64,000 bases of DNA from Mytilus californianus (GCF_021869535.1 NW_026262712.1:94488001-94552000); one strand, 5' to 3'; shown: positions 1 to 64,000, counted from the stretch's first letter. Notes: generated from the sequence alone by a model not told the origin. Program-made: numbers and translations.

Positions 1-205
1 AAATAGTTTTCTCTAATTTGAATACTCATAGCTTGAATGTACTTAATTTGTTGAATAAAAAGAACATGGATCAGAGAGAGTATTCTCCTGAATATTATCA
101 TATCGTTTATTCTAGGCAAATGACATAACAAGAAATATTTATTGTTGTTTTATAAAGTCACAGATTTGTCTAAAAAACTATTATTATTTTCGTAAGTAAT
201 GCTAA

Positions 206-374
206 AAGAGAGGCGAAAGATACTAAAGGGACATTCAAACTCGTAAGTCGAAGATAAACTGACAACGCCATGGCTAAAAAAGAATAAGACAAATAGACAA
301 ACAACAGTACCTAATACACAACATAGATAACTAAAGACTGAGCAGTACGAACACCACTAAAAAACTGGGGGTGA
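206..374 (-). mobile_element. Abundant SINE-like interspersed repeat (family A), partial copy
   Basis: AGAGAGGCGAAAGATACTAAAGGGACATTCAAACTC...GACAACGCCATGGC recurs near 1250, 1926, 9741, 16718 and 22915, and inverted at 10067, 17071, 23268 and 45446. Confidence 0.75.
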
Positions 375-389
375 AGGCTAAAGTTCTCA

Positions 390-600
390 AAAAGGTATAA
401 CAAAGTACCGAACTCCCAGAAAAATTCAAAAATGGAAAGTCCACAAAGACTGACAAAATTACACGTTATCAATTAACGGAAAGAGTGGAAAACAAGTGCT
501 ATATTCCTGACTTGGTACAGGCATTTATCGAAGAAAATGATGTGTAAAACCAGGTTTAATAGCTAGATAAAACCCCCAATTGTATGAAAGTTGTTTTTAG
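390..600 (-). mobile_element. SINE-like interspersed repeat (family B), degenerate copy
   Basis: TATTCCTGACTTGGTACAGGCATT is the reverse complement of AATGCCTGTACCAAGTCAGGAATA seen in copies at ~17750-17990 and ~44630-44800; the copy at ~52690-52960 has a variant of it. Confidence 0.6.
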
Positions 601-1125
601 TTCCTTTATTGACAAAATTGTGTGAGCAACCCAAACAGACATAACAGTCTAATGTGACAATAATTTGAATCTAGCAGCTAAAATTGTGTAAACATTCATC
701 AAATACATACAACGTAACGGACTCAAAAATTCATACAAACATACAAATAAATCTCATAAAGAACAAAAAAAGTTGTTGTAGTTGATAGCAAATTTGACAA
801 AGACGCTTTTGTAGTTGATAGCAAATTGACAAAAAAAGCAGATAAAAAGTTTTTCTGGTAGATATTATATCGACAAATACGCCGGTACAATGTCTGTGTA
901 ATTGATAGTACATATAAGATAAACACTTTCTCCAAAAAGTAAAATTTAAGTAAAATATAAATACAATGGTAAACAAAAGGAAAACAACACTGTAAAATAC
1001 TCTTGCTTCCAAATCGCACCTCATGACCAACCTGCATCAAGAACACCCAAAGTAAAAAAATCCGATAGCCATAATAGGACGAAGACGAGTAAAAGGAAAA
1101 GATACACAACTTCAGCACTTAGAAT

Positions 1126-1495
1126 CTATAACTGAAAGAGGTACATGCACTCATTGCAATGTAGGTTACTGAGCGACAAGACATCATCAATATATCTGAA
1201 AGGGAAAATAAAAACCTTGGAAGATGCATTTATCTTTTTGTCTTTGAGAAGAGTGGCGAAAGATACCAAAGTGATGTTCAAACTCATAAGTAGAAAACAA
1301 ACTGACAATGCCATGGTAAAAAACGAAAAACGTCGAAAAGACAAATAATAGTACACTAAACACAACATAGAAAACTAAAGACTGAGCAACTAGAACCCCA
1401 CCAAAAACCAGGGGTGATCTCAGGTGCTCGGGAGGTAAGAAGATCTTGGCACCCATTAGAAGGTTCTGTATGAATTCTGCGTCTTATAAATTAAA
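1126..1495 (-). mobile_element. Penelope-like (Naiad-type) RT fragment interrupted by a family A repeat
   Basis: Minus-strand translation ...KDKKINASSKVFIFPFRYIDDVLSLSNLH retains the RT YIDD motif. DAEFIQNLL lies on the other side of the SINE, at the same insertion site as in the array spacers. Confidence 0.75.
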
Positions 1496-1539
1496 AATAA
1501 TTCTGCACGTAGCAGTGCACAATTGATACCAATTGGAAA

Positions 1540-2190
1540 ACCACCTTTCTGTTGAAATATCATTCAAACAAACTCAATAAATATGTTGAATCACAATACG
1601 ATTCATATATTTTAATCTCTTCGTTTGGGTACATAGCGTTTTTCTTGTTCTTTTGTTTTTACAATACAATCTTGTTTCAACATCGTGTTCTCTTTTTCAT
1701 TGACTAACTTGAGTTTGTTTAATTATGAAATATTGAAAGTTTTTGTAAAAATTAAAAAAAATGAAGGTTTCCCCAGGGACAAAGTCGGTTAATGTTTCAT
1801 AAAAAAATCCTACCAATTCTTTATATTTAACCGACATCCAAATAATACTTCTCTTCTTAGGGCAAGGAATCGTATTGTAAATTTAATTATATTCAAATTG
1901 GTCTTTAACGGTTTTAATAGTATAAGAGAGGCGAAAGATACTAAAGGGACATTTAAACTCATAAACCAAAAATTAACTGACGAAGCCATGACAAAAAGAG
2001 CTATAAATATTTAAGACAGACAAATAACATGAAAACGTTATATATACGACAGGCAAGAACCCGAGCTTGTTTTGCTATATGAAATAGATAATAGATTGAC
2101 CAAAATAAGTTATTTATTCAAAATAAGAGAATACCAAATTTAATTTGCAAATAAAACATTTGACTTGATTAAATTATAATTCATAATTAA
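1540..2190. repeat. Degenerate paralog of the receptor-array spacer
   Basis: Collinear similarity to 10005-10060, 10310-10560 and 11520-11850. Confidence 0.7.
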
Positions 2191-5100
2191 TACGCATTCT
2201 AATACGATAACCTATTTATCGTCAACCAGTATAATCACAGTATATCTACTTTTAGCACAAACGCATTAATACACAACAATGGCTATTCCGCGTTACGCCC
2301 ATCTTATCTATACGATCAGGCGAACTCAATTTTTGACAGTAAACCTACGTTTAACGCAGGTCAAGCTTTGAATACAATACGGTTATCTCTATTTTAATGC
2401 AAAATAAATTATTCAGTCCATTTCAGTTATCATTTCGATGTAAAATGTCATACAATATAAATTCCGCGAAATGATATTATCGTCTTTGGCATCTTTACAA
2501 TGTGACGTCAGATGTATGTTTCCGGTCTCCAATGTAAACACCGGGCATTTTCAGATTTCTTGTACGCCTCATGATGTAATAAGATTAGATAAATAGAACA
2601 TTTATTGGTGAAAAATGTGTGTTTTTTTTTTATTCATGATAGAATAATATTATATTATTATAATGGGGGACGAAACAGCCAAAACAGTATCGTGCGTATA
2701 GGGCTTTCACTGTTGACAAAATTAGCGTATTTGTCCTATCACAGTTGGAAAGCAAGTCCTTGGAAACGTCCGTTGTCGTCAAGCTATATCAGCAACAATA
2801 GCAGGGGGAATTAATTAGGTGACGCTAGAGTCGTCGGTGACGCCAAAAATTCCGCGAAATAAATCGGCTAAAAAATCGACGTTTAAACTATTTTTTCAAC
2901 TTGTCATACTTTTATTATAATTGATTTTTAAAGTTTGTAGAATTTGTGAACAATATAGTTTCAATACGACATTGAAACATTGTCGAAAATAACTTTTATT
3001 TGCTTTTACTTTATCCTGTCCGTTCTCAAAATTATCAGCCATCTTTTTTGTTCGCAAAAAACATCGAATTTATATAACTTGACGTTTGCGTATCCAAATA
3101 CGGAATAGACCGTTAAAAATCTTAAATGAAACCGGGTAAACTATTTCAAATTTCTACACACTTATGAAGCCATCATTTTTTACCCTAATACAACAATTTT
3201 AGTGACCGCCAGTCATGTCAATTTGTAGCTGGTTTTGGCTGATTTTCTAGTTCAAAACAGTGAATGTTCAGCTTCTTTTCATTGTACCTGTTTCCAAAGT
3301 ACTCTAAAATACTGATTTTATTAGAGATATGAATGAAATTGTAATTAAGAATTGTTGTTTTTCACAATTCCATACGATATCTCCATTTCAAAGTGACTAA
3401 AACCCTTCTTGATCCCCTACACAAATAGACGGTGACATTGTTTTCTTTTTTCAATATACGTCATATAACGTTAACAAAATATGTGTGGGGGTCATGTGCA
3501 TAGTGAAAATTTACACATTGGAAAAGTGAAACAAAGATCATCTTTATTGTGTTTGAAACTGTACGTCTTATAAAATTTCTTTCATACTGGAAACAAATCT
3601 GACATATCAATGAATGGACAAAAACACAAAAAATAGCAAGAGAAGATGCCTTGCAAAATTTCTGGAGGAAAAAAACATATGAAAAAGGAAATGAAGGTCA
3701 GTCAATTATACTAATAAGTTAAAAACCTTCCTTATTTGATTATCTCTGACTTTATTAAATAAGCTACAGTAATAAGTGCAAAAACTTGCATATCAAGTCA
3801 AACAAGAAATTTAATTCATAGAGATGTTTTCTTACAAAATTGAATTTATTCACATGGCAAATTCTTATCTTTCACAACCATTATAAGTTAAAGGCACAAG
3901 ATTTGTTTTACCAACTATCATTTGTGATATAAATTTCCAATTATTAATTAGATAAAAAATATCCAATACTCTGTTTTAAAATATGTATACCAGCTGATAC
4001 AGCAACCTGAAGAGTAGAAGCCCCATTTTTTTTTCAAAAAGTTTACTTTCTTAATCTAGAAAATAACCTCAGAAATTTGGCAAGGGCTACTAACTGTGCT
4101 TGCTATTCTAATTATTGAATTTTACAATAATAATGATTTTAAAATTCAAAATTATGTCACTTATCATTTTAAGTATTATTTTTTACAGACTTTCTTTCAA
4201 AATTTTTGATAAACAGATCATTTTTCTGTAGGATAATTTCTAGGCAGTACTGTACTGTTCAACTAAGAAACATAGGATTGACCTAAAAGGTTTTTTTACT
4301 TAGAAGAAACTATTGTGACTCATGGTCCCACTTTTTAGAATATAACATTTAAATGATCAGTATTATTTATTATTTTTATTTCAAAAAGATTATTTAAATT
4401 ATATAAAGTATGTTTTATTGCATTAAACATTGTTAGAAGTATTTAAAAGAATTTCTACTAGGAGTGATCCCATATCCCATTATAAAAATTACATATTTAA
4501 ATTTCATCAGCCAGAGCTAATTTATATCAATTCAGCTAGGTTTCTGGATGACATTTCTACATTTTTACCAATTTTTTGTCTTCTAATTTTTACCACTAAT
4601 CCTTTTCTGAAAAGTAGGGAAGTATCTCTTCTTAATATTATAATAACATACTTGTAAATCGAATTTCATCTATTTTCTTCTTGATTTTTTTAAAGTAAAC
4701 TCCTTTTTATTTTTTTGCTGGATTTTTATTTTTGACTGGTGATATCAAGGGGAGATAACCACTTGCACAAATCGGCAAAAAAAAAACCGCTTCGTGTTGA
4801 AAATAACTTGACGTTTGCGTATCCAAAACTCTATTGCCTAGATATTCATATCGAGTGTTTGTCTTGATGAGATGCTTTATCAAATTTAAATTAAGCCCAT
4901 CATTTTTAGTTTCTTCGATAATATCTAGATTTTTCGATCAAGAGACTTGACAATTTTCACACAAATTTCAAGTCTGAAGGTAAAATTAAGAAAGAAGGAC
5001 TTTTAGTTGACGTGTAAGTTTTGTCGAGTAATAAACTATGTATATTCAAGATTATTTAAATCAATAAGTTTTTATCATGACAGTGGTATTTTATTGAGTA

Positions 5101-5213
5101 AAAATGAGGTTTGTCTCAGTCGTTGTTTTTTACAGAATTTTCACGGTCATGTGACTCTATTGTTGCTGATAAACTTGGGGTCAACCGTGACCTGCTTTCC
5201 AACTGTTAGAATC

Positions 5214-5380
5214 GAAATAATTCATGGCAGCCGTAAATTTGTTTTCATTTAACCATGGGTTCCCGGTTGGGCATTTATATTCGTATTTTACCCCTATCTT
5301 TCGCTCGGGATCAAATAATTAAATAAATGCCCATCCCATGGTTAAATGAAAACAAATCAACGGCTGCCATGAATTATTTC
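5214..5380. repeat. Foldback palindrome (MITE-like), ~167 bp
   Basis: GAAATAATTCATGGCAGCCGT..ATTTGTTTTCATTTAACCATGGG pairs with CCCATGGTTAAATGAAAACAAAT..ACGGCTGCCATGAATTATTTC; inner arms GGGCATTTAT/ATAAATGCCC. Confidence 0.8.
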
Positions 5381-6519
5381 TTATCAACTAAAAGCAACCA
5401 ATTTAAAAGTTGCAAAAATTAGCAAAGAAAGTGGGAAGAAAAATATGTCCCACAAGCATGAAAATGTATACCTCTTTACTCCTCTATATTCATTTGAAGG
5501 TAATATGATTTTATAAGCATAAACACTCCTTGATGGTAATTAATTCAATTACTTCAAATTATTATATCACTGGTATTATAACGACATTTTGTGCATTTAA
5601 AGTTCAAACTAACGTATTTGTCATAATACGTTTGGCATTTTGCATTTTTCAATTGATGTCTAGCAGATCATCAAATGAATGGTACTTTAAATCAGTAAAT
5701 AAACAAAAAGCAATGACACATCTATTATCTCGGTATGCTAAATACACATGTTATATTTCATTTCTATATTAGCATATACATTACAGACTATATAGAAGTA
5801 AATTACTCAATTCCCTCGTTTACAAATATAAAATCGTGTATCTTCAAATGTGATAACTATGTGAATGATAAAGTCTATCTATATTACGAACAAGCATTTT
5901 TTTCCCTTTTATCCAAGACCTTGTGACATTTAAAAAATGAGTAGTGTTGATGACTGTATAACAATATTTTATTCCATACAAATCGTTTATATTAATAAAT
6001 TTCTGGAAAGTAATCCGTTAAAACATATATTGCTGTCAAGACATGTACTTTCTCCTTTGCTTTAGTCTTCTTAACATTATTTAAAAGTATGTTTATCGGA
6101 AATATTGGTTCTTTATGTACTATTAATTTAAACCTCAAGTTTTCAGCCATTTTCTTTACTTTTGTACAGCAACTTTCTTGCGTATTATTTGTACAACGAA
6201 TATTCTAAAAGTCGTTCTGTTCTTTCAATTTCTATATCAATTGGAAACAAAGGAGGTGGTATTATAATGGTCAAACTTTGGCCCTGAAATTCCAAAAATA
6301 AAACAACTGTAAAATCTTCCAAGCCTTGTGTTAAGACATCTTGTAACAAAATATTCGTCGTTTTAATACTGATGTTTGCTATACCAATGTCAGGTGAATA
6401 TCTGAAGGTTATTTTTCAATATTTTCTTGTTGTGTCTTTTCGAATTCAAGCGAACCTTTAAGTGGCCCTTTCGTATATTTTCATTTCCTTGAAAATCTTG
6501 TTTGCTGTACTGTATTTAT

Positions 6520-7767
6520 TTAAATCGACTTTGTAACAACAACGAAGAATAACACTGCACTAACTGAGATTCCTCCAAATGAAACCCATAAAAAGATTGT
6601 ATTAAGTGTTAAACAGATGTCGTTCCATGAAACATCCTTCCTGTCGTTAGTAGTTAAACTTTCGTTACCATTCACATTTGAATTTGGACGATTTGATGTA
6701 TCGTTTAATATAAAACTCCAATCTCTGTCTGTTCTTGTTTTATCACGTCTACAAAACAATACCAGCCGTTTTAAAAAAGATGGTATGTGACGATTCTTAT
6801 CGTTCAGTTGAAACCTAAGACATAGAATAGTGCAAAAACATATCAAAGAACTGAACACGAGGCCAAACATCAGAAAGTAGCTTAGTAAAGACATTGGTTC
6901 AGATGTTTTAGGCAGGTTATCTCCTATCAAAGTCAGAAATACAGCTATTGCAAGTAATACAGTTATAGCATATGAAACTCGTTCTCCTGAGTTTGGAGGT
7001 GAAACAAATACGCATGCATTTAACAACATCAGAAATCTAACAGGAAGTACAATGTTTACAACATAAAAACCTGGACGTCTCTTCATTGAAATAGACATAT
7101 CAATGAATGACAAACCAATCGAAACATCTACTACTAGTATACTTTTGGCAGACGCGGAATTTATCTTTCAACTCCCATGTTCCGTATAATAATTCAGGTT
7201 AATGTCAGAAAATGACTGCAACACAATTTCAATTGACGAAGATCCCCATGCCATCAAACGTATTGTACAAGTCTGTTCGTCAAACGTGAAGTAAGTTATA
7301 TCCACACTACATGAACTAATTAAAATTTCACCTGGTGTCCAGTATGCAAAACCATTGCTAGAATACCTTACCGTCATAAAATCTTTCCCAATCTTTTTGA
7401 TTTTACTGAACGGATTTGTAATAACAAGTGATGGTTTCCATATATCATCTTGTAAAAACAACATAGTTTTCGTATCATTGTAGTCTAGTGGATTCCAAGT
7501 CATTCTTGAATCATACCATGTGATTCGAAAAAATCCAATGACGGCATATTTTCCGTTAACTTCGTCAAATTCTTGAATGGCACCCAAATTGAAAGAAACA
7601 TTAATTTGTGAAGCAACTGATTGGTCATCTCCTGGTCTAATCTTTTTATTGTAGTCCATTGCCATTTTTGTATATAATCTGTTAACATCAGATAGGGTAG
7701 AGCCAAAATTAGGTTTTCCACTATTTAGCAAAAGCAGCAGAAAAAGTATCAGTTTAATCCACGCCAT
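6520..7767 (-). pseudogene. Intronless nAChR-like Cys-loop receptor, copy 1, with in-frame nonsense codon
   Basis: ORFs 7168..7767 and 6520..7113 are in one frame, separated by TGA at 7170-7168 where paralogs have TGG (HGSW). Also a 6-nt in-frame insertion in loop C, FPFD->FTFD, PVIF->PVRF in TM1 and VLPP->VSPP. Confidence 0.9.
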
Positions 7768-8717
7768 TTGTCACATTTGTACTGTTACCACTTTGTTGTC
7801 AAATTTTAGATATAACAATGTTTTCGAATATCTAAATCATTGTACATAATCAGTCCATGAATAGTTAAATAATGAAATTAAGATTTCCTCATTAGTAGCC
7901 AACTGGTTTTTTTTTCGTATGTAGTCTGTGAATCGAATACTATTTACTTATTCATCTATTATCATCAGTGTCAATATACGAACTGTTACATCCTTTTTCT
8001 TCCAATGTATACCGTGCAGATTCTATGCCTATTTTTAATATACAGTTTTGTATCACTGTCTAAAAACAATAATATCCTCCTTCGACAGAAATAAACTCTT
8101 ACAAAGTACATGTTGATTGTCGAAACTTGAACGACTCAAACAATTGTATATGCTCATTATTCATATGTCCATCTGTATGTAATTTAACACTTAGTCGATT
8201 TAATCATTAAAACTTTTTTAGGTAATCAATACAATTAATAGAAGTTATTATATTTCAAATATTATAAAGAAATTTGTGTTCATGGTTATTACTGTTATAA
8301 TACGTTTGGGAATTTACGTTAAACACTTACTGTCCAGGAAATCTTCAAATAAATGGTTGAAAATCAGTAAATGGAAAACATCGATTAAATAACTTAAACA
8401 ATGCAGTGTTAACATAGTATTTCTATATGGCACCAGTCAAACGTTTAGTCAGTTGATATTTACACGTTTTCTTAATTACAACATGATTGTTTTTTGACAC
8501 TGAGGGCCTTGTTTTAACTTTTTTCTGTATATTTGCAGTAACGTTTGATTTAATGTTCCACTCAAAAGTTTCGCGTATTTACAGTATACTGTTATAGCAT
8601 CACTGATGTATACCCAACATTTCCTTTCATTTATAATATGATTACATTTTCATATAGCTAAAAAATTTTGAGAGCTCAACCAAAATATGGAGGGAAGAAA
8701 GATATTAGTAATCCAAA

Positions 8718-8945
8718 CTAAAATCCTACCAAAGTAAAAGCTATTATTAGTTGAGAAACGTCATTCTCCATACGCGGATGAAGTTGGTGAATTGCTGTTA
8801 AGGTGAGAAAAAATATCATTTCAGAATTGAAATCGTCTCGTTTGTCAAAGATTCTGTTACTGGGATAACGTCCGTTGTCAAATTCGAGGTAAATGTCTAG
8901 AAATGAGGCGGAGGAAACCGATGCGTACATCTAATAAACCGATTA
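8718..8945 (-). mobile_element. Short Naiad-type Penelope RT remnant (also ~15700-15905 and ~22000-22190)
   Basis: SASFLDIYLEFDNG..RIFDKRDDFN resembles ASYLDLFLNIYTDG..KVYDKRDDFNF of the RT at 51182..51796. Confidence 0.75.
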
Positions 8946-9060
8946 CGATTTTGTAGATCAAAGTGAAAAAAAACAAAAATCAAAGAAATTACATTTACTC
9001 CAAAAGGAGCGAGGTCTGGTGTGTTGACATCGTAATAACATAAACGGTACAAATTTTTCT

Positions 9061-9104
9061 GCACCAGATGCGCATTTCGACAATCAATGTCTCTTCAGTG
9101 ATGC
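9061..9104 (-). ncRNA. Type I hammerhead ribozyme, family 1, intact
   Basis: Minus strand GCATCA CTGAAGA GACA-TTGAT-TGTC GAAA TGCGCA TC^ TGGTGC: helix I 6 bp, core CUGANGA, helix II 4 bp, GAAA, palindromic helix III, AUC cleavage triplet. Confidence 0.85.
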
Positions 9105-9199
9105 TCGAGGCCAAAAGTGAGTAAGTGTCTCCTGCTTTTTATACACCTCCCTCTGTGTGAATCCACACTCAGTCCAAATGTTACAGTTTGAAATAGAAC

Positions 9200-10020
9200 A
9201 CCATCGGTAATATTACAGATCAGACGATTATTCCGGTATCTAAAGATCTTAGACCGTGGAAACATGTCGTTAGTGAGTTAAGATACACGCACATCGGTTC
9301 TGTTTACCAAATTTGTGATGGTGACCGTAAAACTTACGTCGTTTCGATTTCTGTTCTTCTTGCTCATAGTCCTGTAAAACTGATGTTTGTCTAAGGAGCA
9401 CAATATAACATACGTATAGTGTGAATGTTCACGATCGTACAGTAGTAAATTAGATATGTAAACGCCATAATAGTGGTAGAGGGTATGTTACTGTTAAGAA
9501 ATGGGCAGATGACAATTGGAAAGTTGAAATAATCACATTTGTTATTAATTCTGGTTTGAAATTGTCCATGTATGTCGAGATTGAAGAAAGAAGGAAATGA
9601 AGTAGACCTTCTATATTCGGTGTCCCAAATCTCAAGTTCACTGCAATGTGGATTATTGAGCAACAAGACAAAAAATTCAATATAAGTGAAAGCGAAAATA
9701 AAAAACCTTGGAAAATGTATTTTTCTTTTTGCCTTTGAGAAGTGAGGCAAAAGATATCGAAGGGATATTCAAACTCATAAGTCGAAAACAAACTGATAAT
9801 GCTATGGCAAAAAACGAAAAACGACGAAAAGACAATCAGCAGAAAACAAAACACAACATAGATAACTAAAAAGTGAGTAACACGAGCCCAACCGAAACCG
9901 GGGATGATCTCAGGTGCTCCGGAAGGGTAAGCAGATCCTTTTCTGCAGGTGGCACCAATGAGAAGGTCCTGTATAAATTCTGCTTCCTTTAACATAAAAA
10001 TAACCAACTTTCTGTTGAAG
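9200..10020 (-). mobile_element. 3' part of Naiad-type Penelope RT, decayed, with family A SINE inserted
   Basis: EAEFIQDLL / LLNNPHCSELEIWDT / DYFNFPIVICPFLNSNIPS / RKFYGHHH match the RT at 51182..51796. Confidence 0.8.
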
Positions 10021-10290
10021 TATTATTCCACCAAACTCAACAAATATATTGAATCGCAATCAAGGAGTAACACGACGGGTGTCACACGTGGAGCGGGATC
10101 TGCCTACCCTTCTGGAGCACCTGAGATCAACCCCATTCTTCGTGGGGTTCTTGTTGCTCAGTCTTTGGTTTTCTACGTTGTGTTTTGTTTTTTGTTGTTT
10201 GTCTGTTTGTCTTTTTCGTTTTTTGCCATGGCGTTGTCAGTTTATTTTCGACTTAAGTTTGAATGTCCCTTTGGTATCCTTCGCCTCTCT
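9741..10290. repeat. Inverted pair of family A SINE-like repeats (also 16718-17270 and 22915-23490)
   Basis: 9741-9957 and 10067-10290 are opposite-orientation copies about 110 bp apart. Confidence 0.85.
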
Positions 10291-10570
10291 TTTTATATTC
10301 CTATATTTGAATCTCTCCGTTAGGGTACATCGCTTTTTTTTTCTTTTTACAATACAATCTTGTTTCAACATCGCGTTCTCTTGTTCATTGACCAACTGAA
10401 GTTGTTTCATTATGAAACATTAAGTTTCTGTAAAAAAATCTGAAGGTTTCCCCAGGAACAAAGTTGGTTAATGGTTCAATAAAAACCACCTGTTCTTTAT
10501 ATTGAACTGAAATCTAAATAATTCATTTCTTCTTAGACCACGGAATAGTATTGTAAATATATATATATAA

Positions 10571-10997
10571 AGAATGTGTTTTCAGCCTTGTATCACCATC
10601 ACTGGTGATCCGATGGATAAAACCTCTCATAGAGTTGTCACTGGTTCAGACGTACTTATAATATACTGTGACTGCATCCTACATTAATTTGTAAGATCCT
10701 TTACGATAGATAATTCAGCTGATCTGTAAAAATTCCATGTTCATTCCTTATATATCATGTACTGTGTTTCGACGCTAGATTAAAACTGACGAGGAAAGGT
10801 AACACCCGGCCACCGAAAGCTTTATTATTGTAGAGCCTAGGTGGTCGAGTGGTGTAGCGCGTCGGGCACAGTGCAAGGCGATTTGGTGCCACGATATCTC
10901 TGTAGCATGAGTTCCTATCCCGGCCAGGGAACAACAAAAAATTTGCTTCCGCAAATTTACAGATCTAACATTGTTGGGCTGTTATTTAGACGAATTG
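10571..10997 (+). mobile_element. Composite element with internal tRNA-like segment, inserted in a (TA)n run
   Basis: A-box-like TGGTCGAGTGG (10842-10852), B-box-like GAGTTCCTATCC (10909-10920), hairpin AAATTTGC-TTCC-GCAAATTT. Empty (TA)n site at ~17540-17580. Confidence 0.7.
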
Positions 10998-11367
10998 TAT
11001 ATAAATATACAAGTCTAAATTGAAAACAACGTTCAAACCTATGATTGCGCTGAATAAAAACCGCAATCTTTAATTTTTATACGTGTGTATGCAAAAAAAA
11101 AATTCTTGGTAGAGGGGTCTAAATACAGCACAAACAACATTTTCCAAAAGACCAAAAAAGTGAAAAAGTATATTTTAACAAAACGCATATAACTAGCAGG
11201 TGGAACAACGGATGTTCTTAAACCCTGCAGACTGCTATTGGCAATTGCCAAATAAACGGATAACAAGCTGTAACAAAATGGATCTTAATTATTAATTTAA
11301 TACCAAACAGAAAACAATAAACTTCCGGAAAAGATGGTATACCGTAAACAAAAGGTGCAAAATAAGT

Positions 11368-11411
11368 ACACCATATCCGGATTTCGACAATTAATGTCTC
11401 TTAAGTGATGT
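11368..11411 (-). ncRNA. Type I hammerhead ribozyme, family 2, core-mutated (probably inactive)
   Basis: ACATCA CTTAAGA GACATTAATTGTC GAAA TCCGGA TA^ TGGTGT; core G changed to T. Confidence 0.6.
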
Positions 11412-12268
11412 TAGGAATCGAAACGGTATTTGGAAGCCATATAATTGTCCTCAATTTAGGATAGACTCGCGAATTTGGAAGAGTTGAAATAGGATGAACG
11501 GATCATATATATATATATTGGTACTTCACGATTTTGATAGTATAAGTGAGGCGAAAGATACCAAAATGGAAATCAAATTCATCAACCGAAAATAAACTGA
11601 CGACGCCTTGGCAAAAAAATCTGTAAAAATTTAAAACAGACAAACGTAAAAAATATTAATCTAGGCAAGAAGCCGAACTTGTTTTGCTATATGATATAAA
11701 TAATAACAAGACTGACCACAATACGTCTTTTATTCAAAATGAGACTATTTCAAATTTAATTTGCAAATAAAACATTTGTTATTCCAAATTTAATTTGCAA
11801 ATCAAAACATTTGACTTCAAAATTCTTAATTGTGATTAAAATATAATTCATAAGAAATAAGAAATAATATCAACTAAAAGAAACCAATTTAAAAGTTGCA
11901 AAAAATAGTATAGAAGGTGGGAAGAAAACTCTGGCCCACAAGCATGAAAATATATACATACTTTCTCCTGTATATTAATTTGTAGGTTATATGATGTTAT
12001 AAGCACAAAAACTCATTAAAGGTAATTAATTGAATAACTGCAAATTATTAAATCCCTGGTGATAAAACGACATTTCTAGTAATAATAAAGTTTAAACTAA
12101 CGTACTTGTCTTTATACAATTGGAGTTTTTCATTTTATAATTAATATCCTGCAAATTATCGAATAAAATGATATTTACAATCAGTAAATGATCAGAAAGC
12201 GATGATACAGCTATTATCTCGGTATGCTAAATACCCGCTTTATTTTTTTCATTTCTATAATAACATAA

Positions 12269-12710
12269 GGCCTAAAAAAAAAATTCTGTGTTTCCGGTAA
12301 CATCATTTTGTTAAATAGGGTCGGTAGGTCGGATTTATTTATTTATTTTTTTTTTTTTTTGACATTGTAAACGAAATCCGGAAAATTATCATGGTTTTTC
12401 CAAGTCCGTGTCCGTAATTAGTTTCAAATACCGGAAGTGCGGCCATTTGAAATGTTTTTGAAGCACCTGCCGTGCAAATTTCTTGGATTTTAACCTTTTT
12501 GGAATACCTTTTGACATAAATAAAATGTTTTACTGGCTTTCTGTGCAGATCCATAAATAATTATGTCGATTAACAGAAGCCTGTGTCAAAAACAGGGTTG
12601 GTTGATACCAATTTTTTTTTTTTTTGAAGATCCAATAAAAAAATTAGGGTCGGGGCTAAAAAAACAGGGTCGGTCGGGTTACCGGAAACACAGATTTTTT
12701 TTTCTCGGCC
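12269..12710. mobile_element. PIF/Harbinger-type MITE, 442 bp
   Basis: TAA TSD (12266-68, 12711-13); ~33-bp TIRs GGCC(T/G)A..TCTGTGTTTCCGGTAAC; empty site TAACATAAATATTCC at 19031 and 25431. Confidence 0.9.
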
Positions 12711-13502
12711 TAAATATTCCAGACCATATAGAAGTAAACTACTCAGTTCCCTCTTTTACAAATATGATATCGTTTATCTTCAAATGTGATAAGCATGTGA
12801 ATGATACGATCTATCCAAATGACGGACTAGCACATCTTCCCCTTTTATCCTAAACTTTGTGACATTAAAAGGAATAGTGTTGATGGCTTTATAATATTAC
12901 TCTTTTATTTACATTTCGTTTCAATTAACAAACTTCTGGAAAGTATTTTATTAAAGTATATATATTGTTTAGTGTTCTTAACATTATTTAAAAGTATGTT
13001 TATCTAAATGTTGGTTTTTATTTTCAGTCCCTCAATTTTGTACAGCAAACTTTTGTATCATTCTTTGGACAATAAATATTCTAAAAGTCATTCTGTTCTT
13101 TCCATTTCTATATCAATTGGAAACAAAGGAGGAGGTACTATAAGGACCAAACTTTATTTTCTTTTATATGTAAATAGCATAATGAAATCTGGACACTTAG
13201 GTTCAAAACTATTAGGATAGAAATGTACAAAATGACATATATGACATAAAATGGTCATTTTTAAGAGATTTGTTATAAAATTGGTTGTTACTTAAACCTA
13301 ACCCAAAACGATATTTCGTATCAATAAACAATTATTTTTAACATCTCGTAACAAAATACCTCGTCGTGGTAATTTTATACTGATGTCAGGTGAACATCTG
13401 AAGGTTATGTTTCGATATTTTTATATTGTGTCTTTAAGAACTCAAGCGAACTTTTCAAGTGGCCCTTTCGTACATTCTCTTTGATTACTTTACTGTATTT
13501 AT

Positions 13503-14744
13503 CTAAATCGACTTTGTAACAAAAACGAAGAATAACAATGCACTTACTGAGATTCCTCCAAATGAAACCCATAAAAAGATTGTATTAAGTGTTAAACAGA
13601 TGTCGTTCCATGAAACATCGTTCCTGTCGTTAGTAGTTAAACTTTCATTGCCATTCACATTTGAATTTTGACGATTTGATGTGTTGTTTAATATAATACT
13701 CCATTCTCTCTCTGTTCTTGGTTTATCGGGTCTACAACACAATACCAGCCGTTTTAAAAAAGATGGTATGTGACGATTCTTATCTTTCAGTTGAAGCCTA
13801 TGACATAGAATAGTGCAAAAACATATCAAAGAACTAAACACGAGGCCAAACATCAGAAAGTAACTTAGCAAAGACATTGGTTCAGATGTTTTAGGCAGGT
13901 TATCTCCTATCAAAGTCAGAAATACAGCTATTGCAAGTAATACAGTTATAGCATATGAAACTCGTTCTCCTGAGTTTGGTGGTAAAACAAATACGCATGC
14001 ATTTAACAACATCAGAAATATAACAGGAAGTACAATGTTTACAACATAAAAACCTGGACGTCTCTTCATTGAAATAGACATATCAATGAATGACGAACCA
14101 ATCGAACCATCTACTATACTTTTGGCAGACGCAGAATTTATCTTCCAGCTCCCATGTTCTAAATAATAATTCATGTTAATGTCAGAAGATGACAGCAATA
14201 CAATTTCATTTGATGAAGTTCCCCATGCCATCAAACGTATTGTACAAATCTGTTCGTCAAACGGGAAGTACGTAATATCCACACTACATGAACTAATTAA
14301 AATTTCACCTGGTGTCCAGTATGCAAAACCATTGCTAGAATATCTTACCGTCATAAAATCTTTCCCAATCTTTTCGATTTTACTGAATGGATTTGTAATA
14401 ACAAGTGTTGGTTTCCATATATCGTCTTGTAAAAACAACATAGTGTTCGTATCATTGTAGTCTAGTGGATTCCAAGTCATTCTTGAATCATACCATGTGA
14501 TTTGAAAAAATCCAATGACGGCATATTTTCCGTTAACTTCGTCGAATTCTTGAATTGCACCCAAATTGAAAGAAACATTAATTTGTGAAGCAACTGATTG
14601 GTCATTTCCTGGTCTAATCTTTTTATTGTAGTCCATTACCATTTTTGTATATAATCTGCTAACATCAGACAGGGTAGAGCCAAAATTAGGTTTTCCACTA
14701 TCAAGCAATAGCAGTAGGAAACATATCAATTTATTCAACGCCAT
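13503..14744 (-). CDS. Intronless nicotinic acetylcholine receptor-like subunit (non-alpha type), copy 2, 413 aa
   Basis: Signal peptide, Cys-loop CSVDITYFPFDEQIC (C-x13-C), KRRP before TM1, TM2 GERVSYAITVLLAIAVFLTLIGDNLP, four TM segments, no vicinal CC. Confidence 0.95.
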   Translation of the reverse strand: MALNKLICFLLLLLDSGKPNFGSTLSDVSRLYTKMVMDYNKKIRPGNDQSVASQINVSFNLGAIQEFDEVNGKYAVIGFFQITWYDSRMTWNPLDYNDTNTMLFLQDDIWKPTLVITNPFSKIEKIGKDFMTVRYSSNGFAYWTPGEILISSCSVDITYFPFDEQICTIRLMAWGTSSNEIVLLSSSDINMNYYLEHGSWKINSASAKSIVDGSIGSSFIDMSISMKRRPGFYVVNIVLPVIFLMLLNACVFVLPPNSGERVSYAITVLLAIAVFLTLIGDNLPKTSEPMSLLSYFLMFGLVFSSLICFCTILCHRLQLKDKNRHIPSFLKRLVLCCRPDKPRTEREWSIILNNTSNRQNSNVNGNESLTTNDRNDVSWNDICLTLNTIFLWVSFGGISVSALLFFVFVTKSI

Positions 14745-16036
14745 TTGTCACATTTGTACAGTTACCACTTTGTTGTCAAATTGTACATATAACAATGTTT
14801 TCGAATTTCTAAATCATTGTTCATACTTAGTCCATGAATAGTTAAATAATGAAATTCGCTTTTGAGATTTTCTCATTAGTAGCCAGCATCTTTATTTCGT
14901 ATGTAGTCTGTGAATCGAATACTTTTTACTTATTCATCAATTATCATCAGTGTCAATATACGAACTGTTACATCATTCTTCTTCCAATGTATACCGTGCA
15001 GCTTATATGTTTTATTAAAATATACAGTTTTGTATCACTGACTAAAAAACAATAATATCCTCCTTCGACAAAAATAAAATCTTACAAAGTACATGTCGAC
15101 TGTCAAACTTTAACGGCTCAAACAATCATATATGTTTATTATTTATATGTCCTTTGTCATTTGAAACTTTGACGATTTAATCATTAGAACTCATTTCAGG
15201 TAATCAATACAATTAGTACAAGTTATTTATATTTCTGATATTAGAATAAAATGTGTGTTCATGATATTTACTTTTATAATACGTTTGGGATTTTACATTA
15301 AACACTTACTGCCCATGAAATCATTAAAGAAATGGTTGAAAATAAGTAAATGGACAACATCGATTAAATAACTAAAACAATGCAGTGTTATCATAGTAAT
15401 TCTATATGGCACCAGTCAAACGTTTAGTCAGTTGATATTTACACGTTATCTTAATTACAACATGACTGTCCTTGACACTGAGGGCCTTGTTTTAACTTTT
15501 TTCTGTATATTTGCAGTAACGTTTAATTTAATGTTCCACTCAAAAGTTTCGCGTGTTTACAGTATACTGTTATAGCATCACTGATGTATACCCAACATTT
15601 CCTTTCATTTATAATATGATAACATTTTCATATAGCTAAACAAATTTTGAGAGCTCAACCAAAATATGGAGGGAAGAAAGATATTAGTAATCCAAACTAA
15701 AATCCTACCAAAGTAAAAGCTATTAGTAGTTGAGAAACGTCATTCTCCATACGCGGATGAAGTTGGTGAATTGCTGTTAAGGTGAGAAAATATCATTTCA
15801 GAATTGAAATCGTCTCGTTTGTCAAAGATTCTGTTACTGGGATAACGTCCGTTGTCAAATTCGAGGTAAATGTCTAGAAATGAGGCGGAGGAAACCGATG
15901 CGTACATCTAATAAACCGATTACGATATTGTAGATGAAAATGAAAAAAACAAAAATTAAAGAAATTACATTTACTCCAAAAGGAGCGAGGTCTGGTGTGT
16001 TGACATCGTAATAACATAAACGGTACAAATTTTTCT

Positions 16037-16080
16037 GCACCGGATGCGCATTTCGACAATCAATGTCTCTTCAGTGATGC
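16037..16080 (-). ncRNA. Type I hammerhead ribozyme, family 1, mismatch at first helix I pair
   Basis: Same as 9061..9104 but TC^CGGTGC gives an A-C pair next to the cleavage site. Confidence 0.7.
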
Positions 16081-16224
16081 TCGAGGCCAAAAGTGAGTAA
16101 GTGTCTCCTGCTTTTTATACACCTCCCGCCGTGTGAATCCACACTCAGTCCAAATGTTACAGTTTGAAATAGAACATCATTGGTTATATTACAGATCAGA
16201 CGATTATTCCGGTATCTAAAGATC

Positions 16225-16960
16225 TTAGACCGTGGAAACATGTCGTTAGTGAGTTAAGATACACGCACATCGGTTCTGTTTACCAAATTTGTGATGGTGA
16301 CCGTAAAACTTACGTCGTTTCGATTTCTGTTCTTCTTGCTCATAGCCCTGTAGAACTGGTGTTTGTCTAAGGAGCACAATGTAACATACGTATAGTGTGA
16401 ATGTTCACGATCGTACAGTAGTAATTGAGATATGTAAACGCCATAATAGTGGTAGAGGGTATGTTACTGTTAACAAATGGGCAGATGACAATTGGAAAGT
16501 TGAAATAATCACATTTGTTATTAATTCGGGTTTGAAATCGTCCATGTATGTCAATAGTGGAGAAAGAAAGAAATGAAGTAGACCTTCTGTATTCGGTATC
16601 CCAAATCTCAAGTTCACTGCAATGTAGGTTATTGAGCAACAAGACAACAATTTCAATATCACTGAAAGTGAAAATAAAAAACCTTGGAAAATGCATTTTT
16701 CTTTTTGCCTTTGAGAAGAGAGGCAAAAGATATCGAAGGGATATTCAAACTCATAAGTCGAAAACAAACTGATAATGCTATGGCAAAAAACGAAAAACGA
16801 CGAAAAGACAAACAGCAGAACACAAAACACAACATAGAAAACTAAAAAGTGAGTAACACGAGCCCAACCAAAACCAAGTGCTCCGGAAGGGTAAGCAGAT
16901 CCTTCTCTGCAGGTGGCACCCATGAGAAGGTCCTGTATGAATTCTGCTTCTTATAACATA
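16225..16960 (-). mobile_element. Paralogous Naiad-type RT remnant (spacer 2-3)
   Basis: ORF 16367..16726 carries SELEIWDT...DYFNFPIVICPFVNSNIPS. Confidence 0.8.
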
Positions 16961-17538
16961 CAAACAATTCTGCCAGTAGCAGTGCTCAATTGGAACCAAT
17001 TGGAAAACCATCTTTCTGTTGAAGTATTATTCCACTAAACTCAACAAATACATTGAATCCCAATCAAGGAGTAACACGACGGGTGTCACATGTGGAGCGG
17101 GATCTGAGATCAACCCCATTCTTGGTGGGGTTCGTGTTGATCAGTCTTTGGTTTTCTACGTTGTGTTTTGTGTTCTGTTGTTTGTCTGTTTGTCTTTTTC
17201 TTTTTTGCCATGGCGTTGTCAGTTTTATTTCGACTTGAGTTTGAATGTCCCTTTGGTATCCTTCGCTTCTCTTTTCATATTCCTATATTTTAATCTCTCC
17301 GTTAGGGTACATCGCTTTTTTTTTCTTTTTACAATACAATCTTGTTTTAACATCGCGTTCTCTTGTTCATTGACCAACTGAAGTTGTTTCATTATGAAAC
17401 ATTAAGTTTCTGTAAAAAAATCTGAAGGTTTCCCCAGGAACAAAGTTGGTTAATGATTCAGTAAAAACCACCTGTTCTTACTATTGAACTGAAATTTAAA
17501 TAATCCATTTCTTCTTACACCACGGAATAGTATTGTAA

Positions 17539-17577
<39 letters not shown>

Positions 17578-17748
17578 AACAAGTCTAAATTGAAAACAAA
17601 GTTCAAACCTATGATTGCGTTGGATAAAAACCGCAATTTTTATACGTGTGCATGAAAAACAAATTTCTTGGAAGAGGAGTCTAAATACAGCACAAACAAC
17701 ATTTTCCAAAAGACCAAAAAAGTGAAAAAGTATATTTTAACAAAACGC

Positions 17749-17992
17749 GTTTTGTTCACGCATCGTTGTAAATATAACGAAATTTGATAAGACTGTCGTA
17801 CAAGTGAGAGGTTTAGCGCTATAAAACCAGGTTCAATCCACCATTTTCTACATTTGAAAATGCCTGTACCAAGTCAGGAATATGACAGTTGTTGTCCATT
17901 CGTTTGATGTGTTTTGTCATTTGATTTTGCCATGTGATTAGGGACTTTCCGATTGAATTTTCCTCGGAGTTCAGTATTTTTGTGATTTTACT
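17749..17992 (+). mobile_element. Family B SINE-like insertion specific to spacer 2-3
   Basis: Absent at the paralogous sites AAAACGCAT..ACTAGCAGG (~11180 and ~24400). Confidence 0.8.
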
Positions 17993-18172
17993 TTTGACTA
18001 GCAGGTCGAACAACGGATGTTCTTAAATCCTGCTGACTGCCATTGGCGATTGTCAAATAAACGGATCACAAGATGTAACAAAATGGATCTTAATTATTAA
18101 TTTAATACCAAACAGAAAAAAATAAACTTGCGAAAAAAGTGGTATACCGCAAACAAAAGGTGTAACATTAGT

Positions 18173-18216
18173 ACACCATATCCGGATTTCGATAATTAAT
18201 GTCTCTTCAGTGATGT
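18173..18216 (-). ncRNA. Type I hammerhead ribozyme, family 2, helix II mismatch
   Basis: ACATCA CTGAAGA GACATTAATTATC GAAA TCCGGA TA^ TGGTGT; C-A mismatch in helix II. Confidence 0.65.
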
Positions 18217-19822
18217 TAGGAATCGAAACGTTATTTGGAAGGCCATACAATTTACCTCAATTTAGGATAGACTCTTGAATTTGGAAGAGTCAAAATAGGA
18301 TGAACGGATCATGTAAATATATATATTGGTACTTCACGGTTTTGATAGTATAAATGAGGCGAAAGATACCAAAATGAAAATCAATTTCATCAACCGAAAA
18401 TGAACTGACGACGCCTTGGCGAAAAAATCTATAAACATTTAAAACAGACAAACGTAAAAAATATTTATCTAGGCAAGAAGCCGAGCTTGTTTGCTATATG
18501 ATATGAATAATAACAAGACTGACCACAATACGTCTTTTATTCAAAATGAGATTATTCCAAATTTAATTTGCAAATAAAACATTTGACTTCAAAATTCTTA
18601 ATTGTGATTAAAATATAATTCATAAGAAATAAGAAATGATATCAACTAAAAGCAACCAATTCAAAAGTAGCAAAAAATAGTAAAGAAAGTGGGAAGAAAA
18701 CTCCCACAAGCTTGCAAATATATACATACTTTCTCTTGTATATTAATTTGTAGGATATAATTGATGTTATAAGCACAAACACTCATTAAAGGTAATTATT
18801 TCAATTACTGCAAATTATTAAATCCCTGGTGATAAAACGACATTTCTAGTAATAATAAAGTTTAAACTAACGTACTTGTTTTTATACAATTGGCATTTTT
18901 CATTTTAGAATTAATATCCTGCAAATTATCGAATAAAATGATATTTACAATCAGTAAATGATCAGAAAGCGATGATACAGCTGTTATCTCGGTATGCTAA
19001 ATACCCGATTTATTTTTTTCATTTCTATAATAACATAAATATTCCAGACCATATAGAAGTAAACTACTCAGTTTTCTCTTTAACAAATATGAAATCGTTT
19101 ATCTTCAAATGTGATAAGCATGTGAATGATACAATCTATCCAAATGACGGACTAGCACATCTTCCCCTTTTATCCTAGACTTTGTGACATTAAAAGGAAT
19201 AGTGTTGAGTGCTTTATAATATTACTCTTTTATTTACATTTCGTTTCAATTAACAAATTCTGGAAAGTACTTTATTAAAGTATATATTGTTTAGTGTTCT
19301 TAACATTATTTAAACGTATGTTTATCTAAATGTTGGTTTTTATTTTCAGTCCCTCAATTTTGTACAGCAAACTTTTGTATCATTCTTTGGACAATGAATA
19401 TTCTAAAAGTTATTCTGTTCTTTCCATTTCTATATCAATTGGAAACAAAGGAGGAGGTACTATAAGGAACAAACTTTATTTTCTTTTATATGTAAATAGC
19501 ATAATGAAATCTGGACACTTAGGGTCAGAACTATTAGTATGGAAATGTACAAATTGAACAATATGACATAATATAGTCATTTTTTAAGAGATTTGTTATA
19601 AAATTAGTTGTTACTTAAACCTAACCCAAAAAGATATTTCATATCAAAAAACAACTTTTTTAGACATCTCGTAGCAAAATAACTCGTCGTGTTAGGTGAA
19701 CATCTGAAGGTTATGTTTCGATATTTTTATATTGTGTCTTTACGAATTCAAGCGAACTTTTCAAGTGGCCCTTTCGTACATTCTCTTTTCTTTGAAAATC
19801 TTGTTTACTTTACTGTATTTAT

Positions 19823-21064
19823 CTAAATCGACTTTGTAACAACAATGAAGAATAACAATGCACTAACTGAGATTCCTCCAAATGAAACCCATAAAAAGAT
19901 TGTATTAAGTGTTAAACAGATGTCGTTCCACGAAACATCGTTCCTGACGTTAGTAGTTAAACTTTCATTGCCATTCACATTTGAATTTGGACGATTTGAT
20001 GTGTTGTTTAATATAATACTCCATTCTCTCTCTGTTCTTGGTTTATCGGGTCTACAACACAATACCAGCCGTTTTAGAAAAGATGGTATGTGACGATTCT
20101 TATCTTTCAGTTGAAGCCTTTGACATAGAATAGTACAAAAACATATTAAAGAACTAAACACGAGGCCAAACATCAGAAAGTAACTTAGCAAAGACATTGG
20201 TTCAGATGTTTTAGGCAGATTATCTCCGATCAAAGTCAGAAATACAGCTAATGCAAGTAATACAGTTATAGCATATGAAACTCGTTCTCCTGAGTTTGGT
20301 GGTAAAACAAATACGCATGCATTTAACAACATCAGAAATATAACAGGAAGTACAATGTTGACAACATAAAAACCTGGACGTCTCTTCATTGAAATCGACA
20401 TATCAATGAATGACGAACCAATCGAACCATCTACTATACTTTTGGCAGACGCAGAATTTATTTTCCAACTCCCATGTTCCGTATAATAATTCAGGTTGAT
20501 GTCAGAAGATGACAGCAACACAATTTCATTTGATGACGTTCCCCATGCCATCAAACGTATTGTACAAATCTGTTCGTCAAACGGGAAGTACGTAATATCC
20601 ACACTACATGAACTAATTAAAATTTCACCTGGTGTCCAGTATGCAAAACCATTGCTAGAATATCTTACCGTCATAAAATCTTTTCCAATCTTTTCGATTT
20701 TACTGAAAGGATTTGTAATAACAAGTGATGGTTTCCATATATCATCTTGTAAAAACAACATAGTGTTCGTATTATTGAAGTCTAGTGGATTCCAAGTCAT
20801 TCTTGAATCATACCATGTGATTCGAAAAAATCCAATGACGGCATATTTTCCGTTTACTTCGTCGAATTCTTGAATGGCACCCAAATTGAAAGAAACATTA
20901 ATTTGTGCAGCAACTGATTGGTCATCTCCTGGTCTAATCTTTTTATTGTAGTCCATTACCATTTTTGTATATAATCTGCTAACATCAGATAGGGTAGAGC
21001 CAAAATTAGGTTTTCCACTATTTAGCAAAAGCAGCAGAAAAAGTATCAATTTAATCCACGCCAT
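19823..21064 (-). CDS. Intronless nAChR-like subunit, copy 3, 413 aa
   Basis: Same architecture as copy 2; intact ORF. Confidence 0.95.
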   Translation of the reverse strand: MAWIKLILFLLLLLNSGKPNFGSTLSDVSRLYTKMVMDYNKKIRPGDDQSVAAQINVSFNLGAIQEFDEVNGKYAVIGFFRITWYDSRMTWNPLDFNNTNTMLFLQDDIWKPSLVITNPFSKIEKIGKDFMTVRYSSNGFAYWTPGEILISSCSVDITYFPFDEQICTIRLMAWGTSSNEIVLLSSSDINLNYYTEHGSWKINSASAKSIVDGSIGSSFIDMSISMKRRPGFYVVNIVLPVIFLMLLNACVFVLPPNSGERVSYAITVLLALAVFLTLIGDNLPKTSEPMSLLSYFLMFGLVFSSLICFCTILCQRLQLKDKNRHIPSFLKRLVLCCRPDKPRTEREWSIILNNTSNRPNSNVNGNESLTTNVRNDVSWNDICLTLNTIFLWVSFGGISVSALLFFIVVTKSI

Positions 21065-22294
21065 TTGTCACACTTTATTGTCAAATTGTATATATAACAA
21101 TGTTTTCGAATTTCTAAATCATTGTTCATAATCAGTCCATGAATAGGTAAATAATGAAATTACGATTTTCATTAGTAGCCAACATGTTTATTTCGTATGT
21201 AGTCTGTGAATCGAATACTATTTACTTATTCATCAATTATCATCAGTGTCAATATACGAACTGTAACATCCTTCTTCTTCCAATGTATACCGTGCAGATT
21301 ATATGCTTTTTTTAATATACAGTTTTGTATCACTGTCTAAAAACAATAATATCCTCCTTCGACAGAAATAAACTCTTACAAAGTACATGTTGATTGTCGA
21401 AACTTAAACGACTCAAACAATGCTCATTATTCATATTTCCATCTGCATGTAATTTAACACTTAGTCGATTTTAATCATTAAAACGCTTTTATGTAATCAA
21501 TACAATTAATGGAAGTTATTATATTTCAAATATTATAAAGAAATTTGTGTTCATGATATTTACTGTTATAATACGTTTAGGATTTTACATTAAACACTTA
21601 CTGTCCAGGAAATCTTCAAATAAATGGTTGAAAATCAGTAAATGGATAACATCGATTAAATAACTTAAACAATGCAGTGTTAACATAGTACTTCTATATG
21701 GCACCAGTCAAACGTTTAGTCAGTTGATATTTACACGTTATCTTAATTACAACATGATTGTCCTTGACACTGAGGGCCTTATTTTAAATTTTTTCTGTAT
21801 ATTTGCAGTAACGTTTAATTTAATGTTCCACTCAAAAGTTTCACGTATTTACAGTATACTGTTATAGCATCACTGATGTATACCCAACATTTCCTTCCAT
21901 TTATAATATGATTACATTTTTATATAGCTAAACAAATTTTGAGAGCTCAACCAAAATATGGAGGGAAGAAAGCTATTAGTAATCCAAACTAAAATCTTAC
22001 CAAAGCAAAAGCTATTATTAGTTGCGAAACTTCATACTCCATACGCGGATGAAGTTGGTGAATTGCTGTTAAGGTGAGAAAAAAAAATTTCAGAATTGAA
22101 ATCGTCTCGCTTGTCAAAGATTCTGTTACTGGGATGACGTCCGTTGTCAAATTCGAGGTAAATGTCTAGAAATGAGGCGGAGGAAACCTATGCTTTAAAC
22201 TAATGAAACAAAAATTAAAGAAATTACATTACTCCAAAAGGATCAAGGCCTGGTGGGTTGACATCGTTATAACATAAACGGTACCTATTTTTCT

Positions 22295-22338
22295 GCACCA
22301 GATGCGCATTTCGACAATCAATGTCTCTTCAGTGATGC
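22295..22338 (-). ncRNA. Type I hammerhead ribozyme, family 1, intact
   Basis: Identical to 9061..9104. Confidence 0.85.
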
Positions 22339-22479
22339 TCGAGGCCAAAAGTGAGTAAGTGTCTCCTGCTTTTTATACACCTCCTGCCGTGTGAATCCAC
22401 ACTCAGTCCAAATGTTACAGTTTGAAATAGAACACCTTCGGTAATAATACAGATCTGACGATTATTCCGGTATCTAAAG

Positions 22480-23150
22480 ATCTTAGACCGTGGAAACATG
22501 TCGTTAGTGTGTTAAGATACACGCACATCGGTTCTGTTTACCAAATTTGTGATGGTGACCGTAAAACTTACGTCGTTTCGATTTCTGTTCTTCTTGCTCA
22601 TAGCCCTGTAGAACTGGTGTTTGTCTAAGGAGCACAATATAACATACGTATAGTGTGAATGTTCACGATCGTACAGTAGTAATTGAGATATGTAAACGCC
22701 ATAATAGTGGTAGAGGGTATGTTACTTTTAAGAAATGGGCAGATGACAATTGGAAAGTTGAAATAATCACATTTGTTATTAATTCTGGTTTGAAATCGTC
22801 CATGTATGTCAATATTGCAATGTGGGTTATTGAGCAACAAGACAAAAATTTCAATATAACTGAAAGTGAAAATAAAAAACCTTGGAAAATGCATTTTTCT
22901 TTTTGCCTTTGGGAAGAGAGGCAAAAGATATCGAAGGGATATTCAAACTCATAAGTCGAAAACAAACTGATAATGCTATGGCAAAAAACGAAAAACGACG
23001 AAAAGACAAACAGCAGAACACAAAACACAACATAGAAAACTAAAAAGTGAGAAACACGAGCCCAACTAAAACCAGGTGTTCCGGAAGGGTAAGCAGATCC
23101 TTCTCTGCAGGTGGCACCCATGAGAAGGTCCTGTATAAATTCTGCTTCCT
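22480..23150 (-). mobile_element. Paralogous Naiad-type RT remnant (spacer 3-4) with internal deletion
   Basis: ORF 22625..22924 carries DYFNFPIVICPFLKSNIPS; the SELEIWDT segment is deleted. Confidence 0.8.
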
Positions 23151-23766
23151 ATTACATAAAAGTAATTCTGCCAGTAGAAGTGCTCAATTGGAACCAATTG
23201 GAAAACCACCTTTCTGGTGAAGTATTATTCCACCAAACTCAACAAACATATTGAATCACAATCAAGGAGTAATACGACGGGTGTCACACGTGGAGCGGGA
23301 TCGGCCTACCCTTCTGAAGCACCTGAGATCAACCCCATTCTTGGTGGGGTTCGTGTTGCTCAGTCTTTGGTTTTCTACGTTGTGTTTTGTTTTTTGTTGT
23401 TTGTCTGTTTGTCTTTTTTTTTTTTGCCATGGCGTTGTCAGTTTATTTTCGACTTGAGTTTGAATGTCCCTTTGGTATCCTTCGCCTCTCTTTTTATATT
23501 CCTATATTTTAATCTCTCCGTTAGGGCACATCGCTTTTTTTTTCTTTTTTTTTCTTTTTACAATAAAATTTTGTTTCAACATTGCGTTCTCTTGTTCATT
23601 GACCAACTGAAGTTGTTTCATTATGAAACATTAAGTTTCTGTAAAAAATCTGAAGGTTTCCCCAGGAACAAAGTTGGTTAATGATTCAATAAAAACCACC
23701 TGTTCTTTATATTGAACTGAAATCTAAATAATTCATTTCTTCTTAGACCACGGAATAGTATTGTAA

Positions 23767-23794
<28 letters not shown>

Positions 23795-23800
<6 letters not shown>

Positions 23801-24217
23801 AGTTTTCAGCCTTGTATCACCATCACTGGTAATCCGATGGATAAAATCTCTCATAGAGTTGTCACTGGTTCAGACGTACTTATAATATACTTTTTTCTGT
23901 GAATGCATGCTACATTAATTTGTAAGATCCTTTACGATAGATAATTCAGTTGATCTGTAAAAATTCCATCTTCATGCCTTATATATCATGTACTGTGTTA
24001 CGACGCTAGATTAAAGCTGACGAGGAAAGGCCACTGAAAGCTTTATTATTGTACAGCCTAGGTGGTCGAGTGGTCTAGCGCGTCGGACACAGTGCAAGGC
24101 GATTTGGTGCCACGATATCTCAGTAGCATGAGTTCCAATTCCGGCCAGGGAAGAACAAAAAATTTGCTTCCGCAAATTTACAGATCTAACATTGTTAGGC
24201 TGTTATTTAGACGAATT
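23795..24217 (+). mobile_element. Second copy of the tRNA-like composite element
   Basis: Paralog of 10571..10997 at the same spacer position. Confidence 0.7.
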
Positions 24218-24583
24218 ATATATATATACATGTATACAAGTCTAAATTGAAAACAACGTTCAGACCTATGATTGCGTTGAATAAAAACCGCAATTTTTAT
24301 ACGTGTGCATGCAAAACATGTCTTGGTAGAGGGGTCTAAATACAGCACAAACAACATTTTCCAAAAGACCAAAAAAGTGAAAAAGTATATTTAAACAAAA
24401 CGCATTTGACTAGCAGGTCGAACAACGGATGTTCTTAAACCCTGCTGACTGCTATTGACGATTGCCAAATAAACGGACCACAAGCTGTAACAAAATGGAT
24501 CTTAATTATTAATTTAATATCAAACAGAAAACAATAAACTTGCGGAAAAGATGGTATACCGCAAACAAAAGGTGCAAAATTAG

Positions 24584-24629
24584 TACACCATATCCGGATT
24601 TCGACAATTAATGTCTCTTCAGTGATGTA
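24584..24629 (-). ncRNA. Type I hammerhead ribozyme, family 2, intact
   Basis: TACATCA CTGAAGA GACA-TTAAT-TGTC GAAA TCCGGA TA^ TGGTGTA; 7-bp helix I, palindromic helix III, AUA triplet. Confidence 0.82.
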
Positions 24630-26239
24630 AGTAATCGAAACGGTATTTGGAATGCCATATAATTTACCTAAATTTAGGATAGACTCTCGAATTTGGAAGA
24701 GTTGAAATAGGATGAACGGATCATATATATATATATTGGTACTTCACGATTTTGATAGTATAAGTGAGGCGAAAGATACCAAAATGGAAATCAAATTCAT
24801 CAACCGAAAATGAACTGACGACGCCCTGGCAAAAAAATCTGTAAACATTTAAAACAGACAAACGTAAAAAATGTTTATCTAGGCAAGAAACCGAGCTTGT
24901 TTTGCTATATGATATGAATAATAACAAGACTGACCACAATACGTCTTTTATTCAAAATGAGATTATTCCAAATTTAATTTGCAAATAAAACATTTGACTT
25001 CAAAATTCTTAATAGTGATTAAAATATAATTCATAAGAAATAAGAAATAATATCAACTAAAAGCAACCAATTTAAAATGTGGAAAAAATAGTAAAGAAAG
25101 TGGGAAGAAAACTCTGGCCTACAAGCATGAAAATATATACATACTTTCTGCTGTATATTAATTTGTAGGTTATATGATGTTATAAGCACAAAAACTCATT
25201 AAAGGTAATTAATTCAATTACTGCAAATGATTATAAAGACATTTCTAGTAATAATAAAGTTTAAACTAACGTACTTGTCTTTATAAAATTGGCGTTTTTC
25301 ATTTTATAATTAATATCCTGCAAATCATCGAAAAAAATGATATTTACAATCAGTAAATGATCAGAAAGCGATGATACAGCTATTATCTTGGTATGCTAAA
25401 TACCCGTTTTATTTCTATTCATTTCTATAATAACATAAATATTCCAGACCATATAGAAGTAAACTACTCAGTTCCCTCTTTAACAAATATGAAATCGTTT
25501 ATCTTCAAATGTGATAAGCATGTGAATAATACAATATATCCAAATGACGGACTAGCACATCTTCCCCTTTCATCCTAGACTTTATGACATTAAAAGGAAT
25601 AGTGCTGATGGCTTTATAATATTACTCTTTTATTTACATTTCGTTTCAATTAACAAAATTCTGGAAAGTACTTTATTAAAGTATATATTGTTCAGTATTC
25701 TTAACATTATTTAAACGTATGTTTATCTAAATGTTGGTTTTTATTTTCAGTCCCTCAATTTTGTACAGCAAACTTTTGTATCATTCTTTTGACAATGAAT
25801 ATTCTAAAAGTCATTCTGTTCTTTCCATTTCTATATCAATTGGAAACAAATGAGGAGGTACTATAAGGACCAAACTTTATTTTCTTTTATATGTAAATAG
25901 CATAATGAAATCTGGACACTTAGGTTCAGAACTATTCGTATGGAAATGTACAGATTGACATATATGACATGAGATTGTCATTTTTAAAGAGATTTTTTAT
26001 AAAATTAGTAGTTACTTAAACCTAACCCAAAAAGATATTTCATATCAATAAACAACTTTTTTAGACATCTCGTAGCAAAATACCTAGTCGTGGTAATTTT
26101 ATCCTGATGTCAGGTCAACATCTGAAGGTTATGTTTCGATATTTTTATATTGTGTCTTTACGAATTCAATCGAACTTTTCAAGTGGCCCTTTCGTACATT
26201 CTCTTTTCTTTGAAAATCTTGTTTACTTTACTCTATTAT

Positions 26240-27481
26240 CTAAATCGACTTTGTAACAACAACGAAGAATAACAATGCACTAACTGAGATTCCTCCAAAT
26301 GAAACCCATAAAAAGATTGTATTAAGTGTTAAACAGATGTCGTTCCACGAAACATCGTTCCTGACGTTAGTAGTTAAACTTTCATTGCCATTCACATTTG
26401 AATTTTGACGATTTGATGTGTTGTTTAATATAATACTCCATTCTCTCTCTGTTCTTGGTTTATCGGGTCTACAACACAATACCAGCCGTTTTAGAAAAGA
26501 TGGTATGTGACGATTCTTATCTTTCAATTGAAGCCTAAGACATAGAATAGTGCAAAAACATATTAAAGAACTAAACACGAGGCCAAACATCAGAAAGTAA
26601 CTAAGCAAAGCCATTGGTTCAGATGTTTTAGGCAGGTTATCTCCGATCAAAGTCAAAAATACAGCTAATGCAAGTAATACAGTTATAGCATATGAAACTC
26701 GTTCTCCTGAGTTTGGCGGTAAAACAAATACGCATGCATTTAACAACATCAGAAATATAACAGGAAGTACAATGTTTACAACATAAAAACCTGGACGTCT
26801 CTTCATTGAAATCGACATATCAATGAATGACAAACCAATCGAACCATCTACCATACTTTTGGCAGACGCAGAATTTATCTTCCAACTCCCATGTTCTAAA
26901 TAATAATTCATGTTAATGTCAGAAGATGACAGCAACACAATTTCATTTGATGAAGTTCCCCATGCCATCAAACGTATTGTACAAATCTGTTCGTCAAACG
27001 GGAAGTACGTAATATCCACACTACATGAACTAATTAAAATTTCACCTGGTGTCCAGTATGCAAAACCATTGCTAGAATATCTTACCGTCATAAAATCTTT
27101 TCCAATCTTTTCGATTTTACTGAATGGATTTGTAATAACAAGTGTTGGTTTCCATATATCATCTTGTAAAAACAACATAGTGTTCGTATTATTGAAGTCT
27201 AGTGGATTCCAAGTCATTCTTGAATCATACCATGTGATTTGAAAAAATCCAATGACGGCATATTTTCCGTTTACTTCGTCGAATTCTTGAATGGCACCCA
27301 AATTGAAAGAAACATTAATTTGTGCAGCAACTGATTGGTCATCTCCTGGTCTAATCTTTTTATTGTAGTCCGTTACCATTTTTGTATATAATCTGCTAAC
27401 ATCAGATAGAGTAGAGCCAAAATTAGGTTTTCCACTATTAAGCAAAAGCAGTAGAAAACATATCAATTTATTCAACGCCAT
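26240..27481 (-). CDS. Intronless nAChR-like subunit, copy 4, 413 aa
   Basis: Same architecture as copy 2; intact ORF. Confidence 0.95.
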   Translation of the reverse strand: MALNKLICFLLLLLNSGKPNFGSTLSDVSRLYTKMVTDYNKKIRPGDDQSVAAQINVSFNLGAIQEFDEVNGKYAVIGFFQITWYDSRMTWNPLDFNNTNTMLFLQDDIWKPTLVITNPFSKIEKIGKDFMTVRYSSNGFAYWTPGEILISSCSVDITYFPFDEQICTIRLMAWGTSSNEIVLLSSSDINMNYYLEHGSWKINSASAKSMVDGSIGLSFIDMSISMKRRPGFYVVNIVLPVIFLMLLNACVFVLPPNSGERVSYAITVLLALAVFLTLIGDNLPKTSEPMALLSYFLMFGLVFSSLICFCTILCLRLQLKDKNRHIPSFLKRLVLCCRPDKPRTEREWSIILNNTSNRQNSNVNGNESLTTNVRNDVSWNDICLTLNTIFLWVSFGGISVSALLFFVVVTKSI

Positions 27482-28166
27482 TTGTCACATTTGTACAGTT
27501 ACCACTTTGTTGTCAAATTGTACATATAACAATGTTTTCGAATTTCTAAATCATTGTCCATAATCAGTCCATGAATAGTTAAATAATGAAATTCGCTTTT
27601 AAGATTTTCTCATTAGTAGGCAGCATGATTATCTCGTATGTAGACTGTGAATCGAATACTTTTTACTTATTCATCAATTATCATCATTGTCAATACACGA
27701 ACTGTTACATCATTCTTCCTCCAATGTATACCGTGCAGCTTATATGCTTTATTAAAATATACAGTTTTGTATCACTGTCTAAAAAACAATAATATCCTCC
27801 TTCGACAGAAATAAACTCTTACAAAGTACATGTTGACTGTCCAAAAAACAATCATATATGTTCATCATTTATATGTCCTTGTGGTTGTCATTTGAAACTT
27901 TGACGATTTTATCATTAGAACTCATTTCAGGTAATCAATACAATTAATACAAGTTATTATATTTTTGCTATTAGAATGAAATGTGTTTTATGATATTTAC
28001 TGTTATAATACGTTTGGGATTTTACATTAAACACTTACTGTCCAGGAAATCATCAAATAAATGGTTGAAATCAGTAAATGGACAACATTGATTAAATAAC
28101 TAAAACGATGCAGTGTTATCATAATATTTCAATATAGCACCAGTCAAACGCTTAGTTAGTTGATAT

Positions 28167-29047
28167 TGTTACGCCCCTGTGGTTTGACAGTTTATATCAA
28201 TATTATTGTGATTTTAACTTGTGTAAATTACATAGTTGTGTTCATATTATCACTGTGGTCTTCGTTCCACACTTGATACACGCAGATGTTTGCTATTGTG
28301 TTCTGTTCCGTATTTTAGAGAAGGAATAGCGTACTATTATACTAGACCTATTATTATTAAATTACTGTTTAACCTACGAATCGACTTTATTTATAAGTGA
28401 AATTGTTCAGTTTTGTATTTGCCTTCGTTTACTTTTAATGTAACGCGCCAAATGGAACGTTACATGTTCCTGTTCTTGTTTATGAAGAACTTGTGTATTA
28501 CGTCACCAGTAAACGACACTTTTGAATAAATTGCGGAACGCATGTTCTAACTGGGAGATTCTCTCCAAGATCCTCCATGCGGTTAGCAGTATATCTCAAA
28601 CAATATTTTGCTGCACTAAGTAAGAGTGCTTGGTGATAATATTTAACAAACTTGATAATTAACCAAGTCTCCATATCCAAATGCTGACGTAATGTTTGCT
28701 CGGGTAAATCGCCAACCATGCACCGAGTATGCCGAATATTTGAATGTAGTGCACCAGGCAGATTTTCCTGCACCAAATATGCAGAGTATTAGAATGCAGT
28801 GTCCGAAGTGGATTTCCTTGCACCGAGCGCTAGAAGATTTGTTTTATTAAACTTGCTGCAAGTAAAGCACCTTGCTGTATTACTTATTATATATTATAAA
28901 TGTATTTTATTTCATCTCATATATTTTATGAACAACTGTGTTTGTTGTATTGCATATTAATTACTGAAGCAGAAAATATTACAATTTATGAAATTCCATT
29001 ATGATTTTTATTATTACTTCCTTCACCGGAGGCCCACATAAGTAACA
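28167..29047. mobile_element. Probable solo LTR, 881 bp
   Basis: TGTTAC...GTAACA termini; interrupts the duplicated 5' flank of copy 4; no TSD (GATAT vs CCAGG). Confidence 0.6.
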
Positions 29048-29868
29048 CCAGGTCTCCGGACTCAAAAACCCCAAATTGCGAGAGCTGAACCAAAATATGG
29101 AGGGAAGAAAGCTATTCGTAATCAAAACTGAAATCAAATTTAAAACTATCAATTGTCTTTAATATTCAATTCCATTGCGATTGCTGATGTATATAATACA
29201 AACATTAAACACATTTTAATAACGCCATCAACTTGTCTTTAACATCAACCGTGTAACGATGAATAACTTTTTGATTTTTATAATTATAAGTGAAATTGTT
29301 GACGTGTTCATTTCCCGATTACAATTTGCTTCCGTAAAATGATATAAAGATGCTGTCAAATACCATGTAAAAATAAGACGTTAGGAGGTAACGAAATGTC
29401 ACAAATTACAGAACAGACAACACTTGATCCAATGGAGAGAAAAAAAACTTTAAAACACATATATCTATAGTATCGCACGCCCTTACCACTTTTATACATT
29501 TTTCATATTTTATTATAACATAAAATTTTCTAAACTAAAGCTCAGAAAATGAACGGAAAGTCATTTAGAAAATATCCAGGATTATCATGATTATCTCAAG
29601 AAATTAAGAACATCTAATTCTATTTGTCAAAATGCGAGAATATTCCAGATTAAGCTGAGGTAATTCCGGTTTAATTTATTCTGCGAGAAAATCTAGGTTT
29701 CTTTCAGACTCTTAAAAACTGATTACAGTGTTATCAAGCGTTATGTTACATACATTGCTTATAGAACAATTGTTTTAAATGAAAAGGCTAGCGTATTTAT
29801 TTGTTCTTTATATCTTATAATAAATAAAATAAGGAGATGTGGAATTAATCCTAATGAGTTTAAATTAA

Positions 29869-30447
29869 GGTTCATCATAACAAATGGACAAAAATGGCTG
29901 TATTTCCACCTCAAAAACTACTGAAAGTACAGACTAACCTGTGCAGTTGGAAAAGTTTTAATGCCTGGCATCCACTAGATATATAAAAGTTAAATGCATT
30001 TTGAGTTTCAGAAAGATAAAATCTTTTTTGGATTTTGATGGGCATTTTTTTTCATTCCTGCGGAATATGTAAAAATAAATTAAGTTGGGATACAACTTTG
30101 AGATGCTCCCTCTCAGGTAAAAAGTATTGATTGTCCTTGATTGACATAGACAATAGACAGACAATAGATATCTACACAACTATAAGTGAGTTATAGGGTT
30201 TAACTGAGTGGATAGTATCGAAGCAATTCAGGTGTTTGTTTATTTTTACACCTTCTGCAGAAAGGAAAAAAATGCCCATCAAAATCCAAAAAAGATTATA
30301 TCTTTCTGAAACACAAAATGCATTTACCTTTTATATATCTAGTGGATGCCAGGCCTTAAAACTTTTCCAACTGGACAGGTAAGTCTGTACTCAGAGTAGT
30401 TTTTGGGGTGTAAAAACGGCAATTTTGTCCATTTGTTATGATGAACC
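29869..30447. mobile_element. Kolobok-type MITE with ~190-bp TIRs
   Basis: TTAA TSD (29865-68, 30448-51); termini GGTTCATCATAACAAATGGACAAAA / TTTTGTCCATTTGTTATGATGAACC. GG termini with a TTAA TSD fit Kolobok rather than piggyBac. Confidence 0.85.
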
Positions 30448-30586
30448 TTAAGCGGATTTACGCAATTGTAGGTCACCGTACGGTCTCAACACTGAGCAAA
30501 ACTCATACCGTATAGTGAGCGATAAAAGGCCTGACATGATAAATTGTGAAACAATTCAAATGAGAAAGACAACTTGTGTATATTAA

Positions 30587-30977
30587 GGAAGTTCGCTACT
30601 CAGTTTCAAAATAACAAGCTTTTCATAACACTAGTATATATTGATAGGGGATTAATAAAGGAACAAAAAGAGCAAAAATAAAATATAGGTCAATGTGCTT
30701 GTTTTCGAGATATAAGCCATTGAAATTTTGGCGGGAAAATACCCTCTCTTGATTTTTCATAGCTTTATCATTGACAAGTTAAAGTTCTCAAAAACTATTA
30801 AAAAAATAATTAAGATTTTATAAGACTTTTACAGATGGCTTATGATTATGCATGTAAAAGATTTTTAAAAAGAAAAATGGGGGTCAATGGGCAAACTTTT
30901 TTAAGGCATTCAAATAGATAAAATAAGAGGATTCCGAAAATCTGACAAAAATTCTAAAACATGACAAGCGAACTTCC
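30587..30977. mobile_element. Kolobok-type MITE, 391 bp
   Basis: TTAA TSD (30583-86, 30978-81); 11-bp TIR GGAAGTTCGCT / AGCGAACTTCC. Confidence 0.85.
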
Positions 30978-31269
30978 TTAAGTGTTGTTTTAAGATCTCT
31001 CAGGAAGATTAGTATTTGCTACTAATGTCTTCTTGTTTGAAATAAATATTGTTCATTTTGTGGCAGACGGGATTATTATATAATTGTTATTTCCCTTGTT
31101 TAAAACTATAAATTTCATATTTCTTTATTTAATAATTTACATGATGCTTTTCAGTACATATTTGTTAAATTGAATAGCTATTGCTATTTTGAATTCATTG
31201 TTTAAAGATATTTATTTATATTCTAAAGTTTAGTATTTGCATCGTCGCAAAACATTTATTACCTTCTTC

Positions 31270-31880
31270 TTCTTCTAAAGTGTGTTAGTTAATTCTTTGA
31301 TACAAGGAGTTTGAAATCGAACAGTACATAAATGAGACATTATCATGTGATAGATCTGATTTAATCAGAAAAATGGCCAAGAAACACACAAAGGAAATTC
31401 CTTTAGTATTGGCAAACGAAATTCAATCCATGCATTCATAAATTAAAACAATGCATTAGTAAACATTGGGATATACTAACAAAAAGGATGCGGTATGCAA
31501 CGAAGTATTTTCAAGCAAACCAATAAAAGCTTATAAAAAGCATAAAAATATAGCAGATCTATTGACAATGACAAAATTAAAATAAACTGATAGGAAAATC
31601 CCTGATGATGGCTGGCCTAGAATGCTTAAACCCATTCATAAATGTTATACATTTATCATTAGCATATAATACAAAAACCGCCGAAACACTAAATTAGTGT
31701 CGGATTGATGTAAAGCAATTGCAAGTCTAGTAATACTAACATCACATGATCATTATTTTGGAATATAATTACAATAAAATACTAATAGTATGTATACGGA
31801 GTCTTCTAAAGTAGATTTTTTACTATCGGAATTCAAATTGATGTTGGAATGCGTGGATGTAAGGTGTCACTTTTATACAA
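31270..31880 (+). mobile_element. Penelope-like element 3' fragment inserted in LTR1
   Basis: Frameshifted translation EIEQYINETLSCDRSDLIRK..KEIPLVL..KHWDIL..FSSKPIKAYKKHKNIADLLTMTKLK* resembles a PLE RT C-terminal region; a hammerhead follows. Confidence 0.65.
31597..31706 (+). ncRNA. Type I hammerhead ribozyme with large structured loop II
   Basis: AATCC CTGATGA T GGC..(67 nt)..GCC GAAA CACTA-AAT-TAGTG TC^ GGATT: helix I 5 bp, helix III 5 bp, GUC triplet; predicted cleavage after 31701. Confidence 0.8.
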
Positions 31881-32255
31881 AACTTATATATTTTATATAA
31901 CTGGTTTGAAATTATTATGTTGAATTGTCTGAGCACTGACGTTCAGTCCAACCTAGGAAAGCCGTGCTTTCCAATCACACTTTAAGTTTAGTGCATCTGC
32001 CATATGCTTTCTTAATACGGGTAAATATTGAAGTTATTGAATGCTCCATTTCTCTACTTTTGGGTTACATAATAAAAGTTGTATTTGTTGATTAAATTAT
32101 ATATTGTTTTTACTGTTTTTCGTTTTCATCTAAATAGATATTTAGTTAGCGTTTTTACATTAAGCATCCATCGTCTCTGTTAAATCAGTTCACAAACTAG
32201 AACAAGCTGTGGTCCGCATCCCCGAATCTCCAGCAGAATTGCTCCTGCTACATTT

Positions 32256-32272
32256 TGGTCCCGCGAGGCGGA
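32256..32272 (+). promoter_or_regulatory. Degenerate primer-binding site, tRNA-Tyr-like (repeated after LTR2 and LTR3)
   Basis: TGGTCCCGCGAGGCGGA vs the complement of the tRNA-Tyr 3' end TGGTCCTTCGAGCCGGA (14/17, recalled sequence). Confidence 0.6.
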
Positions 32273-32489
32273 TGTGGAATTTTAAGGCAACTTTTCTGGT
32301 GTGTAACTGAACTAAAATTATTTTGGGGAAAATTTATAAGAAATGGAGCAGACATTTGAGTCAGTACTTGTTGTAATTGGATATGACAGTCCTAAGCAGA
32401 CCAGTTTTGAAGAGTTGGGCCGATAGTTACTCTTGGGGTATTTTATTTTCATAGTTTGGTTCATTTTGTAAATATATATTATTTAGTTA

Positions 32490-33230
32490 TGATTAGGTTT
32501 GAAGAAAAACCTTCTTTTTTTATGGTGTCAGCATTGATATCACCGATTACTTTGTTCATTTTGAGACAGTTTCTCTCCGGAATCAGTGGAATGAATTTGA
32601 GATGGCATTTCAGTTAATAATGAATTTGAGAGGTGATGCTCAAACTATTTTACGTTTCTTAAAAGGCCTCAGTTGTATGATTATGACTGCTTGAAAAATT
32701 TACTCATTTAGAGGTTCAATTCTAAGGAGAGGGTGACATATTTTAAATTTCAACTGCGAGTTTGTAGATTGAAGGAAAATGAAACAATTTCTGAATTTGT
32801 TCAGCGTTTTAAGATACTAGCTCATAAGGCTTATCCTGATAATTTTTCAGATTTAGATGTGTATTTTACTGACTTATTTACATCATGTTTGAATATTGAG
32901 ATGGCTAAATTTGTCACCTTTATGCACCCTAATAGTTTAGATGAGGCTTTAACATTAGCTATTGAATATGAAGCTTTTCATTTTACTGGTGATCCAGAGA
33001 CTATTGGTGAGTCAGAAAGTTCAGCTTGTTGTAATACTGTTCAAAACAGTTTTGAAACTTTAATTAATATATTGAGGAGGCGATTGAAATCACGAAGGAA
33101 ACATAAACCTAAGAAGTGTTTTAAATGTCATCAATCAGGTCATGTCAGGTCTAAGTGTCCAAATGTGTCTTTCAGAGTTCATGCTAGAGATGAAAGGTCT
33201 GCAGATGGACAAGTGAAATTCCAAAAATAG
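32490..33230 (+). pseudogene. Gypsy gag remnant with CCHC zinc knuckle, copy 1
   Basis: DYFVHFETVSLRNQW..LRGDAQ..(frameshift, TAG)..RFNSKERV..LAHKAYP..CFKCHQSGHVRSKC (CX2CX4HX4C). Confidence 0.85.
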
Positions 33231-34369
33231 AAAGGATATTAAAGAACGATTTGATTCCCAATTATTGTAGTTCAGGTTGTGCTACCTTTGTTTGATGTTT
33301 GTTTTTACATTGTGTTGTATACATATAGTTTTACTTTAGGTTTATTTCAATGTATTCAGAGATGTTACACTTTTCAGTTTTGGCTGTTTGGTTTTCTTTT
33401 TCAAGGGAGGGATGCCGTGCATCTCATCTTGTTATATTTTTCATTTGTATTAGTTGAATTATGACTGTTCTTCTGTGTGAAGTTTGAAGTGTAGACCGTT
33501 AGCTAGTTTAAGTAGGAATTGGTTTGTTTTATGAGTTGTTGCTCGTTTGTCTGGATTGTAATCTCTAGCTAAATATTTAATATTTAGAGAGTTTATGGAA
33601 TTCTGACTTCTTTACTTTTGTTAGTCATGGCAGAAACCAATAGAATGAAAGATTAGCTTCAAGTTAGGAACACTTCTAGCTCATACAGATGGATCTTATC
33701 CATTATTTAGAACCTTGCACAAAATTTGGGCATCACCCATTTTATTTTGAGACCCTTGCACATAGATGGACCCGATCCATCTCCGGTGGTACACCATTTG
33801 TGCTACCGTTATCAACAACGTTGGAGTGCAGTAATAGAACCCGGTTGTACACGTCATATGTGCCACTGTAAGATCAACATTGGTGGACATTGCATGGTAC
33901 AACTTTTCATGGATTTCAACATTATATGTGCCGTTACAATATAGGCCGTACCACTGATTCTGAAGCCTACTTACCAAGAAGACCTAAAGTCGCGTCCGTT
34001 ATCCTTTGAACCTGATGCCGATGTGTGTTTGTGTATGCGTTAAACAGTGACATTTATTTAAAAGTGATATGTTACATATGTTTGAAAGACTTTTAATCTG
34101 ATGAACGTTGATGGACTTTCGTTAAATCTAATTGTCATGTTATTTCATATACATTTGTTTTCGTAATGTAGGAGGAGTGTAGCAGATTGGTGTTGTGATC
34201 TCCCTTGAACAGTCTCATTAATTAACTTTAACTGACGTATATTTGATTTAATATTTAATCATGACATTTGCAGTTTGCGTATTCATTGGTACAGATACAT
34301 AAATTTGATAGACATTTAAGTTTGCAGACTTTATTTATGAAATTTATCGTTTGTCTTAGGGGGGAGGAA

Positions 34370-34954
34370 TGTGGCAGACGGGATTATTATATAATTGTTA
34401 TTTTCCTTGTTTAAAACTATGAATTTCATATTTCTTTATTTAATAATTTACATGATGCTTTTCAGTACATATTTGTTAAATTGAATAGCTATTGCTATTT
34501 TGAATTCATTGGTTAAAGATATTTATTTATATTCTAAAATTTAGTATTTGCATCGTCGCAAAACATTTATTACCTTCTTCGGAACTTATATATTTTATAT
34601 GACTGATTTGAAATTATTATGTTGAATTGTCTGAGCACTGACGTTCAGTCCAACCTAGGAAAGCCGTGCTTTCCAATCACACTTTAATGTTAGTGCATCT
34701 GCCATATGCTTTCTTAATACGGGTAAATATTGAAGTAATTGAATGCTCCATTTCTCTACTTTTGGGTTACATAATAAAAGTTGTATTTGTTGATTAAATT
34801 ATATATTGTTTTTACTGATTTTGGTTTTCATTTACATACATATTTAAATAGCGCTTTTACATTTGGCATCCATCGTCTCCGTTAAATCAGTTCACAAACT
34901 AGAACAAGCTGTGGTCCGCATCCCCGAATCTCCAGCAGAATTGCTCCTGCTACA
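34370..34954 (+). repeat. LTR2, 585 bp
   Basis: Preceded by PPT AGGGGGGAGGAA (34358-69) and followed by PBS. Confidence 0.93.
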
Positions 34955-35189
34955 TTTTGGTCCCGCGAGGCGGATGTGGAATTTTAAAGCAACTTTTCTG
35001 GTGTGTAACTGAACTAAAATTATTTTGGGGAAAATTTATAAGAAATGGAGCAGACATTTGAGTCAGTACTTGTTGTAATTGGATATGACAGTCCTAAGCA
35101 GACCAGTTTTGAAGAGTTGGGCCGATAGTTACTCTTGGGGTATTTTATTTTCATAGTTTGGTTCATTTTGTAAATATATATTATTTAGT

Positions 35190-35933
35190 TATGATTAGGT
35201 TTGAAGAAAAACCTTCTTTTTTTTATGGTGTCAGCATTGATATCACCGATTACTTTGTTCATTTTGAGACAGTTTCTCTTCGGAATCAGTGGAATGAATG
35301 TGAGATGGCATTTCAGTTAATAATGAATTTGAGAGGTGATGCTCAAACTATTTTACGTTTCTTAAAAGGCCTCAGTTGTATGATTATGACTGCTTGAAAA
35401 ATTTACTCATTTAGAGGTTCAATTCTAAGGAGAGGGTGACATATTTTAAATTTCAACTGCGAGTTTGTAGATTGAAGGAAAATGAAACAATTTCTGAATT
35501 TGGTCAGCGTTTTAAGATACTAGCTCATAAGGCTTATCCTGATAATTTTTCAGATTTAGATGTGTATTTTACTGACTTATTTACATCATGTTTGAATATT
35601 GAGATGGCTAAATTTGTCACCTTTATGCACCCTAATAGTTTAGATGAGGCTTTAACATTAGCTATTGAATATGAAGCTTTTCATTTTACTGGTGATCCAG
35701 AGACTATTGGTGAGTCAGAAAGTTCAGCTTGTTGTAAAACTGTTCATAACAGTTTTGAAACTTTAATTAATATATTGAGGAGGCGATTGAAATCACGAAG
35801 GAAACATAAACCTAAGAAGTGTTTTAAATGTCATCAATCAGGTCATGTCAGGTCTAAGTGTCCAAATGTGTCTTTCAGAGTTCATGCTAGAGATGAAAGG
35901 TCTGCAGATGGACAAGTGAAATTCCAAAAATAG
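35190..35933 (+). pseudogene. Gypsy gag remnant, copy 2
   Basis: ORFs 35158..35397 and 35436..35933 share the same frameshift and stop. Confidence 0.85.
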
Positions 35934-37071
35934 AAAGGATATTAAAGAACGATTTGATTCCCAATTATTGTAGTTCAGGTTGTGCTACCTTTGTTTGATG
36001 TTTGTTTTTACATTGTGTTGTATACATATAGTTTTACTTTAGGTTTATTTCAATGTATTCAGAGATGTTACACTTTTCAGTTTTGGCTGTTTGGTTTTCT
36101 TTTTCAAGGGAGGGATGCCGTGCATCTCATCTTGTTATATTTTTCATTTGTATTAGTTGAATAATGACTGTTCTTCTGTGTGAAGTTTGAAGTGTAGACC
36201 GTTAGCTAGTTTAAGTAGGAATTGGTTTGTTTTATGAGTTGTTGCTCGTTCACTGGATTGTAATCTCTAGCTAAATATTTAATATTTAGAGAGTTTATGG
36301 AATTCTGACTTCTTTACTTTTGTTAGTCATGGCAGAAACTAATAGAATGAAAGATAAGCTTCAAGTTAGGAACACTTCTAGCTCATACAGATGGATCTCA
36401 TCCATTATTTAGAACCTTGCACAAAATTTGGGCATCACCCATTTTATTTTGAGACCCTTGCACATAGATGGACCCGATCCATCTCCGGTGGTACACCATT
36501 TGTGCTACCGTTATCAACAACGTTGGAGTGCAGTAATAGAACCCGGTTGTACACGTCATATGTGCCACTGTAAGATCAACATTGGTGGACATTGCATGGT
36601 ACAACTTTTCATGGATTTCAACATTATATGTGCCGTTACAATATAGGCCGTACCACTGATTCTGAAGCCTACTTACCAAGAAGACCTAAAGTCGCGTCCG
36701 TTATCCTTTGAACCTGATGCCGATGTGTGTTTGTGTATGCGTTAAACAGTGACATTTATTTAAAAGTGATATGTTACATATGTTTGAAAGACTTTTAATC
36801 TGATGAACGTTGATGGACTTTCGTTAAATCTAATTGTCATGTTATTTCATATACATTTGTTTTCGTAATGTAGGAGGAGTGTAGCAGATTGGTGTTGTGA
36901 TCTCCCTTGAACAGTCTCATTAATTAACTTTAACTGACGTATATTTGATTTAATATTTAATCATGACATTTGCAGTTTGCGTATTCATTGGTACAGATAC
37001 ATAAATTTGATAGACATTTAAGTTTGCAGAATTTATTTATGAAATTTATCGTTTGTCTTAGGGGGGAGGAA

Positions 37072-37656
37072 TGTGGCAGACGGGATTATTATATAATTGT
37101 TATTTTCCTTGTTTAAAACTATGAATTTCATATTTCTTTATTTAATAATTTACATGATGCTTTTCAGTACATATTTGTTAAATTGAATAGCTATTGCTAT
37201 TTTGAATTCATTGGTTAAAGATATTTATTTATATTCTAAAATTTAGTATTTGCATCGTCGCAAAACATTTATTACCTTCTTCGGAACTTATATATTTTAT
37301 ATGACTGATTTGAAATTATTATGTTGAATTGTCTGAGCACTGACGTTCAGTCCAACCTAGGAAAGCCGTGCTTTCCAATCACACTTTAATGTTAGTGCAT
37401 CTGCCATATGCTTTCTTAATACGGGTAAATATTGAAGTAATTGAATGCTCCATTTCTCTACTTTTGGGTTACATAATAAAAGTTGTATTTGTTGATTAAA
37501 TTATATATTGTTTTTACTGATTTTGGTTTTCATTTACATACATATTTAAATAGCGCTTTTACATTTGGCATCCATCGTCTCCGTTAAATCAGTTCACAAA
37601 CTAGAACAAGCTGTGGTCCGCATCCCCGAATCTCCAGCAGAATTGCTCCTGCTACA
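37072..37656 (+). repeat. LTR3, 585 bp
   Basis: Near-identical to LTR2; PPT before, PBS after. Confidence 0.93.
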
Positions 37657-37891
37657 TTTTGGTCCCGCGAGGCGGATGTGGAATTTTAAAGCAACTTTTC
37701 TGGTGTGTAACTGAACTAAAATTATTTTGGGGAAAATTTATAAGAAATGGAGCAGACATTTGAGTCAGTACTTGTTGTAATTGGATATGACAGTCCTAAG
37801 CAGACCAGTTTTGAAGAGTTGGGCCGATAGTTACTCTTGGGGTATTTTATTTTCATAGTTTGGTTCATTTTGTAAATATATATTATTTAGT

Positions 37892-38635
37892 TATGATTAG
37901 GTTTGAAGAAAAACCTTCTTTTTTTTATGGTGTCAGCATTGATATCACCGATTACTTTGTTCATTTTGAGACAGTTTCTCTTCGGAATCAGTGGAATGAA
38001 TGTGAGATGGCATTTCAGTTAATAATGAATTTGAGAGGTGATGCTCAAACTATTTTACGTTTCTTAAAAGGCCTCAGTTGTATGATTATGACTGCTTGAA
38101 AAATTTACTCATTTAGAGGTTCAATTCTAAGGAGAGGGTGACATATTTTAAATTTCAACTGCGAGTTTGTAGATTGAAGGAAAATGAAACAATTTCTGAA
38201 TTTGGTCAGCGTTTTAAGATACTAGCTCATAAGGCTTATCCTGATAATTTTTCAGATTTAGATGTGTATTTTACTGACTTATTTACATCATGTTTGAATA
38301 TTGAGATGGCTAAATTTGTCACCTTTATGCACCCTAATAGTTTAGATGAGGCTTTAACATTAGCTATTGAATATGAAGCTTTTCATTTTACTGGTGATCC
38401 AGAGACTATTGGTGAGTCAGAAAGTTCAGCTTGTTGTAATACTGTTCATAACAGTTTTGAAACTTTAATTAATATATTGAGGAGGCGATTGAAATCACGA
38501 AGGAAACATAAACCTAAGAAGTGTTTTAAATGTCATCAATCAGGTCATGTCAGGTCTAAGTGTCCAAATGTGTCTTTCAGAGTTCATGCTAGAGATGAAA
38601 GGTCTGCAGATGGACAAGTGAAATTCCAAAAATAG
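37892..38635 (+). pseudogene. Gypsy gag remnant, copy 3
   Basis: ORFs 37860..38099 and 38138..38635. Confidence 0.85.
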
Positions 38636-39774
38636 AAAGGATATTAAAGAACGATTTGATTCCCAATTATTGTAGTTCAGGTTGTGTTACCTTTGTTTGA
38701 TGTTTGTTTTTACATTGTGTTGTATACATATAGTTTTACTTTAGGTTTATTTCAATGTATTCAGAGATGTTACACTTTTCAGTTTTGGCTGTTTGGTTTT
38801 CTTTTTCAAGGGAGGGATGCCGTGCATCTCATCTTGTTATATTTTTCATTTGTATTAGTTGAATTATGACTGTTCTTCTGTGTGAAGTTTGAAGTGTAGA
38901 CCGTTAGCTAGTTTAAGTAGGAATTGGTTTGTTTTATGAGTTGTTGCTCGTTTGTCTGGATTGTAATCTCTAGCTAAATATTTAATATTTAGAGAGTTTA
39001 TGGAATTCTGACTTCTTTACTTTTGTTAGTCATGGCAGAAACTAATAGAATGAAAGATAAGCTTCAAGTTAGGAACACTTCTAGCTCATACAGATGGATC
39101 TTATCCATTATTTAGAACCTTGCACAAAATTTGGGCATCACCCATTTTATTTTGAGACCCTTGCACATAGATGGACCCGATCCATCTCCGGGGGTACACC
39201 ATTTGTGCTACCGTAATCAACAACGTTGGAGTGCAGTAATAGAATCCGGTTGTACACGTCATATGTGCCACTGTAAGATCAACATTGGTGGACATTGCAT
39301 GGTACAACTTTTCATGGATTTCAACATTATATGTGCCGTTACAATATAGGCCGTACCACTGATTCTGAAGCCTACTTACCAAGAAGACCTAAAGTCGCGT
39401 CCGTTATCCTTTGAACCTGATGCCGATGTGTGTTTGTGTATGCGTTAAACAGTGACATTTATTTAAAAGTGATATGTTACATATGTTTGAAAGACTTTTA
39501 ATCTGATGAACGTTGATGGACTTTCGTTAAATCTAATTGTCATGTTATTTCATATACATTTGTTTTCGTAATGTAGGAGGAGTGTAGCAGATTGGTGTTG
39601 TGATCTCCCTTGAACAGTCTCATTAATTAACTTTAACTGACGTATATTTGATTTAATATTTAATCATGACATTTGCAGTTTGCGTATTCATTGGTACAGA
39701 TACATAAATTTGATAGACATTTAAGTTTGCAGACTTTATTTATGAAATTTATCGTTTGTCTTAGGGGGGAGGAA

Positions 39775-40359
39775 TGTGGCAGACGGGATTATTATATAAT
39801 TGTTATTTTCCTTGTTTAAAACTATGAATTTCATATTTCTTTATTTAATAATTTACATGATGCTTTTCAGTACATATTTGTTAAATTGAATAGCTATTGC
39901 TATTTTGAATTCATTGGTTAAAGATATCTATTTATATTCTAAAATTTAGTATTTGCATCGTCGCAAAACATTTATTACCTTCTTCGGAACTTATATATTT
40001 TATATGACTGATTTGAAATAATTATGTTGAATTGTCTGAGCACTGACGTTCAGTCCAACCTAGGAAAGCCGTGCTTTCCAATCACACTTTAATGTTAGTG
40101 CATCTGCCATATGCTTTCTTAATACGGGTAAATATTGAAGTAATTGAATGCTCCATTTCTCTACTTTTGGGTTACATAATAAAAGTTGTATTTGTTGATT
40201 AAATTATATATTGTTTTTACTGATTTTGGTTTTCATTTACATACATATTTAAATAGCGCTTTTACATTTGGCATCCATCGTCTCCGTTAAATCAGTTCAC
40301 AAACTAGAACAAGCTGTGGTCCGCATCCCCGAATATCCAGCAGAATTGCTTCTGGTAGA
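39775..40359 (+). repeat. LTR4, 585 bp, degenerate 3' end
   Basis: Ends GCTTCTGGTAGA instead of GCTCCTGCTACA; followed by ATTT TSD and no PBS. Confidence 0.9.
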
Positions 40360-40797
40360 ATTTATTTTATTTAACCCATGACCTCCCGATAAATGTTAAG
40401 TATCCGGGGATAGAAATACACTATCAGACCTCCTCCCTAATCCTATCAAAACGTGTCCATCTTCGTGTTGTTTAGCTAAAGAATGTATGAATTTCAAACG
40501 TCAGTATAATTCTTCAACTTAATATATTAATCATCATCCTGCTAGATTTTAGGGAGTGCAGGTTTGTCATGGAAAGGTAAATTCAAGCTTTACTGCTTTG
40601 TCATCAATGCAACACCTCCAGTTTAAAGTCTTCTTTCAGTTACAGCACCTAGACTTCAGTGTGAATGTAAAATATGTATCTTTGGTAACCCAGCTTGCTA
40701 GAGCAACCATAAAATCAGTATAACCTATCAAGTGGGAGGAGCAAAGTGTTATTCAATTGTCCAATAAAACATTCATAGTAATAGTGTGTTTTATATA

Positions 40798-41275
40798 TGT
40801 TGTGTACAAATTGTAATAATGTACGAATTATAATTTGTACAGATTTTTTGTACAAGTTATCAGTGTTTTATGAACCGCTTAACACAAATGGATGATGCAA
40901 GCACACAGTCTTTTGTTCTGCATATTTCTGTCATATTTCCATGACTACATGATACAGTCCAATACTGAGCATTGATACAAAAACATCATTAGAACACAAA
41001 AAGACTTTTTATGGATATGATTTTGGTATTAGGCGAAAAATAAAATAAAAATTTAAACCATTCAGGTACCCTTATTTCCAGTTTGAGGACATGGAGAATA
41101 GTACTAAATGTTAGATTGAAGTATATAAATTTGAATTTAAGACATTAAACTGATACACTTTAGAAGATAAACTTTTATCACCTGGTGCAAAAAGGTATGT
41201 GTCAAAAAACTTATAACTTGTACAAGAACCCTGTACAAATTATAATTTGTACAAACTTACATCTTGTACACAACA
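40798..41275. mobile_element. MITE-like element in a TA run
   Basis: TIR TGTTGTGTACAA / TTGTACACAACA flanked by TATATA; subterminal AATTATAATTTGTACA at both ends. Confidence 0.6.
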
Positions 41276-41524
41276 TATATATATGTGTATGTTTTATGCA
41301 AAGCTTTACATAGCATTATGTCAAACTGTGCAAATTAAATTTCCTTTCTAATAGAATTCATCGAATACAAAATAAAAAGGAACAGGCTTTTAGAACTTTT
41401 TACGCTGTGGATAGGCAGTTTGGAATTTGTTAATATATTCCCCACATATAATATCAGATTATTACAGGACATTTTCCATATCAGATGTATTTCGGCCCTT
41501 GGGTTGATATTGACCGAGGGCTGA

Positions 41525-41880
41525 CAGTGGCGTAGCTTGCATGTATGCTCAAGCATCCACATCATTTTGACGAAAAACAAATATGTGTTCGCAGCAGTTA
41601 AACTTTAACTGCTTGAAACTCGGAGGTATAAAAATTTAACAAGGGTCATGATATGAGGATACAGTCCAATCTTTTTCGAAGCAGTATACGTGGTCTTTCA
41701 TTTAGGATAATTTAGTTTTTGTAAACAAGTTGGATAAATCGCAGAAAAGTGTTCTCGACTTTTTTCGTAAAAAGTCTACGTCATCGGCTACGGCAAGCGC
41801 AAAGGATGATAATACGCAGACCCGCGGGCATGTTTCATCTGAAATTGAGCCTAGCGGAGCCATTGCTTCTACATCTGACT
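41525..41880 (+). mobile_element. Possible 5' remnant of a hAT transposon
   Basis: CAGTGGCGTAGC terminus typical of some hAT TIRs; short frame DKSQKSVLDFFRKK resembles transposase N-termini; no matching 3' TIR or TSD found. Confidence 0.35.
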
Positions 41881-43797
41881 AGCAACGTTACTAACAACTA
41901 AACCACCATATCCCGATATCGTTTCCTGTGACATGCAAGACGACGTGATAAATATCAATTTGTAATAGAGTGTGATCATTCTTAGTCTTATAAATTCCTG
42001 TTTCTATCTAGGTACAAATATTAATTTTATTTTCACTGATAAAAGAACAAAGTTCCAATGTCCCCCGCATTGCTCATATACTATCTATCCAAGGAACAAG
42101 GGCAATAACTAAAAAAAACATTTTTTTCCTTTTAATTTTATTTCTAATATCTTAAGAGAAATAAAAGCTTCAGAGCAAATGCAATTGGATTTCCATTATA
42201 ATTTATATTTCAAAGGGTCATGAAAATATTTGATGACTTATTTTCGAAAGTGTCAAAGACATTGCTGATGATATAAGTTTCATAAAAATCTTACAAGAAT
42301 TGAGAGTGCTAACAAGACCGGACGGACATCCGGTATTTCCATGTCTCCTGCAACTCGTTAAGCCAAGTAATCAAAAATTAAAATCTCCATGGGGAGACTC
42401 AAATTCCTGGAAAGGGGGGTCAGTTCAGTTCCTGTATTCCGAAGTTCCATATACAGAAGTGCCACTGTAATGGGTCAGTTTTTGAGATGTCAAATATAAG
42501 ATTAGGTTGGAAACTTTTACATCAAATATTTATGAATAATTAAATGATGGTAGTTTCGAGAAAACAATAAAATACAGTTGGAAATATAATAATATGAATT
42601 GGTGGGTATTTTGAAATTAAACAAAAATCTAACCAGTATCGGATTCTGGTGGAGTACAAGTGCTTACAGGAAAAATGTCTGAAAAAATTTAATTTTCTGT
42701 AAACAAAGGAGAAAAATAAGTTTAATATATTGATCCTTTCAAGTGGTTCTCAAGTAGAAGTTCAAAAAGTGAAAAGCTTACGGACGACGGACGACAAATA
42801 TAATACATCTGATATGAAATCTTTCTATCATATGCCTCATCAGAGGAGAAAAACAAAAGTACAAAATATTTTCATATTGACGATAAAAAAAAACCAACAA
42901 AACATAATAAACACTGTTTGGAAAAGTCAACTTTTTTAAAGTAACTTAAAATTATGCTGGAAACTTTGAAAAATGCATTTATTGTATCATTTGTTTTGCA
43001 TTTTACATAATATATTTTCCTGTCTCCTAATAATTGTTTTGTACACTGAAAACGTACCATTGAGGTGTATTTTCCGGAATTTACCGATTAACGTCGGAAT
43101 GTCATGCGATAACGTTACGGAAAGGCATGCGATAATAGCCGGAAGCAGTTTATAATTTTTCATATCAGCCCGCTAAGTACCATTTCGGAACATATGGAAT
43201 TAACGTTAATTTAATGCTATTACCATACTGTAAACAATATAAGTTATTTTCTCTAAGTATATGATAAACATTTTTATTTGTTCTGTGTGTCTGTCCGTCA
43301 TATATGTATAATTCTTATATGATTTGCATATTAGGGAATACGTTAATATGATTGGTCGAGAAGGCTTCCGGTAGTGGATCTTGACGTTGTTTATTTTTCG
43401 ATAGACGACGTTGACAGAATTACTTTTTGTAACCAATGTAAACAAGATGGCGGCGAAAATAACTCAAACCGGTTCAACGTTAAAAATATTTATTTAAAAA
43501 ATAAACTAAAAGAATATCTTATTTTCTTTCAAATAAATGTTTTGTGTTTATAATTTAATTTGACGATGAACACGAAGTGAAAATAAATTATAAACACAAA
43601 ACATTTATTTGAAAGAAAATAAGATATTCTTTTAGTTTATTTTTTCAGATAGCAAATTTCATGGAGTATATTTTTTGGCGTTAACCAAAGAAATTATTCA
43701 TGCGCCAGGTCAAATCAATGCCACGAATTTACAATTTACGTTTAATAGAGGTAACGAGCGGAGAAATCAAATTCCTTATCTATATATTCAAAGAATT

Positions 43798-43959
43798 ATA
43801 AGGATTAAACGCATTTTTAAAAGAATTTATTGGTGTATAAACTGGACCAAGTCACTCACAAACATATCATAAATGTCCTTCGGACTTTATTTGTTTGTTA
43901 GTGAATTGGTCGAGTTTATACACCAATAAATTCCTTTAAAAAGTAGTTTAATCCTATAA
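43798..43959. repeat. Foldback palindrome, ~160 bp
   Basis: AAAAGAATTTATTGGTGTATAAACTGGACCAAGTCACT pairs with AGTGAATTGGTCGAGTTTATACACCAATAAATTCCTTT. Confidence 0.75.
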
Positions 43960-44112
43960 TAATTTAGTTGAATTAAATCTTTTAAATTCACATAGTGAAG
44001 AAACAAAGAAAAACTGCTTAAAGCCATCCATTGTTGTGAACCTGTTATCTAATAGTAAAAGAAAAAAAAAGAAAAGTCTCCAATAACAAAAGTTTAAAAA
44101 ACATTATTACAA

Positions 44113-44600
44113 ATATGGTTGACCTATTGCTAGATGGTAATTGAAAAACAGACTGAAACACAAAAACTTAACCAATGAACCATGAAAATGAGGTAAAGGT
44201 CAGATGATACCGGCTAGACCGATATGTACACCTTACAATCATTCCATGCACCAACTATAGTTGACCTATTGCTTATAGTACTTGAAAAAAAAACACAGAC
44301 CAAAACACAAAAACTTAACATTGACCAGTGAACCATGAAAATGAAGTCAAGGTCAGATGATACTTGCCAGACCGACTTGTACCTCTTACAATCATTCGAT
44401 GTACACCATATAGTTAACCTACTGCTTATAGTATCTGAGAAATGGATATAATCACGTAACTTTAACCTTGATCACTGATGCATGAAATGAGGTCGAGGTC
44501 AGGTAAACCCTGTCTGATTGACATGTAGACTTTGGAAGGAACCCATATACCAAATATAGTTATCTTATTACTCATAGTAAGTGAGAAATTCACATAACAA
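44113..44600. repeat. ~150-bp tandem core repeats (about 3 units), Helentron-associated type
   Basis: Repeated TTGACCTATTGC..AACACAAAAACTTAAC..GAACCATGAAAATGAGGTCAAGGTCAGATGA. Confidence 0.65.
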
Positions 44601-44626
44601 AAAAATGTAATTTTTTATCAAGCAGT

Positions 44627-44803
44627 AAAACCAGGTTTTAATCCACCATTTTCTACATAAGAAAAATGCCTGTACCAAGTCAGGAATATGACAGTTGTTA
44701 TCCATTCGTTTGATGTGTTTGTTTTTTTGATTTTGCCATTTGATTGGGGACTTTCCTTTTTGAATTTTCCTCGGAGTTCAGTATTTTTGTGATTTTACTT
44801 TTC
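44627..44803 (+). mobile_element. Family B SINE-like repeat
   Basis: Near-identical to 17820-17992. Confidence 0.8.
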
Positions 44804-45445
44804 ACTGAACCATAAAATGAGTTCAAGGACAATTGACATATGACAGACGAAAACTTCGTAACATAAGGTATCTGCATATAAGGTATGAAGCATCCAGGTC
44901 TTCTTCCTTCTGAAATATAAAGCTTTATACTAATAGTTTAGGCGGCAGCAGGATAGTAATACCTATGCTTCGCATACTGCGACGAAAGACAAAATCCGGA
45001 TCAAAGACTAAAAAGGCCAGGTTCTGCAGTAAGTTACTTTAACTGCAATGAAACTAGCATTTGAATTAAAAAAAAATAGTATTGGAACATAAAATTGGAA
45101 AACAGGAAGTATATATTAAAACAACTTTATAATGGAAGGTGCATAACCTCAATAGGTTTGAAAACTTTCTGTAAAGTTTCAGGTCTGCGTTAAAATATGT
45201 AGCAGTAGATTACACAATTCTAATACCATTTGATACCTTATCCTTTATGTAAAAATAGTTAATATTTATGTAACGTCTTACCACTCTATCTTCTTTTTTG
45301 TAAATCCTTTACCTACACACTAAAGTCGGGGTTGTTTAAAATGGTTAGTAGTTTCAAATTGGTGGCATTAATATATGCATCTTTTATGAAGAACTGAAAT
45401 TCTGTATTGGAATAGTAGCATTATTTTTTAGTATCGGGTTTGTAC

Positions 45446-45645
45446 TAACATGAGCAACATGACTGGTGCCACATATGGAGCAGGATCTGCATACCCTTCC
45501 GGAGCACCTGAGATCACCCCATGTTTTTGTCGGTGGGGTTCGTGTTGCTTTTGTTTGTTTGTCTTTTTCTTTTTTAGCCATGGCGTTGTCAGTTTATTTT
45601 TGACATATGAGTTTGAATGTCCCTTTGGTATCTTTCGCCTTTCTT
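45446..45645 (+). mobile_element. Family A SINE-like repeat
   Basis: GGTGCCACATATGGAGCAGGATCTGCATACCCTTCCGGAGCACCTGAGATC...GGTATCTTTCGCC. Confidence 0.8.
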
Positions 45646-46204
45646 TTGTGAATGAAAGGCTCAACATTCGGCATATCAGTCCCGTGCAATACCTAGACTA
45701 GACCTCACAATTGTGGGTATTGGACTGGACTGGTATTAGTCTGGTCTTTAATTTGTACTGTGTGTGTCCGATTGTGATATTGTGACCGAGTATGAATTTT
45801 GCATGGACGATGATGCACGCATGACAGGAGACCCGTACCCTGTCTCGTTCTTTTAGGGGTTCATGAGATTCCCTCATTTTGTGTTTGATACCTTGGTGTG
45901 TCACTTCCTTATTGATGTACAAGATTTAAACATCGTAAAACTACTGTCTCCTTAATTTAGGGTTACATCGGGACTAATTTGAAAATGGTGTGAACATCTA
46001 CATTCATCTCATTTATAATGATTTTACAAATTTCGAGCAAATCAAAAGAAATCCTTTTTCTTTTTTATTCTCTTGATTTTTCATATGTTTGCATATTGCT
46101 ATTTGTGTTTGATTAATTAATGGGATTACATAAGTCTCCATTGCCGCCATTGTTTGGCATATAAAATGTTCATTTGTTAATTCAAACAATTATTCTGTGT
46201 AAAT

Positions 46205-47446
46205 TTAAATAGTTTTCGTTATAATCATGAAGAATAACAATACACTGACTGAGAGTACAACAAACGAAGTCCTTAGAAGAATTGTATCAAGTGCTTTACA
46301 TATATCACGCCACGAAATATCTTGCTTATTATTATCAATCAAACCTTCACACGCGTTCAAATCTGAATTATGAACATTTGATTTGTTATTCTGCACTTCA
46401 ACCCAATTTTCTCTCTTTTTCAAGTTATTCCGTCTACAGCACAGTACTATCCACTTTAGATAACTTGGTATTGGGTGATTCTTATTTCTAAACTGAAGTC
46501 GAAGACAAATCATTGTACTTAAGCATGTCAAAGAACTGAAGACGAGGTCAAATATAAGGAAATAGCCAAGCAAAGACATCGGTTCAGATGTTTTCGGTAG
46601 GTGATTTCCGATCAGAGTCAAAAACACAGATATCGCCAATAATACCGTGATAGCGTATGAAACTCTTTCTCCGGAGTCTGGTGGTAACAGAAATACGCAT
46701 GAATTCAAAGCCATTAAAAATATAACAGGAAGGACAACGTTGATGACATAAAACCCTGGACGTCTCTTCATTGACACTGACATATCAATTAATGACAAAC
46801 CAGTAACTTCGTCTACTCTGTCATTGAAAGCCGTTGACGTTATCCGCCAGGTTCCGTGTTCCGAAAAATAATTCAGTTCGATGCCATTAAATGACTGCAA
46901 TAAAATTTCATTTGATAAAGTTCCCCATGCCATCAAACGTATTGTACAAATCTGTTCGTCAAACGGAAAGTAAGTAATATCCACACTACATGAACTAATT
47001 AAAATTTCTCCTGGTGTCCAGTATGCAAGTCCGTTGCTGAAATATCTTACTGTCATAAAGTCTTTTCCAATCTGATCGATTTTACAAAACGGATTTGTAA
47101 TAACTAGTGTTGGTTTCCATACATCATCCTGTAAAAACGTTAAGGTATGTGTATTGTTATAGTCTAAAGTGTTCCAAGTCATTCTTGAATCATGCCACGT
47201 AATTCTAAAAAATCCAATGACTGCGAATTTTCCGTTTACTTCGTCGAATTCCTGAATGGCACCCAAATTAAAAGATACATTAACACGTGTAGCCAATGAC
47301 TGGTCATCTCCTGGTCTTATTTTTTTATTGTAGTCCATGAATAGTTTTGAATAAAGTCTGTCAACATCAGATAGTCTAGAACCAAAGATAAATGTTCCAC
47401 TGTTGAGCATGAGAAGTTGTAATATGAGAAAGCTATTCCACTCCAT
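46205..47446 (-). CDS. Intronless nAChR-like subunit, divergent paralog (copy 5), 413 aa
   Basis: Identical Cys-loop CSVDITYFPFDEQIC, TM2 GERVSYAITVLLAISVFLTLIGNHLP; divergent signal peptide, loops F/C and M3-M4 loop. Confidence 0.95.
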   Translation of the reverse strand: MEWNSFLILQLLMLNSGTFIFGSRLSDVDRLYSKLFMDYNKKIRPGDDQSLATRVNVSFNLGAIQEFDEVNGKFAVIGFFRITWHDSRMTWNTLDYNNTHTLTFLQDDVWKPTLVITNPFCKIDQIGKDFMTVRYFSNGLAYWTPGEILISSCSVDITYFPFDEQICTIRLMAWGTLSNEILLQSFNGIELNYFSEHGTWRITSTAFNDRVDEVTGLSLIDMSVSMKRRPGFYVINVVLPVIFLMALNSCVFLLPPDSGERVSYAITVLLAISVFLTLIGNHLPKTSEPMSLLGYFLIFDLVFSSLTCLSTMICLRLQFRNKNHPIPSYLKWIVLCCRRNNLKKRENWVEVQNNKSNVHNSDLNACEGLIDNNKQDISWRDICKALDTILLRTSFVVLSVSVLLFFMIITKTI

Positions 47447-49650
47447 CTTTCAGAATGTAAAAATAATTTCCATAAATTTATGATAAAACACTAAAATGTT
47501 TTATTAATCGGATTACATCTTCTTGAATGTTCGATATCGACTTGAAATGACAACACTTGTTATTTGTTTTCATGCTGAAACGACTTTCAAATTGTAAATG
47601 CATCCAATTAAGTAACATTCAGGAACGTCCTTCCTTCTCCGCTTAAATCACTATACAAACATCTGTTGATAGTATCAATGTTGTGTAATCAATTAGTCAC
47701 TAATCATATTAATAATATCAATACACCTTTTATTTGATATTGTATCATTGCATTTCTAATGCATGTCAAATAAAGCATAAAGAACTAATATATTGAACAG
47801 TCTTAATGTATAGAAAAACTTCAAAATTAATAGATAAATTTGTTTTTGTAGAGGCATTGTCCTCATCTAATGATAACTATAAAAACCATTTTCTACATTT
47901 TTCTAAATATATAATATCAATGAATGGTTTTCTCTCGATATACATTACTTCCCTTACGTTTTATTTTTCTTGACACGTGAAGCTTACTTGATACTGAATA
48001 TGACTGCGAGTCTTATGTTATAAAAAGAGGACAGTTTTTCTAGAACATTAAATGCAAAATCATAATTAATTTGATTATTTCACATAATCAATTTGCAAAT
48101 AATGAATAAATAAATAAATAATTATATAATGATACCTAATAAGCAAGAATTATTTTACCCTTACATAACAAAACTTTCGCTTCTGTATCATTAATTCATA
48201 ATTAGTATCGAATTGTGTAAATGATGTATTAGTTCGTTACTAAATATGAATTGATTATAAAGCGATAAGCAAATTGTGCTGTATCATGAAATTAATATGA
48301 TATAAAATCCACCTTTTACCTTTGTTGTGAATTCTTTTTTTCTTTTTAAATATTGTGTACTGTATATTGATTATTGTAAATTCGATATATGCAAGGGTCA
48401 TCAGTGTACTGCTAAGTTGAAAATGAATAACTAGAAGATACAGAAGTGAAAATAAACATTATGACAAAAACCAATCATTTAAAAAATTTTAAAAACAACT
48501 TACATGTTGTAAAATCCAAGAAACAGCATTTGAAAGTTGAAAATATTTTGACCAAATATTATCTCTATCAATTGGCGTTCGAATGCTAAAACATGGGTTC
48601 TTTAGTTTTTAACTATAAATAATATTGTGACATTTTTCTGTGAATTAACATGGCGGGTGTTGCATTCGTAGCAGGAAACTCACCTGATCTCGATTCTCAG
48701 TTTGGAGTTCATGCGATTCCCTCAGATTGTGTTTGTAACCTTGATTTGTCTTTTCCTACCGATTTTCGAGATTTAAAAATCGTTGAACTACTGTCGCCTT
48801 AATCTATATGTTCATATTATGGAAGTAACTTTGTTTTCCCTTGCTTATCTGATGAAAAAGTAACTCATAAAGAATTTATATCATGACTTAAAACTTTATT
48901 TGCTTAGTGAATAATCCTGGTGTACTTAATATTCTAAAATAGTTCAATCTATGGTGTAAGGGAGGTAACTGTTGATTTACATTTCATATAAAAAGGATAG
49001 GTTTCATAAAAAAAAATGGCATGGGAACACACGAAATGAAAAAATTTAAGATTCTTTCAACTTTTTAGCAACATTTTTCTGACCAATTAAGCTATGTTTA
49101 TGCAATTTACTGTCTATGTTCAAAGTTGGAGATATTGTTTTAATGTCTCAAGTAAAAGTATGCTAACTTCTTTTGCCCATCAACAGTAAACAAAAACATT
49201 TCTAAAATAGTTATTTCCCCTTTGCTGCCAAGTAATTACTGTAAAAGCTACATCTGGTGCAGTAAAATTGGTACCGTAAATGTTATTATTACCACTTGGT
49301 TCATAGCTCTGTCTGTATCCTGATGGCCTGGCCATCAGCCAATATTTGGGTACTGGCATAGAAAACGCACACTGTTTTATCAAAGTTTGCTGTTATAAAA
49401 TTTAGGAAATCATTTTGAAATAAGAAATCTCTCTTCATAATGCAAAACTTTTGATTCCTAGTCTGGGTATGGCTTTCAGTTGGTCCTTTTTTGTTTCGTC
49501 ATCTGTTCAGGTTTGTATCAGGATTTGGATTATCTAAATTTTGGCCTCGTTCATCATTGAATAGATTTAATTGTTGAAAAGCACATCATTGCAGTAAAAT
49601 TGTCACGTTAATGTTATTTAAGAAAAGCCTTGCGGTGAGTTATTGGCATA

Positions 49651-49860
49651 CTCTGGATTCATTTATTTTCATGGTAAAAAAATTTTCGCGGATTGAGGAA
49701 AAATCGTTTTTCGTAGACGATTAATTTCGTGTTTTTTTCAAGAACTTGCATGCGAACCTATAAAAGATGTGAAACTTCGTTGAAATTCAAATTCATGGTT
49801 CACCTTTACCCAGGAAATCCACAAAAATTGGTATCTCACAAATAAAAAATGAATCCACAG
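49651..49860. mobile_element. Tc1/mariner-type MITE, 210 bp
   Basis: TA on both sides; TIR CT(C/G)TGGATTCATTT. Confidence 0.75.
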
Positions 49861-50643
49861 TATTTGATCAAATGCTCCGCTAGGCGCAGCTTGATAAGAC
49901 CGCAAAGGTCGAACCCTGGACAGGCAAGTAGGGACACTACATTCAAGCTTGATACAGCTCTGACTTTGGATTGTGATTTGATATCTAACACAGCATAGGT
50001 TTCTGACACAGAATGAATGTAGTCAAAGAACTAAAAAAAATTTTAAATTGGACTTTACCTATCATGGTCCAATATCCAAAATATAAATGCACGGTTAGAT
50101 TCAGTATATCCAAGTACACCAAGAATTCAATTTATCTATTTATTAATGGACAATATTAGCTAAGTTTTAAGAGGGGTTTGCTTCATAAAAAAGATATGTA
50201 TATATATCATTCTGAAAATAAGTTCAAACAGAATAACAAACAAACCTACCAGGAAGTTTACAAAAAAGAATGAAAAAAAAACCAATTTCAAAATATCATT
50301 CATCATTAGTACAATGAACTAAAATGTGAAATTGGATATTAACCTTTTATGGTCCAATATCAAAAATCTAAATACATGGTTAGATTCAGCATATCAAAGA
50401 ACCCCTTGAATTCAATTTTTGGTGAAATCAAATAAAGTTTAATGTATGACCCTGTGGACCTCAAGGTGGACCAATGTGATAATGGGGCCCAAAATCCAAA
50501 ATCTAAATACGCCGTTAGATTCAGCGTATAAAGAAACCATAAATTAAATTTTTGTTAAAAAAAAAATATGTATATATATATATCATTCTGAAAATTAATT
50601 TAAACAGAATAACAAACAAACCTTCCAGGAAGAATAACAAACA

Positions 50644-51796
50644 AATCTACCGTCATTATACTGGATACCAAAACTTCACAAAACTTCGTATTAAGAACGA
50701 TACATAGCTGGGTCATCAAGATGTTCGACTAAACATCTTTCTGAAGTGTTGACTACTATTCTTTCTACAGTAAAAGATAGCCTTCAAAAATATTGTGATG
50801 AGATATATTCAACCAGTGGTGTCAATCAGATGTGAATTCTCAAAAATTCTAAAGATCTACTTCTAATCTCAAATCACAATCTCTGCAATTTTGCAGCAAC
50901 ATTAAGACCTTTGATTTTTCTACGCTTTACACTACTATTCCTCATGCTCACTTGAAAGATCGACTTCACCAACTCATTAAACAGAGCTTTTTCTATAAAA
51001 ATGGAAATCCTAGATATAAATTTCTTGTTTTGGGTCATAATAATTCTTATTTTGTGAAGAACCACACTGATTCTATCAGAAAATACAGTGAAGATGGTAT
51101 TATCAAAATGCTGGAATTTTTAATCGACAATAGATTTGTTGAGTTTGGAGGATTGATATTTCAACAGCAGTCGGTATTCGAATGGGTACTAATTGTGCAT
51201 CCCTTCTGGCTGACTTGTTTTTGTACTCGTATGAAGCAGAATTCATTCAGAACCTTCTAAACGACAAAAAGAAAAAGCACCTTGCAAATTACTTTAATTT
51301 TACTTTCAGATATATTGATGATTTCCTATCACTAAATAACCCATATTTCAGTCAGTACTTGCATCTCATATATCCCAGTGAACTTGAAATTAAGGATACT
51401 AATGATACAAGAAGGACTGCTTCATACCTTGATCTTTTCCTCAATATTTACACAGATGGACGACTTCACACTAAAGTCTATGACAAACGGGATGATTTCA
51501 ACTTCCCAATTATCATTTTCCCATTTCTCAGCAGTAACATACCCTCTGCTGCGTCGTATGGTGTTTACATATCTCAATTGATACGTTATGCTCGTAAATA
51601 TTCACACTATACTGACTTCATATACAGGAGTGTGCTCCTTACGCAGAAACTGCTCCAACAGAGTTATGATCAGGAAAGATTAAAGATTACACTCCGTAAA
51701 TTTTATGGACACCATCACGAATTGGTTGATCTATACGATGTGTCTGTGTCTAAACTTACTAATGACATTTTTACCACGTCTAAGATTGTGGTTTAA
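50644..51796 (+). mobile_element. 5'-truncated Naiad-type Penelope RT with frameshifts and stops
   Basis: LPSLYWIPKLHK..IAGSSRCSTK..IKTFDFSTLYTTIPH..MGTNCASLLADLFLY..FRYIDD..YDKRDDFNFP..YGVYISQLIRY; ORF ends after the thumb with no C-terminal GIY-YIG. Confidence 0.9.
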
Positions 51797-51838
51797 CATC
51801 TATGTTGTCTGTCTGCTAAGTACCGAACGTGACCTATT

Positions 51839-52400
51839 CCCGAATATGACTGTTATACCGAGTGTGAATTTGCATTGCCATACGAAGTGTCTCGGTATTT
51901 TGTACATCCAACATTCATGTATTTATTTTTGATGTTTCTGTTATGGTTTCGGCTGAAAAATGTGTTATGTCTTATCGTTTGTTATCCAAATAATTATAAA
52001 ACTGCCTTTCAATACCATCATTGTCATATTCCCGAATATGACTGTTATACCGACTGTAAATTTGCATTGCTATACGACGTGTCCCGGTATTTTTTACATC
52101 CAACATTCATGTATTTATTTTTGATGTTTCTGTTATGGTTTCGGTTGAAAAATGTGTTATGTCTTATCGTTTGTTATCCAAATAATTATAAAAACTGCCT
52201 TTCAATACCATCATTGTCATATTCCCGAATATGACTGTTATACCGACTGTAAATTTGCATTGCTATACGACGTGTCCCGGTATATTTTCTACATCCAACA
52301 TTCATGTATTTATTTTTGATGTTTCTGTTATGGTTTCGGTTGGATAGATTGGTTTGTAGTCCAAATAATTATAAAATTGCCTTTCAATACCATCATTGTT
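51839..52400 (+). repeat. Three ~192-bp tandem repeats at the PLE 3' end
   Basis: CCCGAATATGACTGTTATACCG at 51839, 52031 and 52224. Confidence 0.9.
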
Positions 52401-54968
52401 ATGAAAATTGTTTGGACGAGTTTTGTGAAAATAATTTTATAAAGTTCGAGATTGCATGTTAGTTACGTAAGCGCGTCACTGTTTTCGATATCTTTTGGTG
52501 TCTGTCGTTGATGGAATATGTTCGTTGTTGTTCTGCAGTTTGCATGTTGTGTGGGTATAATATTATTTGCTTGTGCGTTTCTCTGTGATGAATGTTTTTA
52601 CGTGTGTTTGTGCTGTATTTCTGTCACGTAATGTTGTCATTTTAGCGATCTTTTTTGAAATTGTCATAAATAAACTCATCATTTAGCGGGAGGTTTGGCT
52701 AGCCATTAAACCAGTTTCAACCCAACATGTTTTCTTAAAATGTCCTGCACCAAGTCAGGAATATGGCAGTTGTTATCAAATAGTTCGTTTCTATGTATGT
52801 TGGCGTTTGTTTTTGTTGCACTTCAGTGTTCTTGTTGTTCCTTTGTTTTCCTCTTATAGTTGATGTGTTTCCCTCGGTTTTAGTTTGTAACCCGGATTTT
52901 TTTCTCTCAATCGATTTACGACTTTTGAACACCGGTATACTACTGTTGCCTTTATTCAAATCAATCAAGTTTAATTTTGGACCCCGATTTTGACCAACTT
53001 GAAAACTGCGCCAAAAATTAAAAAAATTATACATGTTTAGATTCAGCATATCAAAAAAACCCTTAAATTCAATTTTTGTTGAAATCAAACAAAGTTTACT
53101 TTTGGATCCTTTGGATCTCAATGTGGACCAATTCAAAAACGGGACCCAAAATCCAAAATCTAAATACACGGTTAGATTCAGCATATAAAAGAACCCCAAG
53201 AATTCAAGACTTGGAATTAAACCCCATTGAAATTGGTCAAGAATAAACAATTTATACAAAGCATTAGAAAAGTACTATTTTTGGCCCCTTTTTCCTAAAT
53301 GGTTAGGACCATAACCCCCAAAATCAATCCCAACCTTCGGTTTATGGCATGGAACCTTGTGGTACAATTTCATTGAGATCCACAGACTTATACTCAAGTT
53401 ATTGTTATAGTTTTTGGTCCCTTTTTTACCTCTAATTCCTAAACAGTTTGGGCCATAACCCCCAAAGTCAATACCAACTTTCCCTTTGAAGTATGTAACC
53501 TTGTGATACAATTTCACAGAGATCCATACACTTACACACAAGTTATTGTCCCAAAACAAGAAAAATGCTTGTTTTTGGCCCTTTTTTGGCCCTTCATTCC
53601 TACACAGGACAATAACCCCCAAAATAAATCTGATACTCAAGTTATTGTCTGGAACTAAATGTCTTCGGACCACTACGACGACGACGCTGACAACGTCATA
53701 ATCATTATACTACCGCAAAAATTTTGCAGTCGTATAAACAAAGTGTGAGAAATTCACATGGTTATCAATGAACAGTTTGTACTAAATTTAAATCAACTTC
53801 TTTCACAAGCATAAGATAGAGAGAGAATACTATCATAATATATAAGCCTTTGTTTTGCATGATTATTTCAAATCATAAATTATAATATGCTATAAGTTTA
53901 CAGGAACTATACATGCAGATGTATTTTTCTAAATTGAGGGCAATAAGACTCCACTTATTTTCATTTATAGGCAAACTTCATGTGAAAAGTTGGTTGTAGA
54001 TGATTAACATGGTGTTTATACTTTCTTCAAGTAATTCAAACTTCGAGATAATACTAGGGTTTTCAATAATATAAATTAAGAATTTGGCAGCATCTTAGAA
54101 TCTGGAGTGCTCCTAATTAAGCACTATTTGCTGTTTAAAAATAGATAACAAAGTATAAAGAAATGTGGCATATTTTATTTATCATTCCATTAAAACTCTT
54201 CAACAGTAGAAAACACTCAAATTTCTTGACTAAAATCTATAAACTAAGCACCAAAATTTACAGTTTTTTTTAAGTAGAAAGTGTAAAAATTATTTCAGAT
54301 CATTTAAGACATTCCTTGGAATGTAACAAGATTTGTATTATCTAATACCTATGGTAAAACAAACTAAATGTACAACTATCTCTTTATAATATCAAGATAC
54401 ACAACCATCAGAAATAAAGTATTAAGAAATAATACAAGTTAGATGACATAGTGGCATTATCCTGTGCAAAGTACTTTTGAAGAAGGTTTTTTTTTTAACA
54501 AACACTTAAAGACCTAATGTTTCCAAAATAATCCATCAAGAGTATTTCCCTCCATTAATTATCATATATCTATCTTCCAAACTCCATTATATGTAGGGAC
54601 AGGAAACTTTCACCACTTTCTTGTGAACTATCTTTATATAGAACAATTAACTGGGTATATAAAATAATTCATCATAGATATATATATTTCTCTAATTCTT
54701 TGGCAATTTAACCCTTTCCAGACCCATCATATAAATTTTTTTTTAAATTTATCAACATGTGGTTGCCGATGATCTCAGAACATGATTGGATGAGTTTAAG
54801 GGTCATAACCTTTATCAGCTCTCTGGATGAATAAAATTTGTGCTAACAGGTGTTAATGAAATTGACAACTTTGTGGAATGTGGAAGGCACTCGAAGGGGA
54901 TTTTCCTTTATCAAAAACGAAAATCTATTTGATAATCATTAAAGAAACAGATTCTTACATAGTAACTC

Positions 54969-55081
54969 ATGGATTATCGGATTTATCTAATCTCGATAGA
55001 TAAATTATCAATTTTAAAGCTAGGCGAGGACTTTAAAATTTGATTATTTAACTATCTCAATTGGATAAATCCGATAATCCA
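54969..55081. repeat. Foldback palindrome, ~113 bp
   Basis: TGGATTATCGGATTTATCTAAT pairs with ATTGGATAAATCCGATAATCCA. Confidence 0.75.
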
Positions 55082-57750
55082 CTGGTACCAATGTAAGCAT
55101 CTATATATATATATATCATTTGTTGAATCATACTTTTACCAAAGAAATCTGTATCTCTAAATTGCTAAATAATAAACCATGACATGGACATTTTGGACAA
55201 AAGCTGTAAATTGTTCTACCAATTTGTTTGTTCGTTGCTGTTTTTTACCAGAACAATAATTACTTACTCCTTTATCATATAATGTACCATTTAATAGATA
55301 TAATCCGCTTTTATGCAATATATAAGGTTTTGAGAAAAGATGCATGTATTTGGACAACAGGTTAATGTATGTGCAAGTTAGAGTCGGTAAATCTCTGTAT
55401 AACAAAATATGTCTGGAACTAGTTGCTAGGAGTTTTTTTTTGCTTTGATCAACATTGTTACAAGCATCAATAGAGCTGTTCAACATACATCGGATGAGTA
55501 TTAAATACAGATATTTTCTGGAATTGACTGACTCAAAACAAACTATAACTAATAACAAAATTAGCCAATAACAATCTTCACTTTCTGTACATCATCCTTA
55601 TCACAAAAAGACTTCAAAAATTCTTATTCCTCAATTTATGTAGAATATAGAGCAAGCTAATCCTTACATAAAGAACAAAACAATACTTAACATGTACTAT
55701 TTTATTTATGCAAAACTCTTTATACTAAGAGAAGCATTTTCTAGATATCTTGTATAATTTTCCAAATATAAATGACTTTGTGTACATATTAATACATATG
55801 ACATTTATTTGTTATGATCTGGTGCATCATAAACAATGCTTAAATTATCATGAACCATTAAAAAAGTATACAAAAATATGAAAACATATGAAATTTCATG
55901 AGTATTCTTAATAAATTTGTAACTTTACTGGTTTGTGACAATTTAATTGATAAACTCTATTTAATAATGGTAAAAAATGTATAATATATATTTGAAAATA
56001 AATCAACTTTATTCTCTAAAAGTTCACTTAGAAGTAGGTTTTATAGAAGCAAAAAATTTAACAACTGAATCTACCCTAACACAAATACTAAGTGGGCAAT
56101 AAAAATCATAAATTGAATAAAACCAGACAACTCCATGGCAAAAAAACAAAATTATGTAAAGTTTTTAGTCAATTTAATCTTTAATTTCTCGCTACACACA
56201 CACAGTCAGTGTACCCTAAGGGCAATTGTAGTTTACTTATCTCTATGGCACATTTTGATGGCTTTCTATATCTCATAAGTATAAGTATAGGATACTGCAA
56301 CTCCTCTTTAATGATCACCACTTAGTCGACACAGAGTTGTCAAAATCATATAAACTAGCTACATTATATCTATACAGATACCAGTTATCTTTTATTTAAT
56401 AATGAACTAACCAGCTGACTTGTATTTGTAAAGAAAACTATAATTCTAAAATGATTAAATTGTTTATGCAGGCAATATGTTATTTTGTATGTTAAATATT
56501 CGGGGGGAAAAGTGCTTCTGCATCTTAACACTGGCAAGATTTCATTCTAATTAACATAAAAATGTAGGATTAAATATGGAATGATCAATTTTTCGAATAG
56601 TATATTTTTCTTATGTGGCTAAATGCAATGCATATATATGAAATAACTATTTATAATTACCACCTTATGTAAAATTATAGAAATATAATCAATTAAACTG
56701 AAAAACATGAAAAGAAATAAAAATAAATGAAACCAATAAAACATTAAAAATAGCAAAAAGAAAAACGTTAATAACCCGGTACTATATCAAAAAACCGTAC
56801 TAACCTAAAAAAAAATCAATTCCACATATATTCAAATATTTTCTGTATTCCTGAATACACTAGAACACTTGGTCTGTATTTTTTGCAAGCAAAATACACA
56901 TGGTAACAAATTCATTTTTAAAATAAACAAATTTGATCTGCTGAAAATATACAATAATCCTTTATAAATACAAGCCAAATATACTGTATAAATATAAAAA
57001 TATCAATAAAAATGATGATAGAGGAGTCTTTTGTTAATGATCCGACTAGATAACATTACTAATGGATGACAGATGTTTGGAATCATGTGAAGATATTTAG
57101 CAATTGTGAAAGTACCATTCAATGGTTTATGATTAAACAAAATAACTACAATTTCCAAATAAGAAATTCCACTGATAACCGTTTTTTTTATTCTATTGTA
57201 AGTTTTTGACCAGGGTAGAAAGGGGGAAGTGGGTTCACAGTGTATAATTTTGTTTTCCATATCATGTTTATTTCCAGAAGCATGGGAGACAAGATGGATA
57301 GATATATATATATCTAAGTAATACAATTTTTTTTTTGATAAAGTTTAACTAAAATAAAATTTATTTGCATGATAAGAATTATTAAAATTTTATATATTCA
57401 CTATGGAAAGCAAATAAAACAAAATTAAATGACAAACTGGTACCTACTCTAAGGATTGGTTATTACTTGTATGTTAAATAACAAAGTTTTAATGATCAAA
57501 ATGATACAAAATTATGAACAATCTGTAAATTTATATGAAAAAATATGACTTTCACTCACAACATTTTTTGAAATGAACATATAAAAAATAACACAACCAA
57601 TTGATTTATAGGAATGTTCAATCACAACACATCTTGTAACAAAGACAAAAAAATATCAACCATTGTATAATACTAGATTTCAAATTAATTGTAGTACTTC
57701 ATGATTGTTAAACTTTATTTAGGGTAAGTACAATGCTTAATAAGTTACTG

Positions 57751-58443
57751 ATATTGGTTTCAAAATATTGACCAATCAGATCTCACAACGCTTTAATGGT
57801 TACAGATATTGGTTTCTAAATATTGACCAATCAGATCTCACAACGCTTTAATGGTTACAGATATTGGTTTCAAAATATTGACCAATCAGATCTCACAACG
57901 CTTTATTGAGTACAGATATTGATTTCAAAATATTGACCAATAAGATCTCACTAGGCTTTAATGGTTACCAATATTGGTTTCAAAATATTGACCAATCAGA
58001 TCTCACAACGTTTTAATGGTTACAGATATAGGTTTCAAAATATTGACCAATCAGATCTCACTAGGCTTTATTGGTTACAGATATTGGTTTCAAAATATTG
58101 ACCAATAAGATCTCACAACGCTTTATTGGTTACAGATATTGGTTTCAAAATATTGACCAATAAGATCTCACAACGCTTTAATGGTTACCAATATTTGTTT
58201 CAAAATATTGACCAATCAGATCTCACAACACTTTATTGGTAACAGATATTGGTTTCAAAATATTGACCAATCAGATCTCACAACGCTTTATTGGTTACAG
58301 ATATTGGTTTCAAAATATTGACCAATCAGATCTCACAATGGTTTAATGGTAACCAATATTGGTTTCAAAATATTGACCAATCAGATCTCACAATGGTTTA
58401 ATGGTAACCAATATTGGTTTCAAAATATTGACAAATCAGATCT
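57751..58443. repeat. 55-bp minisatellite, ~12.5 copies, CCAAT-rich
   Basis: Unit ATATTGGTTTCAAAATATTGACCAATCAGATCTCACAACGCTTTAATGGTTACAG. Confidence 0.95.
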
Positions 58444-60926
58444 TTAAATAGATAATAGAACATTTTGAACCTTAAATAGGTGAAATATAACAGAATATTC
58501 TCAGATAAGTAAATTTGTGTTAGATAGTGGTTTAATTTTTATCTGCAAAAGGTATGTATTATATATGAAATTAATCATACAATTTACAGTTACAGTTTTG
58601 AGTAAGAGTAAACAAAAGGTAATGATCATTTTTTCATTCATATAGATATTCTCCCTGTTTCAGTCAAACTAAATAAATTCTTCATAAATGAAAATCCAAT
58701 CCAAAAATACTTGATTATGCTACTTCCTATATTGTAGTGGGTAACAGAACTTTACCTTTAATTCTTCACTATTTAAAAGAAAGAAATATAAAATAGATTG
58801 GTAAATCTTCACAGAAATATAAAATATATGTCAAACCTAAAGATACTGAAAATAATACAGCACTTAAATGAAAATCTCACAATCATGAACGAACACATCT
58901 AAGTTTATTGAAAAAAACATCAGTAATTATATTGGGTCTAATGACTTTTGGAAACTGAACAAAAAAACAAAAAAAAATTGTTCTTCAATTTGTAACAAAC
59001 ATATTCTTACAAAAAGTAATTTATTGTTAAATGGCTTCAGCTATAAATTTCACAAAAAGTAATAAACTGGAAATCTGGAGTAATATAACAATGTAATATA
59101 TCACATTATTTCTTTTCTTACTGAAATAATAAATAGGTCTGTTATCAAAAAGATGAGTTAATAACACATCAAAAGTGTGCAGAAAACTATAAAATGTGAA
59201 TCTGCAGAGCAATTTTTAAAACTTCTATCACAAATTTTGTTCATTTTTATCCTTAAATAGTTCAAATTATTTTAAAGAATAAAACATTTGATGAAGGGTT
59301 TTTGAATGAAAGGTTTTGTTTCAATTGAGTGTTTCACCAATAAAAATAATTAACAGTCCAAATATACACATTTTGATTTGCATAAATAATGTTTAACAGA
59401 CAACTGAATAATAACAAATAAAATCACAGATCTATTTCATGTAATATCATGTAATAAAATGTGGACACAGAAAAATGTCTCACATTATGCTAATGCCATG
59501 ACAGACCAAATGTCATTGACCTGAATACAACCAGATCTTCTTAAACTGGTCTGATCATAGGAAGCAGGACAACCTATAAACATGTATCATCATACAATCG
59601 TTATAAATGTAAATATTAATAGTTAAGTACATCTACTTTATTTCATAAAATAAAGTTTTCATTGTGGCACATTTGCAATTATCATGATTTGGCCATGGTT
59701 ACTTTCATGACTTTCATCTATTTACTTTTGTATTAGTACAATAAATCTCTTAAAAAATCAATGTTAATCATCATAGATTAACTAACTGAATAGTAGGGTT
59801 TTCTAACTAACACGCCAATACTGAAGGTAATCCATTTTTTTGAGTTTACAGCATGCATGTGTTTTTGTTTTGAATCTTTACATTGTTTCACTTAATAAAA
59901 TAAAGGTATAATGGGAGTATTCTGCAAATAATCATAAATGATTGATCCACATTTTTACTGAAATCAGCAAATTTTTCAAGTTCAATTTAGTTATGGGCTT
60001 TTCAATTTGATTTTATTTGATGGTAACAACTTTGATATAAATACAAAAGTTTTTTGAATGATTAAAAAAAAATTTTTTTTAAATTAGGCAGATAACCTGT
60101 ATTATTTATCATTAGATTATGATAGACAATTATCTAAATTTTTATATTCGTTTTGTAGCAAGATGAATAGAACAGTGACCATACTTTTTTTCTGAATTTT
60201 AGGAGCATTTTTGAAGAGCTATATTCTCACATCTATATCACAAAATTATATCATTTAGTTTCCTTTCTATTCACATTGTAGTGTTTTTTTTTTTGTGTAA
60301 AATACTTACAAAATATGAGAATTGTAGCTTGTATGCGAACTCAGTGATCTTTTCCAATCATTGTATTTTTTTGTAATATACCATTAAATTAACTACAATT
60401 TGGTAGTCTTCAAAATTAAATCATTGTTTATTTTCACTCCCAGACATTCCATATAAAAAATGGAGCACAGGCTAGAAAGTTTACTAACGAATGCATGGTT
60501 TTTGCTGAAAGTTGCACCAAATCAAACTCAGCTGAGACAGAATATATCCTCATTCATGACACTTGGTTAACTGATTACAATTTTTACATTGAACAATAAA
60601 CAATGATAGTTATTACCATCCATACGATAAGTCAGGCCAAACTCTTTACCATCTTACAACAAAAATTAGATGTGAGTGTAAGAATATTATTAAAACTGCT
60701 AATACAATGGTCTATATAATAGGTAACTATTGAACAAGCAGATAACTTAAAGGTCTAAGGAATTTTTAGGCCCTAGCAAATCTGTAAACCTATTACATAT
60801 TTATTCTATTGGACAACAAACTTGTGATCAATGAATTGAATAGAAAAACTTGTCTAAATACAGCTGTGCACCAATGCCCTCTGTTACTTGTATTATAAAA
60901 CAATACAACTATAGATTTTAAATTAT

Positions 60927-61037
60927 TGACATATACACATGGGTTCTGTATAAATCTAATGTGTTAACACATACACATGGGTTCTGTATAAATCTAATGT
61001 GTTGACATATACACATGGGTTCTGTATAAATCTAATG
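60927..61037. repeat. 38-bp tandem repeat, ~3 copies
   Basis: TTGACATATACACATGGGTTCTGTATAAATCTAATGTG. Confidence 0.9.
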
Positions 61038-61093
61038 ATAAAAATCCATGAAAAATGTTTTTGCCAGGTTACATCTTAGAAGAGGCTCTCAAC

Positions 61094-61243
61094 TTATTTA
61101 AATCTGGTTCCATTTTGCAGTATCCTGGGTGTAGCCTCCATTACCCTGACTAACAAACTATCTATATAACCCTCCAAGTCTTTAACATACTGGTCCTTCC
61201 TAATTAACTGGGCTTTGTGTTGTATTACTATTCTAATCAACTC
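61094..61243 (-). CDS. RAB11FIP: Terminal coding exon of a Rab11 family-interacting protein (class I FIP; Rab11-binding domain)
   Basis: TTCTTCAG|GAG acceptor; ELIRIVIQHKAQLIRKDQYVKDLEGYIDSLLVRVMEATPRILQNGTRFK* matches the FIP-RBD consensus LEDYIDNLLVRVMEETP. Confidence 0.9.
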   Translation of the reverse strand, partial: ELIRIVIQHKAQLIRKDQYVKDLEGYIDSLLVRVMEATPRILQNGTRFK

Positions 61244-61308
61244 CTGAAGAACAACAAAGAAATCTAAATTTACTTATAGATGTCTTTTTTTGTTTTATTG
61301 CTGTCTAG

Positions 61309-61790
61309 TTTAGTTGCTATCTCACTGATATTTCCTATGATTGACACTAATATAGGGGAGACAATAGTTTAGTTGCTATCTCACTGATATTTCCTATGAT
61401 TGACACTAATGTAGGGGAGACAATAGTTTAGTTGCTATCTCACTGATATTTCCTATGATTGAAACTAATGTAGGGGAGACAATAGTTTAGTTGCTATCTC
61501 ACTGATATTTCCTATGATTGACACTAATATAGGGGAGACAATAGTTTAGTTGCTATCTCACTGATATTTCCTATGATTGACACTAATATAGGGGAGACAA
61601 TAGTTTAGTTGCTATCTCACTGATATTTCCTATGATTGACACTAATGTAGGGGAGACAATAGTTTAGTTGCTATCTCACTGATATTTCCTATGATTGACA
61701 CTCACTGATATTTCCTATGATTGACACTAATATAGGGGAGACAATCTCACTGATATTTCCTATGATTGACACTAATATAGGGGAGACAAT
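61309..61790. repeat. 59-bp minisatellite, ~8 copies, intronic
   Basis: Unit TTTAGTTGCTATCTCACTGATATTTCCTATGATTGACACTAATATAGGGGAGACAATAG; the last two units are internally deleted. Confidence 0.95.
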
Positions 61791-62196
61791 CAATCTGTTA
61801 TTGATTTTCACACAAGTCAACATGTTTAAAACATCATTGATAAACATGATAAATGTATGCAGTTGGTTTAATAGGTAGTGGCTGTCTTTAGTTTTATCTT
61901 ATTAGACACGAGTGGGTTTTTTTTTTTGTTCTTTCGAAAATATGGTCTTGATAGCCAATCTTTAGTAGTATCTGTTAAATTCATTCACATCTTGTCTGTA
62001 CTTTAGAGTTTGACATATGTTATAGACATATGTCTATTGTTGAAGATAGTACTTTGACCACTAGAAGTCTTTTGTTTCTTTACATATATCCATATCTCCT
62101 TTTATTGATAATTGTGAAATTGCATTTTTTATGCTTACTTTTTGTTTAGATCTAGTTAAGTCTGAATTCAAATTTTTTCCCATAAAATTGAGTATA

Positions 62197-63538
62197 CAGT
62201 ACTCCACCATAAGTATTCGTAAATACAACAACGACGGTTACGTCACGGAAGAGTAAACAAGTTTTTGCTGTCGTCTCCATGTCACAATCGGGATGACAAT
62301 GAATCTATATATAGATTGTTCTGTAGAAAAACATGTGGTTGTCATGTGACATGTGCATGATGACGTCAGAGTGGTCTGCACTCACGTTGTAGCTAATGTA
62401 AACAAAATGGGTCGCAAGGGAAAAGAACTGACATCTGATCAGAAAAGTCGTCTCGCTGCATTAAATGATGCAGGTTACAGAAAAAGTGATATTGTCAAAT
62501 TGACAGAATCAAACAGAGTACGTTTACAGTTTTTTGAAGAGGTATGAACATAGGGGTGATATAGAAAACATTCGGAGATCAGGCAGACCAAAATCCTTTC
62601 ATGACCGGGACATGAGAAAACTTTCCCGTTGTGTGAAAAAACATCGCCGTAAATCTTTATCTGAAATTACTATTATTTTTAATGAGAGTATTGATCTACC
62701 TTTCTCAAAAAGAACTGTTCAACGTAAATTACATTCTGATGGGTTCCACAAGTGGTCAGTAAAGAAGAAAATTCGTATCCGTGAAGTCAACAAGAAAAAA
62801 CGAGTGGCATATTGCAGAGGAAATTTACATAAAACTGTTAATGCACACTGGAGCAAAGTAATTTTCAGCGATGAGTGCAAGGTAGTCATTGGGCAGGATT
62901 CTCGTGTCAGTATCTGGAGAAAGGTCGGAGAAGAGTGGTTGACGGATTGTATTTGCCCTCCATCTCAGTGCAAGTATAGTTTAATGATCTGGGGATGTAT
63001 TACTTACCATGGTGTCGGAACTATAACTGTTGTTGAAGGTAACATAAATGCCTTAAAATACATTGACATAATTGACAATAACGTGTGGCCAGTGGTTGTT
63101 CGTCATTTTCCAGATAATGACTACGTTTTTCAGGATGATAATGCCCCCGTCCATCGAGCCAGATCCGTTCAAGATTTTCGAAGGGAAACGGGTTTAAAAA
63201 GTATGAACTGGCCAGCTCAGAGTCCTGACCTCAATATTATTGAGAATTGTTGGTGGGTATTAAAAAGGGAACTGCAAAAACGAACTCAGAACATAAATAA
63301 TACCAAAGACCTGGAACGTGAAATTCGTGACATATGGGACAATTTAACTGTAACTTACCTGAAATCGTTGTATAACAGCATTCCTAGGCGTAATGAGGAA
63401 CAAAGGAAACATTACAAAGTATTAAGGTAGGATTTTTTTTATTTTGTTACTTGTTCAATAGTTCCAAGTTTTTTCATGTGTAGATTTACCTTGACTGGCG
63501 GCCATTTTGTTTTTACGAATACTTGTGGCGGACGACTG
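62197..63538 (+). mobile_element. Full-length Tc1 (DD34E) transposon, 1342 bp
   Basis: TA TSD; 27-bp TIRs CAGTACTCCACCATAAGTATTCGTAAA vs CAGTCGTCCGCCACAAGTATTCGTAAA. Confidence 0.95.
62408..63430 (+). pseudogene. Tc1 transposase, frameshifted
   Basis: MGRKGKELT.. then a frameshift near 62510; RSGRP, VIFSDE, FQDDNAPVH-34-SPDLNIIE; a second frameshift near the C-terminus (NKGNITKY* is out of frame). Confidence 0.9.
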
Positions 63539-63707
63539 TAGTTGACAGGCTGTTTGCATAAAGCTTTTTATTCATTGTGAAATAGTACATTTTGATATTT
63601 ATAAATGTTGATTGTGTACAATACTTTCATGTTGCACATTTGTATTATACTGCCTGTGCTTTATATTCAATAAAATACTTGATTTTGATTGGCTGAAACA
63701 AACTTAC

Positions 63708-63868
63708 ATCTTTAGTCATATGTCTATATACAGCTATAAGATCATTAGGTATTGACGACACCTCTCTGGCTTCTCTCATGAACTGTGGCCTCAGTGAATC
63801 TAATGTGTCTTCCAGTGAGTTCTGACGTCGTGGATAATCCAAACCCTGTACTGTATACCTTCTGTTAC
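63708..63868 (-). CDS. RAB11FIP: Penultimate coding exon of the Rab11-FIP gene
   Basis: Ends YRHMTKD|GTAAGT in phase 0 and joins ELIRIV, matching YAQLTHDELI of RAB11FIP1-type proteins. Acceptor at 63869-70 is tentative (alternative 7 nt downstream). Confidence 0.75.
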
Positions 63869-64000
63869 CTACACAATGATACATGGGAAGTTTGTTTATA
63901 TACCTCCTACAAACTTTATATCAATCATGGATATATTTTTTATCATACAATCAGCCCTTTCACTATACAAAAAAGGTGTACAAATAATATTATGTTATAA

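What the first reader, a model, noticed from the sequence alone, without database searches (positions are those of the whole stretch)
6520..47446. Intronless Cys-loop receptor cluster lacking the acetylcholine pocket: candidate chemoreceptor family
Seen: five single-exon ~413-aa genes. Loop C (WKINSASAKSIVDGSIGSSFIDM) has no Tyr-x-Cys-Cys and is about 4 residues shorter than in alpha7-type subunits; loop A lacks its Tyr (WKPTLVITN) and loop B reads WGTS. The pore keeps cation-type hallmarks (E-1', L9', V13'; D20' in copies 1-4). Paralog differences recur in loop F (LQSFSDINLNYYT / LLSSSDINMNYYL / LQSFNGIELNYFS) and loop C (SIVDGSIGS / SMVDGSIGL / ILVVDVSIGL / DRVDEVTGL), while the Cys-loop and TM2 are nearly invariant. 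Established: bivalves have large intronless nAChR expansions, and cephalopod chemotactile receptors are nAChR-derived channels that lost ACh binding. Inference: this may be an independent bivalve sensory receptor family with a diversifying ligand pocket.
Basis: partly seen in the sequence, partly recalled or inferred. Interest (0 to 1): 0.72.

Follow-up and report, generated by a model that had tools for sequence, protein, structure and literature searches.

The report
Mussel orphan nicotinic-type channel gene array
This is a tandem array of four intact and one broken intron-free mussel genes for nicotinic-receptor-like cation-channel subunits that lack the usual acetylcholine pocket. They are ordinary members of a published bivalve gene expansion, and a sensory role remains untested.

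Summary
The genes exist at the stated coordinates, all on the minus strand. Only four are intact 413-codon ORFs. The copy at 6520-7767 has a TGG-to-TGA stop at 7168-7170, a 6-bp insertion and near-neutral changes, so it is a pseudogene.

All five are Cys-loop receptor subunits by Pfam, by PDB sequence search and by predicted fold. Loop A Tyr is Thr, there is no loop C Tyr-x-Cys-Cys, and loop D Trp is Phe. The loop B Trp is kept, and the pore has E-1', L9', V13' and D20' (N20' in copy 5).

The array is two old paralogs, B (copy 5) and A (copies 1-4). They lie next to each other in Mytilus galloprovincialis too, and their consecutive accessions suggest the same in M. coruscus. Type A was amplified by segmental duplication of a 6.3-7 kb unit.

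All 120 nearest relatives have the same remodelled pocket, and every one that carries a species name is a bivalve. An oyster homolog is also single-exon and tandem.

dN/dS is 0.17-0.31. Loops C and F evolve faster (0.4-0.7), but no region exceeds 1.

Stranded RNA reads show low-level transcription from the gene strand. The tissue is unknown.

This matches the published bivalve nAChR expansion. The chemoreceptor idea is neither supported nor refuted. The scan reached the same verdict on another cluster in this genome (s1-340049).

The parts
6520..7767 (-). Copy 1 (type A), a pseudogene. It has 416 codons, TGG>TGA at 7168-7170, a 6-bp loop C insertion, Cys-loop P>T and TM1 I>R.
   Evidence: It has 24 unique nonsynonymous and 12 synonymous changes, against 7 and 17 pooled for copies 2-4 (Fisher p=0.008).
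13503..14744 (-). Copy 2 (type A), an intact 413-aa non-alpha nAChR-like subunit.
   Evidence: RNA reads at four diagnostic sites carry the copy 1/copy 2 alleles.
19823..21064 (-). Copy 3 (type A), intact, 413 aa. This is the protein that was modelled.
   Evidence: AlphaFold2 mean pLDDT is 83.2. The best structural matches are alpha7, beta2, muscle subunits and 5-HT3A at Z 27-29.
26240..27481 (-). Copy 4 (type A), intact, 413 aa.
46205..47446 (-). Copy 5 (type B), intact, 413 aa. It is 69% identical to type A, has N20' instead of D20', and has Leu at the second loop C Tyr position.
   Evidence: Its ortholog is P0005 in M. galloprovincialis (dS 0.25, omega 0.28).
5382..28167 (.). Block of four tandem segmental-duplication units of 6.3-7 kb. 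Each holds one type A gene plus its intergenic DNA.
   Evidence: Self-BLAST gives 91-96% nucleotide identity through coding and non-coding DNA.
18900..21657 (-). Transcribed span of a type A unit, a minimum estimate. It includes about 0.9 kb after the stop and about 0.6 kb before the ATG.
   Evidence: Stranded RNA reads of run X21 give depth 2-7 on one strand only and no joints. Cover is zero at 21658-22051.
31881..40354 (+). Not part of the receptor family. It is a retroelement-derived 2.7-kb unit repeated about three times at 99% identity, and it fills much of the gap between copies 4 and 5.
   Evidence: The 165-aa ORF gives a sub-threshold Ty3_capsid match and a weak zinc-knuckle match.

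Best explanation
The locus is a tandem array of subunit genes from the bivalve-expanded, intron-poor, non-alpha branch of the nicotinic receptor family. An old pair, type B followed by type A, lies adjacent in M. galloprovincialis, and consecutive accession numbers suggest the same in M. coruscus. In this species, type A was multiplied by unequal crossing-over of a 6.3-7 kb unit. Three copies stay intact and one is decaying.

The intact proteins are under purifying selection and are transcribed at a low level. They keep an almost invariant cation-type pore (GER, L9', V13'), the Cys-loop and the full pentameric-channel fold. I therefore take them to be working subunits of cation-permeable pentamers.

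Four of the five aromatic-box positions are changed (Tyr A to Thr, Tyr C1 to Asp, Tyr C2 to Phe or Leu, Trp D to Phe), and the vicinal cysteines are absent. These subunits therefore cannot build a classical acetylcholine site among themselves.

My inference, about 50% likely, is that they form orphan channels, possibly A with B. These would be gated at the remodelled site around the retained loop B Trp by a small molecule other than acetylcholine. Whether that ligand comes from inside the animal or from the environment is unknown.
For: Family and fold.

Pocket and pore residues.

The same pocket state occurs in all 120 nearest relatives, and every one that carries a species name is a bivalve. 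TM2 entropy is 0.45 bits against 2.56 bits for loop C. The loop B Trp is present in 59 of 64 sequences.

The tree places the genes in a mussel subclade. Its sister group holds the scallop, pearl-oyster and oyster sequences, and the unionid and clam groups lie further out.

Synteny: B then A, 4 kb apart, in M. galloprovincialis. M. coruscus has B plus three A copies with consecutive accessions.

The flanks were duplicated together with the genes.

Selection: omega is 0.17-0.31 among intact paralogs, 0.21-0.28 between orthologs at dS 0.25-0.29, and 0.25 between A and B at dS 0.7-0.8. In ortholog and A-B comparisons TM1-3 omega is 0.06-0.18 and loops A, B, D and E are 0.09-0.3.

Transcription is strand-specific.

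An oyster homolog is single-exon and tandem.

The published description of this expansion matches on every genomic feature (PMC6896357).
Against: - No functional data exist for any member of this clade.
- Expression is low, and the reads at diagnostic sites match copies 1/2 rather than copy 3. Activity of each individual copy is therefore not shown.
- Loops C and F could simply be relaxed because they are not used. That would favour an accessory-subunit role.
- The loop B Trp is also kept in vertebrate non-binding subunits (my own knowledge), so its retention does not prove a working pocket.
Confidence: 0.8

Rival explanations
1. They are accessory or complementary subunits. They do not bind agonist on their own principal face, and they co-assemble with alpha-type mussel subunits into ACh-gated heteromers, as vertebrate beta, delta or alpha5/beta3 subunits do.
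For: They are non-alpha (no vicinal Cys). Complementary-face loops D and E are conserved (omega 0.09-0.3 in ortholog and A-B comparisons), and an aromatic Phe sits at the loop D Trp position in Pteriomorphia. Loop C evolves as fast as the intracellular loop, as expected if it is unused. The pore is a standard nAChR cation pore.
Against: The loop D Trp itself is lost across the clade, replaced by F, V, I, L or A. In C. gigas, non-alpha genes outnumber alpha genes with a complete site by 99 to 13 (PMC6896357), which is hard to explain by accessory roles alone. Some intron-poor members are expressed before ChAT and before the nervous system in oysters (PMC6896357).
Confidence: 0.3
2. One reading: an independent bivalve chemosensory receptor family. 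It would be expressed in peripheral sensory epithelia and gated by environmental cues, with the pocket under diversifying selection, analogous to cephalopod chemotactile receptors.
For: The ACh pocket is lost while the cation pore is kept. Substitutions are concentrated in loops C and F between A and B (21 of 41 against 26 of 165 in the rest of the ECD, p=6e-6) and between A orthologs (p=0.011). The family is intronless and tandem, like the CRs. The idea is raised for divergent mollusc clades in PMC13174522.
Against: No region has omega above 1, and loops C+F reach only 0.4-0.7. Loops A, B, D and E are conserved. The recent intact copies differ at only 2-4 positions in loops C+F. Expression in the one stranded RNA run was low and the tissue is unknown. 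Similarity to CRs is no higher than to vertebrate nAChRs. Fast loops C and F are expected in any pLGIC paralog set.
Confidence: 0.15
3. They are largely redundant, drifting copies on the way to pseudogenes, with no specific function for the array.
For: Copy 1 is already broken and evolves nearly neutrally. Expression is low. Jiao et al. report more silent genes among intron-poor nAChRs.
Against: Four ORFs are intact. Omega is 0.2-0.3, maintained over dS up to 0.8. A and B orthologs are retained in at least four Mytilus species or assemblies. TM2 is near-invariant.
Confidence: 0.07

Closest known systems
Expanded intron-poor, tandemly arrayed bivalve nAChR genes (Jiao et al. 2019, PMC6896357)
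   Same: Single-exon coding regions, tandem arrays with stepwise lineage-specific duplication, mostly non-alpha subunits with altered binding residues, a variable ligand-binding domain, and occasional degenerate copies. The nearest homologs are in mussels, scallops, oysters, pearl oysters, unionids and clams.
   Different: Nothing essential differs. That study did not include Mytilus. This array adds a B/A pair found adjacent in another Mytilus species and a recent amplification of A.
Cephalopod chemotactile receptors CRT1 and CRB1 (PDB 9e6b, 8eiz)
   Same: nAChR-derived, intronless, no canonical ACh site, pentameric-channel fold (Z 22.5-22.6).
   Different: Identity is only 22-24%, no higher than to vertebrate nAChRs or 5-HT3A. 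The CRs are not among the top 60 PDB sequence hits with either the protein or the family profile. No evidence here for sensory expression or hydrophobic ligands. A joint tree was not possible because no CR sequences were available to the tools.
Alpo4, an orphan nAChR-like receptor of the annelid Alvinella pompejana (PDB 8bx5; PMC10338036)
   Same: A lophotrochozoan nAChR-like subunit without the loop C Cys pair. It is unresponsive to ACh, its ligand is unknown, and it is discussed as a product of the lophotrochozoan expansion.
   Different: Alpo4 keeps the aromatic cage (F103, W159, Y199, Y205, W65). The mussel proteins keep only the loop B Trp plus Phe at two positions. Identity is 20% and Z is 23.9.
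Vertebrate non-alpha nAChR subunits (beta, delta, epsilon)
   Same: No vicinal Cys, loop B Trp kept, cation pore. They are among the best sequence and structure matches.
   Different: There is no orthology signal: alpha6, alpha3, alpha1, alpha7, beta, delta and 5-HT3A all score similarly. The loop D Trp used by agonist-binding complementary subunits is replaced. The M3-M4 loop is short (about 60 residues) and the genes have no introns.

Membership tests
[quoted passage not shown] | N-terminal ligand-binding domain plus a four-helix transmembrane domain | tested here: met
   Pfam PF02931 E about 1e-39 and PF02932 E about 1e-18 for all intact copies. The AlphaFold2 model (pLDDT 83) has a beta-sandwich plus M1-M4. 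Z is 27-29 to alpha7, beta2, muscle subunits and 5-HT3A.
[quoted passage not shown] | Cys-x13-Cys signature loop with the FPFD core | tested here: met
   C153 to C167 with YFPFDEQIC in copies 2-5. It is invariant in the 64-sequence family alignment. Copy 1 has P>T and I>T.
nAChR alpha subunit | Vicinal Cys pair (Tyr-x-Cys-Cys) in loop C | tested here: not met
   Ser-Ile (type A) or Val-Thr (type B) aligns to the Cys pair of alpha6 and alpha3. None of the 70 aligned relatives printed shows a Cys pair in loop C.
Canonical acetylcholine-binding site | Aromatic box: Tyr A, Trp B, Tyr C1, Tyr C2 and Trp D | tested here: not met
   The five positions read Thr, Trp, Asp, Phe (Leu in type B) and Phe. 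Only Trp B is retained.
Cation-selective nAChR/5-HT3-type pore | Glu at -1', Leu 9', Val 13', an acidic 20' ring, and no Pro-Ala-Arg anion motif | tested here: met
   TM2 begins SGERVSY, so E is at -1', followed by L9', V13' and D20'. Copy 5 has N20'. Selectivity itself was not measured.
Published bivalve intron-poor nAChR expansion (Jiao et al. 2019) | Intronless coding region, tandem array, nearest homologs bivalve-restricted, lineage-specific duplication | tested here: met
   Uninterrupted ORFs. No RNA joints. Tandem units. All named hits are bivalves. The tree approximately follows bivalve taxonomy, with species-level duplications. The oyster homolog is single-exon and tandem.
Cephalopod chemotactile receptor (CR) clade | Phylogenetic placement within the CR or CR-like clade | tested here: inconclusive
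   No CR sequences could be put in a tree. Indirectly, identity to CRB1 and CRT1 is 22-24%, equal to vertebrate nAChRs, and the CRs are absent from the top 60 PDB hits. PMC13174522 reports a CR-like clade that includes bivalves. Membership of that clade is untested.
Cephalopod chemotactile receptor (CR) clade | Expression in peripheral sensory cells and gating by poorly soluble environmental compounds | not testable with these tools
   Run metadata are coded, so tissue is unknown.

The most novel reading that the evidence does not exclude
The adjacent B/A gene pair, found in M. galloprovincialis and suggested in M. coruscus, encodes the two subunits of a mussel-specific heteromeric orphan channel. 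The channel would be gated by an environmental or settlement-related cue at a remodelled site around the loop B Trp. That would make it an independent, non-cephalopod case of a nicotinic receptor turned chemoreceptor, with copy-number amplification of the A subunit tuning sensitivity in this species.
Probability: 0.1. Interest if true: 0.7.

Novelty: new member of a known kind. Interest (0 to 1): 0.25.

Why it matters
Bivalves carry 99-217 nicotinic-type genes, and no ligand is known for the large non-alpha, pocket-altered majority. This locus adds no new principle. It does offer a compact, well-defined candidate for deorphanisation: a B/A pair found adjacent in another Mytilus species, under purifying selection and transcribed, with a natural pseudogene as an internal control for neutral rates. 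If such channels respond to non-cholinergic or environmental ligands, the octopus chemotactile-receptor story would extend to a second mollusc class. If they only work with alpha partners, the expansion is about cholinergic receptor diversity instead.

Tried and rejected
1. Rfam found none at gathering thresholds over the whole window. It also found none at E up to 1 over 5000-30000, where the only hit was a sub-threshold MIR827-like hairpin.

2. A tree with cephalopod CRs and canonical mollusc subunits. No tool supplied those sequences. The 120 hits listed by the word search named only bivalves, and PDB chains cannot be exported. I used PDB sequence ranks and structure-based identities instead.

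3. Positive selection. Region-wise Nei-Gojobori omega never exceeded 1. No site-model software was available, and I did not write one for about 10 sequences.

4. Fresh retroposition as the origin of the local copies: rejected. The flanks are co-duplicated at 91-96% identity, so the copies arose by DNA-level tandem duplication. Intronlessness is shared with an oyster homolog, so it is old.

5. Tissue of expression. The run labels are coded, so it could not be obtained.

6. The large representative-protein search was not run, because the family assignment was already clear.
Full report
**Observation**

ORF listing finds four uninterrupted 413-codon frames on the minus strand: 13503-14744, 19823-21064, 26240-27481 and 46205-47446.
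- The fifth locus, 6520-7767, appears as two ORFs in the same frame.
- Translating it shows 416 codons with an in-frame stop where the others have the Trp of the HGSW motif.
- The DNA reads TGA against TGG in copy 3, and it carries a 6-bp insertion a few codons downstream.
- So there are four intact genes and one broken copy, not five genes.

The window has no N.

**Family**

All intact copies, and both halves of copy 1, match Pfam Neur_chan_LBD and Neur_chan_memb far above threshold.
- The best solved-structure sequence hits are human alpha6 (6.5e-48), alpha3 and the muscle and Torpedo subunits. 5-HT3A and alpha7 follow closely.
- An AlphaFold2 model of copy 3, built on a 64-sequence family alignment, has mean pLDDT 83.2. 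Its only disordered stretch is 342-373 in the M3-M4 loop.
- Foldseek and VIA-align return nAChR chains first: alpha7 Z 29.3, beta2 28.7, muscle epsilon 28.5 and 5-HT3A 27.3.

**Pocket and pore**

The HMMER alignments to alpha6 and alpha3 give these substitutions:

| Position | Canonical residue | Here |
|---|---|---|
| Loop A | Tyr | Thr |
| Loop B | Trp | Trp (kept) |
| Loop C, first Tyr | Tyr | Asp |
| Loop C, vicinal pair | Cys-Cys | Ser-Ile |
| Loop C, second Tyr | Tyr | Phe (Leu in copy 5) |
| Loop D | Trp | Phe |

- Loop C is 2 residues shorter than in alpha6 and alpha3, not about 4.
- TM2 has Glu at -1', Leu 9', Val 13' and Asp 20'. Copy 5 has Asn 20'.

**Structure of the array**

Self-comparison shows four tandem units of 6.3-7 kb between about 5382 and 28167. 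They are 91-96% identical through genes and intergenic DNA alike. Copy 5 shares only its coding region with them, at 78-80% nucleotide identity. So copies 1-4 (type A) arose by DNA-level segmental duplication, and copy 5 (type B) is an older paralog.

The word-based protein search identifies the genome as a mussel. Type A is 86-87% identical to 'alpha-6-like' proteins of Mytilus galloprovincialis and M. edulis, and type B has its own M. galloprovincialis ortholog.
- In the M. galloprovincialis chromosome record the two genes lie in the same order, B then A, 4 kb apart. Both are single-exon.
- tblastn found no further A copy in the 10 kb fetched on each side.
- M. coruscus has one B and three A proteins with consecutive accessions. 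They are 93-95% identical to the window proteins.
- So the window comes from a close relative of M. coruscus, and the consecutive accessions suggest that M. coruscus has a similar array.
- In a small tree, copies 2-4 group together (87/88). Copy 1 groups weakly (80/87) with the M. coruscus A copies. The order of the duplications relative to speciation is not resolved.

**Selection**

| Comparison | dN/dS (Nei-Gojobori) | dS |
|---|---|---|
| Intact paralogs (copies 2-5) | 0.17-0.31 | – |
| A orthologs (window vs M. galloprovincialis) | 0.21-0.25 | about 0.29 |
| B orthologs | 0.28 | 0.25 |
| A vs B | about 0.25 | 0.7-0.8 |

Both gene types have been kept by purifying selection.

Copy 1 behaves differently. 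It has 24 unique nonsynonymous changes (including the stop) against 12 synonymous ones. Copies 2-4 pooled have 7 against 17 (Fisher p=0.008). Its unique changes include Pro to Thr in the Cys-loop and Ile to Arg in TM1.

By region, in the ortholog and A-B comparisons:

| Region | omega |
|---|---|
| TM1-3 | 0.06-0.18 |
| Loops A, B, D, E | 0.09-0.30 |
| Loops C+F | 0.39-0.70 |
| Intracellular loop | 0.22-0.82 |

- Amino-acid differences are enriched in loops C+F between A and B (21 of 41 against 26 of 165 in the rest of the extracellular domain, p=6e-6) and between A orthologs (p=0.011).
- The enrichment is absent or marginal among the recent intact copies, with 2-4 differences.
- So there is an excess of change in two pocket loops. 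It stays below neutrality and equals the rate of the unstructured intracellular loop.
- This is what relaxed constraint on exposed loops gives in any pentameric-channel family. It is not evidence for diversifying selection.

**The wider family**

- All of the 120 nearest relatives that carry a species name are bivalves: mussels, scallops, oysters, pearl oyster, unionids and venerid, mactrid and myid clams.
- Every aligned relative that was printed lacks a loop C Cys pair and the loop A Tyr, and has F, V, I, L, A or a similar residue at the loop D Trp position.
- The loop B Trp is present in 59 of 64 sequences.
- TM2 is nearly invariant, at 0.45 bits per column against 2.56 for loop C.
- The ML tree places the window genes in a mussel subclade. 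Its sister group holds the scallop, pearl-oyster and oyster sequences, and the unionid and clam groups lie further out.
- An Ostrea edulis homolog is also single-exon and sits next to another family member.
- The remodelled pocket, the absence of introns and the tandem habit are therefore old, shared features of a large bivalve clade.

**Expression**

One stranded RNA run from the organism that best holds the sequence covers 18900 to about 21650 at depth 2-7, with only 6% of the run read.
- The cover is on one mate orientation only. By the usual convention for stranded libraries, that means RNA from the minus (gene) strand.
- There are no joints, and cover is zero at 21658-22051. The intergenic repeats at 22249-24800 are covered on both strands.
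- At four diagnostic sites the reads carry the copy 1/copy 2 alleles, not those of copy 3. Transcription of the type A family is therefore shown, but not of each copy.
- RNA-seq contigs about 96% identical to the type A coding region occur in at least one other study, from an RNA-seq library labelled 'mollusc metagenome'.
- Tissue labels are coded, so the key test of the sensory idea could not be made.

**Comparison with what is known**

Jiao et al. 2019 (PMC6896357) describe 99-217 nAChR genes in five bivalves.
- They are mostly intronless or intron-poor and sit in stepwise, lineage-specific tandem arrays.
- In C. gigas only 33 of 132 are alpha-type, and only 13 of those have a complete principal site.

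The Alpo4 paper (PMC10338036) and the MolluscaGenes preprint (PMC13174522) both raise the idea that divergent lophotrochozoan nAChR-like receptors have non-cholinergic, possibly chemosensory, ligands. The preprint also reports a CR-like clade that includes bivalves.

Against cephalopod chemotactile receptors, structure-based identity is 22% (squid CRB1, Z 22.6) and 24% (octopus CRT1, Z 22.5). That is the same as to alpha7, beta2, epsilon and 5-HT3A. The CRs do not reach the top 60 in PDB sequence searches with either the protein or the family profile. I could not obtain CR or canonical mollusc sequences for a joint tree, so membership of the CR-like clade remains open.

**Verdict**

The locus is an ordinary member of a published gene expansion.

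The most likely reading is that these are working subunits of cation-selective pentameric channels that cannot form a classical ACh site.
- I put about 50% on an orphan, non-ACh-gated channel, possibly an A/B heteromer.
- I put about 30% on an accessory role beside alpha-type partners.
- I put about 15% on the specific chemosensory proposal.
- These readings overlap, so the percentages are not meant to add up.

A follow-up agent reached the same verdict on another intronless cluster in this genome (s1-340049).

Noticed in passing
window 31881-40354: A 2.7-kb unit is repeated about three times head to tail at 99% identity. Each unit carries a 165-aa ORF with a sub-threshold Ty3_capsid match and a weak zinc-knuckle match, and a 93-aa ORF on the other strand. 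It looks like a recently amplified retroelement fragment, and it fills much of the gap between copies 4 and 5.
   Followed up: partly
window 22249-24800 (and the equivalent parts of the other duplication units): The intergenic DNA between the receptor genes consists of high-copy repeats. In RNA runs from several organisms they are covered very deeply on both strands. There are many 'opposite strands' joints around 22989-23455, which suggests hairpin- or MITE-like elements.
   Followed up: no
window 9061-24629: An earlier first-reader note (s1-302771) proposes hammerhead ribozymes between the receptor genes. Rfam found no hammerhead family at gathering thresholds over the whole window, nor at E up to 1 over 5000-30000.
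   Followed up: yes
window 5237-5358 (+): A sub-threshold Rfam match to the plant MIR827 precursor (40.3 bits against a gathering score of 65, E 1.4e-4). It lies just outside the first duplication unit. It is most likely a chance hairpin or inverted repeat, not a miRNA gene.
   Followed up: no
window 62534-63430 (+): An intact-looking 298-aa Tc1/mariner-type transposase ORF with DDE_3 and HTH_Tnp_Tc3_2 domains.
   Followed up: partly
window 51182-51796 (+): A 204-aa ORF with a YIDD-like motif that resembles a reverse-transcriptase fragment. It has no Pfam hit at E up to 0.01.
   Followed up: partly
window 57730-58443 and 61306-61790: Short tandem satellites with periods of about 55 bp and about 59 bp, at 90-98% identity between copies.
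   Followed up: no
L002:1-166 (M. galloprovincialis OZ263151.1): In M. galloprovincialis the gene upstream of the B/A pair encodes a C2 plus RBD-FIP (Rab11-FIP-like) protein. No ORF of 80 codons or more that resembles it appeared in window 47447-64000, which holds transposon remnants. Its exons may lie beyond the window.
   Followed up: no
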